In this document: one piece after another, positions 1-64,000 of the stretch
How the letters are laid out: the number at the start of each line of letters is the position of its first letter
Numbering within the stretch: position 1 is the first letter of the stretch
Virus record (IMG/VR): IMGVR_UViG_3300037313_001261
Location: 783-64,782 of that record
Direction: 5' to 3' (one strand)
DNA length: 64,000 nucleotides
From: a virus
Made by a program: the position numbers and the translations under genes
The notes under the pieces: model-generated
Seen by the model: the letters and a program-made list of their open reading frames with translations, nothing else
Databases searched by the model: none
What the model was told of the DNA's origin: nothing

Positions 1-3000
1 CCGCGTCGAAGGCGTACTCGCGCGCTTGCGCGGCGCTCATGCCCCCTTTACGGGCGAGGTTGTAGGCCGCGACCGCCGTGGCGGCGCGGTTGATCGCCTC
101 CACCGCCGAGGGCAGCTGCGAGGCGACGCGGGCGAACTTGCCCAGGTTCTCGCCGACGAAGCCGCGGCCCTCGATCATGTCACGGCTCATCTCGAGCCCG
201 GCCGCGTCCGCCATGCCGCCGCGCTCGAACAACAGATCGAACAGCGCCTTCATTTCCGGATTGCCGTTGAAGCGGCGCCGGATGGCATTACCCACGTCGG
301 TAGTGTCGAGCCCGAGATTACGGAACTGTGCCCCTGCCCGACCGGTGTTCGCCAACCCGCTTTGCCACGCCCGGTGAGCGCCGATCGCCACAAACGCCTT
401 GGACAATTCCAACGCGGCACGCGCGCCGCCGAATTTGCCCGCCAGCACCGGGTACGACACCATCCACGGCTGCATCGCGTTGATGACCGAGTAGGCCGGC
501 GAGAACAGCTTGTCGAGGTACGAGAGCTGCATCAGGGTCTTGACCGCCGGGTTGGGCCCGCGCATGTCGTCGTCCTGCTGCAGCCGCAGCTCCAGCTCCT
601 TGAGGTAGTCGGAGCGCGCCCCGGTCTGCTTGTCGAACACGCCGCGCTGCGCCTCGCGCATTCCCTGGAAGAACTCGCGCGCCACCGGCATGTGCTCGGC
701 CCGCGCCATTGCCGAGGACCAGGTGTGGCCGTAGCGCAGCAGGTTGCGGCTCAAGCTCTTGGACGCGCCGTAGACGTTCTGGCGGTAGAGCGCGTTCTTC
801 TGGATGCGGTTGCCGCTCATCATGCGGATCGCCGCCTCGCGCACCAGGCCTTGGGCAAGGCTCTTGGTGTGGGGGTCGATGTCGCGCCGCGCCGCAATCG
901 AGCTCATCAGGCCCGAGAGCTGGGTCGACTGCAGGTCGCGCCGCACGCCAATGTCGGCGCGCTGCATCGGCTCGTCGTCGATCGACTCGAACGCCTTGCG
1001 GTTCTCGCGGATGAAGCGGTGCGCCTGGGTGTTGGTCTCGAACGAATAAAACCCCTCGCGCTGCACCCGCACGCGGTAGGCGACGTCAACGATCTTGGCC
1101 AGCACGTCGGCCTTGGTCAGCTTGTTGCCGGCCGCGTCCTCGTAGGTGCGCCGGGTGCCTTTACGGTAATCCACCCCCTCGACGCTGCCGGGCTGCAGCG
1201 CCTCGTGTGCCGGGATGCGCTTGTTGGTCTGCAGGTCGTAGTAGATCGTCTCGTCGACCGGCTTTACCCCGCTGGGTAAGTGGTTCTTGAGCGCGTCCTC
1301 CGACTTGATGCGGGTGTTGGTGCCCTTGACGTAGTAGGTCTTGGCCTTCGAGTTGACGATGAGATCGGTGTTCTTCTCGAACACGCTCGACGCCTTGTCG
1401 GCATCGGCCTCGGTGCCGGCCCGGAACTCCACCGTGTCATCGCTGCCCGGCACCATCGTGCCGCCGTGCAGATTCGTGAGCGCGCTCTTGGTGCGGACCA
1501 CGATCTCGCCGTGGCGCATGAGCGGGAAGTAGTCGCCCTTGACGAGCAGCGAGCGCGCCTGCCCGATCGCCTTGAAGGTCTCGTCGTTCATCACCTTCTT
1601 GTCGGCATCGGTGAGCTTGCCGGCGAGCGCCCGGGTGAGGATGTCCTGCTTCTGCTGCGCGCTCAGCCCCGGCTCGAGGTCAAGCCAGTTGCGGATCGTC
1701 TGCGAGGTCAGGTCGTTCTCGGCCTTGCGGTAGAACGCCGTCATCTCCTGATACAGCGCCTTCGCGTCGGGCGAGAGCCGGGCGAACTCGGCCTGCAGGG
1801 TTTTGAGGCCCTCGTGCGCCTGGTGGTCGGTGGCCTTGAGGTGCGTGTTGGAGCCGACGAGCGAGACGTTGAGCATCGTCGCACGCTCGGCGATGTCGGC
1901 CATCGTCGCGGCCATTTGCGGGTTCTTGCGCGCCCAGGCCTCCCACTTCAGGGCGAGCCGGGTCGGCAGCTGGCCGAGCGCGTCGCGGCGCGGCCCGATC
2001 TTCTGCATCTCCTCGATGTAGCGCTGGCCCTGGTCGACGCCGCCCTTCATGAACAAGCCGGCGATGTTCTGCCGGATCTGGTCGAGCGTCATCAGCTTGC
2101 GGCCCACCCGCTTGATCGCGGTGCTGGCGCCGGCGCCGCGATCGCGCGCAGCGTTGAGGGCATCGTTACCCCGCAGGTAATGGGTCTGGACCCCGCGCCC
2201 GCCCAGCGCGGTCGGAACCCCGACCGGGCCGGCACGGAGGTGGTCGATCTCGTCGTTGAGCTGCATCAGCGCGTCGAGCGCCGAGACATGCGCCTCGGGG
2301 ATGCCGAGCGAGGTCTTGACCATCTGCACGAAGGCGTGCCAGGCGCTGCGCGCGGTCTGGATCCAGCCCGGCAGCCCGAGCTCCTTGGCCATGCGCGGCG
2401 GCAGCGGGATATAGGCCATCGCCTCCTGGAAGGTCGGGTTGGAGAAGCCCTCGGCCACCATCTCGTGGATGTTGGTCAGGCCATAGAGCTTCTCGGCCCA
2501 TTCCGGGTCCATGTCCATGAGCTCGTTCTTGACGTAGTCGAACAGCTTTTCGAACTTCGCCTTCAGCTCCGGGTTGCTCTCGATCGCAATCGCGGTCGCG
2601 GCGTGCGCGCCCTCGTGCAGCAGCACGTAACCGCTGCGCTCCACACTGGCGGAGACGTCGTCGCGGATGAAGATCTTGCCCGAGCTCTGGTCGTAAAAGC
2701 CAAGCGGCGGCGGTGTGGCACGGCCGGTCGCGGCGGCGGTGCTGAGGATCTGCCCGAGGTCGGCGTCAATGAAGTCGTCGTAGGACAGCACGTGCACTTC
2801 GGTCTTGCCGATGCGGCTCATCAGGCTCGAGCGCAGCGCGGTGTAGATGTCCTTGACGCGGGCAAAGGTCGGGTTGGTGAAATCGAACTGTCTCAGGATG
2901 CCGTTGAAGTTGCCGCTCGAGATCGGCTTGAACGTGTACGCCATGTGGCGCAGCACGCGCCGGGCGATCTGGGCCGAGTTACCGAGCTGGGTAACCAGCT

Positions 3001-6000
3001 CCGGCGTGCCCTCGACGATGCTGATCGCCTGTTCGATGTAATCGCCGATCTGGGCGTCATCGTAGCCGTTGGCGGCCTTAAACTCCTCCAGCGCGGCACG
3101 CTCCGCCGGCGACAGGCTGTCGTAGGCTTGGCTCAACGTCCAGCCCTGACCCCCGCTCATCTGCGCCAGGATGCGGTCGAACTCCGCTTCCTCCTCGGGC
3201 GTGAGGTCGGTCACGCGCAGCTTGACGCCGTTTTTGGGGATGTCGAACTTGCGCTTCTTCTCCACCTGCACCTTGCCGGTCATGTCGCGGCCGGCGGTCA
3301 CGATGGCATCGCCCGCCGTGGGGTCGTTGCGCTTGGCTTTGAGCGCCGCGAGCCGCGCCTGGGCGGCGGTGCGCTCACCCTCGGTGGCGCCGCGCTCGGC
3401 GAGCGCGCTCACCTTGTCGATCTTCTTCTCGATCTGTTCGCGCTTCTCCTCGGCCGTCGGCAGCCGGACGCCGCGCTCTTCGGCCATTTGGGCGTACTTG
3501 TCGTCGGCTGTTTTGGCCTCGCCGGTGGCGGCTTCCCCGGCCTTGCGGCGGCGGGCCGCCTCATAGGCCTCCTGTTCCAAGCGCTCCGCCTCGTCACGGG
3601 CCTGGTCGGCATTGGCGCGGTCCTGCTGCGAGAGCTCGTCCTGGCCCTCGCCCGAGAACGCGTTCGACGAACTATCACCGCCCGACCCTTGTGCGTTCTG
3701 CTCGATCTGCGTGGTCTTCCAGAAATCCTCGAGCGCGTCACCGCGCGCCGCGAGATCGAACGCCGCGAACTCGGCTGCGCTCTCCGGCCCGAAGCGCCCG
3801 CTCTGCAGCTTGTTGAACACGCGCTTGTACTCGACGAGCGCCTTCTCGTGCAGGCTCATCTGCTTGTTGGCACGGTCCGGCACCTCGATACCGGCGGCCT
3901 TGGCGGCAGCCAGGATCTTACCGACGCGGGTAAGAATCGCGTCCTTGCCGGCTTTGAGGCCATGCAGGGCGCGGTCCTCGGCCTTCTCCCACGGGTGGTT
4001 TTTAAGAATGTCCTTGATCGCCGCGATCTTGCCCTGACGCGCCGCCTCGGTGGCGTCGACCTCGGCCTGCTTCTTCGCCGTGCGCTTGGTCTCCGGCGCA
4101 GCGTCGACGTCGGCATTCTCCTCGGCGGCGATCTTCTGGTCGGTGAAATGCTTGAGCCCGGCTTCGCGCGCCGCGTCGATCTTGGCGCGGGCCTCCTGGT
4201 ACTTCTTGGGGTTGCGCTTGTGGCCGCGTCCAAGTTCGGACAGCGCGGTAAAGCCGGCGTGCAGGTCGCTCCAGAACGGCAGAGCGTTGGGCTCAGCCGC
4301 GCGCTTGGCCGCGAGATCCCGCAGCGCCGCCTCGTTGTCGTGCACGAACGCCGCCGCGTCACCCTCGGTGCGCACCTGCGGGCTCTGCACCCAGGCTTGC
4401 TTGGCCGCTTCCTCGGACGCCTTGTCCTGGCTCGGGATCACCCGGCCGGTGCGCGGCTTGGGCTGTGCCTCGACCGGGGGCGTTACCTGCTCGGTAACCG
4501 GCGTGGTCTCCGGCGCAGCGGAGCGCTCAAGCGACTTGGCGCGGATCACCTCGGCCTTCGTGCGACCTGTCACGGCGGCAGCGGGCTCCTGGCTCGCCAC
4601 CTCACGGAACTGCGCCTCCGGACCGGCCGCGCCGGACGCTCCGGAGGCTCCGGGCGTGGAGGGCTCGGCCAGCGCCGCGTCCCAGTCGAACGTGCCCTGG
4701 CCTTCGAGCGGGCCTAGCCCCTCCGGCTCTCCCACAGATGCGACTTGATCGGCCGGCGCGCCGGGGGCTCGTTGCTCGGGCAGAGCACCGAACAGACCCT
4801 CATCAAAACTTGGTTGAGGGCCTTGATCAGCCACAGCAGGCTGTTGAACAGGGCCCACAGGATCACGGCCACTGAGACCCCCGCGATCGCCGCCGCCAGG
4901 CCCAGGAACAGGGCCGGCAGAAACGCCAGGAGCAGGAGGGGTGGGAGATGAAGGCTTGGCATTGGCGGTCGGGCTCGCAAGCGCGGCCAGTTGATCGGGA
5001 TCCATCAGCTCGGCCGCCGAGGTAATGGCTTCGTTTACGTCTGCCAGGGCCGTGTCGACGGCTTCCTGGCTGCCCGGGGCTGGGGTAGCCGGGGCTTCCG
5101 GCGCGGCTCCCGGGGCCGGGGTTACCTCGTCGGGTAAGCCCTCGGTATCCTCGGGGATGGCGCTCTCATCCTCCTCATCGCCATCGGCGACGGTTTCGGG
5201 GGTGGTGGGCTGGACAGACGGCGGCGGAGACGGCACGGTGCCGGGCGCGGGCGCTGATTCGGTCGCTGCCCCCTCCGTCTCGGGGCCCGTCTTTGCTTCA
5301 ACTGCCGCCGTGGCTCCAGCCGCCATGGCGGCCTTTTCATCAGCCCCGACGCCGTCCTCGGTCACCTCGACGGTGGGCTTGGCGGGCTTGGCGGGCTTGG
5401 CCTCGGGCTCCTCGCCGCCGGTGACCGCGCCGACCGTGCCACCCATCACGCCACCGACCACTATGCCGTTGACGCTCTGGTGCAGCGCCTTCATCCAGTC
5501 GACGCCGTCGATCAGGTGCTGGTTGGCGAGCGCCGAGTCCTCGATGGTCGACTGGAACAGGTTCTCCGCGCCCTCCTGGACGCCTTCCTTGAGGATGCCC
5601 TGGCGGATGCCGCCCTTGGTCATGTGCGCCGCGATACCCTCGGCACCCTGGCTCGAGGTCAGCGCCGAGAACGCGCCCATCAGCACCGGCGCGTAGCCCT
5701 GGGTCTGCTTGATCAGCTCCTCGCGCGCCTCGGCCTTGTCCATGCCCATCTCGACGAGGCCACGGTAGAGGTCGGACTTTTCGAGCTGCTCCTCGGGCAT
5801 CTTGAGAATGCCCTCACGGATGTTGTTGGCGACATCGCCGCCGGTCTCGAGCCCGGCCACCACCATGCCGAGCGGGCCGGCAAACGCCGCCGGCACCACG
5901 GAGGCCACCATCGACGGCATCGAGCGCAGGCTCTGGGCGGTGATCGCCGAGCCCATCGACACGCCCGAATCCCAGACGTCGTTATCCGGGCCCGGGGTCG

Positions 6001-6319
6001 GCAGCCAGTTGGCGCCCCCGGCTTTGCGCGCGGCGGGTGACATCTCCTGTTCGGTGTCGGTGATGTGCTGGTTGAGGTCCTCGCGCAGCCGCGCCGGGAA
6101 GCCGGTCTCGTCGCCGCCGGTGACGTACTGCGCCACGCCCGCGCCCATCTTCATCGTGTCGAAGACGCCGGCCTTGAGGTAGTTGCCCCAGTCGCTCCAG
6201 CTCACCCCCGTGCCCGCATTCTGGGCATCCGCAAACGGATCCCATCCGGGCGTGGCGGGCTCCGGAGCCGGCGCTACGGCATCGGCGCTGTCCTCGGCGA
6301 ACGGATCGTAATCGGCCAT
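1..6319 (-). CDS. Giant internal virion / ejected polyvalent protein (>2100 aa, C-terminus beyond left edge) with zincin metallopeptidase-like domain
   Basis: Absent from the ORF track. ATG at 6319 (MADYDPFAEDSADAVAP...) abuts the upstream stop. The frame was open where I spot-translated it (e.g. 4680-5040). Contains YVLLHEGAHA (HExxH, ~2600-2630) and YGLTNIHEMVAEGFSNP, as in MPTase-type domains of polyvalent proteins. Last gene of the virion operon. Confidence 0.8.
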   Translation of the reverse strand, partial: MADYDPFAEDSADAVAPAPEPATPGWDPFADAQNAGTGVSWSDWGNYLKAGVFDTMKMGAGVAQYVTGGDETGFPARLREDLNQHITDTEQEMSPAARKAGGANWLPTPGPDNDVWDSGVSMGSAITAQSLRSMPSMVASVVPAAFAGPLGMVVAGLETGGDVANNIREGILKMPEEQLEKSDLYRGLVEMGMDKAEAREELIKQTQGYAPVLMGAFSALTSSQGAEGIAAHMTKGGIRQGILKEGVQEGAENLFQSTIEDSALANQHLIDGVDWMKALHQSVNGIVVGGVMGGTVGAVTGGEEPEAKPAKPAKPTVEVTEDGVGADEKAAMAAGATAAVEAKTGPETEGAATESAPAPGTVPSPPPSVQPTTPETVADGDEEDESAIPEDTEGLPDEVTPAPGAAPEAPATPAPGSQEAVDTALADVNEAITSAAELMDPDQLAALASPTANAKPSSPTPPAPGVSAGPVPGPGGGDRGGLSGRDPVGPVQQPAVADQGPQPSFDEGLFGALPEQRAPGAPADQVASVGEPEGLGPLEGQGTFDWDAALAEPSTPGASGASGAAGPEAQFREVASQEPAAAVTGRTKAEVIRAKSLERSAAPETTPVTEQVTPPVEAQPKPRTGRVIPSQDKASEEAAKQAWVQSPQVRTEGDAAAFVHDNEAALRDLAAKRAAEPNALPFWSDLHAGFTALSELGRGHKRNPKKYQEARAKIDAAREAGLKHFTDQKIAAEENADVDAAPETKRTAKKQAEVDATEAARQGKIAAIKDILKNHPWEKAEDRALHGLKAGKDAILTRVGKILAAAKAAGIEVPDRANKQMSLHEKALVEYKRVFNKLQSGRFGPESAAEFAAFDLAARGDALEDFWKTTQIEQNAQGSGGDSSSNAFSGEGQDELSQQDRANADQARDEAERLEQEAYEAARRRKAGEAATGEAKTADDKYAQMAEERGVRLPTAEEKREQIEKKIDKVSALAERGATEGERTAAQARLAALKAKRNDPTAGDAIVTAGRDMTGKVQVEKKRKFDIPKNGVKLRVTDLTPEEEAEFDRILAQMSGGQGWTLSQAYDSLSPAERAALEEFKAANGYDDAQIGDYIEQAISIVEGTPELVTQLGNSAQIARRVLRHMAYTFKPISSGNFNGILRQFDFTNPTFARVKDIYTALRSSLMSRIGKTEVHVLSYDDFIDADLGQILSTAAATGRATPPPLGFYDQSSGKIFIRDDVSASVERSGYVLLHEGAHAATAIAIESNPELKAKFEKLFDYVKNELMDMDPEWAEKLYGLTNIHEMVAEGFSNPTFQEAMAYIPLPPRMAKELGLPGWIQTARSAWHAFVQMVKTSLGIPEAHVSALDALMQLNDEIDHLRAGPVGVPTALGGRGVQTHYLRGNDALNAARDRGAGASTAIKRVGRKLMTLDQIRQNIAGLFMKGGVDQGQRYIEEMQKIGPRRDALGQLPTRLALKWEAWARKNPQMAATMADIAERATMLNVSLVGSNTHLKATDHQAHEGLKTLQAEFARLSPDAKALYQEMTAFYRKAENDLTSQTIRNWLDLEPGLSAQQKQDILTRALAGKLTDADKKVMNDETFKAIGQARSLLVKGDYFPLMRHGEIVVRTKSALTNLHGGTMVPGSDDTVEFRAGTEADADKASSVFEKNTDLIVNSKAKTYYVKGTNTRIKSEDALKNHLPSGVKPVDETIYYDLQTNKRIPAHEALQPGSVEGVDYRKGTRRTYEDAAGNKLTKADVLAKIVDVAYRVRVQREGFYSFETNTQAHRFIRENRKAFESIDDEPMQRADIGVRRDLQSTQLSGLMSSIAARRDIDPHTKSLAQGLVREAAIRMMSGNRIQKNALYRQNVYGASKSLSRNLLRYGHTWSSAMARAEHMPVAREFFQGMREAQRGVFDKQTGARSDYLKELELRLQQDDDMRGPNPAVKTLMQLSYLDKLFSPAYSVINAMQPWMVSYPVLAGKFGGARAALELSKAFVAIGAHRAWQSGLANTGRAGAQFRNLGLDTTDVGNAIRRRFNGNPEMKALFDLLFERGGMADAAGLEMSRDMIEGRGFVGENLGKFARVASQLPSAVEAINRAATAVAAYNLARKGGMSAAQAREYAFDA

Positions 6320-8833
6320 TTAGAAGCGCCCCTGCTGGATGGCGAGATCGTCCCCGTTGTCGCTGCTGAAGCCGAGCGGGGTTTTGGGAGTGGGGCCGCC
6401 GGTGACCAGGCGGCTGAGCCCGGTCGGCTTACCCGCGTCGGTAACCGGGCCGGGCTTGGGCGCCTTGGCGCGCTTGGCCGCGATGTAGGCGGCAGTCTGC
6501 ATCGACACCTTGTACTGCTGCCCGTTGACGGTGATCAGCGCGTTGCCGTCGGGCGTCTTCTGCACCTTGGCGTCGGGCGTCACAATGGCGTCGCGGATCA
6601 CCGTGGCGGCGTGGTCGGGGCCGACAATGCCGGGGTTGTTCTTGATCATGTCGATCGCCCCGGCGCGCATCGGGAAACGATCGGCTTCCGGCAGCGTGTC
6701 CTTGCCGAGCCCCTGCGCGATGGCGGCATCGACGGCGGCATCACGATCCGGGTTGATCGTGGGGGCGCGCCCAGTGGTGCCCGCCGGCTTGGCCTGGTAG
6801 CGCGGCCGCGACAGCGTGTTGAACTGCTGCGTGTAGCGCGCGCCCTCCGGGCTCGCCTTGATGAAATCGCCCGCCGCCGCGAGCGCCTGCTTGCGCTCCT
6901 CGTTGAGCCGGCCGAGCGTCTCGGTGTCGTTGGCCTTTTGGGCGTCGGCAATGTCGCGGTCGATGGCGTTGATCGCCGTCACATGGTCGGCCCAGCTCAT
7001 CGCGGCGTTGTTCTTGGCCTCACCCTCGGCGGCCTTCTTGTCGTAATACGCGTTGCGGCGCTTGCGGTCTTCCTCCTGCACCGTGAAGCGCTGGTCGGCA
7101 CGCTGCTCGGCGCGGTCGGCGCGGGCTTGCCCCGCCTCGTAGCGCGCGTCCGAGATCGCCTCACGCTGGGCGCGGTGACCGGCCGCGGCCTGGCGCTGCG
7201 CCACGCCCGACATCTGCTCGTACCACAGCGAGCCGTTTTGCATCCCCGTGGCCACGTACATCAGCTGGTTGACGGTGGCCTGGCCCTGGTGCGTGAGCGC
7301 GCCGGTCTCGTCGTCGGCGAGCGCAAACCCCACCGTGCCGTCCTTACCGACCGAGGTAATCTTCATCGTCTGGCCGTCGGGGATCATCGAGTACGAGCTG
7401 GCGATCGCTTTCGCCGCGCCGGCGTGATCACCGGCCTCGAGCGCCGCTTGCGCGATGTAGCCACCGCGCGACACCACGTTGCGGATGTGCAGCAGGATGC
7501 CGCGCTGGATTGCCGCCGCCTTCTGCGGCTGGCCCTTGTTCATGTAGTACTCGTAGGACGCGTTCATGCCGGCAATCAGCCGGGCGTCCTCGCGCAGCTG
7601 GCGCTTCGGGTCGACCGTGTCCTTGAGCTGCTCGACCTCCTGCGGGCTCATCGCCCCGGTGGAGAACACCTGCTGCATCTGGCGTGGGTCGGGCTGAGAG
7701 GCGCCGGGGATCGCGCCCTGGCCGCCGCTGATCATGTGGTTGAGATCGACGAGCCCCGCCTTGACCGACTGCGCGGTGCGGTCCTTGGACAGGAACTGGG
7801 AGAGCTCGCCGCCCCGCCCCTGCTTGCCGAGCTCCTGCGCGTTCATCGCGTTGCGCTGGTCGAGCGACGGGTTGTCGCCATAGTCCGGCAGCTTCAGCAG
7901 GCCGGGCGTGCCGCCCTGGGCTTGCGCGGGCGGGGGCGCGTTGAGATCCTCCTCGCCCTTGCCCTTGGCATCGGCGTAGGCGACCTTCGGGCCACCCTTC
8001 TTGGGTGCCGCCTTGGCCACCTTGGCGTCCTTGGGGGCCGGCTTACCTTTTGGGGTAACCTTGCCCTTCGGCTGCTTCGAGAGCGCATCGGCATCGGCCG
8101 TGCCCTCGTTCTTCGGCACCGGGCGGTAATCGGGCTCGGCCAGGCTGGCGCTCTGGCGGCGTCCGTCCTCGCGGTCCGACGCCCCGGCGCGCAGCGCGTC
8201 GGTCTTGTCCTCGCGGCCGTAGCGCGCGGTCAAACTATCACGCCCGCCATCGCCCGAGTTGGTCGAGCGGTCCTCGCGGTTGGGGTCGACGCTTGCCGTG
8301 TCGATCGGGCCGGTGGTGATCTTCGCCGCGGTTACATCGCCGTCCGGCTGGCTGTTCTCGCGTGCAGAAGCGCGGCGCATTTCGGCACCCCGGGCCGCGT
8401 CACGAAAACCCTGGTTGGGCAGGGGACCGGACCGATCGTAGGGGTCGGACGGGATGGCTTCCGCGCGAGCCGCAGCAACAGCCACACCTCGGCCGCCACG
8501 CCCAGCATCGCGCAGAGAAGCATTAGGTACAGGGCCAGAACGATCATAGGGATCCTCGGGGGCCGGGGTGCGGTCCGCCAGGGCGGCACGCCGCAGGTTC
8601 GGGTTGCGTTCAACAGGATCGGAGCTTGCCTCGGCGGGGCGGCGGTCGGCTTCCGCAGCCCGGCGCAGCGAGGCGTTCTTTTCGACGTAGCCGGTTGTAT
8701 CTTCCGGCGTGTACGGAATTGCGGCCTCTTGCCGGGCGGCGCTCTTGTCGCCCTGATCGGTGCGGCCGTAGCGCATGTTGCGCGACGGATCGGCTTCATC
8801 CAGCGCCTGCAGGAAAGCATCAACGTCCGGCAT
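6320..8833 (-). CDS. Internal virion protein (putative), 837 aa
   Basis: Long Ala/Gln-rich ORF between the muramidase-like gene and the giant gene, where podoviral ejection proteins usually lie. Confidence 0.65.
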   Translation of the reverse strand: MPDVDAFLQALDEADPSRNMRYGRTDQGDKSAARQEAAIPYTPEDTTGYVEKNASLRRAAEADRRPAEASSDPVERNPNLRRAALADRTPAPEDPYDRSGPVPNASLRDAGRGGRGVAVAAARAEAIPSDPYDRSGPLPNQGFRDAARGAEMRRASARENSQPDGDVTAAKITTGPIDTASVDPNREDRSTNSGDGGRDSLTARYGREDKTDALRAGASDREDGRRQSASLAEPDYRPVPKNEGTADADALSKQPKGKVTPKGKPAPKDAKVAKAAPKKGGPKVAYADAKGKGEEDLNAPPPAQAQGGTPGLLKLPDYGDNPSLDQRNAMNAQELGKQGRGGELSQFLSKDRTAQSVKAGLVDLNHMISGGQGAIPGASQPDPRQMQQVFSTGAMSPQEVEQLKDTVDPKRQLREDARLIAGMNASYEYYMNKGQPQKAAAIQRGILLHIRNVVSRGGYIAQAALEAGDHAGAAKAIASSYSMIPDGQTMKITSVGKDGTVGFALADDETGALTHQGQATVNQLMYVATGMQNGSLWYEQMSGVAQRQAAAGHRAQREAISDARYEAGQARADRAEQRADQRFTVQEEDRKRRNAYYDKKAAEGEAKNNAAMSWADHVTAINAIDRDIADAQKANDTETLGRLNEERKQALAAAGDFIKASPEGARYTQQFNTLSRPRYQAKPAGTTGRAPTINPDRDAAVDAAIAQGLGKDTLPEADRFPMRAGAIDMIKNNPGIVGPDHAATVIRDAIVTPDAKVQKTPDGNALITVNGQQYKVSMQTAAYIAAKRAKAPKPGPVTDAGKPTGLSRLVTGGPTPKTPLGFSSDNGDDLAIQQGRF

Positions 8834-9872
8834 AGTGCATCTCGTCGGTCAGAGGAATGGCAGCGGTGGCGCGGGTTACCGGCGGGGTAACATCGGGCGC
8901 CTGTGGGATCGGGTCGGCCTGGGCAACCTGCACCGGCTTCTTGCGCGGGGTCTGGGTGTCGGTGTCGTCGCCCCCATCACCGCCGGTCGGGATCGCCTCG
9001 TCTTTGGTTGCGGTTTGGGTCGCGGCGCGCTTCGGCAAGAGCTCGTCGGAGCCGGCGTACTTGCGCGGGGCGCTGGTGCCCGAGAGCGCACCGTCGACGT
9101 CGCCCCAGAGCGAAGCGTCGGCGTTGTTGCCGTTGACGCCGTCGTACATGCCGCGCCCGGTCTTGTTCATCGGCAGCACCGCCCACACGCCGGCGAGCTT
9201 CTGCGCCGCCTGCTCCTTGGTGATCTTGCCGGCCTTGAAGTCGTCCCAGCCGCCATCGGTGCGGGCGAGATACGCCGCCACCTTGGCCTGGGTGCCACGG
9301 TCGAACTTGGTGGTCGCCGGATCGAGACCGAGGCCCTCGACGGCGCGCTGCAGCGTCGGCTTGATGGTCTGGAACATGCCGACCGCCGTGGACGCGTAGC
9401 CGGTCTTCTTCATCTGGTCCTGCAGGCCGTAGACCTGATCGAGCGTCATGTTCTCGAGATCGGCGGTGCCGCCGGGGCTCTTGTCGTTCTTGTAGGTCAG
9501 CGCGCCCCAGTTCTTGCCGTCATGCGCGGCAGCCCGCAGGATCGGCGCGAGCTCCTTGTCATGGTCATCGAGGTAGTTGGCCACGTCGCTGTCATCGCCG
9601 GAATAGGGATCACCGCCGTAGCCGGACGAGGAATACCCCGTCTCCTTGTCGTTGGCCGAGTAGGGCTGGTCCTGGCGGCCGCTCTCCGAGGACGCGCGCC
9701 GCACCACCGGGTCGGGCCCGTCGCCGATCGCGCGCTGGTCGGCCTCGTCCTGGGCCTTCTTGACCGCGGCATCGTGCTCGCGCTCGTCCATGATGCCCTT
9801 GATCTTCTTGCCCATGGACAGGCCGGTGTTGAAGCCCGATGCGAAATCGCGCAATTCAGCGGCAAACGACAT
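8820..9872 (-). CDS. Virion-associated lysozyme-like / lytic transglycosylase protein
   Basis: MTLDQVYGLQ...STAVGMFQTIKPTL...KFDRGTQ...LAGVWAVLP resembles lambda-lysozyme (GH104)-like motifs. Confidence 0.65.
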   Translation of the reverse strand: MSFAAELRDFASGFNTGLSMGKKIKGIMDEREHDAAVKKAQDEADQRAIGDGPDPVVRRASSESGRQDQPYSANDKETGYSSSGYGGDPYSGDDSDVANYLDDHDKELAPILRAAAHDGKNWGALTYKNDKSPGGTADLENMTLDQVYGLQDQMKKTGYASTAVGMFQTIKPTLQRAVEGLGLDPATTKFDRGTQAKVAAYLARTDGGWDDFKAGKITKEQAAQKLAGVWAVLPMNKTGRGMYDGVNGNNADASLWGDVDGALSGTSAPRKYAGSDELLPKRAATQTATKDEAIPTGGDGGDDTDTQTPRKKPVQVAQADPIPQAPDVTPPVTRATAAIPLTDEMHYAGR

Positions 9873-9882
9873 CAGACCCCCC

Positions 9883-11052
9883 TCAGCACGGAATGGCTTG
9901 TTCGGCCCCGCCGCTCATCGCGCTCTGGGCCTGCTTTTTCAGCTTCTCGAAAAACTCCTGGCCCTTCCACGCCACGACCTCCGGGGGGATCGCGTACTGG
10001 CTGCCATTACCCGGCTGGGTAACGTGATCCTCGGTCGGGATCGCGCTGTCCTGCAGCGCGGCGTCGTAGTTGACGCGCTTGAGGCCGTCGGCGCCGGTCG
10101 CCACCGCCTCCGGATGCGACTGCTCGACGTCCTGGGCGATCAGGCCCATGCGGGTCTCCGGGTCGCCCTTGTAGTTGTATTTGTAGATCGGCTGGCCGTC
10201 GTCAGTCTGGCCGACCTGGGCGATGTTCTCTTTGGCGTTCTCGTCGGACAGGCTCATCATGCCGCCGAGGATGCCCCCGATCGCGCCGCCGATGCCGGAC
10301 GACGAGTTGAGGCGGGCCTTGTAGCCCTCCATCTGGGTCGAGTAGATGCCGTTGACGAGCGAGCCCCAGTTGCCGAGCGCCTGGTTGCCGGCCCCGAGAT
10401 ACTGCGTCGGCGTACCCATCGCCTGCGAGCCGGTGCCGGTGGTCGCCAGGCCCGCATTGACGGCGGAGTTGCCGGAGCCGCTCGAGCCCGCCATCGCCTG
10501 CGCGACCTGACCGGGATAGCCCTTGCCGACGTCGACCATCGAGCCCATCAGCGCGGTGCCCATGCGGTCGGTGTTCTCGCGCGCCTGGTTGCCGGCCCCG
10601 GCCCGCGCCGCGGCCTCTTGCATCCGGCTCGACACGTCGAGCGCGCCCGAGCGCACCTGCGTCGGGTCGATGCCGAAGGCTTCGAGCTGGTCCTGCGCCG
10701 CCGTGCGCGCCTGCTGGAACTGCTGGCTGACGTCGGCCTGGGCCTTGCCGGCTTCCTGCTCCTGGTACGCCTTCGACGAGTACTGCTGCGCCTTCGTGAT
10801 CATCTGGTTTTCGAGGGGCTGGTAGACGCCCTCGTACCGGTCACGATCCCGCTCGGCCCACGACTGCTGCTCGTTCATCTGGTCGAGCGCCACCTGGACC
10901 ACCTTATCGGTGACCTGGCGATCGAGCTTATACTGCTCCTTGGCCCACGCGAGCTGATCCTGGGAGGTCTGGTAGGAATACTCCGCCATCTTCTCGTTGG
11001 CGGCGGCCAGCGCGGAATAATCCGGTGGCGCTGGCGCTTTAGGCTTGCCCAT
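9883..11052 (-). CDS. DNA-ejection / internal virion protein with C-terminal peptidase S74-like chaperone domain
   Basis: Gln/Ala/Gly-rich N-terminus, then SLSDENAKENI...IYKYNYKG...GLIAQDVEQSHPEAV...VNYD. Confidence 0.65.
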   Translation of the reverse strand: MGKPKAPAPPDYSALAAANEKMAEYSYQTSQDQLAWAKEQYKLDRQVTDKVVQVALDQMNEQQSWAERDRDRYEGVYQPLENQMITKAQQYSSKAYQEQEAGKAQADVSQQFQQARTAAQDQLEAFGIDPTQVRSGALDVSSRMQEAAARAGAGNQARENTDRMGTALMGSMVDVGKGYPGQVAQAMAGSSGSGNSAVNAGLATTGTGSQAMGTPTQYLGAGNQALGNWGSLVNGIYSTQMEGYKARLNSSSGIGGAIGGILGGMMSLSDENAKENIAQVGQTDDGQPIYKYNYKGDPETRMGLIAQDVEQSHPEAVATGADGLKRVNYDAALQDSAIPTEDHVTQPGNGSQYAIPPEVVAWKGQEFFEKLKKQAQSAMSGGAEQAIPC

Positions 11053-11512
11053 CGTGTGCCCCCTTATTGGATACGTAGCCGCGTGGCTTTAATTTGAGCC
11101 ATCTGCAGTCTTCCTTATACAAGGAAAAGATAAGGCAGTCACCATCCGGGTAAACATCAGCAACAGTTGTCTCGATGGTGAACCCTGCACTGGTGTTAAA
11201 CTTGATCGCATCAGTGTTCGACGACGGCACCAGACCGATGATCTTGCGAACGCCGAGCTGGTTGAAAGCATAGTCAAACGTCATCCAAATCAGGTCACGA
11301 TTCACCCAATGCCGGACAAAGCCGGCGGTGTGGATGCCGATGGCGGCGCGGGTGTAGTTGTCGAAGATCACGCCACCCAAAAGCTCACCGTCCTTCACCC
11401 GGGCGATGACCTGGTCCATCTTCTCGTTGAACAGCCCGCCACCGGCACCCGAGAGCCGGGCGATCCGGTCGCCGTGCTCCGGGTTGTTGATCACAATGTG
11501 GTCGTGGATCAT
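11039..11512 (-). CDS. GNAT-like acetyltransferase (podoviral virion assembly protein)
   Basis: FDYAFNQLGVRKIIGLVPSSNTDAIKFNTSAGFTIE is a RimJ/RimL-type GNAT pattern. Position precedes the ejection genes. Confidence 0.7.
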   Translation of the reverse strand: MIHDHIVINNPEHGDRIARLSGAGGGLFNEKMDQVIARVKDGELLGGVIFDNYTRAAIGIHTAGFVRHWVNRDLIWMTFDYAFNQLGVRKIIGLVPSSNTDAIKFNTSAGFTIETTVADVYPDGDCLIFSLYKEDCRWLKLKPRGYVSNKGAHDGQA

Positions 11513-11560
11513 GGTTTCGGCTTCGGCTCTTGGATCACCACCGTCTGACCGGTGCGCGGG

Positions 11561-11794
11561 TTAAGAATCTCCATCGCTGAATGCCCCCAGCTCAATCAGT
11601 TCGAGTGTGTCGAGATCGACGCGGTAGCGCATCCCGACGTTGATCGGCACGCCGACGAGGTAGGTCACGTCGGGCGTGTCTTCGGCGAGGATGACGTGAT
11701 CGAGCGTGCGGCGGGTGAAATTACCTGTCAGGGTAACCTCGCCGGTGGTGACGTTGTAGCGCACGAAGGTGACATCCGCGTTGGGGTCGATCAT
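11561..11794 (-). CDS. Hypothetical tail-associated protein
   Basis: ORF coupled by a 4-nt overlap in the tail operon. Confidence 0.55.
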   Translation of the reverse strand: MIDPNADVTFVRYNVTTGEVTLTGNFTRRTLDHVILAEDTPDVTYLVGVPINVGMRYRVDLDTLELIELGAFSDGDS

Positions 11795-12882
11795 TTCGAG
11801 AACTCCACAACCGTGACGCGGCCGGACCAGCCCGAGACGGTGGTGGTCATGCGGAAGAAGTGCAGGCCGGCGCTGAGATTCTTGACGGTGTAATGGTTGG
11901 TGGTGGTAAAGAAGCCCTGCGTGGTGACCGGGTTGCCGAGCCCGTCGGTGGTGGTGGACGAAAACGTGCTCGGCGAGAACGCGTCGATCACGGTCGAGTC
12001 GACGACGACATTGTGGCTCATGCCGGTGAGCGCGCCGGTGCCGCCGGTGTAGGTGTTCGAGCGCGGGAAGATCGTGCAGATGATCAGCACCATCGAGTTG
12101 CCGCCGCGCAGGGTGAGCGGCACCGAGAGCGTGTTGTTGAGCGTCGAGCCCTGGGCCGAGCTGCCTTCCGTCACCGAGCGGTCCTCGAGCTTCGGCGTCG
12201 GGATGGTGCGGTCGATGAACTTGTCACCGGTGACCGTGCCGTTGACCAGGAGGTTGCCGTCCATCGTCACGTCGCCGGTGAAGCGGAACTTGCCGCCGCC
12301 ATAGGTGAACACGGTCTTGGCGGTGCCGGCGTCGACGAACTGGAACTTTGAGGTCTGGAACAGCATGTTGGCGCCGCCCGACGAATCGACACCGATGGTC
12401 ATGCCGGCGTACTTGGCCCCCGCCGTGAGATAAACCGAGTAGGTCGAGGTCATGCCAAAGATGTTGCCCGACGACTGCAGCATCACCGAGCCCGAGGCCG
12501 AGATGTTGTTGTACTGGGCGCTGACATTGGTGATGTCGCGCGCAAGCACGCTGTCGGCGGCGGCATAGGCCAGCTGCACCTGGGTCACGCGGGCATCGAC
12601 GGCGTTGTACGACGCCTGCAGGTCGAGGGTCTTTTGCGCCAGCGCCTTGTCGGCATCGGCGAGCGTCTCGTAGATCTCGGTGATCTTGGCGTTGGTGTTG
12701 GTGTTGCCGGAGTTAAAATCGCTCTCGAGCTCTAAGACCTTGCGCGAGGTCAGCGCGATCTCGCTCGCCACGCCGGATTGCCCGGTCATCTGCTCGATCG
12801 CTTCTTTGAGCGCGATCACGGTCTCGTACATCGAGCCGAGGTCTTTGTAGGGCTGCGGGATGGAGGGGTACTTAAACGGCAC
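11791..12882 (-). CDS. Tail tip / needle or host-specificity protein (coiled coil plus beta-rich C-terminus)
   Basis: Probable GTG start (VPFKYPSIPQ) overlapping the upstream stop. Coiled-coil region followed by AGMTIG...FQFVD...DGNLLVNGTVTGDK, similar to tail-tip C-termini. Confidence 0.55.
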   Translation of the reverse strand: MPFKYPSIPQPYKDLGSMYETVIALKEAIEQMTGQSGVASEIALTSRKVLELESDFNSGNTNTNAKITEIYETLADADKALAQKTLDLQASYNAVDARVTQVQLAYAAADSVLARDITNVSAQYNNISASGSVMLQSSGNIFGMTSTYSVYLTAGAKYAGMTIGVDSSGGANMLFQTSKFQFVDAGTAKTVFTYGGGKFRFTGDVTMDGNLLVNGTVTGDKFIDRTIPTPKLEDRSVTEGSSAQGSTLNNTLSVPLTLRGGNSMVLIICTIFPRSNTYTGGTGALTGMSHNVVVDSTVIDAFSPSTFSSTTTDGLGNPVTTQGFFTTTNHYTVKNLSAGLHFFRMTTTVSGWSGRVTVVEFSK

Positions 12883-14569
12883 GGAGCTCATCCACCGAGG
12901 TTGCGACGAACACGGAGCGCAGCGCCGCCTTGCCGGCGACCTCGAAGCGCCAGGTGTCGGACAAAAAGCCGCCGGGCAGGCGGATGATGCGGCGGTGGTC
13001 GGCCGGGGTGAACTCGGCCAGGAACACCAGCGTCTCGGCGCCGTCATTACCCAGGCAGGTAACCGTCACCGTCACGCTGTGAGCAGGATCCGCATCGCGC
13101 GCGAACATGAGCTGCAGCGCAGAAAAGTTCTGCGGGTGCTCGACCTGGAACAGTTTCGAGCGCCAGGAATAGTCGAGCGGCGCGGCGTTGTTGGGCGCGA
13201 GCTCCTGGATCGTGGTGCCGGCGAGATACCACGGCCGGCCGGAAAGAATGTCGAAGCCCGCACCTGTCACGGCGGCCGGGGCGCGGATCTTGCGCACGCC
13301 CGCGGGCATCCCCGGGGTGATGGCGTAACCGTCAGTGCCGGTGAGCCAGAACGCGTAGTCGGTGCCCCACGGGAACGCCCGGATCGCGCGCGGCGTATAG
13401 TCGGTCTGCCACTTCTCGCGGCCGATGTTGTCAGCCAGCATGGTGAACCCCTGGGGCCCGAACATCACCAGCCCATTGTCGGACGCCCACACGACGCCGT
13501 TGATGGTCGAGACGATCGACTTGCGGGCGAGGCACGGCAGCGAGACGTTGTGGGATTGCAAACTCAAGGAGTCGGCGCGGGTGCCGCTCACCGCCGCCGG
13601 GCGGCCGGTGGTGCAGACCACACAGGTGTTGCCGAACACGCCTAAGCCGACGATGGCGTGTTCGACGGTGAGCGTGTACTCGGCCGGCCATGACCAGGGT
13701 TTAAAATTTTCGGAGAAGTAGAGGTTGTTGTTCTTGAACCCGACCATGATGCCGTTGGGCATCATCGCAATGCCGTCCATCGGCGGCGGCAGCGCGTTGA
13801 AGACCGAGCCGATCGAGCCCTGGCCGGACACCACGGAGTCGGACAGGCGGTCGACATAGACGCTCTCGGCCGGCTGCAGGTCGGTGACCTTGAAGAACGT
13901 GGTCGAGCCCGACGCCCCGGTGACGGTGCGGTAGAGCCGCTTCTTGACGACGGCGGCGTGGTTGCCCTGGATCGGCGCCTGCGGGATCATCGAGATCAGC
14001 CAGTCGGCATCGCTGGGCCCGGTTCCCTCGGCCGGGCGGCCGGGCTGGCTCTCCTCGCCATAGGCGTTGATGAAGGTGACCACATAGGCCCGGGTCACGG
14101 TGCGGGCGACGTTCTGGTTGGTGGTCGGGTCGAGCTGGCCGGTGCCCGGGAGCCACTCGATGCGCATCACCGAGGTCGAGTCGGGCACGACGCCGACCTC
14201 GAACGAGGTCAGGTTGTTGATGATGTTGGCCTTGGGGGCGTATTTCAGGCCGGTCGACGGCGAGCACCAGTAGTAGCGCTCATAGCCGTCATTGACGGTC
14301 GGACCGCGCAGCACGTCGGTGTTGGGGTCGGTGAACTGCATCCAGAAGCCGGACGAGATGTCGGTGACGTCGCTGGCGGTGGGCAGGCGAAACACGTGCC
14401 GGGTCGAGGAATTGACGTTGGCGAGCACGCGCCCGGTGCCGATGCCGCGCAGGGTGCCACCGGCGTCCGAGCGCATATTGACAGCCTCCGCCGCCGCGTT
14501 GTCCGGCAGCAGGTGATCCTCGAGGATCGGCACCATGCCCTCGAAAGCGGCGAGGCGGAGGACCGTCAT
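12872..14569 (-). CDS. Tail stabilisation / nozzle-like protein
   Basis: Start MTVLRLAAFEG. RAYVVTFINAYGEES, LYFSENFKPWSWP and YSWRSKLF are typical of podoviral tail beta-propeller proteins. Confidence 0.65.
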   Translation of the reverse strand: MTVLRLAAFEGMVPILEDHLLPDNAAAEAVNMRSDAGGTLRGIGTGRVLANVNSSTRHVFRLPTASDVTDISSGFWMQFTDPNTDVLRGPTVNDGYERYYWCSPSTGLKYAPKANIINNLTSFEVGVVPDSTSVMRIEWLPGTGQLDPTTNQNVARTVTRAYVVTFINAYGEESQPGRPAEGTGPSDADWLISMIPQAPIQGNHAAVVKKRLYRTVTGASGSTTFFKVTDLQPAESVYVDRLSDSVVSGQGSIGSVFNALPPPMDGIAMMPNGIMVGFKNNNLYFSENFKPWSWPAEYTLTVEHAIVGLGVFGNTCVVCTTGRPAAVSGTRADSLSLQSHNVSLPCLARKSIVSTINGVVWASDNGLVMFGPQGFTMLADNIGREKWQTDYTPRAIRAFPWGTDYAFWLTGTDGYAITPGMPAGVRKIRAPAAVTGAGFDILSGRPWYLAGTTIQELAPNNAAPLDYSWRSKLFQVEHPQNFSALQLMFARDADPAHSVTVTVTCLGNDGAETLVFLAEFTPADHRRIIRLPGGFLSDTWRFEVAGKAALRSVFVATSVDELRAV

Positions 14570-14573
14570 GATC

Positions 14574-14939
14574 TTAAGCCTTGGCGAAGAAGGCGAGCAG
14601 CTCGGCCTTGAGCTCGTTCTTGCTCTTGCCGTGGATGCCAAGCGGAGTGGCGATGGCGCGCAGGCCCTCGATGCCGTCGGCCTGGATCACCGCGTCGAGC
14701 TCCTCGGCGGTGTAGGCCTTGGCGTCGGAAACCACCGTCGGACCGACCGCCTGACCGGCTTCGAAGTTACCGACGCCGGTAACGGTAAGCACGACCGGCT
14801 CGGCGGGATCGACGGGGGCGGGTTCGGCGGCATCGACGGGGGCGGGTTCTTCGGTGGCGATCATCGCCTGGATCTCAGCCAGGCGCTTGCGGCCGGACTC
14901 GAGTTCCGCCTCACGGCGGGCGTCGCTGGAAACGGACAT
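14574..14939 (-). CDS. Hypothetical protein
   Basis: ATG at 14939 with upstream AGGAG. C-terminus LRAIATPLGIHGKSKNELKAELL looks like a HeH/Rho-N-like motif. Confidence 0.55.
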   Translation of the reverse strand: MSVSSDARREAELESGRKRLAEIQAMIATEEPAPVDAAEPAPVDPAEPVVLTVTGVGNFEAGQAVGPTVVSDAKAYTAEELDAVIQADGIEGLRAIATPLGIHGKSKNELKAELLAFFAKA

Positions 14940-15094
14940 GGGGAATTGGCTCCTGTGGGGTGAATCCCTGGTGAAAACAGCCGAAACAGGGGTCAAACCC
15001 AGGCGAAGCCTAGTAGTAATGCCCCTGCCTCAAGATTACCTCTTTGGGTAATTGATCTGTTCTACCACAAAATACTTGACAGAGCCAAGAGCAC

Positions 15095-15403
15095 TTACTT
15101 GGACAAGCTATCCAGCTTGCGCTCGACACGGATCATCAGCTCCTTGAGCGTGCCGACATCCTGCTTGAGCGTGTCAAAGCCTTCGATCTTCTTCTGCAGC
15201 TGATCGACCTTGTCGCGGTACTGTGCCGCCGACACCTCACGGGTGAGGATGCGGGCCTCGAGATCTTCCATCTTGTTGAAGGAATAGCCGACCCAGGCGG
15301 AGCTCATCGAGAACAGGATCACCAACAGCCCCCACGCGGGAATCGTGCCGTCCAACTTCCAGACCCTCGGCGGTGTGTTATCCACCTGATTGCGCGTGTT
15401 CAT
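15095..15403 (-). CDS. Hypothetical membrane protein (lysis region)
   Basis: One TM helix followed by a coiled coil. Confidence 0.55.
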   Translation of the reverse strand: MNTRNQVDNTPPRVWKLDGTIPAWGLLVILFSMSSAWVGYSFNKMEDLEARILTREVSAAQYRDKVDQLQKKIEGFDTLKQDVGTLKELMIRVERKLDSLSK

Positions 15404-15689
15404 TCGTGCCCCCACGAGTTGTAAGATCGTTGTACCACGCGAGGAATCGAACACCGCATTGCTGATTGATCCGAACCCGCACACGGTCCTGTTTCCATAG
15501 GGTTTCGACTTCAGCCACACTAAGAACACGATCAGGAACATCCACCACTCCCTTAAAACAGGTCTGGATGTCTGTCGGCACGGGCGGAAACTCGAATGTC
15601 ACAGCCACGGGCGGGCGATCAGCGGATGTCGCGCACGCGCCGAGCAGCATCAGCATCGAGGCAACGGTCAGCGTTTTGAGGTGTTTCAT
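15378..15689 (-). CDS. o-spanin (Rz1-like lipoprotein)
   Basis: Lipobox LLGAC, Pro-rich, overlaps the i-spanin in another frame. Confidence 0.7.
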   Translation of the reverse strand: MKHLKTLTVASMLMLLGACATSADRPPVAVTFEFPPVPTDIQTCFKGVVDVPDRVLSVAEVETLWKQDRVRVRINQQCGVRFLAWYNDLTTRGGTNEHAQSGG

Positions 15690-15945
15690 GGGCAAGCTCA
15701 TCGAGGCGTTCGAGCGCGAGCTGGTCCTGGGCGAAGCGGATCGCGTTCTGGGCGTTGGCGGTGTTGATCTGGCGGAGGTTCTCCTCCTTCTGCTCGATCA
15801 CGGCCAGGAGCTGCATGTTGCGGTCCTGGTACTGCTGCAGCTGGGCTTCGAGCTGCGCCTTCTCACGCCCAGCGTGGTAGAGGCCATAGGCGAACGCCGC
15901 CACGAGCAAGGCACAGATCACGTTGAGGATCACACGCGAGGACAT
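15619..15945 (-). CDS. i-spanin (Rz-like)
   Basis: N-terminal TM helix plus coiled coil, directly after the endolysin. Confidence 0.7.
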   Translation of the reverse strand: MSSRVILNVICALLVAAFAYGLYHAGREKAQLEAQLQQYQDRNMQLLAVIEQKEENLRQINTANAQNAIRFAQDQLALERLDELAHETPQNADRCLDADAARRVRDIR

Positions 15946-15949
15946 CTTT

Positions 15950-16429
15950 TCACGTCCTCACGCAGTAGTCGGTTTCCTGCCGCCGCCGATCGGTCAGTCC
16001 GCGCCAGACCACGCCGCCGGCCTTGTTCCACTTGAGGAACATCTGGCAGGCTTCGAGGTCCTTACCCGCCCGGGTAAGACGGGCCACCGAGGACGAGCAG
16101 TAGTTTCCCAACCCGATGTTGTAGGCGAGCGACAGGTGCGCCAGGTAGCGCGTGTCGGGCGTGCGCTTCTCGTCCTTGAGCGACGGCACGCACTTCTCGA
16201 TGCCGTCACCGAACTCGTCGAGCCGGGCGATGAATTTTTGATCGCACTCGGCCTTGGTGAAGACCATGCCGGCGCGAATGCCCTTGGTCTCGCCGTAGCA
16301 CGCCGTCCACACGCCGATGACGTCGCGGTAGGCGAACAGCTTCAGGCCTTCCTTCTGGCCGATGAACGCGCACGCCAGCGCCGCGAGCCCGGCGGTGCCG
16401 TTGCGGGCATGGGTCTTGAGGCGGCTCAT
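15950..16429 (-). CDS. Endolysin, GH24 lysozyme with probable SAR N-terminus
   Basis: EG...AYRDVIGVWTACYGET catalytic E-D-T pattern, GLTDRRRQE, and a weakly hydrophobic Ala/Gly-rich N-terminus. Confidence 0.9.
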   Translation of the reverse strand: MSRLKTHARNGTAGLAALACAFIGQKEGLKLFAYRDVIGVWTACYGETKGIRAGMVFTKAECDQKFIARLDEFGDGIEKCVPSLKDEKRTPDTRYLAHLSLAYNIGLGNYCSSSVARLTRAGKDLEACQMFLKWNKAGGVVWRGLTDRRRQETDYCVRT

Positions 16430-16668
16430 TTGGCTGCCCCGTAATCCACCTCGTCGTTGCCGGTGTCGGGCTTGTCGGAAAGACCCTGCTGCACGATGCG
16501 GCCGACGCCGATCGCGCCGAGCAGGGCGACGAAGGCCCAGACCGGCAGATCGCCCATATCGGCGAATTTGAGGATCACCTCCGCGCCGATGCCGAGATAG
16601 ACCAACCAATGCGTGATCGACTTGCCGAGCAGCTGTTTCCAGTTCGGCACCAGCGAAATGTTGAACAT
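16426..16668 (-). CDS. Holin (putative)
   Basis: 80 aa with two TM segments, immediately upstream of the endolysin. Confidence 0.65.
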   Translation of the reverse strand: MFNISLVPNWKQLLGKSITHWLVYLGIGAEVILKFADMGDLPVWAFVALLGAIGVGRIVQQGLSDKPDTGNDEVDYGAAK

Positions 16669-16698
16669 GTTTGCCCCCCGTTACCTCGTGGGTAACTG

Positions 16699-18261
16699 TT
16701 AGTTCGGTAGCCAGACCTTGACGTAATCCACCACCATGTCGTGCGTGCCCGAGGCCTGCGAGACTTCATCCGGATTCATAGCGAGCGAGACGATCGGATA
16801 GAACTTCGCGCGCGTGAACTCCGGCCGGTCGCCGATGTAGATGCGGGCCAGCTCGATGCCGTCCATGTAGTAGAAGATGTAGTCGCTGGTGATCAGGCAG
16901 CTGTAGACGTGGAACGCGCCGTCGAACATGTTCAGCCCGAGCGACGCGACCTCGTTCGAGCCGGTGCCGCGGTGGATCGGATCCTGGTCGCTGATCGTCA
17001 CGTGCAGCGAGGCATGGTGGCCGTCGTCCGTGCCATAGGCCTCGATGATGTCGACCTCGATGCGCTCCGAGACGCCCGAGCCGTTGTCGTCGACCTGGGA
17101 AATCAGCCAGAACGCGTACCACGGGCCCTTGGTGTCGGGCGGGCCGAACTTGGCCCGCATCTCCCAATAGCCCTTGGTCTTGGTGTAGCCGACATAGCGC
17201 CAGTCGGCGAGCTGGCACGAGCCCGCCTGCCAGGTGCCGCCGGAGTTCTGCATCGTGATGGTGAGCGAGCCGGCGTTCTTGCTGTAGGAGAACGGGTTCG
17301 GCTTGCCCGACGGGCGGAACGCCGGGTCGGGGTCCATGAAGGTCGCCGCGCCGTACTGGATGACGGGCGAGAACCACGAGCCCACGGGCTTCATGTCGAC
17401 GCCGGCCGGGTCGCCGTCGATGGTGTAGTTCGAGGACACCAGCTTGGTCGAGTCGGTGAACTGATCGGTGAAGTTGACGGTGTGCGCCGTGAGATCGAGC
17501 GAGCTGGCGCCCTTGTGCGACATGTCGACGTCGAGTGAGGCCGGCGGCGCGACGGCGCGGGGCTCCCAGATCAGGTCGAAGCCCTGGTAGATGCGCTGCA
17601 CCAGCGTCGAGCCGACATAGAAATCGCCCGGCGTGGCGGTGCCGACACGGGCTCCCGTGAGCGCCACGTGGCCAGCGCCGGCGGCGACGAGCTGAAGCGA
17701 CCACGTGCGCCAGCCCGAGGAGGTGCCCCCCGGCGCGAACGAAAAGCCGCCCATGCCAGTCTCGCCCTGGCCGGTGTCAAGGATCACGGTCTCGTCGCCC
17801 GAGTCCTGAGAGTCGGCGCGCAGGATCCAATCAGAGCCCGGGTTCTCGATGGCGGTGTTGCCGGAACGGTGCGAGGCCGCGATGACCACCCAGCTTGTGC
17901 CGTCGTCACCCAGCAGGACCGCCGGCCAAGTCATCGGTGAGCCCGTGCCGGTGGTCATGGCATGGTCGCCCCAGCCGGAGCAGCCACGATAAATCGCAAC
18001 CGCCACCGAGGTCGCGTTGGCAAACGTCACCGCGCCAGCGGTGCCGTCGGACATCTTGCACGCCATGATGCCGGCGGTGGAACCGCCGGTGCCGGGATCG
18101 GGCGACTCCACGTCGGTCCAGGTGCCGTCAGCCGGCAGCGAGGGCGCGGTCGAGGAGCCGTCGCGGAACGCGACCGCCACGATGAGATCGCCGGCCGCGT
18201 GCGCCGGGATGGTGACGGTGTTGGTCAGGCCGGACGCCCCGGCGACAAAGGAGATCGCCAT
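16699..18261 (-). CDS. Tail-associated protein with C-terminal GH16 glycoside hydrolase-like domain
   Basis: GYWEMRAKF...WYAFWL...EVDIIE (ExDxxE) ...FHVYS...DYVKVW. Confidence 0.75.
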   Translation of the reverse strand: MAISFVAGASGLTNTVTIPAHAAGDLIVAVAFRDGSSTAPSLPADGTWTDVESPDPGTGGSTAGIMACKMSDGTAGAVTFANATSVAVAIYRGCSGWGDHAMTTGTGSPMTWPAVLLGDDGTSWVVIAASHRSGNTAIENPGSDWILRADSQDSGDETVILDTGQGETGMGGFSFAPGGTSSGWRTWSLQLVAAGAGHVALTGARVGTATPGDFYVGSTLVQRIYQGFDLIWEPRAVAPPASLDVDMSHKGASSLDLTAHTVNFTDQFTDSTKLVSSNYTIDGDPAGVDMKPVGSWFSPVIQYGAATFMDPDPAFRPSGKPNPFSYSKNAGSLTITMQNSGGTWQAGSCQLADWRYVGYTKTKGYWEMRAKFGPPDTKGPWYAFWLISQVDDNGSGVSERIEVDIIEAYGTDDGHHASLHVTISDQDPIHRGTGSNEVASLGLNMFDGAFHVYSCLITSDYIFYYMDGIELARIYIGDRPEFTRAKFYPIVSLAMNPDEVSQASGTHDMVVDYVKVWLPN

Positions 18262-18264
18262 GGC

Positions 18265-19263
18265 TTACCCGTTGATCACATACAGCGTGGTGGTGCTCTT
18301 GGTGCCGAGCGCGTCATAGGCCGACTGGGTCAGCGCCACGATCGCCGTGATGCCCGTGCCGGTGACGCCGACGCTGTCGGCGGCGTTCACCCACTGTGAG
18401 CCGTTGTACTTGAGCACCTGGCCGTTCGACGGGGTGGACACGGTCACATCGGTCAGCGCGTCGAGGTTGGTCGGGATCGACAGCGAGGTGTTGATCCACT
18501 GCGTGCCGTTGTAGGCCAGCACCTGGCCGCTGGTGGCGCCAACGGTCTGCACGCCGGTAAGCGAGCCGAGGGCGTGGTTGTGGGTGGTGGGCGACTTCTC
18601 GCTGTCGAGTTCGGCGAGCGCCCCCTGCACGTTGGTGGCGGCGATGTTACCCACCGGGGTAAACGCCAGCTCAGAGGCCGTGGTCGCGCCGCCGCCGGAG
18701 CCGGAACCGGTCGCGTCGACATCATTGACCCACTGCGAGCCATTGAACTTCAGCACCTGCCCGGCCGCGGGCGAGGTCAGCGTCACGTCGGTGAGCGCGT
18801 CGAGGTTGGACGCGCCGCCGCCCAGGGTCACGGTGGTGTTGACCCAGTTCGTGCCATTGTACTGCAGCATCTGGCCGGTCGTGGGCGCGGCCACCACAAC
18901 GTCGGTGAGCGAGTCGAGGTTGGTGGCGCTGTTGTCGGTGCCGTTGACCCACTTGGTGCCATCCCACTTGATCACCTGGCCGACGGCCGGGGTGGTGATC
19001 GTGACGTCGGTGAGCGTGCTCATGCTCGATGAGCCGCCCGTGCCACCCGTGGCGTCCGCGCCGTTGACCCAGCGCGTGCCGTTCCATTTCAGCACCTGGC
19101 CGGCAACCGGCGTGGTGATGGTCACGTTCGACAACTGGTTGAGCGCCGGCGTGCCGGGATACGGGCTGACCAGGGTGATCGAGTACTCGCCGGTCGTGCC
19201 GGGCTTCTCGATCACCGTAAAATCAGAGGAAAAGTCGATCGTCTTGATCGGATCGTCGGCCAT
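18265..19263 (-). CDS. Tail fibre-like repeat protein
   Basis: Six repeats of LxxLxDVxxxxPxxGQVLxxNGxxWVN. Confidence 0.75.
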   Translation of the reverse strand: MADDPIKTIDFSSDFTVIEKPGTTGEYSITLVSPYPGTPALNQLSNVTITTPVAGQVLKWNGTRWVNGADATGGTGGSSSMSTLTDVTITTPAVGQVIKWDGTKWVNGTDNSATNLDSLTDVVVAAPTTGQMLQYNGTNWVNTTVTLGGGASNLDALTDVTLTSPAAGQVLKFNGSQWVNDVDATGSGSGGGATTASELAFTPVGNIAATNVQGALAELDSEKSPTTHNHALGSLTGVQTVGATSGQVLAYNGTQWINTSLSIPTNLDALTDVTVSTPSNGQVLKYNGSQWVNAADSVGVTGTGITAIVALTQSAYDALGTKSTTTLYVING

Positions 19264-19266
19264 AGA

Positions 19267-21363
19267 TTACGCCCCCGTTTTCTTGCCGGATGTGGTGGTC
19301 ATGTCGTGCGGATGGGTCGGGCCGATGATCTGCGAGAACTGCACCCGCGCGCCGCCGGTGCCGCGGTTCGAGGATGTGCCCGAGGTGCGGCCGACGCCGA
19401 GATACGAGCCCCACTTGAAGTAGCAGAGCTTGCCCGGCCAGAAGCTGGAGAGCGGCGACTTCGCCGTGTACTCGACACCGTTGTAGGTGACGGTCACGCG
19501 GATCGCCGTGTTGTCCATCTCGATGACGTAGGTGAACCAGGCGCTGAGCGGGATGTTGGTGACCTGGCCCGAGGCGCTTTTCAGCACGAACTCGGTCTCG
19601 GTCTGCGAGGACCCGGCCTTGTCGTCGTGAAAATTCATCGAGCCGTCGCTCTTGTAGTAGAGCCGGCACGGTTCGTCGTTGGGGCCGTGCACCTGGCCAA
19701 CGATGACGCGGTTGGTCGAGCCGACGGTGAGTGTCGGCATCTGCAGCACGCGGCAGCGGCCCTCGAGCCGGCCGCCGGTCTCCGGGGTCCATTCGAACTC
19801 GTTGGAGCCGTCGGGCAGGATCTCGCGCGCCTCGGTGCGGGCATACGACGAGCCCGAGGTGGTGGCGCCGTCGGTCGGCGTGTAGAGAATGATCGTGCCG
19901 TCGACCTGACGATCAAAGTACTGGTTGTCGAGCGTCTTGAGGTCCGGCGTCTTGTTGGGCCAGATCTCGACCGAGGTGCCCGGCGACGAGGTGTCCGCGT
20001 AAGTGCGGCCCTGGCTGTCGTAGGGCATGTTGAATTTCCACGGCCCGTCTTCGAACGTGGGCATCGTGACCTCGCCCATGTTCGGGTCGGTCGAGCCGCC
20101 GGTGGTCGCCGCCTTGGTGGTCACCGTCCAGGTGTCGGAGACGCCGCCGATGGTCAGCACGACGTTCTTGGCGGTCTGGTACGAGTTGTCCGAGGTGACT
20201 TTGAGCTGCACCGTGTCGCCGTTCTGGATCGAGCCGGCGGTCGAGGTGTAGGAGCCGCCGTTGATGCGGTACGAGCCGTTGGTGATGCTGATCGGCGCCG
20301 GCGCGTTCAGGCCGGAGATGGTCAGCACCTCCGACTGGTACGTGGTCGCCACGTCGGCATTACCCACGTCGGTAAAAGCGAACGCATCCGGGATGGTATC
20401 GGCGGTGGCGTCCTGGGTGGTGATCGTCCACGAGCGCAGCACGGTGCCGATGTTGATCGACACGATCTTGGAGGTGGCGTAGGTGGTCGCCGCCGTGGTC
20501 TTGAGGCGCACGGTGTCGCCGTTGACCACGGTGCCGGACGAGGACGAATACGAGCCGCCGTTCTTGGCCCAGGTCCCGTTCGAGATCGTCACCGAGGCGG
20601 GCGAGTTGATGCCCGAGATGGTGATGATGTTGGACTCGTAGGACGCGCTCGGCACGGCGTTGGTGGTGGTGATCCACACGAAGTCGTCGGGCACGGTGTC
20701 GACCACGATCGCCAGGGTGGTGACCGCATAGGAGGCGCGCACGCCGCCGACGTTGAGCGTGGTCTGCACGGTCGCCGTGTTCTGTAACGAGGAGGTGACG
20801 CGCACGGCGAGCGTGTCGCCGGCCACCACAGTGCCGTCGGCCGACGTGAACGTGCCACCGTTCTTGGAGTACAGCCCGCCGGTGATCGACACGGTGGTGG
20901 CGGCGTTGATGCCGCTGATCGTGATCGTGTTCGAAGTGTAGACGGTGTTCAGCGCCGCGTTGCTGACGTTGGTGAAGGTGAACTGGTCGGGCGTGGTGTC
21001 GGCCGCCGGCGTGCCGCCATTGTCGACGATCTCGCCGTTGTTGCGGATGTAGATCGTGCCACCGCCGGCGCCGCCCGAGGGCAGGATCGTCGGCAGCTCG
21101 TTGATCAGCTCCTGGATCGCGCCCTGCACGTGCGTGGCCGCAATCGGGCCGTAGGGCGCGAACGTGATGCCGGTGGCCGCGGTCGGCCCCGACACACCCG
21201 GCAAGCCGGGCTCGCCCTTCTCACCAGGATCGCCCTTGTCGCCCTTCGGGCCCGGATCGCCGGGTTCCCCCTTCGGGCCCGGATCGCCAGGATCGCCTTT
21301 TAAACCAGGCTCACCCTTGATGCCTTCGACAACGTAGACGTGACCGGGACGAACTGTACGCAT
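19267..21363 (-). CDS. Collagen-like / Ig-repeat fibre with C-terminal PL7 (alginate lyase 2)-like domain
   Basis: GxY collagen repeats, three DTxPDxFxF...YxSxxITISGxN repeats, and RTEARE / GQVHG / YFKWGSY matching PL7 motifs (RxELRE, QIH, YFKAGxY). Confidence 0.75.
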   Translation of the reverse strand: MRTVRPGHVYVVEGIKGEPGLKGDPGDPGPKGEPGDPGPKGDKGDPGEKGEPGLPGVSGPTAATGITFAPYGPIAATHVQGAIQELINELPTILPSGGAGGGTIYIRNNGEIVDNGGTPAADTTPDQFTFTNVSNAALNTVYTSNTITISGINAATTVSITGGLYSKNGGTFTSADGTVVAGDTLAVRVTSSLQNTATVQTTLNVGGVRASYAVTTLAIVVDTVPDDFVWITTTNAVPSASYESNIITISGINSPASVTISNGTWAKNGGSYSSSSGTVVNGDTVRLKTTAATTYATSKIVSINIGTVLRSWTITTQDATADTIPDAFAFTDVGNADVATTYQSEVLTISGLNAPAPISITNGSYRINGGSYTSTAGSIQNGDTVQLKVTSDNSYQTAKNVVLTIGGVSDTWTVTTKAATTGGSTDPNMGEVTMPTFEDGPWKFNMPYDSQGRTYADTSSPGTSVEIWPNKTPDLKTLDNQYFDRQVDGTIILYTPTDGATTSGSSYARTEAREILPDGSNEFEWTPETGGRLEGRCRVLQMPTLTVGSTNRVIVGQVHGPNDEPCRLYYKSDGSMNFHDDKAGSSQTETEFVLKSASGQVTNIPLSAWFTYVIEMDNTAIRVTVTYNGVEYTAKSPLSSFWPGKLCYFKWGSYLGVGRTSGTSSNRGTGGARVQFSQIIGPTHPHDMTTTSGKKTGA

Positions 21364-21366
21364 GGC

Positions 21367-21951
21367 TTAAGCCCATTTCGGGAAGCGCCAGTTCTGGGCT
21401 TCCGGCACACGGCCTGTGTTGGTGAGGTTGCGCAGCACCGCCATGCCGGAGCGGAAGCGCCGGCCGTGGAAGGTGGCGAGGGCGACGTTGCTGTAGGGTT
21501 TGGCGGGCTGGCTCATCATCCGGGAGAGCACGCCGTCGCGCAGCACGTCGTGGCAGGCGACCCAGACATCGTCCGGCAGCATGTCGTCGAGCACGATCGG
21601 GTTCTGCGGCGCGGGCGACAGCACCGTGGTGAGGAAGATCGGCGTGTTGAGATCGTCGGGCGCGGGCGGCGCGGGCAGCACGAGGCTGCGCGTGCGGTCA
21701 TCCACCAGCACATCGTCGACGTTCATCGTCTCGTGCGCGATCTCGAGGAACGCCACGATGGTATCCTGAGTCGGGATTTCGTAGAGCGCGGTGTCGGTGT
21801 CGAGCGGGACTTCGAGCGTCTGGCGCCAGACAAAGGCGGTGCGGCACAGCTCCTCGGCGGCGTTCCAGGTTTCGATGAGAATCGCGCCGTCGAGCGCACC
21901 CGGCAGGCGGATGCGCATCGAGTCCATCCACTGGTCGGTGATCAAGCTCAT
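21367..21951 (-). CDS. Tail adaptor / tubular protein (putative)
   Basis: Position after the capsid gene. AAEELCRTAFVWRQ...GVLSRMMSQPAKPYSN pattern. Confidence 0.55.
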   Translation of the reverse strand: MSLITDQWMDSMRIRLPGALDGAILIETWNAAEELCRTAFVWRQTLEVPLDTDTALYEIPTQDTIVAFLEIAHETMNVDDVLVDDRTRSLVLPAPPAPDDLNTPIFLTTVLSPAPQNPIVLDDMLPDDVWVACHDVLRDGVLSRMMSQPAKPYSNVALATFHGRRFRSGMAVLRNLTNTGRVPEAQNWRFPKWA

Positions 21952-22292
21952 ACGCCGGTCCCCAGCGTTGCGATGAATTTCTGCAGGAAGGCGGAGGCGC
22001 GCGCTTCGTCGGTGGCTTCGGTGTCGGCGAGCAGCACACGGCCGGCGATGTAGTAGGCCAGCGCCGAGCGGTACTGCGGCGAGAAGTCGACGATCTGCGC
22101 GAGCGCGGTGTAGTCCGGCACGTTCTGGGCGCGGCCGATGAACAGATCCGGGCGCATCCGACGCGCCTCGAGCAGCCCGATATTGAGTGCGGAGAGAAAG
22201 TGATCGTCAGGATAGCGGTACGGAACCACGCGGTCCTGGAGGAGACGGCGCGCTTCGGTGGCGTAATCCTGACCGGTTTCCAGCGCTGCCAT
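21948..22292 (-). CDS. Head-tail connector / adaptor (putative)
   Basis: ARRLLQD...RYPDD...LNIGL...RPDLF resembles phage adaptor proteins. Confidence 0.55.
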   Translation of the reverse strand: MAALETGQDYATEARRLLQDRVVPYRYPDDHFLSALNIGLLEARRMRPDLFIGRAQNVPDYTALAQIVDFSPQYRSALAYYIAGRVLLADTEATDEARASAFLQKFIATLGTGV

Positions 22293-22315
22293 TATTGCCC
22301 CTGTCGTGTCATGTC

Positions 22316-22356
22316 GGGGCGGGGGTTATTACCCAGACAGGTAACTCCCCCGCTCC
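22316..22356 (-). terminator. Hairpin after the capsid gene, with the TTACC-N6-GGTAA motif in its apex
   Basis: gcgggggttattacccagacaggtaactcccccgc inverted repeat just 3' of the MCP stop. Confidence 0.45.
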
Positions 22357-22376
22357 CTAGCCCCCCATTCGTGGGA

Positions 22377-23342
22377 TTACGGAACCACAACAGCCTGGGC
22401 GAGCGCCGTGCCGTCGAGGACCTTGTAGCCGTAGATCTGCAGGCCGCGCAGGACGTTGCCGAAGGTCTGCTCCGAGCGGAGCGTCTCAACGTTGGTCATC
22501 TGCGAAGCGAAGGTCAGCGCGTGGGCGTGGCCGGCGTAGACCACCCACTCACCCGCCGCCAGACCGCCGGCAACGCCGGTGGGCAGGAGGTTGGAGGCGT
22601 AGATGGTGAAGCGGTCGACCATGCCGAGGCGGCCGTTGCGCAGGATCGAGGAGCCGTCGCCGGTGAGCGACGCGTCGCGCAGCTCGGACTGCTTGATCAT
22701 CGCGGCAGCCCAGGCGGGCAGCACGACCCAGCGGCCGGTCTCCGGGATATTTTGCTCGTCGAGCGTGAGGCCGAGGCGCACCAGGAGGTCCACGATCTCG
22801 ACTTCGCCGGCAGCCGGGTTACGGGCAGCGAGGTTGAGCGGCGTGCCCGAAGCACCAAGGTTGATCGAGGACGAGATGTTGCCCGCGGTCGTGCCCTTGT
22901 TCTTGGTCGCGGCCTGGCCGAGGATGCCCTTGAGCACGTCGGTGTCGATCGTGATCTTCATCTGCTCGCCGGCGTCTTCCGACCACAGGCTGAGCATGTT
23001 GATGTCGGCCTGCACTTCGAACACGTCGTCGAGGATCGTGCTGAAATACTTGCCCTTGTCGATCAGGAGCGTGGTGACGTTGGAGCTCGGACGCTCGGTG
23101 GTCAGCGCCTGGCCGATCTGGTAGTCACGGATGGTGACCGTCGGCTTGGTGCGGATGATGACCTTGTCGCCCTGGTTCTTCAGCTCACCTTCGTAGTCGG
23201 TGTTGCTGATGGCCGACAGAACCGTGGACGCGTAGAACTTCTCGATCAGCTTGCCCGACCAGATTTCCGGGATGAAAGTCCCGGAGTAGGCCGGAGACGC
23301 AGCGGTGCCAACGGCCTGCGTGCCGGAGACAGGATAAGTCAT
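22377..23342 (-). CDS. Major capsid protein
   Basis: FIPEIWSGKLIEKFY...NTDYEGELKNQGDKVII...LRGLQIYGYKV is a P22-coat-like MCP signature. Follows the scaffold and has a strong RBS. Confidence 0.85.
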   Translation of the reverse strand: MTYPVSGTQAVGTAASPAYSGTFIPEIWSGKLIEKFYASTVLSAISNTDYEGELKNQGDKVIIRTKPTVTIRDYQIGQALTTERPSSNVTTLLIDKGKYFSTILDDVFEVQADINMLSLWSEDAGEQMKITIDTDVLKGILGQAATKNKGTTAGNISSSINLGASGTPLNLAARNPAAGEVEIVDLLVRLGLTLDEQNIPETGRWVVLPAWAAAMIKQSELRDASLTGDGSSILRNGRLGMVDRFTIYASNLLPTGVAGGLAAGEWVVYAGHAHALTFASQMTNVETLRSEQTFGNVLRGLQIYGYKVLDGTALAQAVVVP

Positions 23343-23393
23343 GGATGCCCCCTTGAAGGCTGGTGCTTGGTTTCGCCGTTAGAGCGAAGGTTT

Positions 23394-24434
23394 TTATTTC
23401 GTCACCCGGCCATCACGCACAGCTTCGTCGAACATTCGCTCGAGCCGCTGTCTCTCCTCGTCGCGGCCGCGGTACTTGCCGCGGGTCACATCAGAATAGA
23501 ACTGCGTGATTTGGGATGCTTTGATGAAAGGCTTTTCGGCGCTCTGCGCCGCCGTCACCGGCGTGCCTGCCGACTTCGCTCTGCCTGGTGCCGCTAGGTC
23601 CGCGAGCGGGTCATGGACCGGCTGCGGAGTCGCCTGCGGGGCGAAGGCAGGATGTTCCTGCTGGAACCGTGCAATGAAGCGTCCGACACGGGAGGCATCA
23701 TTGCGTTCTACCGCCGAGTCCAGCAGAGATTTCAGGTTCTGTCCAGAGAAGTCGTCGCTGGTGTTTTTGAGCCAGTCAATAAACGTCGGGTTTTGATTGA
23801 TTTCACGCCAGTTTGGATGAGACACGTCCAAAGAATCGAACATGCGCTGGCGCGCGCTGACCCGGCTTTGCGTGGCGACGCCATCCATTTTGGCCTGCAG
23901 ATCAGCGATCTGCTGCTGCAGCGGCACGACCTTTTCGAGCGCTTTCTTTTCAACCACGCTCATGAAGTCTTCGCCGTACTCGGCGATTTCTTCGTCCGTC
24001 ACCAGGCGCTGGCCGGGCTGGAACGACATCTCGGGCGCGGCCATGCGCTCGCGCAGCGACTTGAGCTCGGCAGCCATCGCGGCGTTCTCGCGCACGAGGT
24101 CATCGAGCTGGGTGCGCAGCGCCTTGTTGCGCCCCTGCTCGCTCTTGAACTTCTGCTCGAAGTCATCAGGGCGCGGCGGGGTCTCCGTTGTCGGCTGCTG
24201 GAACTGCTGCTCATTACCCGGCTGGGTAACTGTCGGCTCGGGCTTCTGCGCCTGGACCTCCGGCTGCGCGGGCTGCGGCTGGGGCTGGGGCTCGGGCTGC
24301 GCCGGGGCCTGCGGCTGCGGGTTCTGGCTCTCGGCGAACTGCTTGGCGAGTTCCTCGGCCTTGCGCGCGTTGGCCAACACGGCGGGCGGCAGCGTCGGGG
24401 TGTGATGCGAGGGCGAGGTGGGGGAGGCGGTCAT
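23394..24434 (-). CDS. Capsid scaffolding protein (putative)
   Basis: P/Q-rich N-terminus and coiled coil, immediately upstream of the MCP. Confidence 0.65.
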   Translation of the reverse strand: MTASPTSPSHHTPTLPPAVLANARKAEELAKQFAESQNPQPQAPAQPEPQPQPQPAQPEVQAQKPEPTVTQPGNEQQFQQPTTETPPRPDDFEQKFKSEQGRNKALRTQLDDLVRENAAMAAELKSLRERMAAPEMSFQPGQRLVTDEEIAEYGEDFMSVVEKKALEKVVPLQQQIADLQAKMDGVATQSRVSARQRMFDSLDVSHPNWREINQNPTFIDWLKNTSDDFSGQNLKSLLDSAVERNDASRVGRFIARFQQEHPAFAPQATPQPVHDPLADLAAPGRAKSAGTPVTAAQSAEKPFIKASQITQFYSDVTRGKYRGRDEERQRLERMFDEAVRDGRVTK

Positions 24435-24685
24435 CGTGCTTTACCTTGATCGTACTTCTGCACCAGGGCCGGGGCGTTCATCAGCGTGCGCAGCAGCTCG
24501 CGCGTGGATTGCGCGCGGCCCTGGGCCCGATGAAGGCTCTCGGAAGGGGCTTCGGTGAGTTGATCGTCATGCTGCTCGCGCAGCTGGTTGAGGGCCTGCA
24601 GGAAGGCGGTCCACTCGGTCGGGGCGTGCGCGCGAAGGGCAAGCGCCGCCCGGGCGACAGCTTCTTCAGGTTTGGGAACAGCCAT
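24431..24685 (-). CDS. Hypothetical protein
   Basis: ATG at 24685 (MAVPKPEE), coupled to the scaffold gene. Confidence 0.55.
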   Translation of the reverse strand: MAVPKPEEAVARAALALRAHAPTEWTAFLQALNQLREQHDDQLTEAPSESLHRAQGRAQSTRELLRTLMNAPALVQKYDQGKAR

Positions 24686-24695
24686 GTGGTGGGGC

Positions 24696-24875
24696 TTATG
24701 GTTTGCCGCGCTTGAGCAGCGTGGTCTCGGTGGAACTGGTGACGTTGTACGGCGACTTCTTGGAGTAGTTGTTGAGCGCACGCCCGTACTTGTCGTCGGA
24801 CATGAGATCCTGCCGCCCGAAATACGGACGCTTGATCTTGTCGCCGTTGATGACGGGCGTGCGCTTGATGCTCAT
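24696..24875 (-). CDS. Hypothetical protein
   Basis: MSIKRTPV..., coupled to the upstream stop. Confidence 0.45.
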   Translation of the reverse strand: MSIKRTPVINGDKIKRPYFGRQDLMSDDKYGRALNNYSKKSPYNVTSSTETTLLKRGKP

Positions 24876-25213
24876 CAGGTCACCGTGGCGCTCGGCGCCG
24901 AGTACGAGACGAACTTGCCGTGATCGCTGGTGGCGATGTTGCCGAAGGAGATCTTCGAGCCGACATCGGCCGCGGTGAGCACGTAAGTCGCCCCGTTCGC
25001 GCCGCTGATGGCGACGGTGCCGGTGGCGGTGAGGCGATACCACTGCCGGGTGATCGTGATCGTCGGCATCCCGGTGAACGTGCCGTTGGTGCCGGTGAGC
25101 GTCGAGCCGTTGGTGGCGGTGCCCGTGAACGTCGGAAGCGTGCCGGGGTGCGGCGCGCCGTCGAGCGCGTCGTGCCCCTGGATCTCCCGCATGTGGCGCT
25201 GGGAGCGGCTCAT
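24875..25213 (-). CDS. Small Ig-like virion decoration protein
   Basis: GTATNGSTLT...RQWYR...ISGANGATYVLTAADVGSKI Ig-like pattern. Confidence 0.6.
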   Translation of the reverse strand: MSRSQRHMREIQGHDALDGAPHPGTLPTFTGTATNGSTLTGTNGTFTGMPTITITRQWYRLTATGTVAISGANGATYVLTAADVGSKISFGNIATSDHGKFVSYSAPSATVT

Positions 25214-25443
25214 TACTTGCCGCCCTTCTTGCCGGTCTGGAACGGCGGCATCGGGCCGGCGGACTGCTTGCCGAACATCTTGCCCGAGCCGCCCTTGCCG
25301 AACTTGCCGCCGCCGGATCCGGATTTCTCCGTCACGCCGGGCTTCTGCGGGCCGGCCGACTGCTGGCCGAACATCTTGCCCGAGCCGCCGGCCGCGAAGG
25401 TCGGCTTGGAGCTCGAGATCACTTTCTTCGTCATCTTTGCCAC
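25213..25443 (-). CDS. Small basic Lys/Gly-rich protein with internal repeat
   Basis: GTG start after AAGGAGG. GGSGKMFGxQSAGP occurs twice. Confidence 0.55.
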   Translation of the reverse strand: MAKMTKKVISSSKPTFAAGGSGKMFGQQSAGPQKPGVTEKSGSGGGKFGKGGSGKMFGKQSAGPMPPFQTGKKGGK

Positions 25444-25492
25444 GGTGGGCCTCCTTGGGTGGTGGGGTTGGTTACCCACGGGGGTAAAGCGG

Positions 25493-27031
25493 TTACGGCA
25501 GCGAGTTCAGGTCGACGAACCCGCTGGGTGCTGTGAAACTGAACGAGGCGCTGTTGGGGCGCAGGGTGACGGCGTCATCCGAGTTGAACAGGCTGAACAT
25601 CGGGAACATCGCGCCGGTGATGCTTGAGATGCTCATGCCACCCACATTGGTCGCCGGGTCGGCGCTGGTGTTGGCGTTCCACTTCGCGCCGTTGACCGAG
25701 AACCAGATCTTCTTGTTGGTGCCGTCGACGGCGACGCGGATGACCTGGCCGGTGGTGACCGGGTTGTTGGTGCCGGCCACAGCGTCGTTGATGAGCATGG
25801 CGCCGTTGTAGTAGAGGCCGAACGAGTTGGCGTCCTTGCCGACATACGAGGTCGAGGCAAGGCTGGTCGCCGAGGTGGCGACGCCGACGCCGGTGCCGTC
25901 GTTGGTGGCCATCGCGCCGCCGACCACGATCTCGAAATACACCTTCTGGGTCGTGAACGACTTGGTGCCGCGCGCCGAGCGCTGCAGCGTCGAGGTGTTG
26001 GTCGCCGTGAGGTTGCTGTTGGTGTAGGTGATGCCCGACGACGAGTCGGCGGTGTTCCAGGTCACGCCGGAGGCCGCCGAGACGGTGACCGTCTGGGTCG
26101 ACACACGCGGCGTGTTGGTGGCCCCGGCCAGCGTTTCGGTCAGGGTGATGGTCTTCGAGCCGGTGGTGGTGAACGTGCCCGACACCGTGGTGCCCGACAC
26201 CGTGAGGGTCGCGCCGTCGGATGAGGTCGCGGTGATCGTCGAGCCCGTCGTCTTGCCCGAGATCGTGCCGGAATAGGCCACGTTCTGGGTCGCGGTCAGC
26301 GGCGACAGAGTGAGCGCGTTCAAGGTCGCGGCAGGGGCGCTCACCGTCACCGTCTGGGTCGAGACGCGCGGCGAGTTGGTGGCGTCGGCGATCGTCTCGG
26401 TGAGCGTGATCGTCTTGGAGCCGGTCGTGCTGAACGTGCCCGACACGGTGGTGCCCGACACGGTCAGCGTGGTGCCGTCGGACGAGGTCGCGGTGATCGT
26501 CGAGCCGGTGGTCCGGCCGGAAATCGTGCCCGAATAGGCGCTGCTCTGGGTCGCGGTCAGCGGCGACAGCGTCAAGGTCGCAAGCGTGTTCTCAAGCACG
26601 TTGGTGACGGTGACGTTGATCGTCTGCGCGGTGGGGTTGCCGGCCGTGTCGGTGGCCGTAACCTGCACGACGTAGACGTTATCGAGATTGGCATCGCTGG
26701 GGGCGTCGTAGTCCCGCGCCGTCATGGTGAGCGTGTTACCCGTGAGGGTAAACAGCGCCGCATCCGCCCCGCCGGTTTTCGTCCAGGTGACGGTCTCGTT
26801 GGCGGTGAGCGTCAGCGAGAACGCGGCGTTCTCGGCCACACTGGCGGTAGCGCTCGAGGTGATCGTCGGCGCGGTCGTGTCGCCGGCCGGGGCGGCAAGC
26901 TCGTAGGCAAAGGTCTTGCTCAGCGGGTCGGCCGGCAGCGTGCCCTCGCCCGCCTTGTTGAAGGCCGGTCCGGAATCGCCCGGGGTAAGCTCCGCGGTCG
27001 CGCTAAAACTGTCGCCATACAGACCGGGCAT
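25493..27031 (-). CDS. Surface / decoration protein: cadherin-like + Ig-like repeats + SPRY / ConA-like domain
   Basis: DTTAPTITS...SVAEN...DYDAPSDANLDNVYVVQVTATD (cadherin-like), duplicated LTLSPLTATQ...PRVSTQTVTVS, and KVYFEI...GVGV SPRY-like C-terminus. Confidence 0.7.
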   Translation of the reverse strand: MPGLYGDSFSATAELTPGDSGPAFNKAGEGTLPADPLSKTFAYELAAPAGDTTAPTITSSATASVAENAAFSLTLTANETVTWTKTGGADAALFTLTGNTLTMTARDYDAPSDANLDNVYVVQVTATDTAGNPTAQTINVTVTNVLENTLATLTLSPLTATQSSAYSGTISGRTTGSTITATSSDGTTLTVSGTTVSGTFSTTGSKTITLTETIADATNSPRVSTQTVTVSAPAATLNALTLSPLTATQNVAYSGTISGKTTGSTITATSSDGATLTVSGTTVSGTFTTTGSKTITLTETLAGATNTPRVSTQTVTVSAASGVTWNTADSSSGITYTNSNLTATNTSTLQRSARGTKSFTTQKVYFEIVVGGAMATNDGTGVGVATSATSLASTSYVGKDANSFGLYYNGAMLINDAVAGTNNPVTTGQVIRVAVDGTNKKIWFSVNGAKWNANTSADPATNVGGMSISSITGAMFPMFSLFNSDDAVTLRPNSASFSFTAPSGFVDLNSLP

Positions 27032-29169
27032 CAGGCCATCCCCCGCATCGCTTTGCCGTCAGCGACCCCGAGACCGGGGCTGTCGGGCTTCTGGGGCGGG
27101 GCCTGGCCGGGGCCGGCGGCGGTCGGCGCATTACCTTTCGGGGTAACCGGGGCGCCCGGCGCGGCCGGTTTGCCACCGGGGCCGGGCGGCTGGCCCATCG
27201 CGGCCTGCGCGGCAGCGGCCTGCGCCTGCTCCTGCAGCATGGCCTGGATCTCCTGGTCGGACGGCACGATCTCCTCGCCGTCAAAATTGAGGTCCTCGGC
27301 GACGCCGCGCAGCACGGTGGCGCGGCCCTTCGGCCCGATGATCTGCATGTCGATCGGGTTCATGGTCGCCTGCAGGAACTCGATGCGGCGCTGGCGGTCG
27401 GTCTCGCGCTGGATCGCCACATCGACACCGCGCACCACAATCGACTCGTCGCCGCGGAAGGCGCCGGTCTGATTTGTCAGCATCTCCATGTCGTAGAGCC
27501 CTTGGAGGCAGGGCTGGAAAATGTCTCGGTCGATGTTGGCGGCCACCGTTTGGAGAATTTTGCTCGCGTTGCCCATGAGCATCGCCAGGCCACTGCTCGT
27601 GCGGCCTGCGCCACCCAGACGCTCGGATCCCGTGATGTATCGCGGGATGGCCGAAAGCTCGTCGGCGATTTGCGAAAATTTCTCATAGACGCCCAACAGC
27701 TCCTGCGCATTGCTCTGCGGCTGAAAGAACTCGATCGGCTTGAGGGTCGAGGACGACGACATCGGGTCGCTCGTCACGTGCCAGCGCTTCCAGGGATAGA
27801 GCTCGTCGCCGTTCTCACCCGGGGCGAGGCGGTCATCATTGACCGTCACCTGCGGGCCCGAGGAGATGGCGAGGTTGTTGACGAGCGAGCGCAGCGCGGC
27901 GTTGCAGACGTCCTGAATGTCCTCGAGGATATCCGGCAGCGCGTTGCCGACCGGGGTGCCCGGGACCTTCTCGAACGAGGTGATGTAGTAGGGATGGCGC
28001 TTGCGCGGGCTGGGCGACATCTGGACCTTGATCACGTGCCGGCCGATGAGCCAGGCCTGGACAAAGTAATCGCGGTCGGGATCGGCGATCTGGGCGGTGT
28101 CCATGCCCCAGTTGAGGAGCATGTGGCCCTGGATCGAGCCGTGGAACTCGAGGCCGTAGATCATGCCGGTCTGGTTGAAGACCGGGTTCTCGCGGTTCTC
28201 GTTCTGGGAGCGCTCGGAGTCGGTGGGGTCGATGTTGTCGTAGAGACCGTTGGCGTAGTCGTTCAGAACAGCCCGGACAGCATCTTCATTATAGCCAGGC
28301 AGACCAAGCACGTCATTAAGATCGGCACGGCGGAAGCGCACGCGCTCGATGCAGTCGGCGTCCTCGATGTCGGAGACACCAGGCGAGAAAAACAGGTCGA
28401 AGGGCGATACACGCTCCCAGAATAGCTTGGGCTTCTGCTGGACGGCGGGTTTTCCATTCTGCCACACCACATCGGGGACAATGCGCACCACCGGACCCTT
28501 GACGCAGGCAAAGGGAAACAGCGGCAGGTCAACGAGGAATTCGGCCAGCGCCTTGTAGAAGCCGCCCTCCACGAGCCGGTCCTGCAACATGCCCTCGGCT
28601 TTTTCGGCCTCAAACTTCGCCTTCTTCTTGGCGGCGCGGTCGGCGGCCTCGACGAGCGAGCTGATGCGGTCCTTGATCTGGTTCGGGTCGAGCTGCTGCC
28701 CGGCCTGCTGGGTGGCGGTTACCTCCTGGGTAACGAGGCTCTGGATCGCATCCTGGACATGATCCGGAATCACCGGCTCGGGTGTCGGGTCGAGCCCCCA
28801 CGGCCGGTCGGGGCCGAGATAGACCTCGCGCAAGAGCGAGGTGGCGCCGCGGCACTTCACGGCGGTCAGGCGCGCGTACACCGTGGACCCGCCGAACTGC
28901 TGAATCTCTGCCATCTTCTGCGGGCTGTACTGGCCGTTGAACACGCGCTGGGCGTGCAGCAGGCGCTCGTTCCAGCCTTGAGCCGATGAGCGATGGTTGC
29001 GCATCAGCTCGTACTGCCGGCGGATGTGCGCCGCCAGCTCGGTTTCAACCTGTTGATTGTTGCCCTCACCGGCCCGCGCCGCGGCCTGGTCGGACACGGC
29101 GATGGCGCTCGTCAACTCCTGGGGAGTGACGACACGCATCATGCCTTTAGCTGGGACATTCTGGACCAT
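27031..29169 (-). CDS. Portal protein
   Basis: ~710 aa, first gene of the structural operon. ERVSPFDLFFSPG, LEDIQDVCNAALRSLVNNLAISSGPQV and RTSSGLAMLMGNASK are podoviral portal motifs. Confidence 0.85.
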   Translation of the reverse strand: MVQNVPAKGMMRVVTPQELTSAIAVSDQAAARAGEGNNQQVETELAAHIRRQYELMRNHRSSAQGWNERLLHAQRVFNGQYSPQKMAEIQQFGGSTVYARLTAVKCRGATSLLREVYLGPDRPWGLDPTPEPVIPDHVQDAIQSLVTQEVTATQQAGQQLDPNQIKDRISSLVEAADRAAKKKAKFEAEKAEGMLQDRLVEGGFYKALAEFLVDLPLFPFACVKGPVVRIVPDVVWQNGKPAVQQKPKLFWERVSPFDLFFSPGVSDIEDADCIERVRFRRADLNDVLGLPGYNEDAVRAVLNDYANGLYDNIDPTDSERSQNENRENPVFNQTGMIYGLEFHGSIQGHMLLNWGMDTAQIADPDRDYFVQAWLIGRHVIKVQMSPSPRKRHPYYITSFEKVPGTPVGNALPDILEDIQDVCNAALRSLVNNLAISSGPQVTVNDDRLAPGENGDELYPWKRWHVTSDPMSSSSTLKPIEFFQPQSNAQELLGVYEKFSQIADELSAIPRYITGSERLGGAGRTSSGLAMLMGNASKILQTVAANIDRDIFQPCLQGLYDMEMLTNQTGAFRGDESIVVRGVDVAIQRETDRQRRIEFLQATMNPIDMQIIGPKGRATVLRGVAEDLNFDGEEIVPSDQEIQAMLQEQAQAAAAQAAMGQPPGPGGKPAAPGAPVTPKGNAPTAAGPGQAPPQKPDSPGLGVADGKAMRGMA

Positions 29170-29245
29170 GACCCCATAAATACAGTATATTCCCATGCGC
29201 GCGCAATAGACATAACAAAATGTCAAGTGAAAAGGGGGCGCTCCC
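29170..29245. promoter_or_regulatory. Divergent AT-rich intergenic region between portal and terminase operons
   Basis: Minus strand has TTGACA (plus-strand tgtcaa at 29221-29226). Short AT-rich spacer between divergent starts. Confidence 0.45.
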
Positions 29246-29725
29246 ATGGCCGAACTGCCCGTGTTCGGAGGCGAAAGCGAGAAATTACTGCTCGCCGTTG
29301 CCCGCGAAATTGCGATGGATCTGTATCCAGTCGAAACTATACTTAAAACATACCAAATTGAGCCGAAAACATTCGAAAACTACCTGAAACTCCCCCGTTT
29401 CCAGACCATGCTGGAGGAGTCCCGCATCGCCTGGAACGCCGCCACCAACGTCGCCGAGCGCATCAAGCTGAAGCAGCTCGCCGTGGTCGAGGAAGCGATC
29501 CCGGAGATGTGGAAGGTGCTGCACGACCACGGCCAGCCGCTCTCGGCCCGGGTCGAGCTCTACAAGACGCTGATGAAGGGGGCGGGCGTGGGCGTGGCGG
29601 ACGGCGTCATCGACACCGCCGGCAAGGTCTCGATCACGATCAACATGGGCGCGGCGGCCGAGCCGGTGGTGGTGCAGACCACGTTACCCGGCTCGGTAAT
29701 CGACGGGGAGGTGCTCGATGCGTGA
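29246..29725 (+). CDS. Terminase small subunit (putative)
   Basis: 159 aa helical protein directly upstream of TerL, with C-terminal VSITINMG strand. Confidence 0.55.
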   Translation: MAELPVFGGESEKLLLAVAREIAMDLYPVETILKTYQIEPKTFENYLKLPRFQTMLEESRIAWNAATNVAERIKLKQLAVVEEAIPEMWKVLHDHGQPLSARVELYKTLMKGAGVGVADGVIDTAGKVSITINMGAAAEPVVVQTTLPGSVIDGEVLDA

Positions 29726-29857
29726 CACCGCCCTGTTCCTCTGCGCGCTGCAGCGTCACCGCTGCGTTGGCCGCGGCTACATCAGCCGTGAATACCACCG
29801 CAACCGCGTCCACCCCCGGGCTCCGCTCGGCATAACTCACGCCTGGGGACCGTTCTA

Positions 29858-31321
29858 ATGGCTAACATCACCTTCGACGCGCCCCCGACCGTTGCCCGCT
29901 TCATGGCGAGCCAGGCGTTCTTTCGCATCATTATGGGCCCGGTGGGCTCGGGCAAGACGACGGGCTGCATCTTCGAGCTGCTGCGGCGAGCCATCGAACA
30001 GGAGCCCGCGCCAGACGGAATCCGTTACACACGGTTTGCCATCGTCCGTCAGACGCTGAAGCAGCTCAAAGACACGGTCTTGAAAGACATCACCTCGTGG
30101 CTCGAGGGCATTTGCCACTACAAGGTCACGGACAATGCGATCTACATCACCTTCGGCGACGTAAAGTCGGAATGGTTGCTGATCCCGTTGGACACACCGG
30201 AAGATCAACAGCGCCTCCTCTCGATGCAGCTCACCGGCGCCTGGATGTCAGAGTCGATCGAGATGGACCCGACCCTCATCCCGGCCCTGTCCGGTCGCTG
30301 TGGCCGTTACCCCGGCGCGGCGCTCGGCGGAGCGAGCTGGTTCGGCATCATCGCCGACACCAACTTCCCAACAGAGGGCAGCGAGTGGCACCGCCTGGTT
30401 GAGCTCGAAACGCCGCCGGATTGGCAGGTCTTCAAGCAGCCAGGCGGCTTGAGCCTCGATCATCAGGGTCTCCCGTGCGCCGAGAATCTCAACTGGCTCA
30501 CCCAGACCCCGGCGACGTTGAAGCTACCACCCAACCACCCGGAACGCCTGGCCCAGGGTCGGACTTATTATGAGCGCCTCGCGCGCGGTAACTCCGAAGA
30601 TTGGGTGAAACGCTATGTCCATGCCCAGTACGGCAATGATCCTTCCGGTTCAGCTGTGTTCAAGGCTACCTACAAACGCGACTTCCATGAGGTTGACGAA
30701 ATCCTCCCGGTGGATGGGCACCCGATTATTGTCTCTCAAGATTTTGGTCGAAACCCCCACGCCGTCATATGCCAGCTTGACCACCGTGGACGACTACTGG
30801 TCCTTGAGGAGCTGATCAGTGAGGACATGGGTTTGGAGCTGCACGTCGATGTGGCATTGCGGCCGGCGCTCATGCAGCCGCGCTACCTCGGCAAGCCCAT
30901 CTACGTCATCGGCGATCCTGCGGGTAATCAGAGAAGTACGCACTACGAGGAGACTTCTTTCGACCTGCTCAAGCGAATGGGATTCTTCGCTTACCCAGCC
31001 CCCACCAACAGCATCGACAAGAGACTGCGTTCCGTCGAACACTTTCTCCTGGGATCGCGTGATGGCGGGGCGGCGATCCTGATCGACCGCTCACGCTGCC
31101 CTACTCTGACCAGAGCGATGAGCGGCATGTACCGCTATGCGAAGCGCAAGAACGGTCAGCTGGCACCGTTGCCGGAGAAGTCGCATCCGTGGTCGGACAT
31201 TGCCGACGCGCTGCAGTATGCGTGCCTGGCCGCGCACGGCGGCCTGACCGACTACGTGGCGAACCGGATGAAGCCGCCTCCGCGGGTGCGCAAGCGTCCG
31301 ACGGTGGGAGCATGGACATAA
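29858..31321 (+). CDS. terL: Terminase large subunit
   Basis: Walker A GPVGSGKT, nuclease motifs QDFG, GDPAG and SDIADALQY. Confidence 0.9.
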   Translation: MANITFDAPPTVARFMASQAFFRIIMGPVGSGKTTGCIFELLRRAIEQEPAPDGIRYTRFAIVRQTLKQLKDTVLKDITSWLEGICHYKVTDNAIYITFGDVKSEWLLIPLDTPEDQQRLLSMQLTGAWMSESIEMDPTLIPALSGRCGRYPGAALGGASWFGIIADTNFPTEGSEWHRLVELETPPDWQVFKQPGGLSLDHQGLPCAENLNWLTQTPATLKLPPNHPERLAQGRTYYERLARGNSEDWVKRYVHAQYGNDPSGSAVFKATYKRDFHEVDEILPVDGHPIIVSQDFGRNPHAVICQLDHRGRLLVLEELISEDMGLELHVDVALRPALMQPRYLGKPIYVIGDPAGNQRSTHYEETSFDLLKRMGFFAYPAPTNSIDKRLRSVEHFLLGSRDGGAAILIDRSRCPTLTRAMSGMYRYAKRKNGQLAPLPEKSHPWSDIADALQYACLAAHGGLTDYVANRMKPPPRVRKRPTVGAWT

Positions 31322-31389
31322 TCCGCTTGGCAATGAAGACCGAGGGCAGGTCCTGATCCCTGCCCTCGCTGATCAGAATCGTCAGCGCC

Positions 31390-31575
31390 TCAAGAAGGGC
31401 GGACGAGCTCATCTTCGAGATCGAAATAGGCGTTGAGGTGATCGAGCGCGCGGGTGATGAAACGGCGGCGGTGTTCTTTTACCGGCGTCTGCTTCGACAG
31501 ACGGATCCAGTGCTCGTATTGCTTGAACTCGGCGCGGCAGCGGCGGGTGATGACCCGCTTGTTGGCATACGGCAT
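31390..31575 (-). CDS. Hypothetical protein
   Basis: MPYANKR start just downstream of a motif/RBS copy at 31590. Confidence 0.5.
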   Translation of the reverse strand: MPYANKRVITRRCRAEFKQYEHWIRLSKQTPVKEHRRRFITRALDHLNAYFDLEDELVRPS

Positions 31576-31780
31576 AGGCAGGCCCCCTGTTACCCAGCCA
31601 GGTAATGTGGTCCCGTTCCCGATCTTCACCGTCTACTAAGACATGGCATCGTTCGCCGGCACGGTGTAAACGTCTCGTCGAGGGAACCCTAAACCTCATC
31701 CGAGCCGCAGAGGGGGCATGATTGGCAGCACCCGTGGGACCTGACGGACGCTGGAAAGGAACGCCAGCGCCAATCGTAAA

Positions 31781-32026
31781 CTAGTGAAAGACCATGTGGC
31801 GCAGCGGCGCGAGGGCGACCGTGAAGTAGCCGATCTCGTCGTTGCCGCCACCCACATAAACCGCGTCGTCGATATCCTCGACCTCGTCGTTATCGTCGTA
31901 AAACTTCACCGGCAGCACGGTGCCGTCGGAGAAGACCGCGTGTTTGAAGTCCTTGGTGATCGCCTCGAGCGAGCGCTTCACGCGTGCCTGGTGCTCGTCG
32001 TTCTGACCGTAGACGTCGTATTCCAT
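31781..32026 (-). CDS. Hypothetical acidic protein
   Basis: MEYDVYGQ..., ORF in the leftward cluster. Confidence 0.45.
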   Translation of the reverse strand: MEYDVYGQNDEHQARVKRSLEAITKDFKHAVFSDGTVLPVKFYDDNDEVEDIDDAVYVGGGNDEIGYFTVALAPLRHMVFH

Positions 32027-32061
32027 GATGATCGACCCCCCGATCTGTGTGGACCCTGTGA

Positions 32062-32340
32062 TCACCGATACTCCTCCTCGATAATCACCCAGTCCTGTGC
32101 GAGGACGTCCTGCTGGCAGATCGGCCACAGCGACTTGTAGAGCGGCGTGACCTGCCAGATGTGGTCGCCCTCGATCGTCTCCTCGATTGTGAGGTAATCG
32201 CGCGTGGTTTTCCATGCAGCGCGGGCTACTTTATAGCCCTGTTTCAATGCGGACAGCGCCGCGCCGAAGCTCATCATCGGCTTGCGGTGCATCACCGCGA
32301 GCAGCGGCGTGACGTTACTGGGATCCGGTTCCGTGTTCAT
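32062..32340 (-). CDS. DUF2829-like protein (Tad2-like anti-defence sponge family)
   Basis: MSFGAALSALKQGYKVARAAW...W...QQDVLAQDW is the DUF2829 pattern. Confidence 0.7.
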   Translation of the reverse strand: MNTEPDPSNVTPLLAVMHRKPMMSFGAALSALKQGYKVARAAWKTTRDYLTIEETIEGDHIWQVTPLYKSLWPICQQDVLAQDWVIIEEEYR

Positions 32341-32608
32341 GGCCCCCCATGTCCTTCTTCTGTTTGGCGAAGTATTCCCGGCGGGTCTCCAGCGACAGGC
32401 CGGCCTCCCACATCTTGCGGTTCATCGCGCGGTTCTCGGGCGATTTCAGCCGGATGGGCTCCGGCCGCTCCAGGCCGTGGCACCAGCGCTGGATCGTGCC
32501 CAGCGGCACCCCGAGCTCGCGCGCGATGTAGCGCACCGAGCGGCCCTCGGCGACAAACTCCCAGGCCGCGGCTTTGAGCTCACGGGTTTGCGCCGGGGTG
32601 CGGGTCAT
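32315..32608 (-). CDS. HTH DNA-binding protein
   Basis: GRSVRYIARELGVPLGTIQRW. Confidence 0.7.
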   Translation of the reverse strand: MTRTPAQTRELKAAAWEFVAEGRSVRYIARELGVPLGTIQRWCHGLERPEPIRLKSPENRAMNRKMWEAGLSLETRREYFAKQKKDMGGHEHGTGSQ

Positions 32609-33004
32609 TCACGGCCCTCGAGCTGCTGCTGAAGCGCCGCGATGCGCGCCTGCAGCTTCAGGATCTGCTCCTCGAGTGCGCGGATGCGGTCCTGCGCGGC
32701 CCAGAGTTTTTCGTCGAGGGTGGGTGGTGACTGGACGTTGAGCTCGCTCATCACGCCACCATCATGATGACCAGGCCGGTCACGAACAGAATCCAGAGAA
32801 CGAGGGAGACGTCATACTTGTCGATCGGCATCGACGGGCTCCAGGGCGTGGTTGAGGGCGGGCAGGATTTTGGTGGTGAGCTGCTCGGCATAGGCTTCCC
32901 AAACGCGACGGTTCTTCGGCGTCCGGCTGTCGGGATCCCAGCCCTCGGCGCGTGCCCAACGGCGGGCGGCCTCGCGGAGCTGCTGCTCCGTGAGGTGGAT
33001 TACC

Positions 33005-33424
33005 TCAGCGGGTAATGGCAGCATCGCCAGACGGAAGCTGCGGGTGCTGGTGCGACTGTGGGTTGTCACGGCCGGTGGCCAGGAAGTCCTCGGGGAGATA
33101 CTGCGAGGCCTTCCAAATGGTGTCCCGAAGGAGGTATCCTTCCAGGGGCCAAATTTTCCTAAAGGCGTCGTCGTAGGCCAGGCGCTTGCCGATCTCGCGG
33201 TCATAATTGCGCTTGTCGGCGCACGCGGCTTCGCCGCTGACCTCGAAGCCGTTACGCAACTCGATCACACAGATAGTCTTAAATTGATTGGTGATGAAAT
33301 ACGAGGTCGAGGCGATCTTAGCCTCGATGGCTTGTTTGGTCACGCGTGGATACGGCAGCGCGTCGATCTTCTGACCAGCCTCAGTGGTGGAGAGGCTGGG
33401 CTCGGGGGGCGAGGTGGTGGTCAC
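33005..33424 (-). CDS. Gp49/66-family protein (Tad1-like anti-defence sponge)
   Basis: TICVIELRNGFEVSGEAACADKRNYDREIGKRLAYDDAFRKIWPLEGYLL. Confidence 0.75.
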   Translation of the reverse strand: MTTTSPPEPSLSTTEAGQKIDALPYPRVTKQAIEAKIASTSYFITNQFKTICVIELRNGFEVSGEAACADKRNYDREIGKRLAYDDAFRKIWPLEGYLLRDTIWKASQYLPEDFLATGRDNPQSHQHPQLPSGDAAITR

Positions 33425-33675
33425 GCCGGAACTCCCAGACTGGTTTTCGCAGTGGTTTCAGTGACTTTGACGTTCGCCTGAATCCACGCCTGAACATCGG
33501 CGAGGCGGTAGAACACTTGCTTGCCCAGCTTGGTGAAATTGGGCCCGCGATCCTCCATCCGCCAGATCTGCAGCGTGTTGGTGTTCAAGCCCAACATATC
33601 TGCCAGGTCCTTGTCGGACAGAAGCCCGATCTCCAATCGCAGAGACCGAGCTACCTCACTCGCCGATGCACTCAT
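33421..33675 (-). CDS. AlpA / excisionase-like HTH protein
   Basis: LLSDKDLADMLGLNTNTLQIWR...GPNFTKLGKQVFYRLADVQAW. Confidence 0.75.
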   Translation of the reverse strand: MSASASEVARSLRLEIGLLSDKDLADMLGLNTNTLQIWRMEDRGPNFTKLGKQVFYRLADVQAWIQANVKVTETTAKTSLGVPA

Positions 33676-33940
33676 TCTGCCCCCTACGGCCCTTTACGGG
33701 AACTTGTAGCGGCCCCCAGCGTTTCGCTGTGTTTGGCCTATGTCTGGGATATCATCCTATGTGTCCCGGATTGTCAACCGGATTATGGAACGTAAGTTGT
33801 ACCCATTTGGTAGTGGTTTGGGAGTTCTTTAACCTTCGTTGTGGATAACTCGCCGGGGAACCGGGCGCGTGCTGGTTGCTACACCGGATTCCATGTGGTT
33901 TCTGTTCGATACCCGACACAAAGCTGCGGCATCAGGCCCC

Positions 33941-33988
33941 AAAACGAAAAACCCCCCGTCGCGGGGGGCGTTGCGACGAGGGGCTTCC
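33941..33988 (-). terminator. Probable intrinsic terminator (leftward)
   Basis: Imperfect GC stem ccccgtcgc...gcgacgagggg, preceded on plus by aaaacgaaaaa (U-tract on minus). Confidence 0.45.
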
Positions 33989-34071
33989 GTTCAGTTGCTG
34001 AGCTTCATGCCTTGCGGGCATGTTCCCTCAACGCGCGAGCACCGCCCGCGTTCCTGAAACCTGTAACCTGC

Positions 34072-34326
34072 TTAAACCTTGGCCGTTTGATCCGTCAAGG
34101 CGCGTTGCGCCTGCATCCACGTGTTGACGTTGTGGCGCCGGTTTTGACGCCCGGGTGAGGTGAATTTCGGTATGGCGTAGCCACTCCGGCGCAGCTGGCT
34201 CATCGTCGCCTTGACGCAGTTGTTGGTGGTGCCGAGCAGGCGCGCGATCTCCCGCGGCGGCAGCCCCCGGCACGCGAGCTCGATGATGTCGAAGCGGCGC
34301 TTCGACAGAAAGCCTTTGCGCTTCAT
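34072..34326 (-). CDS. LuxR-like HTH protein
   Basis: LSKRRFDIIELACRGLPPREIARLLGTTNNCVK. Confidence 0.6.
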   Translation of the reverse strand: MKRKGFLSKRRFDIIELACRGLPPREIARLLGTTNNCVKATMSQLRRSGYAIPKFTSPGRQNRRHNVNTWMQAQRALTDQTAKV

Positions 34327-34577
34327 GGCATGTCACGCGTCAGCACGTGATCCGGATGCCGGGTGAAGCTGGCCTGCTGGGCGATGACGAGCAGCAGGAG
34401 CTCGTTCCACTTCTCGTCGGTGGTCTCATTGATGCGGCCGACCAGGAAGCCCTCGGCGATCGCTTTGCCGTGGTTGTCGTCGATCTGCTCAAAGGCCTGA
34501 ACGAGTCGGATCTCGTCGCCGGGTTTCACAAAGAACTTACCGTCGTGGGTAATGACTTCGACTTGGGTGATGGTCAT
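34323..34577 (-). CDS. Hypothetical protein
   Basis: MTITQVE..., ATGA-coupled at both ends. Confidence 0.5.
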   Translation of the reverse strand: MTITQVEVITHDGKFFVKPGDEIRLVQAFEQIDDNHGKAIAEGFLVGRINETTDEKWNELLLLVIAQQASFTRHPDHVLTRDMP

Positions 34578-34858
34578 GCGAGTTTGGTGATCTTCTTGTC
34601 GTTGGCGAGCATCCGCAGCATGAAGCGGCCCCATTGCTCATCGGTGGCCTCGCGCCAGGTCGAGCGCATGATCTCGTGCCGGTGCTGCGAGACGCGCACG
34701 CGCCCCATGATCAGCTCCTGCAGCCGGCGCACATACGGATCCGGACTGCGCCGGTCCATCGGCACGGACGAGCGCAACCACAGGCCAGCTTGTTCGGGAT
34801 CATCACTCTCGACCCAGACGGCCTGGGCTTCGTGTCCGTCGAGTTCGTCTTCGGTCAT
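34574..34858 (-). CDS. Hypothetical protein
   Basis: First ORF of the leftward cluster. Confidence 0.5.
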   Translation of the reverse strand: MTEDELDGHEAQAVWVESDDPEQAGLWLRSSVPMDRRSPDPYVRRLQELIMGRVRVSQHRHEIMRSTWREATDEQWGRFMLRMLANDKKITKLA

Positions 34859-35908
34859 GGGATTTTTCGGTGTGGTGGTTTTAGGACCGATGCCCCCCGT
34901 CCTGCATCCTTACGGGTAGCAGCCGCTCTCGCACGCGAGGGCGTCAAGGGGCAGGGGGCAACGACCCGGGATGCTTGTACCCTGTCGCCGGTTAACGCTC
35001 AAGATGTAACAAAGTTCAAATTGGGAATTTTTGGTTTTGGATTTTTTGGGTATGGAGCAGTGCTCCTTACCCGGATAAAGTATCGTACGACATGTTATTA
35101 CATGTTGAAATGGTTTTATGGGCTGTCTGTTCTCGTACCACCCACAAAAGGCCACCCCACCCCCCACCCCCCGTTGTCCACATACCCCCATCCCCCCTAC
35201 ACTATAACATAACTACCGTCGGGGTAAGAACTTTGAAAGCGGCGGGTCAACCCTAGTAGGAAGTCGAGCCTAAGCGACTCTCCTACGGTAAGCCCCCGCC
35301 GCCAAGCATAGAGAGCGGGGGGTCCCTAGCGGTCCTCGGTAGTGTCACCTGAAACGGTGGCGGGCTCTGCCCCTGAAATATCCCACGCTAGGCGACGGTG
35401 CTCTCCCCTGATAACGGGCAGCAACGCTGAAACCATCGGATGGTCCGATGGTGGCGAACAGCTCTGGTCAGGATGTGGCTAGGCCCGCATGGGGCCAGGC
35501 AAAACGCTCGTAATGGGCGACCCGCCAAAGGCAAGGATCGGCCGGTAACACTCTCGCATGGTGCGAGGCTGCCGCAGCGACGCGCGTTCGTGACGCGAGA
35601 TGCCCGATCCTTGACCTCCGAAACGGAATAACGGGAGATACCCGTTACCTGCGAGGTAACTAACCCTCGAAGGACCACTCTACCGCGAATGAATATCGGC
35701 ATCGCCGACGGCGCTAGGGTCTGGCCGCTCCAAAGGCGCCAACAGGAAGCCGTTTCGGGCAGAGTTGGAAACATTGGTCGGGTGCTGCAACCTTCCCAAC
35801 ATGTCAACCTGAATATTCCTATACAATGTTCAATGCACTAGAATAAGTTCTTATAGTGCAAGCATGTTGCGGTTGGTTGGTGAGACGGCACCCGCCATTG
35901 TGTCTAAT

Positions 35909-36220
35909 TGTACAAGCTCCAATCCTGAACGTTTATCTGTACAATTCCATGTACAATTCTAAGTGCTTGGTTTGTATGGGTTATTCGGCAGGATATGGAT
36001 TATTGTACAAATTGTACAGATGAAATGAAAACAAGAGCTACGCCGCGCGCGTGCGTGACCTGCAACGCTGTTACAATCCCAACACCCTCAAACCATCCGA
36101 GTGTGTGGGGGCTTGTTGCGGAAAGTCTGTACAATTTGTACAATAACGCGTAAGCCCTTGAAATCATTGGGCTTTTATTGTACAAGCGGTTGTACAATTA
36201 AGTGAACCTTGATTGTACAA
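35909..36220. repeat. Cluster of ten TGTACA palindromes with a 21-bp perfect inverted repeat (origin / pac-like)
   Basis: TGTACA at 35909, 35938, 35950, 36004, 36013, 36128, 36137, 36179, 36191 and 36214. 36000-36020 is the reverse complement of 36126-36146. Confidence 0.85.
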
Positions 36221-36261
36221 TAACCCCACCAACCCACCACGTTACCTAGAAAGGTAAGACC

Positions 36262-37026
36262 ATGAACGCTCCGCTCTCCAACTCTGCCGTGCTCAAGGCC
36301 ACCATCCTCGCGGAAGTCGGCGCTCTCGGCCAGGCCGAAGGCGCAGGCGTCAACTCGCGCCCCGAACTCGCGCTCAAGGTGGTCTCATGGACCACGGCAG
36401 GGGAGATCGGCGAGGACGACATTGCCAGCATCTGGACTGAGTTCCAGAACCAACGCTCGGCGGCCAAAGGCTCGAACCGTGACAAGGCCGAGAAGCCCTC
36501 GTCGAACTCTTTCAACGCGCAATGCTCCAAGCTGCGCGCCTTCGTCCACGCTGCCTCGCTCACGCAGGTGGACTTCTGCGACGTCATCACCCGGGCGAAG
36601 TCCTTCATCGACAAGACGCCCGAGCTGTCCGGTTCGACCTTCGACAACATGCTGAAAGTCGCTCGCACTCAGAAAGAGAAAGAGTTCAAGGATGCAGCCT
36701 TGACGGACGAACAGATCGAAGAGGTTCTCCGCGGCAAGCCGGCCGAGGAAAAGACCGAACTCGACTACCTCAAGCCGGTCAAGCAGGCCCTCGACAAGAT
36801 CCTCAATGGCACGGACGAACGCCCGGCCTTCCCGTCGAAGGAACTCGAAGACGCCCTTGGCGCAATCAATCGCCGGGTTGCCGTGCTCGAACTCGCCAAG
36901 TCCGAGGCTGAGACTGAGCGCCGCCGCGCTGCCGTCGTCGCGGCCAACCCCAGCCCGATCGTCAACCGGGATGTTACCCAGCCCGGTAACGAGAACGAGC
37001 AGCCGAAGCTCGACGCTGCCGAGTAA
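36262..37026 (+). CDS. Hypothetical early protein, 254 aa
   Basis: First rightward gene, preceded by CCACCAC, the motif and an RBS. Strong codon bias. Confidence 0.8.
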   Translation: MNAPLSNSAVLKATILAEVGALGQAEGAGVNSRPELALKVVSWTTAGEIGEDDIASIWTEFQNQRSAAKGSNRDKAEKPSSNSFNAQCSKLRAFVHAASLTQVDFCDVITRAKSFIDKTPELSGSTFDNMLKVARTQKEKEFKDAALTDEQIEEVLRGKPAEEKTELDYLKPVKQALDKILNGTDERPAFPSKELEDALGAINRRVAVLELAKSEAETERRRAAVVAANPSPIVNRDVTQPGNENEQPKLDAAE

Positions 37027-37219
37027 GACTTCCCGATGGGATGAGGGTTAACGCCCTCATCCCCTCCATCATTGAGCCCCTGTCTCACCCGAGGCGGGGG
37101 CTTTGTCATGGAGGGAACCATGTTCGACGCACATATCCGCGCCTACCGCCGTCATCGTCAGGATGTTCTGTTCCTCAACTGGTGGAACAGCGGTCAGATG
37201 TTCTGATCTGGAGGGAACC

Positions 37220-37492
37220 ATGGATCGTCACCAAGCCCAACGCGCGAAAGAGTATCGCGCCCTCGTCACTGTGCGGCAGGCCACCGCGCCTGCCTCTCTT
37301 ACCCGCCGGGGTAACAACCTGCTCAAGCTGGTCTGGTCGGACGGACTGGTTGAGCTGCACTACTACCGCAAGATGGATGACGCGCTGTTCGATCGCAGCA
37401 TCTGGCAGCACTTCATCGGCGATGCCGACAAGCGTGAGCCTTCGCGCATCCTGATCTCCGCCACCGTGATTGAGCCTCGCTCGAAGAAGTAA
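37220..37492 (+). CDS. Hypothetical protein
   Basis: GGAGG RBS, MDRHQAQ... Confidence 0.55.
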   Translation: MDRHQAQRAKEYRALVTVRQATAPASLTRRGNNLLKLVWSDGLVELHYYRKMDDALFDRSIWQHFIGDADKREPSRILISATVIEPRSKK

Positions 37493-37730
37493 GGCGCCTA
37501 TCATCAGCGCCTATCACGCCGCCACCACCACGCCCAGAAAGGACAACGCCCATGGACCGTGACTATCCCGCCTTTGGCTACGGCCAGCACTTCGCTTGGG
37601 TCTCGCCCAAGATGCAGCAGGCGCTCGACGCCCGCAAGGAACGCGAGGAGTGGGCTCGCAAGGTGAATGCCTCCAAGCCGGTTACCCCGCGTGGGTCAGG
37701 CCGCGTGCTGCCGAGCATCAGGGGGTGAGC

Positions 37731-37946
37731 ATGAACACCCACGCTATGCGGCGCGTGGTGCACGGCCCCAAGTGCGCCCGAGACAGCGCCCAGGTCTTTC
37801 TCGATCACGAGCGTGAGGAACTCTACCGCACGCTCACCCTGCTGCCGGAAAACAACTGGCTCGCCCGCTCCATCCGTCTCTACCTGCACGAGCTGGAGAA
37901 AGGCGACAAGCCGCGCTTCATCTGCGATGACGGGGAGGACGCATGA
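37731..37946 (+). CDS. Hypothetical protein
   Basis: MNTHAMRR..., coupled ORF. Confidence 0.45.
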   Translation: MNTHAMRRVVHGPKCARDSAQVFLDHEREELYRTLTLLPENNWLARSIRLYLHELEKGDKPRFICDDGEDA

Positions 37947-38916
37947 GCGTGTTCCTTGGCGTCCTCCTCGCCTTCTGGATCACGTGCGTGCTGTGGTTAG
38001 TGACCGAAGCCGTGCGGTTCCTGCGCTATTCCAAGAAAGGGTGACCATGCTCAAGGTCTACCGGCTCTATAGCGGGCAATGGGCCTATGAAATCACAACG
38101 GGCCCATTCACCGGGAAGAAGGTGTTCCCCTTCCCGACCAAGCGGGCCGCGATCGCCCACGCCAAACAGAACAAGTGAGGGGGTGACCATGTAACACGAT
38201 CAATCGGCACAAGCGGGAGTTAGCCGCCCGCACCATCCTCAAACCCTGGCAGGTCCAGGGCTTCAGGATGGGTCTTACCTGGGAGGGTAACATGCTCAGC
38301 ATCATCGTGGTCAGCACTGCTGGCGGCTTGTATATCGCCGCTGCCCTCGTCGGGCCCATCACCACCATCGCCACCATCATCAGGAAAGGAGCACGCCCAT
38401 GAAAGCTATCGTCCGTCTGGTCCGTCATGCCGAGGCGCCCACGCACCTCGTGTATCTCATTTCGTGCTGCGCTGGCGCGCACTCGATCTACCAGTACTCG
38501 GCGGGCGTGCTCGCTGTCGTCACCATCGTGGTCAGTGTCGTGGGAGAGTAGCCCATGCACTACCACCTGACCCGGCACCGCAAGTTTCAGCTGGTGGTTA
38601 CCCTTGGGGTAACGACCTGCGCGGTGCTGTCCATCGCCGCCCCGCACCTCGGCCATGTGGCCGTGGTCGCGGGCACCCTCACCAACATCGTCTGGATCTG
38701 GGAGTGACCATGCAACCCTGGCATATGGACCACATCGCTCTGTTCTACTGGGTGCAGTACGGGAGCTCCGGCATGGCGCTCGATGCCTACAAAGCCAAAC
38801 GCTATGGGGAGGTATCCGGCAGACAGTGAGGGGCTCACGCCCCTCCCATCCTCAAACCCCGTCAAGCTATCACGCGGCGGGGCTTCAGCATGGGAGCATT
38901 ACCGAAGAGGGTAACG

Positions 38917-39186
38917 ATGTGCATTCAACCCCGCTGGGGCAATCTGATCTGGGTCGACGACGGCGATCTGGCCCGCATCCACGAGGACGGCACCTGCCTG
39001 CCGTTTGTCCCTTCGAGCACGGCATGGGCCAAGGTCGAGATCTACAGGAACGATGACGGCACCTACGAGTGGATGGAGTGGGAAAACTCCATGCAGGAGT
39101 GTGGTCTCGTGCGCGAACTGGATGGTCTCACCCCGCTCGAAGTCCAGTGTCTCCTGATGGAAACATTCCCTTACCCGGAGCGGTAA
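38917..39186 (+). CDS. Small paralog family member (RxxxLxW ... LEVQCLL)
   Basis: PRWGNLIW ... LTPLEVQCLLMETFPYPER, with the motif at both ends. Confidence 0.7.
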   Translation: MCIQPRWGNLIWVDDGDLARIHEDGTCLPFVPSSTAWAKVEIYRNDDGTYEWMEWENSMQECGLVRELDGLTPLEVQCLLMETFPYPER

Positions 39187-39190
39187 CATC

Positions 39191-39454
39191 ATGATGTGGA
39201 AAGATGTGCCGTGGGTGAAAACCCCTGGCGTGGGGGGCAATCTTGAGGGCAGTTTGGAGGCGGAGCTTACCACCAAGTCAGGTCTCGCCCTGATCCTCAA
39301 CCATTGGGCCGACGGTGACCTGTGGGTGGCGCTCTACACGCGCGACAAACCCTATCGTGGTGACGAAACCTACACGCCCGTCAAAGGCTGCAAGCATCAC
39401 CGGCTTGGCCCACTGGAGGCCCAGTGCCTGCTCAACGCTTACCTGGAGCGGTAA
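39191..39454 (+). CDS. Small paralog family member
   Basis: MMWKDVPW ... LGPLEAQCLLNAYLER. Confidence 0.75.
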   Translation: MMWKDVPWVKTPGVGGNLEGSLEAELTTKSGLALILNHWADGDLWVALYTRDKPYRGDETYTPVKGCKHHRLGPLEAQCLLNAYLER

Positions 39455-39455
39455 C

Positions 39456-39635
39456 ATGTTCACGATTGGACAGAAGGTCTATTCCAAACCCGTCGGCTGC
39501 GTGCCGAAGTTCAAGGGTGTCATCGTCGGCATGACCAAGGAATACATCGTGCGCGACGAAGCCGGCAACGAGTGGTCGCGTCATCCGCGCGAGCTGTTCG
39601 TGCCGGGAAGGAAACCCAAACATGCGGCTCGCTGA
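39456..39635 (+). CDS. Hypothetical small protein (SH3-like)
   Basis: MFTIGQKV...GVIVG, start directly after the motif. Confidence 0.55.
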   Translation: MFTIGQKVYSKPVGCVPKFKGVIVGMTKEYIVRDEAGNEWSRHPRELFVPGRKPKHAAR

Positions 39636-39876
39636 TCTGAAGTGGGAATATAGCGGGCACAACGGCGGCACGAGTAAGAGATGCCGTATAGATCTTAAAG
39701 ACGGCAAGTACATTACAATGCTTCACGCCTGCGGGGCCACGCCACCCTACTATAATATGTGTTTGTGGTATGCGAAGCGGGACATGGTTCCAGCTACTAA
39801 ACGCTATCACCTCGGCCCGCTCGAAGCCCAGTGCTTGCTGAACCATTACCTGGAGGGTAACGATGCGGCTGGCTGA
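39622..39876 (+). CDS. Small paralog family member
   Basis: MRLADLKW ... LGPLEAQCLLNHYLEG. Confidence 0.8.
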   Translation: MRLADLKWEYSGHNGGTSKRCRIDLKDGKYITMLHACGATPPYYNMCLWYAKRDMVPATKRYHLGPLEAQCLLNHYLEGNDAAG

Positions 39877-40096
39877 TCTGCCCTGGCAAAACGTCACCCA
39901 AGACGGCAAGGCGCAGCGTGCGGAGTTGCGCCGCAAGAATGGAATCAAGCGGGCGCATATCGTCAAGCGCGACTACAAGCCGGGGCAGGAGTACATGCTG
40001 TATCTCTATGGCCGGCGCGGCGGGCTCAAGAGGATGCACCTCGATATTGACGCGCTGACCTGCCAGTGCCTGTTGATTGACCATCTGCGGGACTGA
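39863..40096 (+). CDS. Small paralog family member
   Basis: MRLADLPW ... IDALTCQCLLIDHL. Confidence 0.8.
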   Translation: MRLADLPWQNVTQDGKAQRAELRRKNGIKRAHIVKRDYKPGQEYMLYLYGRRGGLKRMHLDIDALTCQCLLIDHLRD

Positions 40097-40133
40097 GGCG
40101 TAAACTTCTATCACCACCACAGGAACCCTAGTC

Positions 40134-40361
40134 ATGTTCACCACCATCGCCGTCGCGGCCAGCGTCGGGTTTATGGCCGGCTCGCTTGCCGGCATCCTGG
40201 CCGAGCGCATCCGTTTCAACCGTCTCATCAAGGCATCGCTCGTGCATGTGCCGGGCTTCCCGCGGCGCGTGGCGATCATCCATGAGCGTGAGCCCGAGCC
40301 CTATGGCGACGAGATCGACATTGAGATGGATCGGCGCCTGGCCCGCTTACCCCGGAGGTAA
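40134..40361 (+). CDS. Hypothetical membrane protein
   Basis: N-terminal hydrophobic helix. Stop codon lies in the motif TAA. Confidence 0.55.
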   Translation: MFTTIAVAASVGFMAGSLAGILAERIRFNRLIKASLVHVPGFPRRVAIIHEREPEPYGDEIDIEMDRRLARLPRR

Positions 40362-40363
40362 CG

Positions 40364-40675
40364 ATGCGGCTCGCTGATCTCGACTGGCACCCACGGGAGA
40401 ACGACCCCTATGAGAAAGCCGGAACCCCCAAGTGGCTGTATGCCGAGGTGCAGAAGCCCGGCACCAACACATGGGTGAGGGTGGCGCGCGCCACCGAGCA
40501 CAACTCCAGCTGGGCCGGGCGCTATTCCGTGCGCACTTACATAGGCCATCCCCTAGAGGGCCACATCACAAAAGCCTACGCCAACTTCGATACCGGGTAC
40601 TGCGACGCGCTCGAAGCGCAGTGCCTTCTCTACGAAATCTTCGCTACCCAGGAGGGTAACGATGCGGCTGGCTGA
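40364..40675 (+). CDS. Small paralog family member
   Basis: MRLADLDW ... CDALEAQCLLYEIF. Confidence 0.8.
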   Translation: MRLADLDWHPRENDPYEKAGTPKWLYAEVQKPGTNTWVRVARATEHNSSWAGRYSVRTYIGHPLEGHITKAYANFDTGYCDALEAQCLLYEIFATQEGNDAAG

Positions 40676-40916
40676 TCTGCCTTGGGTGCTCGACTCACAG
40701 GGCTACTGGATGAACTATTACCAGCAGCTGCCGGACGGCAACTGGCTCAACCTGCACCAGACACCAGCTGGCGTCGAGCCATACGAGTTCAAAGGTTACA
40801 TCTGCAACCAACACACCAACCGGGCCACCAACGCTTTCGAGATCCTGCGTGAAGTCGATGCGCTCGAAGCCCAGTGCCTTATCAACATGGAGCCCCATGA
40901 TGTGGCGCCTCAGTGA
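40662..40916 (+). CDS. Small paralog family member
   Basis: MRLADLPW ... VDALEAQCLIN. Confidence 0.8.
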   Translation: MRLADLPWVLDSQGYWMNYYQQLPDGNWLNLHQTPAGVEPYEFKGYICNQHTNRATNAFEILREVDALEAQCLINMEPHDVAPQ

Positions 40917-41181
40917 TCTCGCCTGGCGCGATACCACGTATTGGCTGGAGAGCAGTGAGGTTATGCTGCCCAAGGACTATTGGGTGCAGGTGTCGCAGAA
41001 CAAGAACACTAAGCTCTACAACATCCACTTTGGGCGCGGGCGGTATCCAATCATGAGCGAGTCCGACAAGTTCGAACTGCTCAAGAGCTGGGTCGGACTC
41101 GACCTCATCGAAGCCACCATCATCTTCAACCAAGCTCTCAACATGGAGCCACCACACCATGAAGAACGCCTTCCAGGATAA
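40897..41181 (+). CDS. Small paralog family member (divergent)
   Basis: MMWRLSDLAW ... LDLIEATIIFN. Confidence 0.7.
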   Translation: MMWRLSDLAWRDTTYWLESSEVMLPKDYWVQVSQNKNTKLYNIHFGRGRYPIMSESDKFELLKSWVGLDLIEATIIFNQALNMEPPHHEERLPG

Positions 41182-41512
41182 GTCCTCGCCTATCACGCCG
41201 ACGCTCGCCCAGGATGTGGACACGCTGTTCGCCAGCCTCGGGGTTGTTACCGATCCGGGTAAGCCGGCTCAAGCCTACGACGCCGCGGTGCAGGCGCTGA
41301 TTACCACCCACAACAAGCTGATCGCCCTCAAGGACGCGCTTGCCGCCCAGGCGGCGCGGCAGCGTGACGTCGATGAGCGCCAGGCCGCCATGGACGCTGA
41401 ACTCAATGCGCGCGAGGCGCGCCTCAACGCCCTCGATCTCCTGACCGGCCAGGTGATCGGGTTCGAGCAGAAGCCGGAGCAAGTGAGGAAGCCGTGGTTC
41501 CGCCGCGGCTGA
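41159..41512 (+). CDS. Hypothetical coiled-coil protein
   Basis: Heptad-rich, ends RKPWFRRG. Confidence 0.65.
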   Translation: MKNAFQDKSSPITPTLAQDVDTLFASLGVVTDPGKPAQAYDAAVQALITTHNKLIALKDALAAQAARQRDVDERQAAMDAELNAREARLNALDLLTGQVIGFEQKPEQVRKPWFRRG

Positions 41513-41538
41513 CCACCACCACCACCACCACCACCACC
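41512..41538 (+). repeat. (ACC)9 microsatellite in an intergenic leader
   Basis: Nine ACC units immediately before the motif copy at 41541. Confidence 0.9.
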
Positions 41539-41558
41539 GCTTACCGAGGAAGGTAACA

Positions 41559-41768
41559 GTGAAACCAGACCTGACGCCTAGCGTCATCTACACCAAGGAG
41601 GGCATCGTCATCCAGATCTACAAGGGCGACATGCAGGTGGAGCGCGTGCCTATCACGCTCGAGGGCGCCATGCTCACCCTGCGCGAGTTGACCGTCGCCA
41701 TTCACCGCGCCTTTATGGAGCAGCAACGCCTGAGAACAACGGAGCTTACCGATGCAGGTAACCCCTGA
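41559..41768 (+). CDS. Hypothetical protein
   Basis: GTG start after motif/RBS. Confidence 0.55.
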   Translation: MKPDLTPSVIYTKEGIVIQIYKGDMQVERVPITLEGAMLTLRELTVAIHRAFMEQQRLRTTELTDAGNP

Positions 41769-41964
41769 AATGGAGCAGGCCGGTGTGGAACTAGTTGAGG
41801 CCGTGCAGCGGTCCACCCGTCGAGAGACTGTTCTTGCCATGCGGGACGCGATAAGAAACGTACCCCACATGATGCGAACGGCGGCCGTTGCCGCCTGGTG
41901 CAACGAGTACGAGAACGACATGCGCGCTATCTTGTTGGAGCGCGAGAAAGAAGAAGGAGCATGA
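41752..41964 (+). CDS. Hypothetical protein
   Basis: Start lies inside the motif spacer. Coupled ORF. Confidence 0.5.
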   Translation: MQVTPEMEQAGVELVEAVQRSTRRETVLAMRDAIRNVPHMMRTAAVAAWCNEYENDMRAILLEREKEEGA

Positions 41965-42188
41965 ACGCACAGACGGCGCCACCCCTTGATCCGCGGACGA
42001 CTCACCCGTATTCGCAGATCATTCGCCGTGTCGACAAGAGCGCCCTACCCAGCGGGGTCATCGCGCTCTACCAGCCCGGCGACAATATCCTCCTGGTCGA
42101 TGCCTACTACTTCGACCTGGAGAGCGTGAGCATCCGCAACCTGATGCTGGCCTGCACCGACCGCGTGATGCTGTCGGACATTCTCTGA
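41961..42188 (+). CDS. Hypothetical protein
   Basis: AAGGAG RBS, ATGA overlap. Confidence 0.55.
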   Translation: MNAQTAPPLDPRTTHPYSQIIRRVDKSALPSGVIALYQPGDNILLVDAYYFDLESVSIRNLMLACTDRVMLSDIL

Positions 42189-42227
42189 TCCACCCACCAC
42201 CACTTACCTAGAAGGGTAACGTCTACC

Positions 42228-43319
42228 ATGAAGATCAACGATTTTCTCCGCGAAGCTCCCGACCTGCTCGACTCCGGCGTGTCCATCGAGCTGACCTCTG
42301 CGCCCGGCATCGGCAAGTCCGAGGGCGTCGATCAGCTGCTCCAGCGGATGCGCGCCCGGGACGGTGCGGATCAGTGGGGCTTTGCCACCATGTTCCTCGC
42401 CACCCAGACCCCGCCGGACCTGATCGGGTATCAGTTCAAGTCCGAGCGTATGGTCAACGGGGAACTCCGGGCCGTCACCGATCCGTCGATGCCGCTGTGG
42501 ATGACCACGGTGGACGGCAAGTCGGTGCTCGAATACCCACGGGGTATCCTGTTCCTCGACGAGTACGGACAGGGTGAGGCCGACGTCAAGCGCGCCTCGG
42601 CCGAGCTGTTGCTCAAGGGTGCGGTTGGCCCGTGGAAGTTGCCCAAGGGCTGGTCGGTGATCGCGGCCTCGAACCGCGCCAACGATCGCTCCGGCGTCAC
42701 CAAGTCGTTCGACTTCGTCATCAACCGCCGGGTCGAGATCCATATCGACGCCGACGTGGGCGCCTGGGAAACCTGGGCCTTCAAGAACGGGGTCGATCCG
42801 GTGCTCATCACCTTCGCGGTCCAGAACCCGAACATCGTCTTTGCCGGCGAGGTTCCGGACAAGCAGGGCCCGTGGTGCACGCCGCGCTCGCTCGTGCTGC
42901 TCGATCGGATGCTGCGTCCGAAGAAGGCGCGCCTGGGGCACTTCCCGGATGATCCGGTCACGACCGAGCTGGCAACCGGCATGATCGGGCCGTCGGCCGC
43001 CTCGCAGCTGATGGCGACGATCCGCCTATCACACGCGATGCCGAAGTACGCCGACATCATCGCCAACCCGAAGACGGCCAAGAAGCCGGACGCCCCCGAC
43101 GCGCAGATGCTGGTGGTGTACGAACTCGCCGGCCGTGTGGACGAGAGCGACGTCGATCCGATCATCCAGTACGTCGATCGGTTCCCGGCCGAGTTCGGAG
43201 TCACCTTCACCAAGGCGGCCGTCGCGCGCAACCCGATGCTCATCAACACCAACGCGTTCGGTGGCTGGTGCCAGAAGAATGCGTCGCTGATGAGCGCGAT
43301 CATCAACGCCGACGACTGA
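42228..43319 (+). CDS. AAA+ ATPase (MoxR / dynein-related type)
   Basis: Walker A APGIGKS, Walker B ILFLDE, sensor AASN, INRR and TPRS. Confidence 0.85.
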   Translation: MKINDFLREAPDLLDSGVSIELTSAPGIGKSEGVDQLLQRMRARDGADQWGFATMFLATQTPPDLIGYQFKSERMVNGELRAVTDPSMPLWMTTVDGKSVLEYPRGILFLDEYGQGEADVKRASAELLLKGAVGPWKLPKGWSVIAASNRANDRSGVTKSFDFVINRRVEIHIDADVGAWETWAFKNGVDPVLITFAVQNPNIVFAGEVPDKQGPWCTPRSLVLLDRMLRPKKARLGHFPDDPVTTELATGMIGPSAASQLMATIRLSHAMPKYADIIANPKTAKKPDAPDAQMLVVYELAGRVDESDVDPIIQYVDRFPAEFGVTFTKAAVARNPMLINTNAFGGWCQKNASLMSAIINADD

Positions 43320-43337
43320 TTACCGGGAGAGGTAACC

Positions 43338-43853
43338 ATGACCATGCACCCTGCGCCCCTCGTGGGCGCGGGGCTTTCAGCCGTGCACGCCAACACGCTG
43401 CAAGCTCTGAACGACATCTACGACGACTACCTCAAGACCGGGATCTATTTCACCCACGGCGACTGGTACGAACGCTTCGGTGAGACGCCCCTGCTCACGG
43501 TCTCGAGCACCCGCACCCACATGCGCGAGGTGGCCAAGGACCTCAAGCGCCCGTTCGTGGTGGTCGATGGCCGCCGGCACTGGCGCTCAGGTGGGGTCGA
43601 GGGGGAGTTCCAGGCCCAGGTCACACTGCCGCGCCAGAAGCAGACCCAGATCCTGATGACACCGATCTTCGTGATCGGGAAAGAAACGACTAACCGCTAC
43701 AGGGCCTCCGACAATGCGGTGTCGTACAAGGTGAGCGCAAGCGTCGCCTATGCCTGGTTCATCGGGGATATGGGCGCCAAGGCGTTCGAAGCCTGGTTCA
43801 AGTACACGCAGGAGCAGCCCGAATGCCGCAAGGTGCTAAAGCTCGACGTCTAG
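43338..43853 (+). CDS. Hypothetical protein
   Basis: 171 aa, starts after motif/RBS. Confidence 0.65.
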   Translation: MTMHPAPLVGAGLSAVHANTLQALNDIYDDYLKTGIYFTHGDWYERFGETPLLTVSSTRTHMREVAKDLKRPFVVVDGRRHWRSGGVEGEFQAQVTLPRQKQTQILMTPIFVIGKETTNRYRASDNAVSYKVSASVAYAWFIGDMGAKAFEAWFKYTQEQPECRKVLKLDV

Positions 43854-44077
43854 CTGACCTAGAGTGGCAGAGCTACAGTGTGGGGTGGGTCGTGTTCAAT
43901 ATCAGCGAGAGATATCGCCTGTTTAAGAACACCGGCGTCGCCAACCATAGCACCATCCCTCTTCATCACTACTGGATGTACGACGAGGACTCCCGCACCG
44001 GCAAGGTGCTCGGGCCGCTCGAAGCGCAATGTCTGCTCAACGCTTACCTGGAGGGTGACGATGTGGGACCAGATTAA
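43823..44077 (+). CDS. Small paralog family member
   Basis: RRLADLEW ... LGPLEAQCLLNAYLEG. Confidence 0.75.
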   Translation: MPQGAKARRLADLEWQSYSVGWVVFNISERYRLFKNTGVANHSTIPLHHYWMYDEDSRTGKVLGPLEAQCLLNAYLEGDDVGPD

Positions 44078-44387
44078 GTGGGAACACTATGCAGCCGGGT
44101 ATTGGGAAAAGCGTGGGCTTCTTAAACACCCGCAAGGCTGGGATCTGGTGATCTATAAAGCCAGGGAGAAAGAGATCTATCGGCTGCACCTGATCCCGCC
44201 TGGTGAAAGCACGATCTATGAAACAGAGGATGTCGATACTCTGTGGGACGCCGTGGCTCAACTCATGCGTCTGTGGGCCATCGACGTCACTTACGAGCGT
44301 TACGACACCCAGTTCACCCGGGCGTGGAAGCTAAAGAACGGATACTTCTACAACCCCGCTGACCATATCCGTTACCGAGAAGGGTAA
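44061..44387 (+). CDS. Small paralog family member (divergent)
   Basis: MWDQIKW ... VDTLWDAVAQL. Stop codon lies in the motif. Confidence 0.55.
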   Translation: MWDQIKWEHYAAGYWEKRGLLKHPQGWDLVIYKAREKEIYRLHLIPPGESTIYETEDVDTLWDAVAQLMRLWAIDVTYERYDTQFTRAWKLKNGYFYNPADHIRYREG

Positions 44388-44392
44388 AGCCA

Positions 44393-44641
44393 ATGGACCA
44401 CCCTGAGATTGCTAACGACACCTCGTTCGGCTCGAGCTACAAGCTCGAGATCCAGCTGCGCAACGGGGCGCTCACGCCCGAGCAGCGCATCGCGTTCCAC
44501 ACCGCCGTCATCAACGCGACGCGGATGCTACGGATGCAGCTCATGTTCGCCCTGCCCGACCAGAAGCTCGGCAAGGTCACGCTCGATCGCGTGTCGAGCG
44601 CCAGCGGCAAGAAGCCGGTGCCGTTCTTTGAGGAGGAGTGA
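44393..44641 (+). CDS. Hypothetical protein
   Basis: Starts after the motif. Confidence 0.6.
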   Translation: MDHPEIANDTSFGSSYKLEIQLRNGALTPEQRIAFHTAVINATRMLRMQLMFALPDQKLGKVTLDRVSSASGKKPVPFFEEE

Positions 44642-44880
44642 TGAAGCTCAGTGAGTTGGAGTGGTATCCATCACGGGCGAGCACATTTAGGGCCGCTTGT
44701 GCTCTACCTGGAGAGCGAGTCCTGACAATAGAAGAATACACCACTATTGAGCGGGGTATTCTTTATCAAATACGGGTGTTCCGGGGCGGGATCGCTATTG
44801 AGAAAACCCATGCTTGGCTTGGCCCCCTCGAAGCACAATGCTTGCTTAACAGTTACCTGGAGGGTAATCAATGGACGTAA
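44641..44880 (+). CDS. Small paralog family member
   Basis: MKLSELEW ... LGPLEAQCLLNSYLEG. Confidence 0.8.
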   Translation: MKLSELEWYPSRASTFRAACALPGERVLTIEEYTTIERGILYQIRVFRGGIAIEKTHAWLGPLEAQCLLNSYLEGNQWT

Positions 44881-45134
44881 GTAAATACACTCAGCTAAAG
44901 GTCGAGGTGGACATCAAGAACAACTTGATCTCCGAGACCAACAAGAACATCATCACCAAGCTGTTGCAGGACGCGATGACCGAATACTTGGTCAAAGCGG
45001 GACTGTTCGCAATGGGCGCCGTGTCGGTCACCATGACCAAGTGGGAAAACGGTGAAGAAACCATCGTTCCACTTGAGCCCGACGAGAACAGCTTTAAGCT
45101 GGGGAAGCCGACCAATGCTGCTCAAGGAGATTGA
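44871..45134 (+). CDS. Hypothetical protein
   Basis: Starts after motif/RBS. Confidence 0.6.
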   Translation: MDVSKYTQLKVEVDIKNNLISETNKNIITKLLQDAMTEYLVKAGLFAMGAVSVTMTKWENGEETIVPLEPDENSFKLGKPTNAAQGD

Positions 45135-45417
45135 GTGGACGAACACCAATAACGAGTACAGCAGCGTCCAGTACAGCCAGGATCTGCGGCGGATCTCCGA
45201 CGGCACCACCGGCTGGCGGCTGTATCTCCAGGATAAGAACTGGTACTGGCTGCAACGGGAGCGGGCGGACGACGGCTGGCCCACCCTGCTGCCGGCCAAC
45301 ATGTTCCATAACTACGACCTGTTCGAAGCCGTCTGCATGTTGGCCGACTTCGAGCCCTATCCACCCACCACCACTCTTACCGACGAAGGTAACCATGACG
45401 ACGAAACTCAAGTTTGA
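45115..45417 (+). CDS. Small paralog family member (divergent)
   Basis: MLLKEIEW ... YDLFEAVCML. Confidence 0.6.
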   Translation: MLLKEIEWTNTNNEYSSVQYSQDLRRISDGTTGWRLYLQDKNWYWLQRERADDGWPTLLPANMFHNYDLFEAVCMLADFEPYPPTTTLTDEGNHDDETQV

Positions 45418-46717
45418 CACCGAGAAGAAGCACGCGCCTATCACGCGCGACCAGCAGCTCACCAACAAGCAGAGCATCGAGTGGGAAAAGACCCGCGCGG
45501 CGTTCCTGACCAAGTGCCCGGCGTTCAGCCACGTGTTCTACACGCTCATGGCCAAGCACGCCGGTGAGCATCTCGCCGTGTTCACCTCCGGCGTGCCGAT
45601 CGCCGCCACCGACGGGCAGATGCTGTTCCTCAACGCCGACAAGTACTTTCCGCTCTCATTGCAAGAGCGGGTGTTTGTCATCGCCCACGAGGTCGCGCAC
45701 TGCATCTTCGATCATTGTGGCCTGATGCACGGCTATCGCCGCCGCGGCAAGATCAAGTACGCCGACGGCACGGAACTGGAGTACCACTCCGAGCTGATGA
45801 ATATTGCGACCGATCTCGTCATCAACGACATGCTGATCGAGTCGAAGATCGGCAAGTACAACAAGGACTGGCTGTACGACCCCTCGCTCGGGGTGTTCAC
45901 GGACTCGGTGATCGACGTCTACAAGAAGGTTTACAAGCAGGCCGAGAAGAACGGTGCGTTACCGAAGGGGGTAAGTTTCGACCTGCATCTGGCCCCCGGT
46001 GCCGGCAAGGGGCAGGACGCCAACACCGCCGTCAAGGAACGCGAGGCCATGACGCAGGAGTGGAAGGTGGCGGTCGCCGCCGGCATGGCTGCGGCCAAGG
46101 CCCAGGGCAAGCTGTCGGCCGGCCTCGAACGCTTGCTTGGCGACCAGATGGAACCCCAGGTCAGCTGGCAGGAGCACATTCAGGGCTTCTTTGCCCGCAA
46201 GGTGGGCTCGGGGTCGTACAACTGGCGCAAGCCCGACCGGCGCTTCATCGTCCGGCCGGAGCAGATGTACTCCCCGGGTCCGTCCGGCTTTGGCGCCGAG
46301 CATGTCGTGGTGCAGCTCGACACCTCGGGCTCGATCAACCAGGAGACGATCGACATGTTCCTGGCCGAGGTCGGCGGCATCCTGGAGGACGTTAGACCTA
46401 AGCGCATCACCGTGCTGTGGGTGGACTCCGAGATCGCCGGCATCGACGAGGTCGAGGAGGGTTCCGACCTGTCCAGCCTCAAGCCCAAGGGTGGTGGCGG
46501 CACCAACATGGCGCGCGCCTTCGAGTGGATTACCCAGCAGGGTATCGAGGATGAGATCGACTGCCTCCTGACGCTCACCGACGGCTACACGCCGTTCCCG
46601 CCATGCCCGTCCTACCCGGTGCTGTGGGGCTCGATCACCCCGGCCGGTAGCGTCACCTACCCGTTCGGCGAGGTGGTCTACATCCCGCAGCAGGCCAAGA
46701 AGAAGCGGGCGGCGTAA
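45395..46717 (+). CDS. Metallopeptidase-like (DUF2201-type) + VWA domain protein
   Basis: AATDG, HEVAH (HExxH), MIDAS DTSGS, GGGGT and LTDGY. ATG at 45395 follows the motif. Confidence 0.85.
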   Translation: MTTKLKFDTEKKHAPITRDQQLTNKQSIEWEKTRAAFLTKCPAFSHVFYTLMAKHAGEHLAVFTSGVPIAATDGQMLFLNADKYFPLSLQERVFVIAHEVAHCIFDHCGLMHGYRRRGKIKYADGTELEYHSELMNIATDLVINDMLIESKIGKYNKDWLYDPSLGVFTDSVIDVYKKVYKQAEKNGALPKGVSFDLHLAPGAGKGQDANTAVKEREAMTQEWKVAVAAGMAAAKAQGKLSAGLERLLGDQMEPQVSWQEHIQGFFARKVGSGSYNWRKPDRRFIVRPEQMYSPGPSGFGAEHVVVQLDTSGSINQETIDMFLAEVGGILEDVRPKRITVLWVDSEIAGIDEVEEGSDLSSLKPKGGGGTNMARAFEWITQQGIEDEIDCLLTLTDGYTPFPPCPSYPVLWGSITPAGSVTYPFGEVVYIPQQAKKKRAA

Positions 46718-46718
46718 C

Positions 46719-46982
46719 ATGCGGTATGCCCAGCTCACTCCGCTGGGGATCGCTGGTCTGGTGGGCGTCGGGATCTTTCTCGGCGCCCTCGCCTCGACCG
46801 GTAACCCCAACATCGCCTGGCCGCTCGTGCCGCTGCTGTGGATGGTCTACCTCGACGGCAAGGGCACCAACAACGGCGCTTATCACCGGGTCATGAACGG
46901 CTTCTGGTGGGTCGCCATCAATCCCCCCGGGCAGACCAAGACCGATATTACCACCAAGGGTAACGACGATGCGGCTGGCTGA
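46719..46982 (+). CDS. Hypothetical membrane protein
   Basis: Two hydrophobic segments. Confidence 0.55.
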   Translation: MRYAQLTPLGIAGLVGVGIFLGALASTGNPNIAWPLVPLLWMVYLDGKGTNNGAYHRVMNGFWWVAINPPGQTKTDITTKGNDDAAG

Positions 46983-47259
46983 CCTGAAATGGCGGCGGCA
47001 ACCCGATGGGTTTTGGGACAAGGCCATCGTCAGTGGCCAGGAAGTGATCCACATCTACCGCACGGTCAACGGCCAGCGGGATTGCGGTGGGTTTGGGTTT
47101 CGCCCCGGCCCGTACATCGTCATCGTCCCTCCCGATTTTGAAGGGCACGACGGCCTCTCGGCCGTCGAGGCTCAATGCCTCCTGTTCCACCACATGGGAG
47201 AGAACCATGAAACTGCTGAAGGATCTGAACTGGCAGAAGGTGAGCGATATCTGGGATAA
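46969..47259 (+). CDS. Small paralog family member
   Basis: MRLADLKW ... LSAVEAQCLLFHH. Confidence 0.75.
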   Translation: MRLADLKWRRQPDGFWDKAIVSGQEVIHIYRTVNGQRDCGGFGFRPGPYIVIVPPDFEGHDGLSAVEAQCLLFHHMGENHETAEGSELAEGERYLG

Positions 47260-47446
47260 AGCCTTCGTGTCCTCTAACGTCGTCCTGTTCCGCGCCACGC
47301 AAGACGACAACCCCTTCGGACCATATTTCCTGCGTGTGCTGCGGGATGACTTCGGTGAGCGTACCGACGATCGCGGCAATCTGAGCCCGCTCGAAGCCCA
47401 GTGCCTCCTATTCCATTACCTCGGGGGTAACGATGAAGCTCAGTGA
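47207..47446 (+). CDS. Small paralog family member
   Basis: MKLLKDLNW ... LSPLEAQCLLFHYLGG. Confidence 0.8.
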   Translation: MKLLKDLNWQKVSDIWDKAFVSSNVVLFRATQDDNPFGPYFLRVLRDDFGERTDDRGNLSPLEAQCLLFHYLGGNDEAQ

Positions 47447-47735
47447 TCTCGACTGGGACAACAGATTCTGGTCGCCGGCGCGGCAGATGTTCATCGTCGA
47501 CAATCCGGAGTGGCGCTACACCAAGCTGCGCGACGAGCCGCTGACATATCTCGCCACCACCAGTAACGAGGACGTCGAGGAGGGCTGGGGCCGGTTCGTG
47601 CTGATGACCTGGGATGCCCACCGCAAGCTCGGGTACCGTGTCGCTCCGGGCTGGCAGCTCAAGGATCACCTTGACGCGCTCGAAGCGCAGTGCCTCATCA
47701 ACCATTACCTCGGGGGTAACGATGATCCAGCTTAA
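47433..47735 (+). CDS. Small paralog family member
   Basis: MKLSDLDW ... LDALEAQCLINHYLGG. Confidence 0.8.
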   Translation: MKLSDLDWDNRFWSPARQMFIVDNPEWRYTKLRDEPLTYLATTSNEDVEEGWGRFVLMTWDAHRKLGYRVAPGWQLKDHLDALEAQCLINHYLGGNDDPA

Positions 47736-48207
47736 GAACATCATCTGGCAGCGCCGTGCCGATTCATTCCGGGTCTGGTATCCGTTCGGCCGTGACGGCG
47801 GTTCCTACGGCAATACCCGGGTGTACGAGTGGTTCGAAGTCACGCACGCCGGCAAGCTCAAGAGCCACTACGACATCTGCCTGCGGCGGCCGCACTTCGA
47901 GGAGGGTAAAACCATCGAGAACCTCGACGCCGTCACCTGCCAGGCGCTGCTCAACGAGTACTTCGGAGACAAGGAATGCCAAAACCTATCATGCTCCGCG
48001 ACCTCGACTGGTACGCCTTGCACCAATACAGCGGATTCTGCGCCAAAGCGTTCATCCAAATCCCACCAGGGGACAGAGGTTACCTTACCCTCTGGAAGCG
48101 AGACGATGAGCGCACCTACCGCTTCAAGCACCGCTACGGCAACCGCACGACTTTCGACCGTGAGGTGGACGCGCTCGAGGCGCAAGCACTCCTCAACGCT
48201 TACCTAG
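47722..48207 (+). CDS. Small paralog family member with long read-through tail
   Basis: MIQLKNIIW ... LDAVTCQALLNEYFG. The frame stays open across most of the next gene. Confidence 0.65.
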   Translation: MIQLKNIIWQRRADSFRVWYPFGRDGGSYGNTRVYEWFEVTHAGKLKSHYDICLRRPHFEEGKTIENLDAVTCQALLNEYFGDKECQNLSCSATSTGTPCTNTADSAPKRSSKSHQGTEVTLPSGSETMSAPTASSTATATARLSTVRWTRSRRKHSSTLT

Positions 48208-48230
48208 GGGGTAACGATGAGGCTGTGTGA
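47976..48230 (+). CDS. Small paralog family member
   Basis: MLRDLDW ... VDALEAQALLNAYLGG. Confidence 0.8.
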   Translation: MPKPIMLRDLDWYALHQYSGFCAKAFIQIPPGDRGYLTLWKRDDERTYRFKHRYGNRTTFDREVDALEAQALLNAYLGGNDEAV

Positions 48231-48438
48231 CCTCGACTGGAAGCCGTACCGCGTTGATGGCTCGGCCAAGCGGGCTACGTTGCTGATCAACGGGCGGTTG
48301 ATTGAGGTTTTCGCGTGGTCGGACGGGCTCTATGACTTGTACTGCGAGGTTGGCAACAAGGTTTACTACGACGTCGACCCGCTCAACGCGCAGTGTCTTC
48401 TCAACGCCCATGCGCAGGAACTGACCGATGCACCCTGA
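48217..48438 (+). CDS. Small paralog family member
   Basis: MRLCDLDW ... VDPLNAQCLLNAH. Confidence 0.8.
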   Translation: MRLCDLDWKPYRVDGSAKRATLLINGRLIEVFAWSDGLYDLYCEVGNKVYYDVDPLNAQCLLNAHAQELTDAP

Positions 48439-48700
48439 ATTCAAGAAATATCTCGAGCAGTCGGCGTATCTCTACAAGAACGCACCAACGCATACGCCGA
48501 GTACGGCCGACCAGAAGCGCCGCTTCATGGCGCGCAAGGCGCACGAGTTCACCTGCCCGCAGTGCGGTGCCGCGGAGAACGCCAACTGTGTCGAGATTAC
48601 CAAGGCCCGCAACAAGGCAGGCTACCGCAAGCGCACCATCAGCCGGTGGTATCCGCACGAATCGCGGCTCACCAAGGCGCATCTGATCTACGGTGACTAG
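48428..48700 (+). CDS. Zinc-finger protein
   Basis: CPQCGAAENANC...PHESR. Confidence 0.6.
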   Translation: MHPEFKKYLEQSAYLYKNAPTHTPSTADQKRRFMARKAHEFTCPQCGAAENANCVEITKARNKAGYRKRTISRWYPHESRLTKAHLIYGD

Positions 48701-48766
48701 AGGAGGTGCCAACCCAAACACCTGATCCGTGAGTTAAATCCACCCATTACCGCGTGAGGTAAAATC

Positions 48767-49045
48767 GTGAGTAAGACACCAACCCCCCACTACCGCATCA
48801 TCTGGGCCCAGTACGGCGTCAAGCGCGTGCGCTACCACGGCAAGCTGTGTCCACCCACCTTCGTTGGCGACGTCGAGTATCGCTCGCGCTATGCCGCCAG
48901 CACCCGGGCCGAGCAGGTCTATGATTTGAGCGGCGGCAAGGTCCAGGCGATCGCGCTACTCAAAGTCACCCCCAAGCCAAGGAGTAAAACATGGCACGGT
49001 TCTACGGCACCGTCCAAGGCGGGCGCGGACAAGCATCACGCTTAG
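48767..49045 (+). CDS. Hypothetical protein
   Basis: GTG start after the motif. Confidence 0.5.
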   Translation: MSKTPTPHYRIIWAQYGVKRVRYHGKLCPPTFVGDVEYRSRYAASTRAEQVYDLSGGKVQAIALLKVTPKPRSKTWHGSTAPSKAGADKHHA

Positions 49046-49272
49046 GGCACGCCAACACTGGGCTGGACGTTACCGCCCAGTCCTATTCCGGTGATGTTGT
49101 GATCAATCTGTTCAATGTGAACGGGGAAGACCACGTTCGTATCGTTGCTAGAGAACATAAAGGAGGTGTTGCGACCCAACTCTATATTGGCCCCATCAAG
49201 GAGCTGTTGAAGCCGGCAGCGCGCTTGGAGTTCTTCCAGCAAGCTGCTAAAGATGCACTCACCAACTGCTAG
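48991..49272 (+). CDS. Hypothetical protein
   Basis: AAGGAG RBS, MARFYGTVQGGRGQASRLG. Confidence 0.65.
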   Translation: MARFYGTVQGGRGQASRLGHANTGLDVTAQSYSGDVVINLFNVNGEDHVRIVAREHKGGVATQLYIGPIKELLKPAARLEFFQQAAKDALTNC

Positions 49273-49300
49273 CCCACCACGCTAGAAGGGAACACCTATC

Positions 49301-50029
49301 ATGCCAGCACTCTCCGACAAGCGAGAGCAACTGCTCTATGGCGTCATCGACGACCTTGCGAAGCGGGTCATCAACGCCACCGTTACCCCGAAGGTAACCC
49401 ACGCCCACCTGCTCGATCTGTTCGTCAAGCCCGAGGACCACGACGCGGTCAAGAAGGCACGCAAGCTGTTCCGGCACACCGCGGGCGGCGAATTCCTTGT
49501 GCAGACGCCGTTCAAGCTCGAAGGCGTCGGCGACTTCACCCTGCGCATCAAATCGAGCGAGGCGAAGAACAAGAAGCCGTTCATGCACCCCTACTACATG
49601 GGCAGCGAGCTCTACGCCACCGAGGAGCACGAGGGCTACCAGGCGATGATGGCCTGGCTCAAGGCGCGCTACGAGGTTGGCCGGCAGTGGGGAATGGTTC
49701 GTGCCGTGCTGCAGGACCTCAACGCCAAGTGCACCACCTCGGCCCAGATGCGGTTCTTCTGGCCTGGCATTGCTACCCTGGCGGGTAAGCATCCGGATCT
49801 GCAGGACTTCGCCGACCGGCTGCGCGATGCCAACACGCCCTCGAGCATCCCCAAGATCCACCCGACGCTGCGCGAGGCGTGCAAGACCACGATGCAGACC
49901 CTGACCATGGGCGCGCTGCTGTCGAAGGACTTGAAGGAGCGCGAGCCTGAGCCGGTCGAGCTGGAGATTTCACAGCGTCCGCCGATCAAGCGGCCGTGGG
50001 GCGGCACCGGCACGATGCCGTTCCTGTGA
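49301..50029 (+). CDS. Hypothetical protein, 242 aa
   Basis: Good codon bias and RBS. Confidence 0.7.
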   Translation: MPALSDKREQLLYGVIDDLAKRVINATVTPKVTHAHLLDLFVKPEDHDAVKKARKLFRHTAGGEFLVQTPFKLEGVGDFTLRIKSSEAKNKKPFMHPYYMGSELYATEEHEGYQAMMAWLKARYEVGRQWGMVRAVLQDLNAKCTTSAQMRFFWPGIATLAGKHPDLQDFADRLRDANTPSSIPKIHPTLREACKTTMQTLTMGALLSKDLKEREPEPVELEISQRPPIKRPWGGTGTMPFL

Positions 50030-50173
50030 GCATTCCTGCAAATGAAAATGGCGGCGGTCCCCACCACGAGACCGCCGCCGTATCCACCAACTTACCCTAG
50101 TCAGGTAACACCCAAAGCCAATGGGTACACAACATTTAGTACTCATGGCCAAGTGAGTCAACAGGGGCTAGTG

Positions 50174-52063
50174 ATGCAAACCCATTACCTTATCCTCGAC
50201 TACGAGACTTTCTACAGCAAGGATTACTCCCTAAAGAAGCTTACCCCCGTTGAGTACGTTCTCGACCCCCGCTTTGAGGTGGTCGGCGTGGCGGCGATCG
50301 AGGGAATCAATGGACAAGCACAGTGGCTTGATCCGACCCAATTCCTGCAACTCCTCCTGAAATACCGGCGTTTGCAGTTGAATGGGGATAAAGTCGTGGT
50401 GATCACCCACAACGCCTTGTTCGACTGCTGCATCCTCCGTTGGAGGTACGGGTTTTTGCCGGATCTGATGATCGACACCCTGGGGATGGCGCGCGCCTTG
50501 GTGCAGGCGTTCACGAAGTCGTGCTCGCTCGCCGCGCTTGCCACCTACTACGGCCTGGCGCCCAAGGGCGGCACCGTCGCCAACGTCATCGGCATGACCC
50601 GGCAGGACATCATCCGCAACGGCCTGTGGGACGCCTACGGCGAGTACTCCTGCCACGACGCCGAGTTGTGCCGCGACATCTTCCTGCGTATGAAGGTCGA
50701 CTTTCCGAAGCAGGAATACCTGGTGATGGACACCGTGCTGCGCATGGCGGTGCAGCCCCGGTTCAAGCTCAACAGCAACCTGCTGGCGCAGTACCACAAC
50801 GAGGTCATCGTCGAGAAGGACGGCTTGCTGCAGAAGGCCGGGCTGTTCGACCGCGACCAGCTCATGTCGGACGAGATGTTCGCCCTGCTGCTGCGCGCCT
50901 ATGGCGTCGAGCCGGAAACCAAGATCTCGTTCAAGACCGGCAAGGAAACCTTTGCTTTTGCCAAGACCGACCAGTTCATGGCCGACCTTGAGGAGCACCC
51001 GGATCCCCGCGTGCAGGCGCTCGCCGCTGCCCGGCTCGGGCACAAGTCGACGATCGAGGAGACGCGCTCGAAGCGGATGCTCGATATCTCGCTGATTACC
51101 TGGCCGGGTAAGATCGGCACCGGGCTGTTCCCGATCCCCTTACGCTATGCCGGGGCGCACACCCACCGGCTCTCCGGCGACTGGAAGCTCAACGCCCAGA
51201 ACTGGGCCCGCGGCGGCACCATCCGCCGGGCGGTCGAGGCGCCCCCCGGGTACACCGTCGTGACCTGCGACGCATCGCAGATCGAGGCGCGCCTGGTGGC
51301 CTGGTTCTGCGGTCAGGATGACCTGGTGCAGGACTTCGCCAACCGGGTCGACATCTATTCCAAGTTCGCCGGCGAGGAGGTCTACCACTACCCGGTCGAC
51401 AAGAAGAACAACCCGGAGGAGCGCTTTGTCGGCAAGCAGGTCATCCTTGGCTGCGGCTTCGGCGTCGGCGGCAAGAAGTTCTGCACCATGATCAACACCC
51501 TCTCCCGCCTGCAGCTCGGCAAGGAGATGAACGCCACCGAGGACTGGGCCAAGACCGTCGTGAACGCTTACCGACGTCGGTATTCGAAGATCAAGGACGG
51601 CTGGGACTTCTTCACCCAGATGTTCCCGCAGCTCGCCAGCACGGACACGAACGTGCAGTGGGGCCCGATCACCTTCCACAAGCAGTACATCGAGGGCCCG
51701 ACGGGTCTCAAGCTGTTCTATCACAACTTGCGCCAGGAGGTGGTCAAGGGCTCGGTGTCGTGGGTGTGCGACTACGCCGGCCGGCGCAAGTTCCTGCACG
51801 GCGGGCTGATGATGGAGAACACCATCCAGCACCTCGCGCGCTGCTTCATCTTCGAGGTCGCGCTCGCCATGCGCAAGCGCTTCCCCGCGATCCAGCTCGC
51901 GCACCAGGTTCACGACGAGCTGATCTACCTCGTGCCGAATGCCCAAGTGGCGGAGTTCAAGCAAGCCCTTCTCGATCAGATGCGCACGCCTCCGGCCTGG
52001 GCCCCTGGGCTTCCGGTCGACGGCGAGGCGGGCGAGGGTGCCAACTACGGAGAAGCGAAGTGA
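50174..52063 (+). CDS. DNA polymerase family A with 3'-5' exonuclease
   Basis: Exo motifs LDYET and HNALFD, motif A DASQIEAR, motif B RFVGKQVILGCGFG, motif C QVHDE. Confidence 0.92.
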   Translation: MQTHYLILDYETFYSKDYSLKKLTPVEYVLDPRFEVVGVAAIEGINGQAQWLDPTQFLQLLLKYRRLQLNGDKVVVITHNALFDCCILRWRYGFLPDLMIDTLGMARALVQAFTKSCSLAALATYYGLAPKGGTVANVIGMTRQDIIRNGLWDAYGEYSCHDAELCRDIFLRMKVDFPKQEYLVMDTVLRMAVQPRFKLNSNLLAQYHNEVIVEKDGLLQKAGLFDRDQLMSDEMFALLLRAYGVEPETKISFKTGKETFAFAKTDQFMADLEEHPDPRVQALAAARLGHKSTIEETRSKRMLDISLITWPGKIGTGLFPIPLRYAGAHTHRLSGDWKLNAQNWARGGTIRRAVEAPPGYTVVTCDASQIEARLVAWFCGQDDLVQDFANRVDIYSKFAGEEVYHYPVDKKNNPEERFVGKQVILGCGFGVGGKKFCTMINTLSRLQLGKEMNATEDWAKTVVNAYRRRYSKIKDGWDFFTQMFPQLASTDTNVQWGPITFHKQYIEGPTGLKLFYHNLRQEVVKGSVSWVCDYAGRRKFLHGGLMMENTIQHLARCFIFEVALAMRKRFPAIQLAHQVHDELIYLVPNAQVAEFKQALLDQMRTPPAWAPGLPVDGEAGEGANYGEAK

Positions 52064-52326
52064 TGCAGTTCAAGGATCTCAAGTTCGCGCCATGGCGCGA
52101 CGACGCCGTTTGGCTGAGCAGCCAGCCGCTGCGCTACAAGGGCCAGGGCCCTGCGTTCCTGTTTCATGCGAAAGACTGGAAGTACGGCAAGAATGTTTTT
52201 GACCTCGATGTGGAGCGGTCAGACGGCAGCCTTAAGACGCTGCACGAGGATCTCAGTCTCTTGGAGCTCTGCGCCGGCATCCTGCCGTTCTGTGAGCTGC
52301 TACCCCAGGAGGTAACCGATGCTTGA
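52063..52326 (+). CDS. Hypothetical protein, possible outlying member of the paralog family
   Basis: MQFKDLKF ... LSLLELCAGIL, ends over a near-motif. Confidence 0.55.
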   Translation: MQFKDLKFAPWRDDAVWLSSQPLRYKGQGPAFLFHAKDWKYGKNVFDLDVERSDGSLKTLHEDLSLLELCAGILPFCELLPQEVTDA

Positions 52327-52537
52327 TCGCATCTACTTCATCCTGCGGCACAAGACGACGGGCGAGATCATCAAGCAGCAGGGGCGCTCGGGTGAACTGC
52401 TCGATCGCCCGTCGCTTTATATCAGCGAGCACCGCGCCAAGTTCGCGCGCTCGTCGCGGCAGTGGGATGTTGACTATCCGCAAGACTGGGAGATCGTGCC
52501 GGTGAAGATCGTCGAGGTTAAAAACTCGTCATCATAG
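52319..52537 (+). CDS. Hypothetical protein
   Basis: AGGAGG RBS within a near-motif. Confidence 0.6.
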   Translation: MLDRIYFILRHKTTGEIIKQQGRSGELLDRPSLYISEHRAKFARSSRQWDVDYPQDWEIVPVKIVEVKNSSS

Positions 52538-52549
52538 TTAAAAAAGGTA

Positions 52550-52577
52550 TTGACACCCCTATTCCAGCCCCCATAAT
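52550..52577 (+). promoter_or_regulatory. Sigma70-like promoter
   Basis: TTGACA-16 nt-CATAAT with an upstream A-tract. Confidence 0.6.
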
Positions 52578-52759
52578 AGCAACTTGGACGTAGAACCTTC
52601 CTTCCCGGTTCGGCTTCTATTTCCTCCCGGAATGCGAAAACTTGGTGAATGTTTAACATTCACCCCCTTTTCGCTTGTGTGCCCACCACGCAAACACAGG
52701 CGAAACCAGGGTCTAGTCAGGTCAAACTTGGATGTTACCCAGTCGGTAAACCGTTCCGT

Positions 52760-52795
52760 CCCCCCACCGGCCTTGCGCCGGTGGGGGGTCTTTTC
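52760..52795 (+). terminator. Intrinsic terminator
   Basis: ccccccaccggc-cttgc-gccggtgggggg followed by tctttt. Confidence 0.7.
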
Positions 52796-52806
52796 ATGAG
52801 GCTTCC

Positions 52807-53217
52807 ATGGCAAGCGAATATCTCGACTACAACGGCACGGTCACGTTGTTTGGCCAGCTGATGATCCGTCTGCACCGCGGGAACGTCTGGTTGCGCGAAG
52901 GTCAGCTCTCGCGGTCGGGCTACAACGGCATCGAGATCATCGACGTGCGCCAGTACGGCGACGAGGTGCACATCTACGTCGACACCAAAAAGGTCGCACC
53001 GTTCACCATGAAGGACGACGCCAATCTGTTTCCCAGCGATGGCTTGATCACGCAGTTCCAGGTGCTGGCGCCGGAGCCGCCCGAGAACATCGCCACGGAT
53101 GGCATCACTATGTACGCCAAGAATCAGTCGGGCGCGGTGCAGTCCGTCAACTTGCCAGCCAGCCAGCTCATCAATGGCACACTGCTTGGCAGTAAGATCG
53201 TCAAAACCACCATCTAA
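52807..53217 (+). CDS. Hypothetical protein
   Basis: 136 aa ORF. Confidence 0.6.
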   Translation: MASEYLDYNGTVTLFGQLMIRLHRGNVWLREGQLSRSGYNGIEIIDVRQYGDEVHIYVDTKKVAPFTMKDDANLFPSDGLITQFQVLAPEPPENIATDGITMYAKNQSGAVQSVNLPASQLINGTLLGSKIVKTTI

Positions 53218-53233
53218 TTACCCGTGAGGTAAC

Positions 53234-53953
53234 ATGAACGCCGTCACCACCCGCCGTGCCCCAGCCAAGCCCAAGCCGTTCGCCTGGAGCTACTCCAAGC
53301 TCAAGAACTTCGAGACCTGCCCCAAGCGGCACTGGCATATTGATATTGCAAAAGATGTCAGCGAGCCGGAGAGCGAGCAGCTCAAGTACGGCAACGTCGT
53401 GCACACCGTGATGGCGCAGTACATTCAGCACGGCACGCAGATGCCGCCGGCGCTCGAGATGGAGCTGCGGCCGTTCGCCGATCGCGTGTTCGACTGGAAG
53501 GGCGTCGATGTGCGCTCACGTGGTGCCACCGTCGAGGTCGAGCAGCAATACGCGATCACCGCGGATCTCGGGCCGACCGAGTGGTTCGGCAAGGATGCGT
53601 GGTTTCGTGGCATCGGCGACGTCGTGTGGGAGCTCGGGCCGCTGTGCTTCATCGGCGACTGGAAGACCGGCAAGATCCTGGAGGACACGCCGCAGCTGAT
53701 CCTGATGGCGGCGTGCATCTTCGCCCACAAGCCGCACATCCAGATGGTGCGCTCGCAGTTCATCTGGCTGAAAGAAGACGCCGAGACCACCTACGACGTC
53801 AAGCGCGCCGACATGCCCGCCCACTGGGCCAACCTGCTGCCGCGCGTCCAGCAGATGGTTGAGGCGCACCGCCAGATGAATTTCCCGGCCAAGCCGTCGG
53901 GGCTGTGCAAGCGCTGGTGCCCAGTGAAACAGTGTCCACACAACGGGGGCTAG
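53234..53953 (+). CDS. PD-(D/E)xK Cas4/RecB-like exonuclease
   Basis: WSYSKLKNFETCP, RGIGD, GDWKTGK and C-terminal CKRWCPVKQC. Confidence 0.85.
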   Translation: MNAVTTRRAPAKPKPFAWSYSKLKNFETCPKRHWHIDIAKDVSEPESEQLKYGNVVHTVMAQYIQHGTQMPPALEMELRPFADRVFDWKGVDVRSRGATVEVEQQYAITADLGPTEWFGKDAWFRGIGDVVWELGPLCFIGDWKTGKILEDTPQLILMAACIFAHKPHIQMVRSQFIWLKEDAETTYDVKRADMPAHWANLLPRVQQMVEAHRQMNFPAKPSGLCKRWCPVKQCPHNGG

Positions 53954-53954
53954 G

Positions 53955-54254
53955 ATGGGCAAGCCTTACCACATCCCAGTACCGGACTATACTGTGGGCA
54001 TGACCCACACCCTGCCGTCTAAACACCTGCTCGAGATGCACCAGGCCCAGGCTTACCTGCAGGCGCAAGTACCCAGCGGGGTAACGGTCACGCAGGTCGA
54101 GCGCCTGGAGTGGCCGAACGGCCAGTACACCTGGAGCATCGGGGTCTATGTCAATGCGCTGGCGCAGCCGGTGGTGATCACCACCCTGCCGAGCGGCACC
54201 CCGACGCTGCCGCTGCAGGAAATCATGAACAAAGCGAATCTCCTGGGGGCGTAA
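53955..54254 (+). CDS. Hypothetical protein
   Basis: Tightly packed ORF. Confidence 0.5.
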   Translation: MGKPYHIPVPDYTVGMTHTLPSKHLLEMHQAQAYLQAQVPSGVTVTQVERLEWPNGQYTWSIGVYVNALAQPVVITTLPSGTPTLPLQEIMNKANLLGA

Positions 54255-54584
54255 ATGGGCATGACGCCGGAAGGGTTCGTCAAGAACGACATCAAGAAAC
54301 TGCTCAAGAAATACCAGGCGCATGTCTGGTACAACATGCCGGTGCCGTCAGGTTACGGCGTGTCGACTGTCGACTTCATCGGGCACTGCTGCGGGCGGTT
54401 CTTTATCGTCGAGACCAAGGCCGAGGGCAAGGAGCCGACCCAGCTGCAGCTCAACATGATGAACGACAGCGATTCGAAGGGGGGCATCTCGTTTACGGTC
54501 ATCGGGCGCAACTCACCACAGCTTAAAGCGCTCGAGGACTGGATCATCACCACCATCCTAGCATCAGGACACCAACTGCAATGA
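54255..54584 (+). CDS. VRR-NUC domain nuclease / Holliday junction resolvase
   Basis: TPEGFVK...VDFIG...FIVETKAEGKEPTQLQ. Confidence 0.8.
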   Translation: MGMTPEGFVKNDIKKLLKKYQAHVWYNMPVPSGYGVSTVDFIGHCCGRFFIVETKAEGKEPTQLQLNMMNDSDSKGGISFTVIGRNSPQLKALEDWIITTILASGHQLQ

Positions 54585-54723
54585 CCGACCGTCAGCTCTG
54601 TGAAGAACAATGGAACTCCCCCACGCTTGGCTCGGCCGTGCGCCGGGTGAAGTGGAAGCGCGAGCGCTATTACACCCGCACCGATGGGGCCGTGATCAAG
54701 CTCGTGGTCAACCGGAGTCGCAA

Positions 54724-56295
54724 ATGACCGTACTCGTCTCACACAAGCATCGCCAGGTTGGGGTGCCGGTCACCGCCCAGCTCAAGAACCTGTTCCCGGT
54801 GGCGCCGGTGATTACCCACGCCGGTAACGAGCTGATCCTGCTCAAGCATGAGATCGTGGAAACCAAGCTCCTGCGCAACATGGGCCATGAGGTGCCGGCG
54901 CCGGTGCTGACCGGCTACGACTGGGCCGGCGGCACGCCGTTCGAGGTGCAGAAGAAAACCGTTGGCCTCCTCACCATGGAGCCGCGCGCCTATGTGCTCA
55001 ACGGCATGGGCACCGGCAAGACCAAGAGTGCGCTCTGGGCCTACGATTACCTGCGGGGTAAGGGTCTGTGTCACCGGGCGCTGATCATCGCCCCGCTCTC
55101 GACCTTGAACTTCACCTGGGCGAAGGAGATCTTCGCCACCATCCCGCACAGGACGTTCTCCGTTGTCCATTCTCCCAACCGCGAGCGGCGACTTAAGCGC
55201 CTGGATCAAGAATCCGACATATACATCACAAACCCAGATGGTCTTAGTACGATCTGGGAGAGGCTTCGTACCCGTCACGACATTGATTGCATCATCATTG
55301 ACGAGCTGGCAATGTTCCGTAACGCATCCTCTAACCGTGGCAAGCTGGCAGCGCGTTTGGTCAACCAACCCCACATCAAATGGGCCTGGGGGATGACCGG
55401 CTCACCGACCCCGAACGAGCCGACCGACGCGTTCGGGCAGTGCAAGATCATCACCCCCGGCACGGTGCCGAAGTACTTTGGCAAGTTCCGCGACCAGGTC
55501 ATGACCAAGGTGACCCAGTTCAAGTACGTGCCCAAGCCCGAAGCCAACGAGACGGTGTTTCAGGTGATGCAACCGGCCGTGCGCTTCACGCTTGACGACG
55601 TGGTGGAACTGCCGGAAGTGATCGAGCGCACCATTGACCTCGACCTGGGTGCGAAGCAGGGGAAGGTGTATGAGGAGTTACGCAAGCACGCTTTTGCCCT
55701 GGCTGAGCAAGGTGCCATCACGGCCGTCAACGCGGGTGCTGTACTCAATAAACTCCTCCAAGTCAGTCTTGGTTACGTGTACGGCTCACCGGACGAAGCC
55801 GGGGTCCGACCGGTCATTGAACTCGATAACGATCTGCGTCTCGACGCGCTCACCGACGCCATCCTCTCGACGGACCATAAGGTTCTGGTTTTCGTGCCGT
55901 TTACCCACGCGCTCGACGGTATCGCTCGAAAACTGAGACACGAGGGCATCGACCACGCGCTCGTGCATGGCGGCGTGTCGAAGCGGGCCCGCGACGACAT
56001 CTTTGCGGCGTTCCAGGGCTCGTCGAAGTACAAGGTCATCGCCGCCCACCCCAACACCATGAGCCACGGCCTGACCCTGACGGCAGCCTCGACGGTGATC
56101 TGGTTTGGGCCGACCACCTCGCTCGAAGTGTTCGAGCAGGCCAATGCCAGAGTGAGAAGAATAGGACAACGCCATAAACAACAAATTCTTATGTTCCAGT
56201 CGACTGCCGCCGAGCGCAAGATCTACACACGGCTGCGTCAGAAACAGTCGGTGCAGAACGACCTCTTGGACATGTTCGCGTCCCAGGATGTCTAA
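54724..56295 (+). CDS. SNF2-like DEAD/H helicase
   Basis: GMGTGKT, IIDE, MTGSP, HGLTLT and QANARVRRIGQ. Confidence 0.9.
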   Translation: MTVLVSHKHRQVGVPVTAQLKNLFPVAPVITHAGNELILLKHEIVETKLLRNMGHEVPAPVLTGYDWAGGTPFEVQKKTVGLLTMEPRAYVLNGMGTGKTKSALWAYDYLRGKGLCHRALIIAPLSTLNFTWAKEIFATIPHRTFSVVHSPNRERRLKRLDQESDIYITNPDGLSTIWERLRTRHDIDCIIIDELAMFRNASSNRGKLAARLVNQPHIKWAWGMTGSPTPNEPTDAFGQCKIITPGTVPKYFGKFRDQVMTKVTQFKYVPKPEANETVFQVMQPAVRFTLDDVVELPEVIERTIDLDLGAKQGKVYEELRKHAFALAEQGAITAVNAGAVLNKLLQVSLGYVYGSPDEAGVRPVIELDNDLRLDALTDAILSTDHKVLVFVPFTHALDGIARKLRHEGIDHALVHGGVSKRARDDIFAAFQGSSKYKVIAAHPNTMSHGLTLTAASTVIWFGPTTSLEVFEQANARVRRIGQRHKQQILMFQSTAAERKIYTRLRQKQSVQNDLLDMFASQDV

Positions 56296-56325
56296 CCATA
56301 ACACCATCGCATGAAAGGAAATCTG

Positions 56326-56562
56326 ATGGCCCGTAAGAAGACCCCGCCGAAGCCGAGCACAATGCGCGACCCGATGCTGCAACAGGTTCTCGAGATCTTT
56401 CACGGCAGTGACATGAGTGCTGCCAAAGTGGCGGAGAAGTCCGGGATTAGCGTCACCACCATCCGCAACTGGAACTCGGGGAAAACGATGCGGCCCCAGA
56501 ACATCACGATGGAGTTTGCGCTCCGCGCGATGGGCTACAAGCGCGTCATCGTCAAGCAGTAA
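56326..56562 (+). CDS. XRE-like HTH transcriptional regulator
   Basis: MSAAKVAEKSGISVTTIRNWNSGKTMRP. Confidence 0.75.
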   Translation: MARKKTPPKPSTMRDPMLQQVLEIFHGSDMSAAKVAEKSGISVTTIRNWNSGKTMRPQNITMEFALRAMGYKRVIVKQ

Positions 56563-56588
56563 GCCACCACATTACCGACGAGGGTAAC

Positions 56589-57002
56589 ATGTCCACCTTT
56601 GGGGATATCGACATCAAGAAGCGGGCGCAGCAATACATCGACCTGCGCGATAAAATCACCGCAATCAAGAAGCGGCACACCGAGGAGCTGGCGCCTTACA
56701 CCGAGGCGCTGCACAAGCTCAACATGATGCTGCTCGACCACCTCAACTCCATCAACACCGACACCACCGCGGTCAGAGGCGTGGGCACGGTGTACCGGAA
56801 AGAGAACGTGTCGGCGACGCTCGCCGATGCCGAGGCTTTCCGGGACTACGTGATCCAGAGCGGCGACTGGAACATGGCCGATATCAAGGCTAACAAAACC
56901 GCCGTGAAGGATTATGTCGATGAACACGGGACACCGCCCGTGGGCGTCACCTACACCGTCACTTTCGACGTCGGCGTGCGTCGGAGTGGATCTTCCAAGT
57001 AA
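56589..57002 (+). CDS. Conserved phage replication-module protein (hypothetical)
   Basis: YIDLRDKI...GTVYR...PPVGV, start after the motif. Confidence 0.65.
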   Translation: MSTFGDIDIKKRAQQYIDLRDKITAIKKRHTEELAPYTEALHKLNMMLLDHLNSINTDTTAVRGVGTVYRKENVSATLADAEAFRDYVIQSGDWNMADIKANKTAVKDYVDEHGTPPVGVTYTVTFDVGVRRSGSSK

Positions 57003-57025
57003 GCCATCACACAAGAGGTACACCC

Positions 57026-58120
57026 GTGGCTAACAACGCACTTGCACTCAACAACGGCGGCCAGCTGCCCGCGCTGGCCCGCGACTTCCTCGACGCCAAC
57101 AACGAGCTCGGCGGCGGCATCTCGTCCGGCTTTGCCGTGTTCTCGTTCCGCGGCAAGGTCTGGCGCGTCAAGCACAAGGGCGAGGAGCACATCCTCGAGC
57201 GCGACATCGACGGCCACCGCCAGCCGGTGCCGTTCGTCGATCTCGTCATCGTCAAGGCGCCCGACCATCTCTCGAAGGTGTTCTACAAGTCGGGCTACCA
57301 GGAGGGCTCGTCGGCCCCGCCCGACTGCTACTCCACCAACGGCACCGTGCCGGCCAACGACAGCCCGGAGAAGCAGCACGCCTCGTGCGTCGCCTGCCCG
57401 TGGAACAAGTTCGGCTCGCGCGTGTCGGACAACGGCTCCAAGGGCAAGCGCTGTGCCGATGCCAAGCGCCTCGCCGTGATCCCGGCCAACGACCTCGACG
57501 GTGAGATCTGGGGCGGGCCGATGCTGCTGCGCGTGCCTGCTGCGTCCTTGCGGGCGCTCGACATGCTCAACCGGATGGTCAAGGCGGCGCATGTGCCGTA
57601 CTTCGCCGTCGTGGTGCGGATCTCGTTCGACGTCCAGAAGGCGCATCCGGAGTTCGTCATCCAGGCGCTGCGCTACCTCACCGACGACGAGTTCGCCAAG
57701 GTGCTGAAGTGGCGTGACGACGAAGCCACCCAGCGCATCCTCGACGAAGTGCTGACCGAGGAGTACGGCGCGGGCGTTACCGACCCGGGTAATGGACTGG
57801 CCGGCACCCCGCCGGCGGGCGCCACCGTGGGCGTGACCGGCGGTCTGACACAGCAGCCGGTGGCCCCCAAGCCGTCGCTGTCGCAGCGCGCCGCCGCCTC
57901 CGTGCAGCGCCCCGCGCCCACCACCGCAGCGCCCAAGCCCGCCACGCCGAAGCCCGATGTCAAGCCGGCTCCGAGCGAGACACAGCCCGCCGACCTCGCG
58001 GCCGACGACACCACCGACGCCGAGTACACCGAGGTCAGTCAAAACGAGGCTGAAACCGAGGCGGTTCAGGCGACCGGCGTGGACGCGTTCGACGACACGC
58101 TCGATGCTCTGCTGAAATAA
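57026..58120 (+). CDS. Putative ssDNA-binding / annealing protein
   Basis: PPDCYS...CVACPWN...KRC...LRVPAASL, low-complexity linker and acidic C-terminal tail, in the replication module. Confidence 0.55.
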   Translation: MANNALALNNGGQLPALARDFLDANNELGGGISSGFAVFSFRGKVWRVKHKGEEHILERDIDGHRQPVPFVDLVIVKAPDHLSKVFYKSGYQEGSSAPPDCYSTNGTVPANDSPEKQHASCVACPWNKFGSRVSDNGSKGKRCADAKRLAVIPANDLDGEIWGGPMLLRVPAASLRALDMLNRMVKAAHVPYFAVVVRISFDVQKAHPEFVIQALRYLTDDEFAKVLKWRDDEATQRILDEVLTEEYGAGVTDPGNGLAGTPPAGATVGVTGGLTQQPVAPKPSLSQRAAASVQRPAPTTAAPKPATPKPDVKPAPSETQPADLAADDTTDAEYTEVSQNEAETEAVQATGVDAFDDTLDALLK

Positions 58121-58185
58121 GCGCAGAGCCGCAGGGGGCGTGGTATAAGCCTCGCCCCCTTTCCACCAAAGCCAAGGGTAACACC

Positions 58186-61143
58186 ATGCTCGATCCAACG
58201 CGCACCTATCTTGAGGCGGTGCTGCCGTGGCCACCACACGGCGATCCGAACGCGTACTTCAATCTGCACTGGCCGACCACCGATCTCAAGACGCAAGGGC
58301 CCGATGCCGGCCGCCCGTTCTGGGATGCCCGCGCCTGCACCAGCGTCGAGGAGATGCTGCAGCTGATCCAGGCGCTCAACCAAGGCCGCTTCAAGAAGGC
58401 GGCGGGCGACGTCTATGTGTGCATGTCCTCGCAGCGCATCATGGAGGTGAAAACCTACAATGGTCGGGATTACCGCGTCGGTAAGAAATCGCAGGGCGGC
58501 GTGGTGCAGCTGCGCTCGCTGTTTCTCGATATCGACGTCAAGGCCGACAAGGGCTACGCCAGCCAGCGTGACGCCCTGCTGGCCCTGAAAGAGTTCCGCA
58601 CCGCGGTCGGCTTGCCGGCCCCGACGCTGCACGTGTCGTCCGGCACCGGCGGCATCCACGCCTATTGGGTGCTCAGCGAGTGCCTGACGCGCGAGGAGTG
58701 GCAGCCGCTCGCCAATGCGCTCGCCGCCGCGGCGCGCCAGCACGGCTTGAAATTCGACAGCCAGTGCACGATCGACTCGGCCCGCGTTCTGCGCGTGCCC
58801 GGCACCCGCAACACCAAGCCCGGTGGCACCCAGGTGCAGATCCTCGGCGGCGTCGGCGACCAACTCAGCGTCACCGACGCGCACCAGATCCTGGCCCCGT
58901 TCAAGGGTCTTACCCACCTCGGTAACACCCCGGCGTCGCTGGGGATCGACGGCCAGGCACCGACGCTGGCGGTGCTCAACGCTGGCGCCAACCGGGAGCT
59001 CGGGGCCGGGGTTGAGCGCGAGAGCCGCCCGGTCATCCTGCCGACCGTGGCCCCCGACTGCGCCTTCTTTGCCGACGCCTACGCCACCGGCGGCGCGGCC
59101 CACGACAACCCGCTGTGGAACCTCGCCGTGCTGGCAACCACGTTCGCCGAGGATGGGCTCGCCCAGGCGCACGCGCTCTCCAAGGGCCACCCCGATTATG
59201 ACCCCGCCGCCGTTGAGGCCCTCTACGCGCGAAAGGTGAAGGAACGTGAAACTAATCCCGCAATTGGTTGGCCGTCGTGTCAGTCCATATCGCTTACGGG
59301 CTGTGCGTCGTGCGCGACATGCCCGCATTTCTCTGCCGGCAAAAGCCCGCTCCATTTTGCGAAAAGGGCCAACCTCCCTTTTAGCCAGCAGGACCCCGAC
59401 CTCCCCGACCGCGCCGGCAACGGAGCCCTTTACGCTCGCGGCGCTGACGGCCGGATCTGGGTTATTGATCCGGAGGCCGAGCCCGGGGAACCTGATCGGT
59501 TCCTGGTCTGTGAGTATCCACTGACCGACGGCTGGCTGCAGGACAATCCGTGGACGCTCCATTTCGCTACCCGCGTGGGTAACCGGAAGGCCACGGTGCA
59601 GCTCGCCACGCCCGAGCTGCAGGGGCGCGACTGGACCAAGCTCCTCGCCCAGCAGGGCGTGGATATTCCACTCCACCACCGCACACACCTACAGGGATTT
59701 CTCGTGGCCTGGATCAACAAACTCAAGTCAACGCCCGGCGGCGTTGTCTCGACCAACCCCTATGGCTGGGTGTTGGACGAGAACCAAATCGTCGGCTTCT
59801 CCTATGGCGGCGTGGTGCACACGCCGACCGGCACCCGCCCGACCGCGTCGGCTGACCCGGTGATCGAGCGCCAGTACCGCCCCAAGGGTGACATCACGCC
59901 GTGGAAAGAGGCGGCGACGATGATTACCGACCAGGGTAGGCCGGCGCTCGAAGCGATCCTGGCGTGCGCGTTCGGCGCGCCGCTGATGCGCTTTACCGGC
60001 GAGAACGGCGTCATCGTCTCGGCCTACTCGAAGGAGTCCGGCATCGGCAAGTCGACCGCGATCAAGGTCGCCCAGTCGGTGTGGGGCGACCCGATCAAGG
60101 CGGTGCAGTCGCTCACCGACACCAACAACTCGGTCATCGGCAAGGTCGGCGTGCTGCGCTCGCTGCCGATGTTCTGGGACGAGATGAAGGGCAACGAGCA
60201 GGCGTCGAAGTTCGTCGACATCGCCTTCAACGTCACCCAGGGCAAAGAAAAGTCGCGCATGACGGCCAATGTGACCCAGCGTGACCCCGGTGTGTGGCAG
60301 ACCCTGTTGCTGGCGGCGTCGAACGACAGCCTAGCTGAGGTCGTGGCGCGGCAGTCCCGCTCGGCGGCGGGGCATTACCGCGTACTCGAGTTTGTGGTCG
60401 AGCCGGCGCTGACCCAGACCGCCGTGGCGTCCGACGTGGCGCGCATGGTTCTCAAGCTGCACGATAACTTCGGACAGCCGGGACTGGTCTTCGCGGACTA
60501 CCTCGGCGCGAACTTTGAAGACATCGACAGCGCGGTGGGCACGATGCAGCGGCATATTGCGGCCTCCTTGAACACCACCCCGGATGAACGCTTCTGGGTG
60601 GCGGGTGTTGCGGCGATGCTGGTCGGTGCTGAGATCGCCAACGACCTTGGCCTTACAGCCTTTAACATCGAAGATCTAGCTCAGTTCCTGCTGAAAACGG
60701 TCGAAACCATGCGGGAACAGTTAACCATGCAGTCGATCGACCTGTCGAGGGCGACCTCGATCGAGGACATCCTGGCGCAGTATTTGAAGGATGTCCGCGC
60801 CACCAACTACCTCGAGACCAACAAGATCCACTCGGGCAAGGGCAAGCCCGCCGGCGGCTCGATCACGCCGCAGAACGACACCTCGCGGCTGCAGGCGGTC
60901 AACGTCCAGCTCGGCAAGGAGGACAACCTGCTGCGGTTCTCGCAGAGCCACTTCTCGAAGTGGATCGTCGACAACCGGATGGGCTCGGTCGCCAACATCA
61001 CCGGCGCCATGAAGGCGCAATGGGGCATGACGGCCAAGAACGCCAGCCTCGGCTCGGGCACGATCTTTGCCACCAACATGAAGGAGTGGCTGTGGGAGAT
61101 CGACCTGACCAAGATCCACCCGGTTACCGACGGGGGTAAGTGA
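58186..61143 (+). CDS. Primase-helicase (RepB-like primase + DUF927-type helicase)
   Basis: LDID, SSGTGGIHAYW, RVLRVPGTRN, Cys cluster CASCATC, SGIGKST and WDE. Confidence 0.8.
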   Translation: MLDPTRTYLEAVLPWPPHGDPNAYFNLHWPTTDLKTQGPDAGRPFWDARACTSVEEMLQLIQALNQGRFKKAAGDVYVCMSSQRIMEVKTYNGRDYRVGKKSQGGVVQLRSLFLDIDVKADKGYASQRDALLALKEFRTAVGLPAPTLHVSSGTGGIHAYWVLSECLTREEWQPLANALAAAARQHGLKFDSQCTIDSARVLRVPGTRNTKPGGTQVQILGGVGDQLSVTDAHQILAPFKGLTHLGNTPASLGIDGQAPTLAVLNAGANRELGAGVERESRPVILPTVAPDCAFFADAYATGGAAHDNPLWNLAVLATTFAEDGLAQAHALSKGHPDYDPAAVEALYARKVKERETNPAIGWPSCQSISLTGCASCATCPHFSAGKSPLHFAKRANLPFSQQDPDLPDRAGNGALYARGADGRIWVIDPEAEPGEPDRFLVCEYPLTDGWLQDNPWTLHFATRVGNRKATVQLATPELQGRDWTKLLAQQGVDIPLHHRTHLQGFLVAWINKLKSTPGGVVSTNPYGWVLDENQIVGFSYGGVVHTPTGTRPTASADPVIERQYRPKGDITPWKEAATMITDQGRPALEAILACAFGAPLMRFTGENGVIVSAYSKESGIGKSTAIKVAQSVWGDPIKAVQSLTDTNNSVIGKVGVLRSLPMFWDEMKGNEQASKFVDIAFNVTQGKEKSRMTANVTQRDPGVWQTLLLAASNDSLAEVVARQSRSAAGHYRVLEFVVEPALTQTAVASDVARMVLKLHDNFGQPGLVFADYLGANFEDIDSAVGTMQRHIAASLNTTPDERFWVAGVAAMLVGAEIANDLGLTAFNIEDLAQFLLKTVETMREQLTMQSIDLSRATSIEDILAQYLKDVRATNYLETNKIHSGKGKPAGGSITPQNDTSRLQAVNVQLGKEDNLLRFSQSHFSKWIVDNRMGSVANITGAMKAQWGMTAKNASLGSGTIFATNMKEWLWEIDLTKIHPVTDGGK

Positions 61144-62129
61144 TGACCAGCCTGGCTCAGTTGATTGTTGAGTGGGACACCACCAAGCTCAAGAATATGT
61201 CGGAACAGGCGCAGATCGCCATCAACAACACCCGTGCCGCCCTGGGTGGTTTTGGTGGCGGCACCCGCCGGTTGCTTGAAAACCTGCCGCCGGTGCAGGC
61301 AGAGAAGTTCGTGTTTCAGCAGGACGTCTTCACCGTGGTCGACGGGCTCATCAAAGGCGGGCACGTCGACTATGGCATGATGGTCCAGACGCTGCGACTG
61401 CCGCTCGATTTCTTCTGGATGGAGTGGCCGGACACCAGCGAGGTTGCACAAGGGTTCACCGGCCGCCAGGGCGTCCTGGTCGACGCCACCATGGTCGGCC
61501 AGACCGAGGGCATCCGGGACGTGTTTGACCCCGAGTGCCCGATCCTGATCTACCATTGGGCGTCGCGGGGCGACGAGCCCATGCCGTTGTCGGTGGTGAA
61601 CCTGCCGGCTTATCCGCTCATCCCAGGCCGGCAATATTTCCATATCCCGAACTGGACCTTGGTGCAGGAGCTCAACCCGCCGTTCGTGGATGCGAAAGCC
61701 GAATCTGAGCGCATGATGGATGAACTGCAGTGGCGGTGGGAGGCGGCGCTGTTTCTGCTCTGCACGCCACGGGTCTCGGAGCTGCGGGATGTTACCTTTG
61801 CGGGTAAGCTGCAGAAGGCGCGGCAGCGGCGCAACAAGCCACCGCTGCTGGAATACAAGCAGGTCTCCCTCACGGTGGGCGTTGGCACCCCGACCTATGC
61901 CCGGTCCTCGACCGGGCTGGGCAACGGTGGCGATCCCGAGGTCTACCACAAACGGCTGCATCAGGTGATGGGCCATTTCCGCACCTACACCAAGGACCGC
62001 GAGACCCCGCACATCGCCTGGGTGCCGCCGCACTGGCGTGGCGACCCGGAGCTTGGCGTCGTCCTGCACCATCGCAATGTGAAGCTGCCCACCCCCAAGC
62101 CCCGGCCAATGTTAGAGGACCAACGGTGA
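61143..62129 (+). CDS. Hypothetical conserved phage protein
   Basis: C-terminal HQVMGHFR...WVPPHWRGDPELG motif. Confidence 0.7.
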   Translation: MTSLAQLIVEWDTTKLKNMSEQAQIAINNTRAALGGFGGGTRRLLENLPPVQAEKFVFQQDVFTVVDGLIKGGHVDYGMMVQTLRLPLDFFWMEWPDTSEVAQGFTGRQGVLVDATMVGQTEGIRDVFDPECPILIYHWASRGDEPMPLSVVNLPAYPLIPGRQYFHIPNWTLVQELNPPFVDAKAESERMMDELQWRWEAALFLLCTPRVSELRDVTFAGKLQKARQRRNKPPLLEYKQVSLTVGVGTPTYARSSTGLGNGGDPEVYHKRLHQVMGHFRTYTKDRETPHIAWVPPHWRGDPELGVVLHHRNVKLPTPKPRPMLEDQR

Positions 62130-62521
62130 TGAGCCTGGACAAACGCATCGAGGCCCACGGCAAGGACTGTCCGTGGTGCGGCAGGCGCATGGACCGGATG
62201 AACCCCCGGGCCATGCCCACCCGTGATCACCTGTTCCCGAAGTCGCTCATCGTGTATCGCCCGGGGCCGCACGGTTGGACGCCCCAGGCGGTGCCGATCG
62301 CCATCACCTGCGCCACGTGCAACGGCGACAAGGGTGACTTCTTTCTCGGCGAGTGGCTCGCCCGGCTGGAGCGCATTGCGGATCCGCGCGCGGCCCGCAT
62401 CCGGCAGTGGATGGCCGACAACCCCGAGCTGGTGATGTGGGCCGAGCGGCTCGAGTCTGAATGGGTCGAGCGGCAGCGCCAGAAGCACCAGTTCTTAGAG
62501 ACCCCGGCCGTGGTCTGCTGA
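62129..62521 (+). CDS. HNH endonuclease
   Basis: CPWC...TRDHLFPKS...CATCNGDKG. Confidence 0.75.
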   Translation: MSLDKRIEAHGKDCPWCGRRMDRMNPRAMPTRDHLFPKSLIVYRPGPHGWTPQAVPIAITCATCNGDKGDFFLGEWLARLERIADPRAARIRQWMADNPELVMWAERLESEWVERQRQKHQFLETPAVVC

Positions 62522-62626
62522 CCACGGTTACGGGTGGGGAATGCGGTGGGGAAGAAGCCCGCAAACGCCGGTTTCCCCTCCGGAGTATGGCGGAGCGTCC
62601 GAGACTCGAAACGTAGGAGGAAAAAC

Positions 62627-62842
62627 ATGAATAACTGGCAACCGATGGACACGGCTCCCAAGGATGGGACGCAGATCCTTATCTACACCGGAGACGCGAT
62701 TGAACCGACGATCTTCCTTGCGGGGTATGACGCGGATACCACCTATCGAGGCTGGTACGACGATGGCGGCTCGCACATCTCCATGATTACGCACTGGATG
62801 CCGCTTCCAGCCCCGCCCGAGCGCGGTAACCCGTCCGTCTGA
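62627..62842 (+). CDS. DUF551-like protein
   Basis: WQPMDTAPKDG...THWMPLPAPP, AGGAGG RBS. Confidence 0.75.
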   Translation: MNNWQPMDTAPKDGTQILIYTGDAIEPTIFLAGYDADTTYRGWYDDGGSHISMITHWMPLPAPPERGNPSV

Positions 62843-62886
62843 TATGGATGCGCGTCCGTCCGCCATACCAGCAAACAGGAGGGATT

Positions 62887-63105
62887 ATGATCAAGGTCGT
62901 GCGTGAGCCGGAAGAGGAGACGCGGAATTGGGGCGCTCTGGAACAATGCTGCTTCTGCTGGAAGCGCACCCCGTTCTGGTATGAGCCCAAGGATGTCGCG
63001 GTCTGTCCTGAGTGTGCCGAGACGCACAAGGCCAAGGACGTTCCGAAGAAAGAAATCTGGTGCGAACAAGCGGCGGCACGGCCTGAAAACCGGCGCGTGG
63101 TTTAG
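62887..63105 (+). CDS. Small Cys-rich hypothetical protein
   Basis: CCFC...CPEC, AGGAGG RBS. Confidence 0.6.
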   Translation: MIKVVREPEEETRNWGALEQCCFCWKRTPFWYEPKDVAVCPECAETHKAKDVPKKEIWCEQAAARPENRRVV

Positions 63106-63136
63106 GTAGCGATAAGCCGGCGTTATCGCTACCTAA
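63102..63136. terminator. Hairpin between convergent arms (probable bidirectional terminator)
   Basis: ttaggtagcgataa-gccggcg-ttatcgctacctaa, 14-bp perfect stem. Confidence 0.65.
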
Positions 63137-63223
63137 CCCGAAACGGGAAATCCCGTATCGGTGAGCGGAGTAAAGCCCCCGCTCACTTCCGTTACCCGGC
63201 AGGTAACCCCGGAAATCAATCGC

Positions 63224-63469
63224 TTACACCTTGCCGTCGCGCCAGCCCCGGTTGCGTGCGGCGGTGATCACCCGCAGGTTCGACTTCGCGTTCGAGCCGC
63301 CCTTGATCAGCATGTGCTTGTGGTCGACCTCCATGCCGTCGCCCTTGTGCACCTTGCCCTCTTTCGCCATCTCGCGCCGCGCCTGGTTGCGCAAGCTCCG
63401 GTTATGGATCTGCTCCGGTGTGCCCTGGTAGTCGCGGTACTCTTTCTTGTAGTCGCGGTGGCGCGTCAT
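63224..63469 (-). CDS. Small HNH endonuclease
   Basis: EVDHKHMLIKGGSNAKSNLRVITAARNR. Confidence 0.75.
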   Translation of the reverse strand: MTRHRDYKKEYRDYQGTPEQIHNRSLRNQARREMAKEGKVHKGDGMEVDHKHMLIKGGSNAKSNLRVITAARNRGWRDGKV

Positions 63470-63747
63470 TTGCCCCCCTTGAGCGTCGCCCGGTTGGTCT
63501 TCTTCGAGTAGCTGTAGTCGGACGGCTTGTGCTTGTTACCGCCATAGGTAACGGCACGGTCGATGGCCCGCCCCGCCGCCCCCATCGCGCCGCGCTTCAC
63601 GCCCTTGGCGGTCGCCTCGGCGGTGCCGGGCTTGAGGTTGCCCGACGCCTGCAGCTTCTTGGTGGCGACCGCCGCCGCCTCACCCGGGCTCATGCCCTTT
63701 GCGCGCAGCTGGCCCTCCAGGCGCGAGAGAATCTTGGGCTTGCTCAC
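63466..63747 (-). CDS. Hypothetical basic protein
   Basis: GTG start overlapping the upstream stop. Confidence 0.6.
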   Translation of the reverse strand: MSKPKILSRLEGQLRAKGMSPGEAAAVATKKLQASGNLKPGTAEATAKGVKRGAMGAAGRAIDRAVTYGGNKHKPSDYSYSKKTNRATLKGGK

Positions 63748-64000
63748 TGGCTCAACTCCTTGCGCCGCTCGCGGTCGATCGACTTGACGTAGACCCGCTG
63801 GCCGGGTTTGGCGGTGCGGTTGTAGGCGCGGATGCGGCTCATCACCTTGGCGCGTTCCCCGGCAGTGCCGGCGTCGCGGTAGGCGGCGTAGAGCGCGTTC
63901 TTGGCGTCCTTGGCGGCAGCGTGCTCGCGGATTTTGCGGCTGGTCTCCTCCGCCTTCTCGGCCTGGGCCCCGGTCTTGAAGCCAACCGCGTTGGTCAGTG
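63744..64000 (-). CDS. 3' end of a gene entering from the right edge (possibly the C-terminus of the giant virion protein)
   Basis: Open frame ...LTNAVGFKTGAQAEKAEE...RERRKELSQ*. Confidence 0.55.
   Translation of the reverse strand, partial: LTNAVGFKTGAQAEKAEETSRKIREHAAAKDAKNALYAAYRDAGTAGERAKVMSRIRAYNRTAKPGQRVYVKSIDRERRKELSQ

Follow-up and report, generated by a model that had tools for sequence, protein, structure and literature searches.

Short DNA words scattered over a whole replicon occur in several settings. ParB-parS and Noc-NBS arrays are systems comparable to the one described here, plasmid RK2 has 12 OB sites (versus 68 copies here), the repressor that reads the stoperators of mycobacteriophage L5 is gp71, and the start-associated sequences of Cluster K mycobacteriophages lack symmetry and occur only at starts. 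In the excerpted account used here, Cluster O mycobacteriophages such as Corndog carry 17-bp dyad repeats in 34 copies, and the stoperators of Cluster A are read by one phage protein in temperate phages with a known repressor (PMC4351075). KorB-OB, as presented in an excerpt, offers a model for the genome-wide action of a lattice (PMC11790492). In the literature searched we found no description of the array reported below.

The stretch of DNA analyzed (the window, 64,000 nucleotides) is nearly the whole 64.8-kb genome of an uncultured, podovirus-like soil phage (G000), in which no repressor or integrase was found. It contains the split palindrome TTACC-N5/6-GGTAA in 68 perfect copies (49 N6 and 19 N5), about one per kilobase, genes included, while 100 dinucleotide-preserving shuffles gave a mean of 0.00 and a maximum of 0. 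All 67 positions in the preliminary description proved correct; it had missed one copy, at 58470-58484. The eight one-mismatch copies it named all exist, among a full total of 12; in 10 of these the outermost base alone is changed, and there are none in the reversed window. The sites are listed here without strand, with gene strands in brackets.

1264..1279, N6, in 2106-aa ORF 2..6319(-), phase 0
2166..2180, N5, in 2106-aa ORF 2..6319(-), phase 2
2979..2994, N6, in 2106-aa ORF 2..6319(-), phase 1
3918..3933, N6, in 2106-aa ORF 2..6319(-), phase 1
4483..4497, N5, in 2106-aa ORF 2..6319(-), phase 1
5122..5137, N6, in 2106-aa ORF 2..6319(-), phase 0
6429..6444, N6, ORF 6320..8833(-), phase 1
7344..7359, N6, ORF 6320..8833(-), phase 1
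8043..8058, N6, ORF 6320..8833(-), phase 1
8876..8890, N5, ORF 8820..9872(-), phase 1
10007..10022, N6, ORF 9883..11052(-), phase 1
11721..11736, N6, between ORFs 11039..11512(-) and 11791..13047(-), or in an unconfirmed ORF
13047..13062, N6, start-associated, last base is the A of the ATG of ORF 11791..13047(-); also within ORF 12872..14641(-)
14767..14782, N6, ORF 14574..14996(-), phase 1
15036..15051, N6, intergenic, ~40 nt 5' of start 14996(-)
16062..16077, N6, ORF 15950..16609(-), phase 1
16681..16695, N5, start-associated, 12 nt 5' of a minus-strand ATG
18647..18662, N6, ORF 18265..19263(-), phase 1
20360..20375, N6, ORF 19267..21363(-), phase 1
22329..22344, N6, intergenic, downstream of major head gene 22377..23342(-)
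24214..24229, N6, ORF 23394..24434(-), phase 1
25472..25487, N6, intergenic, between ORF 25493..27031(-) and a small Gly/Lys-rich gene
26736..26751, N6, ORF 25493..27031(-), phase 1
27131..27146, N6, portal/adaptor gene 27031..29247(-), phase 1
28719..28733, N5, portal/adaptor gene 27031..29247(-), phase 1
29684..29699, N6, ORF 29246..29725(+), phase 0
31590..31605, N6, near 5' end of ORF 31390..31629(-)
33000..33015, N6, gene junction, no spanning ORF
34537..34552, N6, overlap of ORFs 34347..34919(+) and 34323..34634(-), coding strand either
35645..35659, N5, ORF-poor stretch
36242..36257, N6, start-associated, 4 nt 5' of ATG 36262
36974..36989, N6, ORF 36262..37026(+), phase 1
37299..37314, N6, ORF 37103..37492(+), phase 1
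38275..38290, N6, spacer TGGGAG, start-associated, 1 nt 5' of ATG
38598..38612, N5, no spanning ORF
38899..38914, N6, start-associated, 2 nt 5' of ATG 38917
39171..39186, N6, 4 nt 5' of ATG 39191; its TAA is the upstream ORF's stop
39439..39454, N6, 1 nt 5' of ATG; its TAA is the upstream ORF's stop
39846..39860, N5, spacer TGGAG, 2 nt 5' of ATG 39863
40347..40361, N5, 2 nt 5' of ATG 40364; its TAA is the upstream ORF's stop
41247..41262, N6, ORF 41159..41512(+), phase 1
41541..41556, N6, start-associated, 2 nt 5' of GTG 41559
41746..41761, N6, 3' end of ORF 41559..41768(+), phase 1
42204..42219, N6, 8 nt 5' of ATG 42228, AAA ATPase gene
43320..43335, N6, directly 3' of the ATPase gene's TGA, 2 nt 5' of ATG 43338
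44372..44387, N6, 5 nt 5' of ATG 44393
44853..44867, N5, 3 nt 5' of ATG 44871
45377..45392, N6, 2 nt 5' of ATG 45395, DUF2201/VWA gene
45959..45974, N6, DUF2201/VWA gene, phase 0
46948..46963, N6, 5 nt 5' of ATG 46969
47416..47430, N5, 2 nt 5' of ATG 47433
47705..47719, N5, 2 nt 5' of ATG 47722
48200..48214, N5, 2 nt 5' of ATG 48217
48747..48762, N6, 4 nt 5' of GTG 48767
49383..49397, N5, ORF 49301..50029(+), phase 1
51096..51111, N6, DNA polymerase gene 50042..52063(+), phase 1
52735..52749, N5, intergenic
53218..53232, N5, directly 3' of a TAA stop, 1 nt 5' of ATG 53234, PD-(D/E)XK nuclease gene
54812..54827, N6, SNF2 helicase gene, phase 1
55047..55061, N5, SNF2 helicase gene, phase 2
56572..56587, N6, 1 nt 5' of ATG 56589
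57777..57792, N6, ORF 57026..58120(+), phase 1, in a lineage-specific insertion
58470..58484, N5, PrimPol-helicase gene, phase 2
58910..58925, N6, PrimPol-helicase gene, phase 1
61124..61139, N6, 3' end of PrimPol-helicase gene, adjoining the start of ORF 61140..62129
61792..61807, N6, ORF 61140..62129(+), phase 1
63192..63206, N5, perfect copy
63536..63551, N6, no spanning ORF
288..303, one mismatch, outermost base
11139..11153, one mismatch, second base, may be chance
35213..35227, one mismatch, outermost base
40644..40659, one mismatch, outermost base, 5' of start codon
44044..44058, one mismatch, ninth arm base, 5' of start codon
46530..46545, one mismatch, outermost base
49773..49788, one mismatch, outermost base
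51568..51583, one mismatch, outermost base
52300..52315, one mismatch, outermost base, 5' of ORF 52319..52537
54069..54084, one mismatch, outermost base
59567..59582, one mismatch, outermost base
59924..59939, one mismatch, outermost base
50092..50108, sole N7 variant, from the spacer scan of the window

Within 40 curated genes (45,963 nt) there were 33 intragenic copies, compared with a mean of 0.47 and a maximum of 3 in 200 runs of a synonymous-codon shuffle that kept the protein, and a mean of 0.04 and a maximum of 1 in 200 runs of a codon-order shuffle. When spacers from N0 to N30 were scanned in the window, only single N7, N12 and N22 cases appeared besides N5 and N6, and the outward-facing GGTAA-Nk-TTACC never occurred. 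The palindrome accounts for 68 of the 95 TTACC pentamers; orphan half-sites number 27 and 25, which is background given 34 occurrences of each of the reversed words CCATT and AATGG. This background level of lone half-sites rules out a simple signal of the primase trinucleotide type.

The preliminary description had placed copies inside coding sequence too, in different reading frames. This holds for most of the copies (37 in phase 1, 10 in phase 0 and 5 in phase 2), including copies in the portal/adaptor, PolA, SNF2 helicase and primase-helicase genes, but about 23 of the 68 instead wrap the ribosome-binding site (Shine-Dalgarno), 0-12 nt before a start codon, and several of these also supply the TAA stop of the upstream gene. 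In the cultured relative Rhizobium phage RHph_TM27A, 10 of 46 copies are found no more than 20 nt from an annotated start, compared with 1.6 for random placement. The copies away from starts are mostly inside genes, where they alter the encoded protein: the peptide (V/L/I)-T-x-x-G-(N/K) appears only in genomes having the site, and at column 67 of the helicase the site-encoded peptide is present in all five motif-bearing genomes compared, versus FEWRGE in the motif-less relative G004. From these comparisons it appears that selection acts on the DNA word and that proteins have been altered to carry it.

The base preferences around the arms are symmetric. Position -1 and the first spacer position (s1) show the same skewed preference in both halves, each read on its own strand (s1 in G000: A1 C20 G16 T12 in one half and A0 C27 G11 T11 in the other; in G006: T in 30 of 55 and in 45 of 55), and tests against genome composition gave pooled P values as low as 3e-32. 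In several genomes, G006 among them (P 0.005-0.011), flanking positions differ somewhat between the halves, which counts against a two-fold symmetric protein. The paired positions within a site do not match one another more than shuffled partners would: summed over 209 N6 sites, s1/s6 pairs numbered 81 (95.3 expected), s2/s5 pairs 49 (65.7 expected) and flank pairs 73 (85.1 expected), in keeping with the earlier remark that the spacers are not self-complementary. Two-fold symmetric preferences without within-site pairing favor duplex DNA bound by a dimeric protein rather than a hairpin. In G014, most copies among the matches listed (67 of 128 strand-hits) fit TTACCTT-YR-AAGGTAA, and a hairpin loop cannot span the 2-nt centre left by such 7-bp arms. 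The copies are also spread more evenly than chance in four of four dense genomes: in G000 the gap CV is 0.58, where random placement gives 0.99 (P<0.0002), and the longest gap is 2214, where random placement gives 4449; gaps between perfect copies in G006, G005 and G001 have CVs of 0.62-0.69 (P 0.001-0.002).

The array belongs to a phage clade. It recurs in relatives whose large terminase is 55-69% identical; at least one perfect copy is present in 29 of 35 IMG/VR loci related through that protein, and the C/T-variant pattern TTACY-N5/6-RGTAA reaches 64, 51, 43, 39 and 17 copies per whole IMG/VR record. In an unbiased 18-mer scan of IMG/VR, all three motif-dense records long enough for testing have a major head protein that matches the window's at 65-66% identity, and no unrelated phage with the array was among the 120 stretches listed from the pattern scan. 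Two Bradyrhizobium genomes that hold related phage contigs carry 12 copies versus 9 for the reversed control (G011) and 13 versus 11 (G012), and 9 of the 12 lie on the phage-like contig of G011; the host chromosome is at background, and the word is specific to the phage.

Relatives mostly carry their sites at different positions in orthologous genes, yet the density is retained. The PolA copy at 51096..51111 has a counterpart in the same alignment column in G002, the column of the SNF2 helicase copy at 54812..54827 is occupied in five of five motif-bearing genomes compared and empty in G004, and the major head and large terminase genes contain no copies in the seven IMG/VR genomes compared. 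G004 (67.6 kb) has no palindrome copies. Its head protein (63-71% identical to the others, whose mean is 66) and portal protein (54-59%, mean 59) are ordinary, whereas its replication proteins are outliers, at 26-33% identity versus 46-49% among the others. The word thus seems to track the early/replication module and not the head or tail genes, with the single genome G004 supplying the contrast. Site specificity also appears to drift between lineages, as the word in G002 is TTACT/AGTAA and spacer-edge preferences vary by genome.

We consider it about an even call that the copies are docking sites for a two-fold symmetric, presumably dimeric, sequence-specific protein on double-stranded phage DNA. 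Symmetry, spacing, host background and site turnover favor such a protein over repeat expansion, as the preliminary description had proposed. Each monomer would read a half-site some 7 bp long, (G/A)-TTACC followed by a base other than A (by T in other lineages), with half-site centres 10-11 bp, or one helical turn, apart, an arrangement similar to that of CRP/FNR- or MarR-type operators. Given that copies cover the entire phage chromosome, the widest gap being 2.2 kb, and that the host is at background, the sites would label phage DNA overall and not serve to regulate particular genes. The bound protein might organize or protect the replicating and packaging chromosome, by analogy with KorB-OB or Noc-NBS arrays, and sites may be placed where they cost least, over the ribosome-binding sites of closely spaced early genes and, in large proteins, in loops and linkers that tolerate change.

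The reader would most likely be encoded in the early/replication module and evolve fast. No gene family was found that is in all motif-bearing genomes and absent from G004, which counts against the docking reading. The best candidate is a predicted winged-helix protein (pLDDT 86.7) whose nearest folds in Foldseek are MarR and OmpR-type DNA-binding domains, at weak E-values of 0.013-0.06; it is present in five of seven motif-bearing genomes and has no detectable homologue in the window's genome, which has the densest array. The HTH proteins of G000 have homologues in at most two of the relatives.

Other readers are conceivable. One, which we think unlikely, is a special case of protein docking: the PrimPol-SF3 helicase at 58186-61143, as replication initiator of the phage, would read the copies as loading or priming signals distributed over both strands, and their even spacing, about 1 kb, would reflect lagging-strand priming or re-initiation. 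This protein has a weak PrimPol AEP match (6zp9, E 0.06), a DUF927 and an SF3 helicase like that of a staphylococcal pathogenicity-island replication protein (8tch, E 9e-12), and such Rep proteins bind specific origin iterons. A palindrome presents the same word for any fork direction, the largest gap of 2.2 kb fits, and the G004 primase-helicase is only 30-33% identical to the others (mean among them 46%). However, we know of no precedent for sixty-eight origins or loading sites, and the word of G002 has changed while its primase-helicase is no more divergent (39% versus 37-41%). We judge it quite improbable that the reader comes from the host, for instance a transcription factor or nucleoid protein of Rhizobiales that has few sites on the chromosome and that the phage recruits or titrates with the array. 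The empty search for a universal phage-encoded reader would fit, host switches could explain the G002 variant and the loss in G004, and chance-level chromosomal copies suit a factor with few operators. Against this, the word tracks the phage replication module, the few copies on the chromosomes of the two Bradyrhizobium genomes have different sequences, and the testable motif-dense contigs all fall in one phage clade, a weak test because hosts are known for a minority of relatives; a host-protein decoy appears less likely. It is highly improbable that the sites are targets at which a phage enzyme nicks, cuts or modifies DNA at regular intervals, as at T5-like nick sites. Regular spacing, the encoded PD-(D/E)XK, VRR-NUC-like and small HNH-like nucleases and an annotated methyltransferase in RHph_TM27A speak for it, but known phage nick motifs are asymmetric and strand-specific, nicking both strands of a palindrome at a distance of 5-16 bp would sever the genome, motif-less G004 encodes these nucleases too, and modification-enzyme motifs need neither enrichment nor even spacing.

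A different kind of reading, which we regard as distinctly unlikely, is that the word acts in phage mRNAs as a hairpin with a UUACC stem and a loop of 5-6 nt. An RNA-binding protein or a nuclease would read it, to control translation starts through a Shine-Dalgarno in the loop and to stabilize or process messages. Several observations that count against the docking reading fall here. Having both 5- and 6-nt spacers comes naturally to a hairpin loop but is unusual in a rigid dimer; one in three copies keeps a fixed start-codon register, which a purely physical DNA role does not need; and the predicted RNA hairpin is plausible on thermodynamic grounds, at a mean of -3.1 kcal/mol and with 46 of the 68 stems forming at a probability over 0.5 in context. 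On the sense strand, mixed half-sites of G002 are G-U-compatible in 18 cases versus 4 of the opposite kind, a bias that is confounded because the C/T on the left falls at a synonymous Thr position and the G on the right belongs to a Shine-Dalgarno or Gly codon. Outside G002 the mixed sites split 17 G-U-compatible to 16 C-A (RHph_TM27A counted by hand), and one-mismatch copies of G000, hand-counted on the sense strand, comprise about 5-6 C-A and about 2 G-U. The stem moreover never covaries, its sequence being fixed; two thirds of copies lie within ORFs, where ribosomes would melt stems; the even spacing across both divergent arms suggests a DNA-level property; and a hairpin leaves the complement-symmetric but unpaired preferences at flanks and spacer edges unexplained.

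Compared with known systems, the array shares some features with each and differs in others. As with the Cluster K start-associated sequences (mentioned in PMC4351075), some 23 of 68 copies sit a few fixed bases before starts and cover the ribosome-binding site, although two thirds are away from starts. The stoperator analogy drawn in the preliminary description holds for many dispersed copies of one short site, also within transcription units, but fails because stoperators, according to that excerpt, are asymmetric and oriented with transcription (PMC4351075), whereas the site here is palindromic and mostly intragenic. Like KorB-OB on RK2 in the portion of the source used, this is a scattered palindromic site on a replicon of about 60 kb, there an entry point for a protein acting at a distance (PMC11790492). 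KorB, ParB and Noc sites are contiguous 13-16-bp palindromes for ParB-family CTPase clamps; here the palindrome is split, and no ParB-like domain was found in 40 proteins of the window's genome scanned with Pfam. The Corndog repeats, as excerpted, share invariant inverted arms around a variable centre, more than 30 copies genome-wide, a mixture of intergenic, near-start and mid-gene positions, higher density in the small-gene arm, no orientation with transcription, and an unassigned function (PMC4351075). They differ in having 7-bp arms and a 3-bp centre (here 5-bp arms and a 5-6-bp centre), actinobacterial hosts, 34 copies versus 68 in 64 kb, and about a third of copies intragenic versus roughly two thirds; even spacing and flank symmetry, both seen here, are not among the Corndog features described in the excerpt (PMC4351075).

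The window carries 68 perfect copies of the split palindrome TTACC-N5/6-GGTAA (the word, with N5 and N6 denoting spacer length), against none in 100 dinucleotide-preserving shuffles. All 67 coordinates in the preliminary description were correct, although its list was incomplete and overlooked a copy at 58470. Each site is a unit of 15 to 16 bp in which two 5-bp arms are parted by 5 or 6 unrelated bases (N5 in 19 copies, N6 in 49, and no other length among the perfect set), and both the flanks and the spacers are unrelated between copies. As many as 68 of the window's 95 TTACC pentamers are part of a palindrome, and lone half-sites occur in the phage at background frequency. Another 12 copies have one mismatch, compared with none in the reversed window, and because 10 of these differ at the outermost base alone, the hard core of the site is TACC-N5/6-GGTA. 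The enrichment also survived the codon-preserving shuffles that had been suggested as a check: 40 curated genes contain 33 intragenic copies, compared with 0.47 when synonymous codons were shuffled with the protein kept and 0.04 when codon order was shuffled. The excess over both shuffles indicates that codon choice and amino acid sequence alike are bent to carry the word. We conclude that the word is a real, strongly selected, clade-wide feature with a cultured representative, and that the array falls in a poorly understood class of phage genome-wide palindrome arrays.

The source record is a 64,782-bp IMG/VR virus genome rated 100% complete, of which the window covers bases 783 to 64782, and the phage collection that we searched contained no near-identical record. 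Its main features are as follows.

2 to 29247, leftward: left arm, with portal/adaptor, major head and a polyvalent protein of more than 2,100 aa with an LPD39 domain
25213 to 25479 (-): small basic Gly/Lys-rich protein with repeated GGSxKMFG(K)Q..GP motifs, between portal-side and scaffold-side genes
32315 to 34634 (-): leftward cluster with three small HTH proteins (HTH_38/28-like, HTH_17, HTH_23) and an N4 gp49/Sf6 gp66-family protein
Right arm, rightward: large terminase, many small early genes, an AAA ATPase and its DUF2201/VWA partner
Right arm, further genes, rightward: family-A DNA polymerase, PD-(D/E)XK nuclease, SNF2 helicase and a 985-aa PrimPol-SF3 helicase
38917 to 48438: about 17 small paralogous genes with a conserved N terminus (MRLxDLxW) and C terminus (LEAQCLL), several of which translate through the palindrome as Y-L-E-G-N
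57026 to 58120: conserved protein adjoining the primase-helicase, with four invariant cysteines, a long Ala/acidic low-complexity linker and a conserved C-terminal F..LD..L tip
58186 to 61143: weak PrimPol AEP domain fused to an SF3 helicase, with DUF927; called a "putative integrase" in the record of Rhizobium phage RHph_TM27A

The product of 57026 to 58120 looks like a zinc-containing single-stranded-DNA-binding protein and not like a protein that recognizes the word, and protein atlas look-ups of it and of 56589 to 57002 returned unnamed viral clusters alone. The closest cultured relatives are Rhizobium phages RHph_TM27A/B, TM29 and TM3_14A (portal 58% and primase-helicase 39% identical), and the TM27A record names Rhizobium phaseoli and R. 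etli as hosts. Two Bradyrhizobium isolate assemblies also include phage-sized (~60-kb) contigs that encode a major head protein 70 to 73% identical. From these cultured relatives and Bradyrhizobium contigs we infer that the host is probably a member of the Rhizobiales. The two clade contigs are 60.6 and 61.0 kb long and thus whole-phage-sized, and a Pseudolabrys MAG has two clade copies 61.9 kb apart on a single 465-kb contig (loci L063, L068 and L066/L067). Such resident copies, in which word density is low at 0.1 to 0.3 per kb, hint at a carrier state, an episome or a tandem prophage.

Among 35 IMG/VR loci found via the large terminase (55 to 69% identical), 29 have at least one perfect copy, and two of the other six (L014 and L015) have a TTACT/AGTAA variant. 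We counted the pattern TTACY-N5/6-RGTAA in whole records of relatives (G001 to G006).

Copies of TTACY-N5/6-RGTAA in IMG/VR relatives (reversed controls, 0 to 2)
G006: 64 copies, 58.7 kb
G005: 51 copies, 58.4 kb
G002: 43 copies, 56.9 kb
G001: 39 copies, 52.9 kb
G003: 17 copies, 54.1 kb
G004: 0 copies, 67.6 kb
Four partial records: 5 to 19 copies each

TM27A has 34 perfect and 12 variant copies in 60.9 kb. More distant relatives, whose major head protein is at most 60% identical, had zero copies in the 20 kb examined (L070 to L097). An unbiased pattern scan of IMG/VR with an 18-base extended word returned at least 120 stretches, and among the matches listed most loci were single-copy and chance-like. 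Five many-copy dispersed loci were followed up from those matches; the three long enough to be compared all encode a major head protein 65 to 66% identical to that of the window, and the remaining two are short fragments without the major head region. The preliminary description had asked how frequent the word is in candidate hosts, and in two Bradyrhizobium genomes with related phage contigs it is at background: 12 copies against 9 of the reversed word in an 8.7-Mb genome (G011), with 9 of the 12 on a phage-like contig, and 13 against 11 in a 7.9-Mb genome (G012), with 11 of the 13 on two contigs. Since all three testable scan records belong to the clade and the Bradyrhizobium counts are at background, the array belongs to a single phage clade rather than to the chromosomes of its hosts. 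Chromosomal copies in G011 and G012 fell below the reversed control, but we do not read this as host avoidance because that control is unmatched for codon and TA-dinucleotide bias.

Spacer habits differ by lineage. Most of the copies listed for one word-dense record (G014, locus L157) take the form TTACCTT-YR-AAGGTAA, and in two others (G015 and G017, loci L120 and L208) a single exact 16-mer, whose spacer is ACGCAA on one strand, recurs at several separate locations. In two other IMG/VR contigs, at L126:10041-10152 and L137:2233-2385, four copies lie within 100 to 150 bp, as tight clusters rather than a lattice. Our literature search, which covered the main text of open-access papers, found no description of the word or of repeats in RHph_TM27-type phages, and these phages were named nowhere in that material; a "TTACC" match in PMC12658196 was merely a primer.

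Copies in the window (the window's own genome is G000) are spaced more evenly than random placement would give, as the gap-distribution check proposed earlier revealed: the gap coefficient of variation is 0.58 against 0.99 for random sites, lower than in any of 5,000 simulations, and gaps reach at most 2,214 bp, where a maximum of 4,449 was expected. For the left arm alone the coefficient is 0.44. Perfect copies in G006 (0.69, P 0.0016), G005 (0.64, P 0.0014) and G001 (0.62, P 0.0020) are similarly even, and evenness was not significant in the sparse G003 or for the perfect copies of TM27A. A few site positions are common to relatives and most differ between genomes, so that positions turn over while density stays. 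One shared position is helicase column 67, where a copy is present in all five motif-bearing genomes compared and G004 has FEWRGE. The major head and large terminase genes had zero copies in all seven IMG/VR genomes compared.

About 23 of the 68 copies (classified by hand) wrap a purine-rich Shine-Dalgarno sequence and end 0 to 12 nt 5' of a start codon, typically as GGTAAc(g)ATG, and several double as the TAA stop of the preceding gene. In TM27A, an annotated start follows within 20 nt of 10 of the 46 copies, compared with 1.6 under random placement. The other copies are mainly intragenic, often in variable loops, low-complexity linkers or small lineage-specific insertions, and they generally arise by substitution, not insertion. 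The usual coding frame, xTT-ACC-NNN-NNN-GGT-AAx (phase 1), reads (V/L/I/F)-T-x-x-G-(N/K) and accounts for 37 intragenic copies; phases 0 and 2 have 10 and 5, respectively. Cost best explains the start-associated third: the surroundings of ribosome binding sites are the sole free bases in a packed early region, and the word's TAA and G-rich right half suit them. These copies may also have a second, translational use.

Two physical forms of the site could be under selection. The word may be read in duplex DNA, by a dimeric protein of the kind that the preliminary description had favored; alternatively, the functional form may be an RNA hairpin with the arms as stem and the spacer as loop. A 5- or 6-nt loop suits a hairpin, the predicted RNA stem averages -3.1 kcal/mol, and with 30 nt of context on each side its probability exceeds 0.5 at 46 of the 68 sites. 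Mixed half-sites in G002 also fall 18 to 4 in the G-U-compatible orientation. This bias is confounded, however: the usual frame makes the left C/T a silent Thr position, and the right G belongs to a Gly codon or a Shine-Dalgarno sequence. Mixed sites outside G002 split 17 to 16 (some TM27A hemi-site tallies were counted by hand). Moreover, the arm sequence shows no covariation at all, and the G014 form, with 7-bp arms and a 2-nt centre, would make an impossible loop.

The strongest evidence against a hairpin, which would produce either covariation or no symmetry, comes from the bases next to the arms. Read on their own strands, the two halves share one skew immediately before the arm and another at the first spacer base. 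Counts at the first spacer base of the two halves in G000 are A1 C20 G16 T12 and A0 C27 G11 T11; in G006, 38 and 40 of 55 copies have G before the arm, and 30 and 45 of 55 have T after it. Pooled P values against genome composition range from 3e-3 to 3e-32 in G000, G006, G005 and G002, and in G001 the base before the arm is unskewed (P 0.27). Across 209 N6 sites, arm-adjacent complementarity was no commoner than with shuffled partners (81 versus 95.3, 49 versus 65.7 and 73 versus 85.1). Preferences that are symmetric yet independent are expected of two identical protein subunits on two duplex half-sites, and we therefore favor a dimeric reader of duplex DNA with half-sites one helical turn apart (centres 10 to 11 bp apart). 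Tolerance of both N5 and N6 would imply a flexible dimer. In G000 only, pairing of arm-flanking bases at N6 copies was below that of shuffled partners (8 versus 15.5, 10 versus 17.3 and 6 versus 12.5; P ~0.01 each); this looks like avoidance of a longer stem, but we base no claim on it, the deficit being weaker within the homogeneous phase-1 class and absent in other genomes.

We searched for the presumed DNA-binding protein, or reader, as a gene family present in all motif-bearing genomes and missing in G004, the relative without the word. Neither G000-centred tblastn nor all-against-all clustering of 5,015 ORFs found one, and most clusters absent from G004 were antisense shadows of conserved genes. 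G004 lies within the motif-bearing range for head (63 to 71% identical versus a mean of 66) and portal (54 to 59% versus 59), and is an outlier in early/replication genes: the 57026 to 58120 gene (26 to 30% versus 49), the ATPase (27 to 33% versus 49) and the primase-helicase (30 to 33% versus 46). This divergence, together with the absent word, suggests from one genome that the reader moves together with the early/replication module, with sites decaying once it is lost. G004 (loci L049 to L052) has 15 copies of a 17-bp near-palindrome, GTTGAAC-NN-GGTTTAAC (e.g., L049:10556, 13298, 17832 and 19607), mostly non-coding and often adjoining terminator-like hairpins, with 0 to 1 copies in the other seven genomes. 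Another reader may use this near-palindrome as a substitute word, or it may serve as a promoter/operator.

The strongest candidate is a winged-helix family whose members, about 110 aa long, are encoded in the interval from PolA to the PD-(D/E)XK nuclease in five of seven motif-bearing genomes (G001, G002, G005, G006 and TM27A).

L042:1131-1451: winged-helix candidate
L053:8007-8348: winged-helix candidate
L047:6020-6343: winged-helix candidate
L044:4996-5331: winged-helix candidate
TM27A 34663-34977: winged-helix candidate, EVB29_062

Sub-threshold Trans_reg_C matches were found in two of four members, and a structural model (pLDDT 86.7) has MarR-family and OmpR-type DNA-binding domains as its nearest folds, at weak Foldseek E values of 0.013 to 0.06. 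A word copy lies within 400 nt of each of the five genes, and the PolA-nuclease gap in G004 is only ~123 nt. No homologue was detected in G000, G003 or G004 even with hmmsearch --max (best E 0.53 to 2.6). Since G000 has the densest array, the family could be a universal reader only if a non-homologous protein took its place in G000. An ORF that G000 has at the syntenic position (52319 to 52534) was discarded; it has a predicted all-beta fold (pLDDT 62.7) and is unrelated to the G003 ORF there.

Other proteins fared no better. The Gly/Lys-rich head-module protein seemed correlated with the word by tblastn, but syntenic ORFs are present in all eight genomes, G002 and G004 included. The family of about 17 paralogues is specific to G000, with 0 regex matches in the seven other genomes. 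The small DNA-binding candidates of G000 are the following.

32315 to 32608: HTH
33421 to 33675: HTH_17
34072 to 34326: HTH_23
48428 to 48700: zinc-finger protein
56311 to 56562: weak HTH_3

None is conserved beyond G001 and G003; the HTH_17 protein has homologues in those two only, and the weak HTH_3 protein has no positional orthologue and a weak TM27A match alone, so both were rejected. The PrimPol-SF3 helicase resembles staphylococcal pathogenicity-island replication proteins (8tch, E 9e-12). These island proteins bind origin iterons, and by this analogy the helicase stays a candidate reader.

The word is dense and even on the phage and at background on the host, and so marks phage DNA as such. 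It occurs in structural and early genes alike, without regard to the direction of transcription, which makes gene-by-gene regulation unlikely. We give about even odds to a phage-encoded dimer docking at every site; the resulting lattice would organize or protect the chromosome in replication and packaging, a downstream role that is a guess. More speculatively, and with the balance leaning against it, this clade of Rhizobiales podoviruses may write a self-specific address label of about one split palindrome per kb, absent from the host, which a fast-evolving phage dimer reads to tell phage from host DNA and to organize a genome-wide step (replication re-initiation, compaction before packaging, or nuclease shielding). 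Label and reader would then co-evolve, with word variants in G002, G014 and G015 and another 17-bp word in G004. In phages that share only 55 to 70% identity in their core proteins, dozens of protein sequences and ribosome binding sites have been rewritten to hold one evenly spaced 10-base word, and so costly an upkeep argues for an important function touching the whole chromosome. If the proposal is true, the address label would be a general, so far undescribed layer of phage chromosome biology, with the Cluster O mycobacteriophage repeats as a further instance. TM27A, cultured and sequenced, opens the question directly to bench tests, and a reader, if found, would help to explain how small lytic phages label and handle their DNA, and would provide a simple sequence signature for the clade and its word variants in metagenomes.

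Several known systems differ from this array in form. The stoperator-like roadblocks among the candidates of the preliminary description do not fit: Cluster A stoperators are asymmetric and oriented with transcription (PMC4351075), whereas the site here is a palindrome with complement-symmetric outer preferences. Stoperators are bound by the immunity repressor of a temperate phage; no integrase or CI-like repressor was found here among 40 Pfam-scanned proteins, and small HTH proteins are present. ParB-parS and KorB-OB sites are contiguous palindromes of 13 to 16 bp, unlike the split site with 5-bp arms. KorB-OB on RK2 (PMC11790492) and ParB- or Noc-type arrays serve as functional models, but no ParB-like domain was found in 40 Pfam-scanned and 20 PHROG-scanned protein queries, a set with some 18 left-arm ORFs outside it. 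Cluster K start-associated sequences are confined to a few bases 5' of starts, a position held here by only about a third of copies (~23/68; TM27A, 10/46). REP and MITE elements are extragenic imperfect palindromes of at least 20 to 40 bp that spread as units, whereas this word is 15 to 16 bp, mostly intragenic and substitution-born. Type I and IIB restriction targets have a single fixed spacer and are avoided by phages, in contrast to two spacer lengths and massive enrichment. Chi is a short, asymmetric, host-enriched word; this palindrome is at background in Bradyrhizobium, and its half-sites are at background in the phage.

Two systems come closer. Operators of CRP- or MarR-like dimeric winged-helix/HTH proteins have inverted half-sites about one helical turn apart that are read independently; the site here matches them in its centre-to-centre distance (10 to 11 bp) and in its symmetric, independent half-site preferences. 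Among described arrays, the nearest to this one is the 17-bp dyad repeat of Cluster O mycobacteriophages, for which PMC4351075 gives 34 copies, one-third of them intragenic, and no known function. Both arrays combine invariant inverted arms and a variable centre with more than 30 dispersed copies, intergenic and intragenic, a likeness that is descriptive only, between unrelated words in unrelated phages.

Follow-up and report, generated by a model that had tools for sequence, protein, structure and literature searches.

A possible lineage-specific expansion of one family of small alpha+beta proteins among the replication genes of an uncultured soil phage

Activities for host takeover and against host defence are to be found chiefly among small phage proteins of unassigned role. 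In other viruses, the multigene families of poxviruses and African swine fever virus are expansions of one fold, with a copy number that varies between strains and a link to host interaction; they belong to another virus realm, have other folds, and serve as an analogy only for the genes described here. Closer parallels come from phages themselves. The internal proteins of the T-even phages, IPI, IPII and IPIII, are described as small and diverse, sharing only a short fixed terminal segment, the capsid targeting sequence, and their diversification is attributed to the defence enzymes of their hosts; IPI* is a compact inhibitor of 76 residues, in which beta sheets are flanked by N- and C-terminal helices (as given in PMC3012670). 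The jumbo phages G and 121Q, with genomes over 200 kb, are reported to contain arrays in which tandem duplication of one small phage gene has produced more than 30 similar copies (PMC5646251), and in the PeSL (promoter-stem-loop) cassettes of T4-type hyperplastic regions short conserved regulatory motifs are described as flanking small variable genes, the PeSL motifs being proposed to mediate modular shuffling (PMC2839356, PMC4122927).

The locus considered here lies in the 64.8 kb genome of an uncultured soil phage, of which 64,000 nucleotides (the window; positions 783 to 64,782 of IMG/VR record IMGVR_UViG_3300037313_001261) were analysed. As a whole, it is best explained, with a confidence slightly short of even, as a single new protein family that expanded in this lineage, with small (about 75-105 aa), soluble members of one alpha+beta domain each; their genes make up ~8% of the phage genome. 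As in phages G and 121Q, one small gene appears to have been duplicated in tandem; however, whereas the copies in those arrays are very similar, the paralogs here are old (at most 38% identity), occupy three slots of a genome of ~65 kb, and in some cases have orthologues in kin. Unlike the T-even internal proteins, those of this family have two fixed ends, each a predicted part of the fold, the genes belong to the replication module, and the family has no sequence match to those proteins and no IPI* row in its fold lists. In contrast to the PeSL motifs, the repeat is a palindrome of 15-16 nt with a ribosome site in its spacer, found also inside coding sequence genome-wide, and the flanked genes are homologous.

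A sequence-only reading had listed 17 genes, and perhaps an eighteenth (52063), as an array of paralogs, and all 18 starts open ATG ORFs on the + strand, coding for 73-108 aa except at 47722 (161 aa). The many paralogs stand, but the array is not unbroken, as it falls into three clusters (38917-41181, 43823-45417 and 46969-48438) plus a lone gene at 52063, and is broken up by small genes of other kinds as well as by those for the ATPase, DUF2201 and PolA. With leave-one-out profiles of the 18 ORFs (Z=1400), 13 are strong members (E 2e-17 to 2e-9), two are moderate (38917 and 40897, E about 1e-4) and three are marginal (44061, 45115 and 52063, E 0.11-0.28), giving 15 solid paralogs and 3 marginal ones. 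Among the six-frame ORFs of at least 40 aa in the window, a profile of all 18 detected no additional member.

The first cluster opens with the moderate member at 38917..39186 (89 aa, ending ...FPYPER; E 1.2e-4), the last codons and stop of which are spanned by a palindrome copy. It continues with 39191..39454 (87 aa, ending LEAQCLLNAYLER; E 5.5e-10) and with P0001 at 39622..39876 (84 aa; E 4e-17), one of the modelled members, which overlaps by 14 nt the basic member at 39863..40096 (77 aa, pI 9.9; E 3e-12). Then come P0002 at 40364..40675 (103 aa), for which a metagenome orthologue, P0019, exists, 40662..40916 (84 aa; E 3e-10), and the moderate member at 40897..41181 (94 aa; E 1.3e-4), with its divergent helix LIEATIIFNQAL. 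In the second cluster, the gene at 43823..44077 (84 aa; E 5e-12) has an 8-aa N-terminal extension and an uncertain start, as P0025 in the protein collection is a shorter version that begins at a GTG. It is followed by the marginal member at 44061..44387 (108 aa, with a C-terminal extension; E 0.11), which has no good BLASTP match, by 44641..44880 (79 aa; E 3.5e-11), and by the very acidic probable member at 45115..45417 (100 aa; E 0.17), which matches the outside member P0027 over its full length in BLASTP (E 1e-4). The third cluster begins with 46969..47259 (96 aa) and 47207..47446 (79 aa; E 2e-17), which form the closest pair in the genome at 38% identity, and goes on with P0004 at 47433..47735 (100 aa), the second modelled member. 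The ORF at 47722..48207 lacks the usual stop and runs for 161 aa to 48207, crossing the next member in another frame; its domain takes up roughly the first 86 codons (E 2e-9 for codons 1-86). The member at 47976..48230 (84 aa; E 5e-12) may instead start at an internal ATG 15 nt downstream, giving 79 aa as in P0010, and the cluster closes with 48217..48438 (73 aa; E 5e-12). The lone marginal member at 52063..52326 (87 aa; E 0.28) lies directly after the DNA polymerase gene and is the P0013 of one profile's match list, that profile having contained P0013 itself.

For 12 of the 18 members the best BLASTP match lies outside the genome, and the paralogs are old and very divergent. The pI of the members ranges from 4.1 to 9.9, which does not point to one common mode of binding such as DNA mimicry. 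Relatives outside the genome are few: of 1.84 billion proteins just 22 others match, every one of them metagenomic. The proteins had been assigned to no known family when the sequence was first read, and sequence searches of Pfam, PHROGs, NCBIfam and the PDB likewise returned no match to a characterised family: Pfam and PHROGs gave nothing below E 0.04 for 10 window members; with 42 members searched one by one, no Pfam-A family was matched by more than one of them at E up to 10, and PHROGs v4 and NCBIfam 20 gave 0 matches at E up to 0.01; the family profile had 0 matches among PDB sequences at E up to 10.

Regarding the fold, the AlphaFold models of P0001 (AF2, pLDDT 89, pTM 0.78) and P0004 (pLDDT 78, pTM 0.68) predict the same order of elements, namely a beta-meander between a short helix at the N-terminus and another helix at the C-terminus, with the N-terminus placed within the domain at pLDDT 92-96. 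Single-sequence models from the Atlas reached a pTM of 0.76 for P0001 and a poor 0.26 for P0004, so that the shared fold of the latter rests on the MSA-driven AF2 model. The two best BFVD neighbours of the P0001 model recur for that of P0004, at ranks 16 and 48. All structural neighbours are phage proteins that have not been characterised or PDB rows at the level of noise. With Foldseek no row reached an E of 1e-3 or lower, and the best score in a wide fold comparison against the PDB was Z 6.3, where Z under 8 is the noise range. Among these rows, YkuJ (2ffg), the N-domain of KhtT (7agw), small immunity or inhibitor proteins and WGR domains have a similar sheet and C-terminal helix, at 65-77 aligned residues, 2-12% identity and Z 4.3-6.3, within that noise range. 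The WGR domain (PF05406), linked to the family solely by four fold-comparison rows at Z 4.3-4.9, was rejected: it matched none of the 42 members, no W-G-R column appears in the family alignments, and hhalign against 7 bacterial WGR domains gave a probability of 0.1% with a narrow template (Neff 2.8).

The models bear out the description of the variable middles as beta-rich. The further claim that these middles are unrelated does not hold, because weak profile similarity persists and both modelled members have one topology. In leave-one-out searches restricted to the middles, the score was at least 9.9 bits for 7 of the 18 rows from the window and for 17 of the 22 from outside, compared with a top score of 9.8 bits among 392 scored shuffles; four of the 18 window middles had no profile match at all. 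P0002 and P0019 align over their full length, with 46% identity through the middle. The middles are thus homologous, a predicted beta-meander that diverged long ago, and at least one paralog's middle is conserved in its own orthologue. Active diversification, as the term hypervariable had implied, finds no support in this conserved middle or in the gene content, the genome having no reverse transcriptase. The middles were rejected as targets of a diversity-generating retroelement: nothing in the genome of 64.8 kb matches RVT_1, and long near-identical repeats are absent between 38 and 53 kb, where the longest direct-repeat families span at most 78 nt at an identity to the reference copy of at least 60%.

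The paralogs fill variable slots among the conserved replication-module genes p254, a MoxR-like ATPase (42228-43319), DUF2201 (45395-46717; a metallopeptidase/VWA protein with the Pfam domains DUF2201_N and DUF2201) and PolA, the ATPase and DUF2201 genes lying between the family clusters. By their coordinates, the family genes could all be transcribed from the + strand as one long unit; scans for promoters and terminators gave no more than shuffled sequence did, which leaves this single-operon picture weak. Related phages or prophages were found in assemblies of Bradyrhizobium, Pseudolabrys and Xanthobacteraceae, and the copy-number comparison proposed with the first reading could be made across nine loci with a syntenic ATPase, DUF2201, PolA and PDDEXK backbone. 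As compared with the 15-18 copies here, these loci have 0-7: four contain 2, 6-7, 5 and 3 copies, and the others contain 0. Kin members occupy the same slots of the backbone, around the ATPase and DUF2201 genes, and none was found outside those slots in four host assemblies. Given 0-7 copies in the same slots, this is an accessory, tandemly expanded phage gene family, with its largest expansion seen in the present phage. The same backbone occurs without any member in L011, L017, L018 and the Rhizobium phage L001, an observation that fits an accessory role and is silent on which role.

The shared N- and C-terminal motifs that had first drawn attention to these genes are real, with L3, W8 and Q70, the only near-invariant residues, conserved in at least 90% of 40 sequences; the fixed ends, however, have two causes, protein-level selection on the motifs and DNA signals in the tail. 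The palindrome TTACC-N5/6-GGTAA occurs genome-wide and carries the ribosome site of the next gene. There are 68 perfect copies of the N5 and N6 forms, and the N6 form has 58 matches at up to one mismatch versus 0.35 expected. Between 36 and 62.5 kb, 21 of 36 perfect palindromes sit at most 14 nt upstream of a start codon; 8 of these precede family genes and 13 precede genes outside the family. The C-terminal tail YL(E/G)GND(AAG) coincides with the palindrome plus a 14-nt stop/start overlap, and is a by-product of the palindrome with its ribosome site and of its overlap with the ATGCGGCTGGCTGA of the following gene. The palindrome or ribosome site of that gene and its start codon dictate the final 5-10 codons. 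Kin members in palindrome-poor loci have different ends and no such tail.

If the ends mattered mainly as DNA or RNA, the junction would be a repeat that serves regulation, or recombination by which cassettes are gained, lost and shuffled, and no function would be common to the proteins. This we consider unlikely, even though the junction of helix-coding end, palindrome and start is indeed repeated, with 31 identical nt in one pair and 24, 23, 21 and 20 in others, the tail is dictated as described, and copy number varies widely among kin. At the DNA level the junction copies are at least 60% identical to the reference copy, the range for the 78-nt family being 63-78%. Against this reading, 123 of 143 gene-pair comparisons share fewer than 15 identical nt, and in LEAQCLL the codon entropy is 0.86-1.57 bits at position 3 versus 0-0.95 at positions 1 and 2 (14 of 18 members). 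Third positions vary in RLADL too while the amino acids stay constant, and since they vary freely, RLxDLxW and LEAQCLL are conserved at the protein level. Moreover, the motifs persist in kin loci with few palindromes and other tails, and the termini are confidently modelled within the fold. The suspicion that the conserved residues are a by-product of a DNA repeat is therefore right for the tail, YLEGND.../AAG, and wrong for the two motifs. As for the idea that the termini form a common scaffold, it is supported by protein-level selection and by the same element order in both models (n=2). We infer that the termini would clasp the fold together while each paralog presents a different sheet and loop surface; they may be an additional shared surface as well.

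By analogy, the members would most likely be stoichiometric binders, inhibitors or modulators of different host or phage proteins, with one target per paralog, the host targets being defence or takeover proteins. This reading draws on the lack of conserved catalytic-type residues, the Cys of LEAQCLL giving way to A, L, V or I in kin, on a copy number of 0-18 and the early or replication gene neighbours. It is also conceivable, at a low probability, that the paralogs assemble via their conserved termini into a hetero-oligomeric phage complex, like paralog rings, for an internal task such as the control of replication or transcription. Family genes overlap by 11-20 nt (by 53 nt at 46969/47207), which points to translation that is coupled and about equimolar, and conserved termini with variable faces would suit such assembly, but a copy number of 0-18 among kin with the same backbone is hard to fit to a fixed complex. 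Rather improbable, too, is an adaptor library in which the N-terminal strand and C-terminal helix dock on a hub while the sheets bring in different host proteins, and the same holds for the candidate hub, the MoxR-like ATPase and the DUF2201 metallopeptidase/VWA protein, which would remodel or cleave them. The genes of both lie between the clusters, kin members keep to the slots around them, and the most conserved non-hydrophobic residues, D/E5 and Q70, sit in the termini; yet the four named memberless kin keep the ATPase/DUF2201 pair, which thus does not need the family, and a shared early-region position is expected for any accessory gene. Were it true, one machine would remodel or cleave a panel of host factors, and the expansion to 18 copies would reflect how wide a range of host targets the lineage has encountered. 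Very unlikely, finally, is that the proteins are packaged in the virion and injected, the N-terminus being a signal for capsid targeting or protease processing and the bodies diverse anti-restriction proteins. The layout resembles that described for the T4 internal proteins, small diverse inhibitors with a short N-terminal signal (PMC3012670), and many members have L-x-[DE]-L at residues 3-6, but the genes are in the replication module and not beside head genes, the models make the N-terminus an integral part of the domain, its W8 is almost invariant, and a leader signal does not account for the conserved C-terminus.

Separating protein-level from DNA-level conservation, as done here, calls for care in the interpretation of fixed termini when a phage genome is compact. 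With kin in cultured Bradyrhizobium isolates and the palindrome shared by a cultured Rhizobium phage, experiments are possible, and the host group, Bradyrhizobium/Xanthobacteraceae, is agriculturally relevant. Taken as a family of putative binders, these 15-18 paralogs, with one scaffold and many surfaces and present in no curated library, would be a natural panel for the study of contacts between phage and host proteins.

All 18 genes of the family that the sequence-only reading had named, each identified here by the position of its ATG, are present as ATG-initiated ORFs on the + strand of a window that covers 64,000 of the 64,782 bases of an IMG/VR record rated complete by CheckV. Their products are 73–108 aa long, with the exception of 47722, and the shared termini described in that reading, (M)RLxDLxW at the N-terminus and L-[DG]-[AP]-LEAQCLL-N-x-YL near the C-terminus, are visible in the alignment of the 18 proteins. 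When each member in turn was left out of the profile, 13 of the 18 were strongly recovered (E 2e-17 to 2e-9), 38917 and 40897 at E about 1e-4, and 44061, 45115, and 52063 at E of only 0.11–0.28; 45115 also has a full-length BLASTP match to a member outside this genome (E 1e-4). On these values and this match, we count 15 solid, one probable, and two marginal members, and a search of the window's six-frame ORFs with the profile of the 18 added no member. The summed length of the 18 ORFs, taken from coordinates with overlaps counted, is ∼5.06 kb, or about 8% of the genome. As for 47722–48207, its frame lacks the usual stop and reads 161 aa, crossing the next member; both the usual stop and the palindrome found at such gene ends (TTACC-N5/6-GGTAA) are lost, and 75 extra codons lie, in a different frame, over the next member. 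The run-on may reflect a genuine extension of the protein, a mutation of recent date, or a fault in the assembly.

The array lies among replication genes, namely those for a protein with DUF2201_N + DUF2201 domains, PolA, PDDEXK, an SNF2 helicase, and a primase-like protein with DUF927, and unrelated small genes are interleaved with the family at 39456–39635, 40134–40361, 44393–44641, 44871–45134, and 46719–46982, two of them apparently encoding membrane proteins. The sole long GC-rich, terminator-like hairpin on the + strand between 35 and 54 kb is located at 52760–52788, past the last member, and neither scan, for promoters or for terminators, gave more hits than shuffled sequence. A near-consensus sigma-70-like promoter (TTGACA-16-CATAAT, 11/12) at 52550–52577 is followed by this hairpin, of 12 bp; the stretch 52550–52790 has no convincing ORF and no Rfam match, and could encode a small RNA or close a long rightward operon. 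No Rfam or tRNA feature was detected in the window. The sole sequencing run found with this sequence is soil metagenome DNA, possibly its source, and no RNA run was found.

Regarding the variable middles, profiles were built from the middle columns only, each row being tested when left out, with 392 scored shuffled middles as control. The best shuffle reached 9.8 bits, and 9.9 bits or more were reached by seven of the 18 window rows and 17 of the 22 outside rows, with no match for four of the 18 (P0004, which is the product of gene 47433, P0006, P0012, and P0013). Judged from sequence, the middles are very divergent yet homologous. AlphaFold2, given the 40-row family alignment, modeled P0001 (the product of gene 39622) with pLDDT 89.2 and pTM 0.78 as a short N-terminal helix, strands at residues 9–11, 18–24, 29–36, 43–50, and 59–64, and a C-terminal helix at 66–78, so that the earlier description of the middles as beta-rich agrees with this model, while their unrelated look does not survive the middle-only profiles. 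P0004, the second member modeled, has the same order of elements with longer loops (pLDDT 78.4, pTM 0.68). The single-sequence model of P0001 in the ESM Atlas is also good (pTM 0.76), which supports its fold independently of the alignment; that of P0004 is poor (pTM 0.26), so that its fold depends on the model built with the alignment. Two uncharacterized phage proteins, A0A516MDW0 (TM 0.75/0.70) and A0A6J5L6V2, are the best BFVD neighbors of the P0001 model, and both recur for the P0004 model at ranks 16 and 48. Conservation reaches 90% or more at just three positions, L3, W8, and Q70, relatives carry A, L, V, or I in place of the Cys of LEAQCLL, and no residues resembling a catalytic or metal site are apparent in the conservation of the family. 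A conserved clasp of N-terminal strand and C-terminal helix would hold the fold, with the sheet and the loops varying by paralog.

Comparison with known families gave no match to a characterized one, the finding that the sequence-only reading had named as a refutation: Pfam, PHROG, and NCBIfam profiles did not match, the family profile found nothing among PDB sequences, Foldseek against the PDB gave no row at E up to 1e-3, and no characterized relative emerged from Foldseek against PDB and BFVD, from the wide VIA search, or from the ESM Atlas. The top row of an exhaustive VIA search (YkuJ, Z 6.3) is in a range that the tool's own scale gives as common for unmatched models, as are, at Z 4.3–5.5, small immunity or inhibitor proteins and four rows of WGR domains. 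The WGR domain suggested by these weak rows was rejected, as hhalign against seven WGR domains gave a probability of 0.1%. Literature searches at the level of the articles themselves yielded no paper on the family or on the small genes of RHph_TM3_14A, a cultured Rhizobium phage, and the passages matched in PMC13611946 concern other RHph phages only.

The family profile, run against 1.84 billion representative proteins, returned 40 matches at E up to 1e-3: 17 of this genome's own, 22 foreign relatives, and P0018, a 1797-aa repeat protein matched in four stretches and set aside as a repeat-driven chance match. The 20 foreign relatives that were looked up are all metagenome singletons (JGI, Logan, ENA), one of them also filed under a Xanthobacteraceae MAG. 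Neither megablast of 38–53 kb nor tblastn of P0002 (gene 40364) and P0003 (E up to 1) matched GenBank phages, IMG/VR scans with the DUF2201 protein, the family proteins P0028 and P0024, and two DNA patterns gave only the chance locus L006, and a metagenome scan with the junction pattern gave two chance loci without members, L007 and L008. The DUF2201 metallopeptidase/VWA protein (45395–46717) has more than 1,200 metagenome relatives at ∼50% identity, many on 58–63 kb contigs, which indicates a phage group abundant in the sampled environments, though hardly represented among cultured phages.

The alignment of these relatives was used to fetch 12 loci from bacterial assemblies, coming from Bradyrhizobium isolates, Pseudolabrys and Xanthobacteraceae MAGs, and contigs binned to other phyla. 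Where long enough to show it, they have a backbone in common, the syntenic ATPase, DUF2201, PolA, and PD-(D/E)XK nuclease genes at 40–55% identity, found also in RHph_TM3_14A. The family profile detected two members in L010 (three at a looser threshold), six to seven in L012, of which L013 is an identical second copy, five in L014, and three in L015; it detected none in L011, in L016–L021, in 32 of the 61 kb of RHph_TM3_14A, or in 39 of the 64 kb of KPP25, and in whole-genome scans of the four positive assemblies its matches fell on the phage contig only. Members in kin always occupy gaps upstream of the ATPase gene, between it and the DUF2201 gene, or between the latter and PolA, and the same three gaps hold 7, 4, and 6 members in the window (ATPase gene at 42228–43319). 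The comparison of copy number and order that had been proposed thus gives zero to seven members per kin locus in the slots used here, which makes the family an accessory occupant of hyperplastic slots, with its largest expansion seen in this phage. Kin occur in Bradyrhizobium isolate assemblies (one as a 60.6-kb contig), in Xanthobacteraceae MAGs, and in one Pseudolabrys MAG, where two identical copies lie 62 kb apart on one contig. Their presence in such assemblies points to a Bradyrhizobium/Xanthobacteraceae-type host, for which kin are the only guide, and to a temperate or episomal lifestyle.

The paralogs are old. The closest pair in the genome, the neighbors 46969 and 47207, is only 38% identical, the best BLASTP match of 12 of the 18 members is outside the genome, and gene 40364 has an orthologue in the metagenomic protein P0019 (46% identity over the whole length, middle included), from which we infer that they diverged before the phage lineages split. 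At least some middles are, on this sequence comparison, under purifying selection of their own, and the pattern agrees better with a separate function for each paralog than with continued scrambling. Retroelement-driven hypervariation is ruled out by the lack of a reverse transcriptase in the genome, and the term "hypervariable" given to the middles earlier is not supported in the sense of active diversification.

The palindrome is spread over the whole genome, with 58 matches (at most one mismatch) of its N6 form alone versus 0.35 expected and 68 perfect N5/N6 copies in the window, some of them inside left-arm coding sequence. Of the 36 perfect copies located from 36 to 62.5 kb, 21 end at most 14 nt before a start codon, where their purine-rich spacer (GGAG, GAGG) takes the position of a ribosome-binding site; eight of these starts belong to the family and 13 to unrelated genes, the ATPase, DUF2201, and nuclease genes among them. 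The interleaved unrelated genes likewise carry the palindrome/ribosome-binding site and the 14-nt stop/start overlap (e.g., ...KHAAR* over ATGCGGCTCGCTGA). With 23 copies in 32 kb of RHph_TM3_14A, 24 in the 21-kb L017, none in KPP25, and only 0–7 in other kin loci, the palindrome is a deeply conserved lineage signal distributed independently of the protein family.

This signal explains part of the fixed ends. The tail YL(E/G)GN(D) after the helix is encoded by TTACC-N5-GGTAAC, one form of the palindrome, the terminal residues (DAAG, DEAQ, and others) arise from the overlap with ATGCGGCTGGCTGA of the next gene, an overlap that by coordinates spans 14 nt at seven of the junctions between or into family genes, and members in palindrome-poor kin loci have other tails, such as ...ILNDVFQRYG and ...VLYMLLEKYPEK; hence, gene-start signals account for the last 5–10 residues as a side effect. 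They do not account for the helix or the N-terminus, and the idea that the conserved residues merely reflect a DNA repeat applies to that tail and fails beyond it. In 14 members (40897, 44061, 45115, and 52063 were omitted because their helix motif is too divergent), the LEAQCLL codons have 0.86–1.57 bits of entropy at position 3 versus 0–0.95 bits at positions 1 and 2, and junction copies, from the helix-coding end through the palindrome to the next start, are at least 60% identical in bases to a reference copy (63–78% in a 78-nt family). These free third positions and modest identities argue that selection on the protein, rather than repetition of the DNA or gene conversion in the recent past, maintains LEAQCLL. 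A purely DNA-level role of the conserved ends, in whose favor identities of 20–31 nt occur at a few junctions, is contradicted by this synonymous variation and is improbable. Such identities could aid gain and loss of copies, a role like that put forward in PMC2839356 for the PeSL cassettes of T4-type phages.

As for the proteins themselves, the paralogs might be adaptors that all dock on one shared partner, for instance the ATPase and DUF2201 proteins encoded within the array, an attractive reading but one made very unlikely by kin that have the pair and lack the family; a complex prediction of the DUF2201 protein with P0001 scored 0.00, which, being control-free, counts neither for nor against binding. 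Association as subunits of a hetero-oligomer is unlikely as well. It is also very unlikely that they are injected proteins like the T4 internal proteins treated in PMC3012670; T4 IPI* is absent among the 50 rows listed from Foldseek PDB and wide VIA searches, which leaves room for a resemblance. The genome would more plausibly express a battery of small soluble proteins together. Phage proteins that act by binding are typically small, lack an enzyme signature, are accessory in distribution, and are encoded in an early region; this family shows these traits, which make one target per paralog the most likely way of working. Each paralog may then, with a chance somewhat short of even, bind a target of its own, either a host protein of defense or takeover or a protein of the phage.
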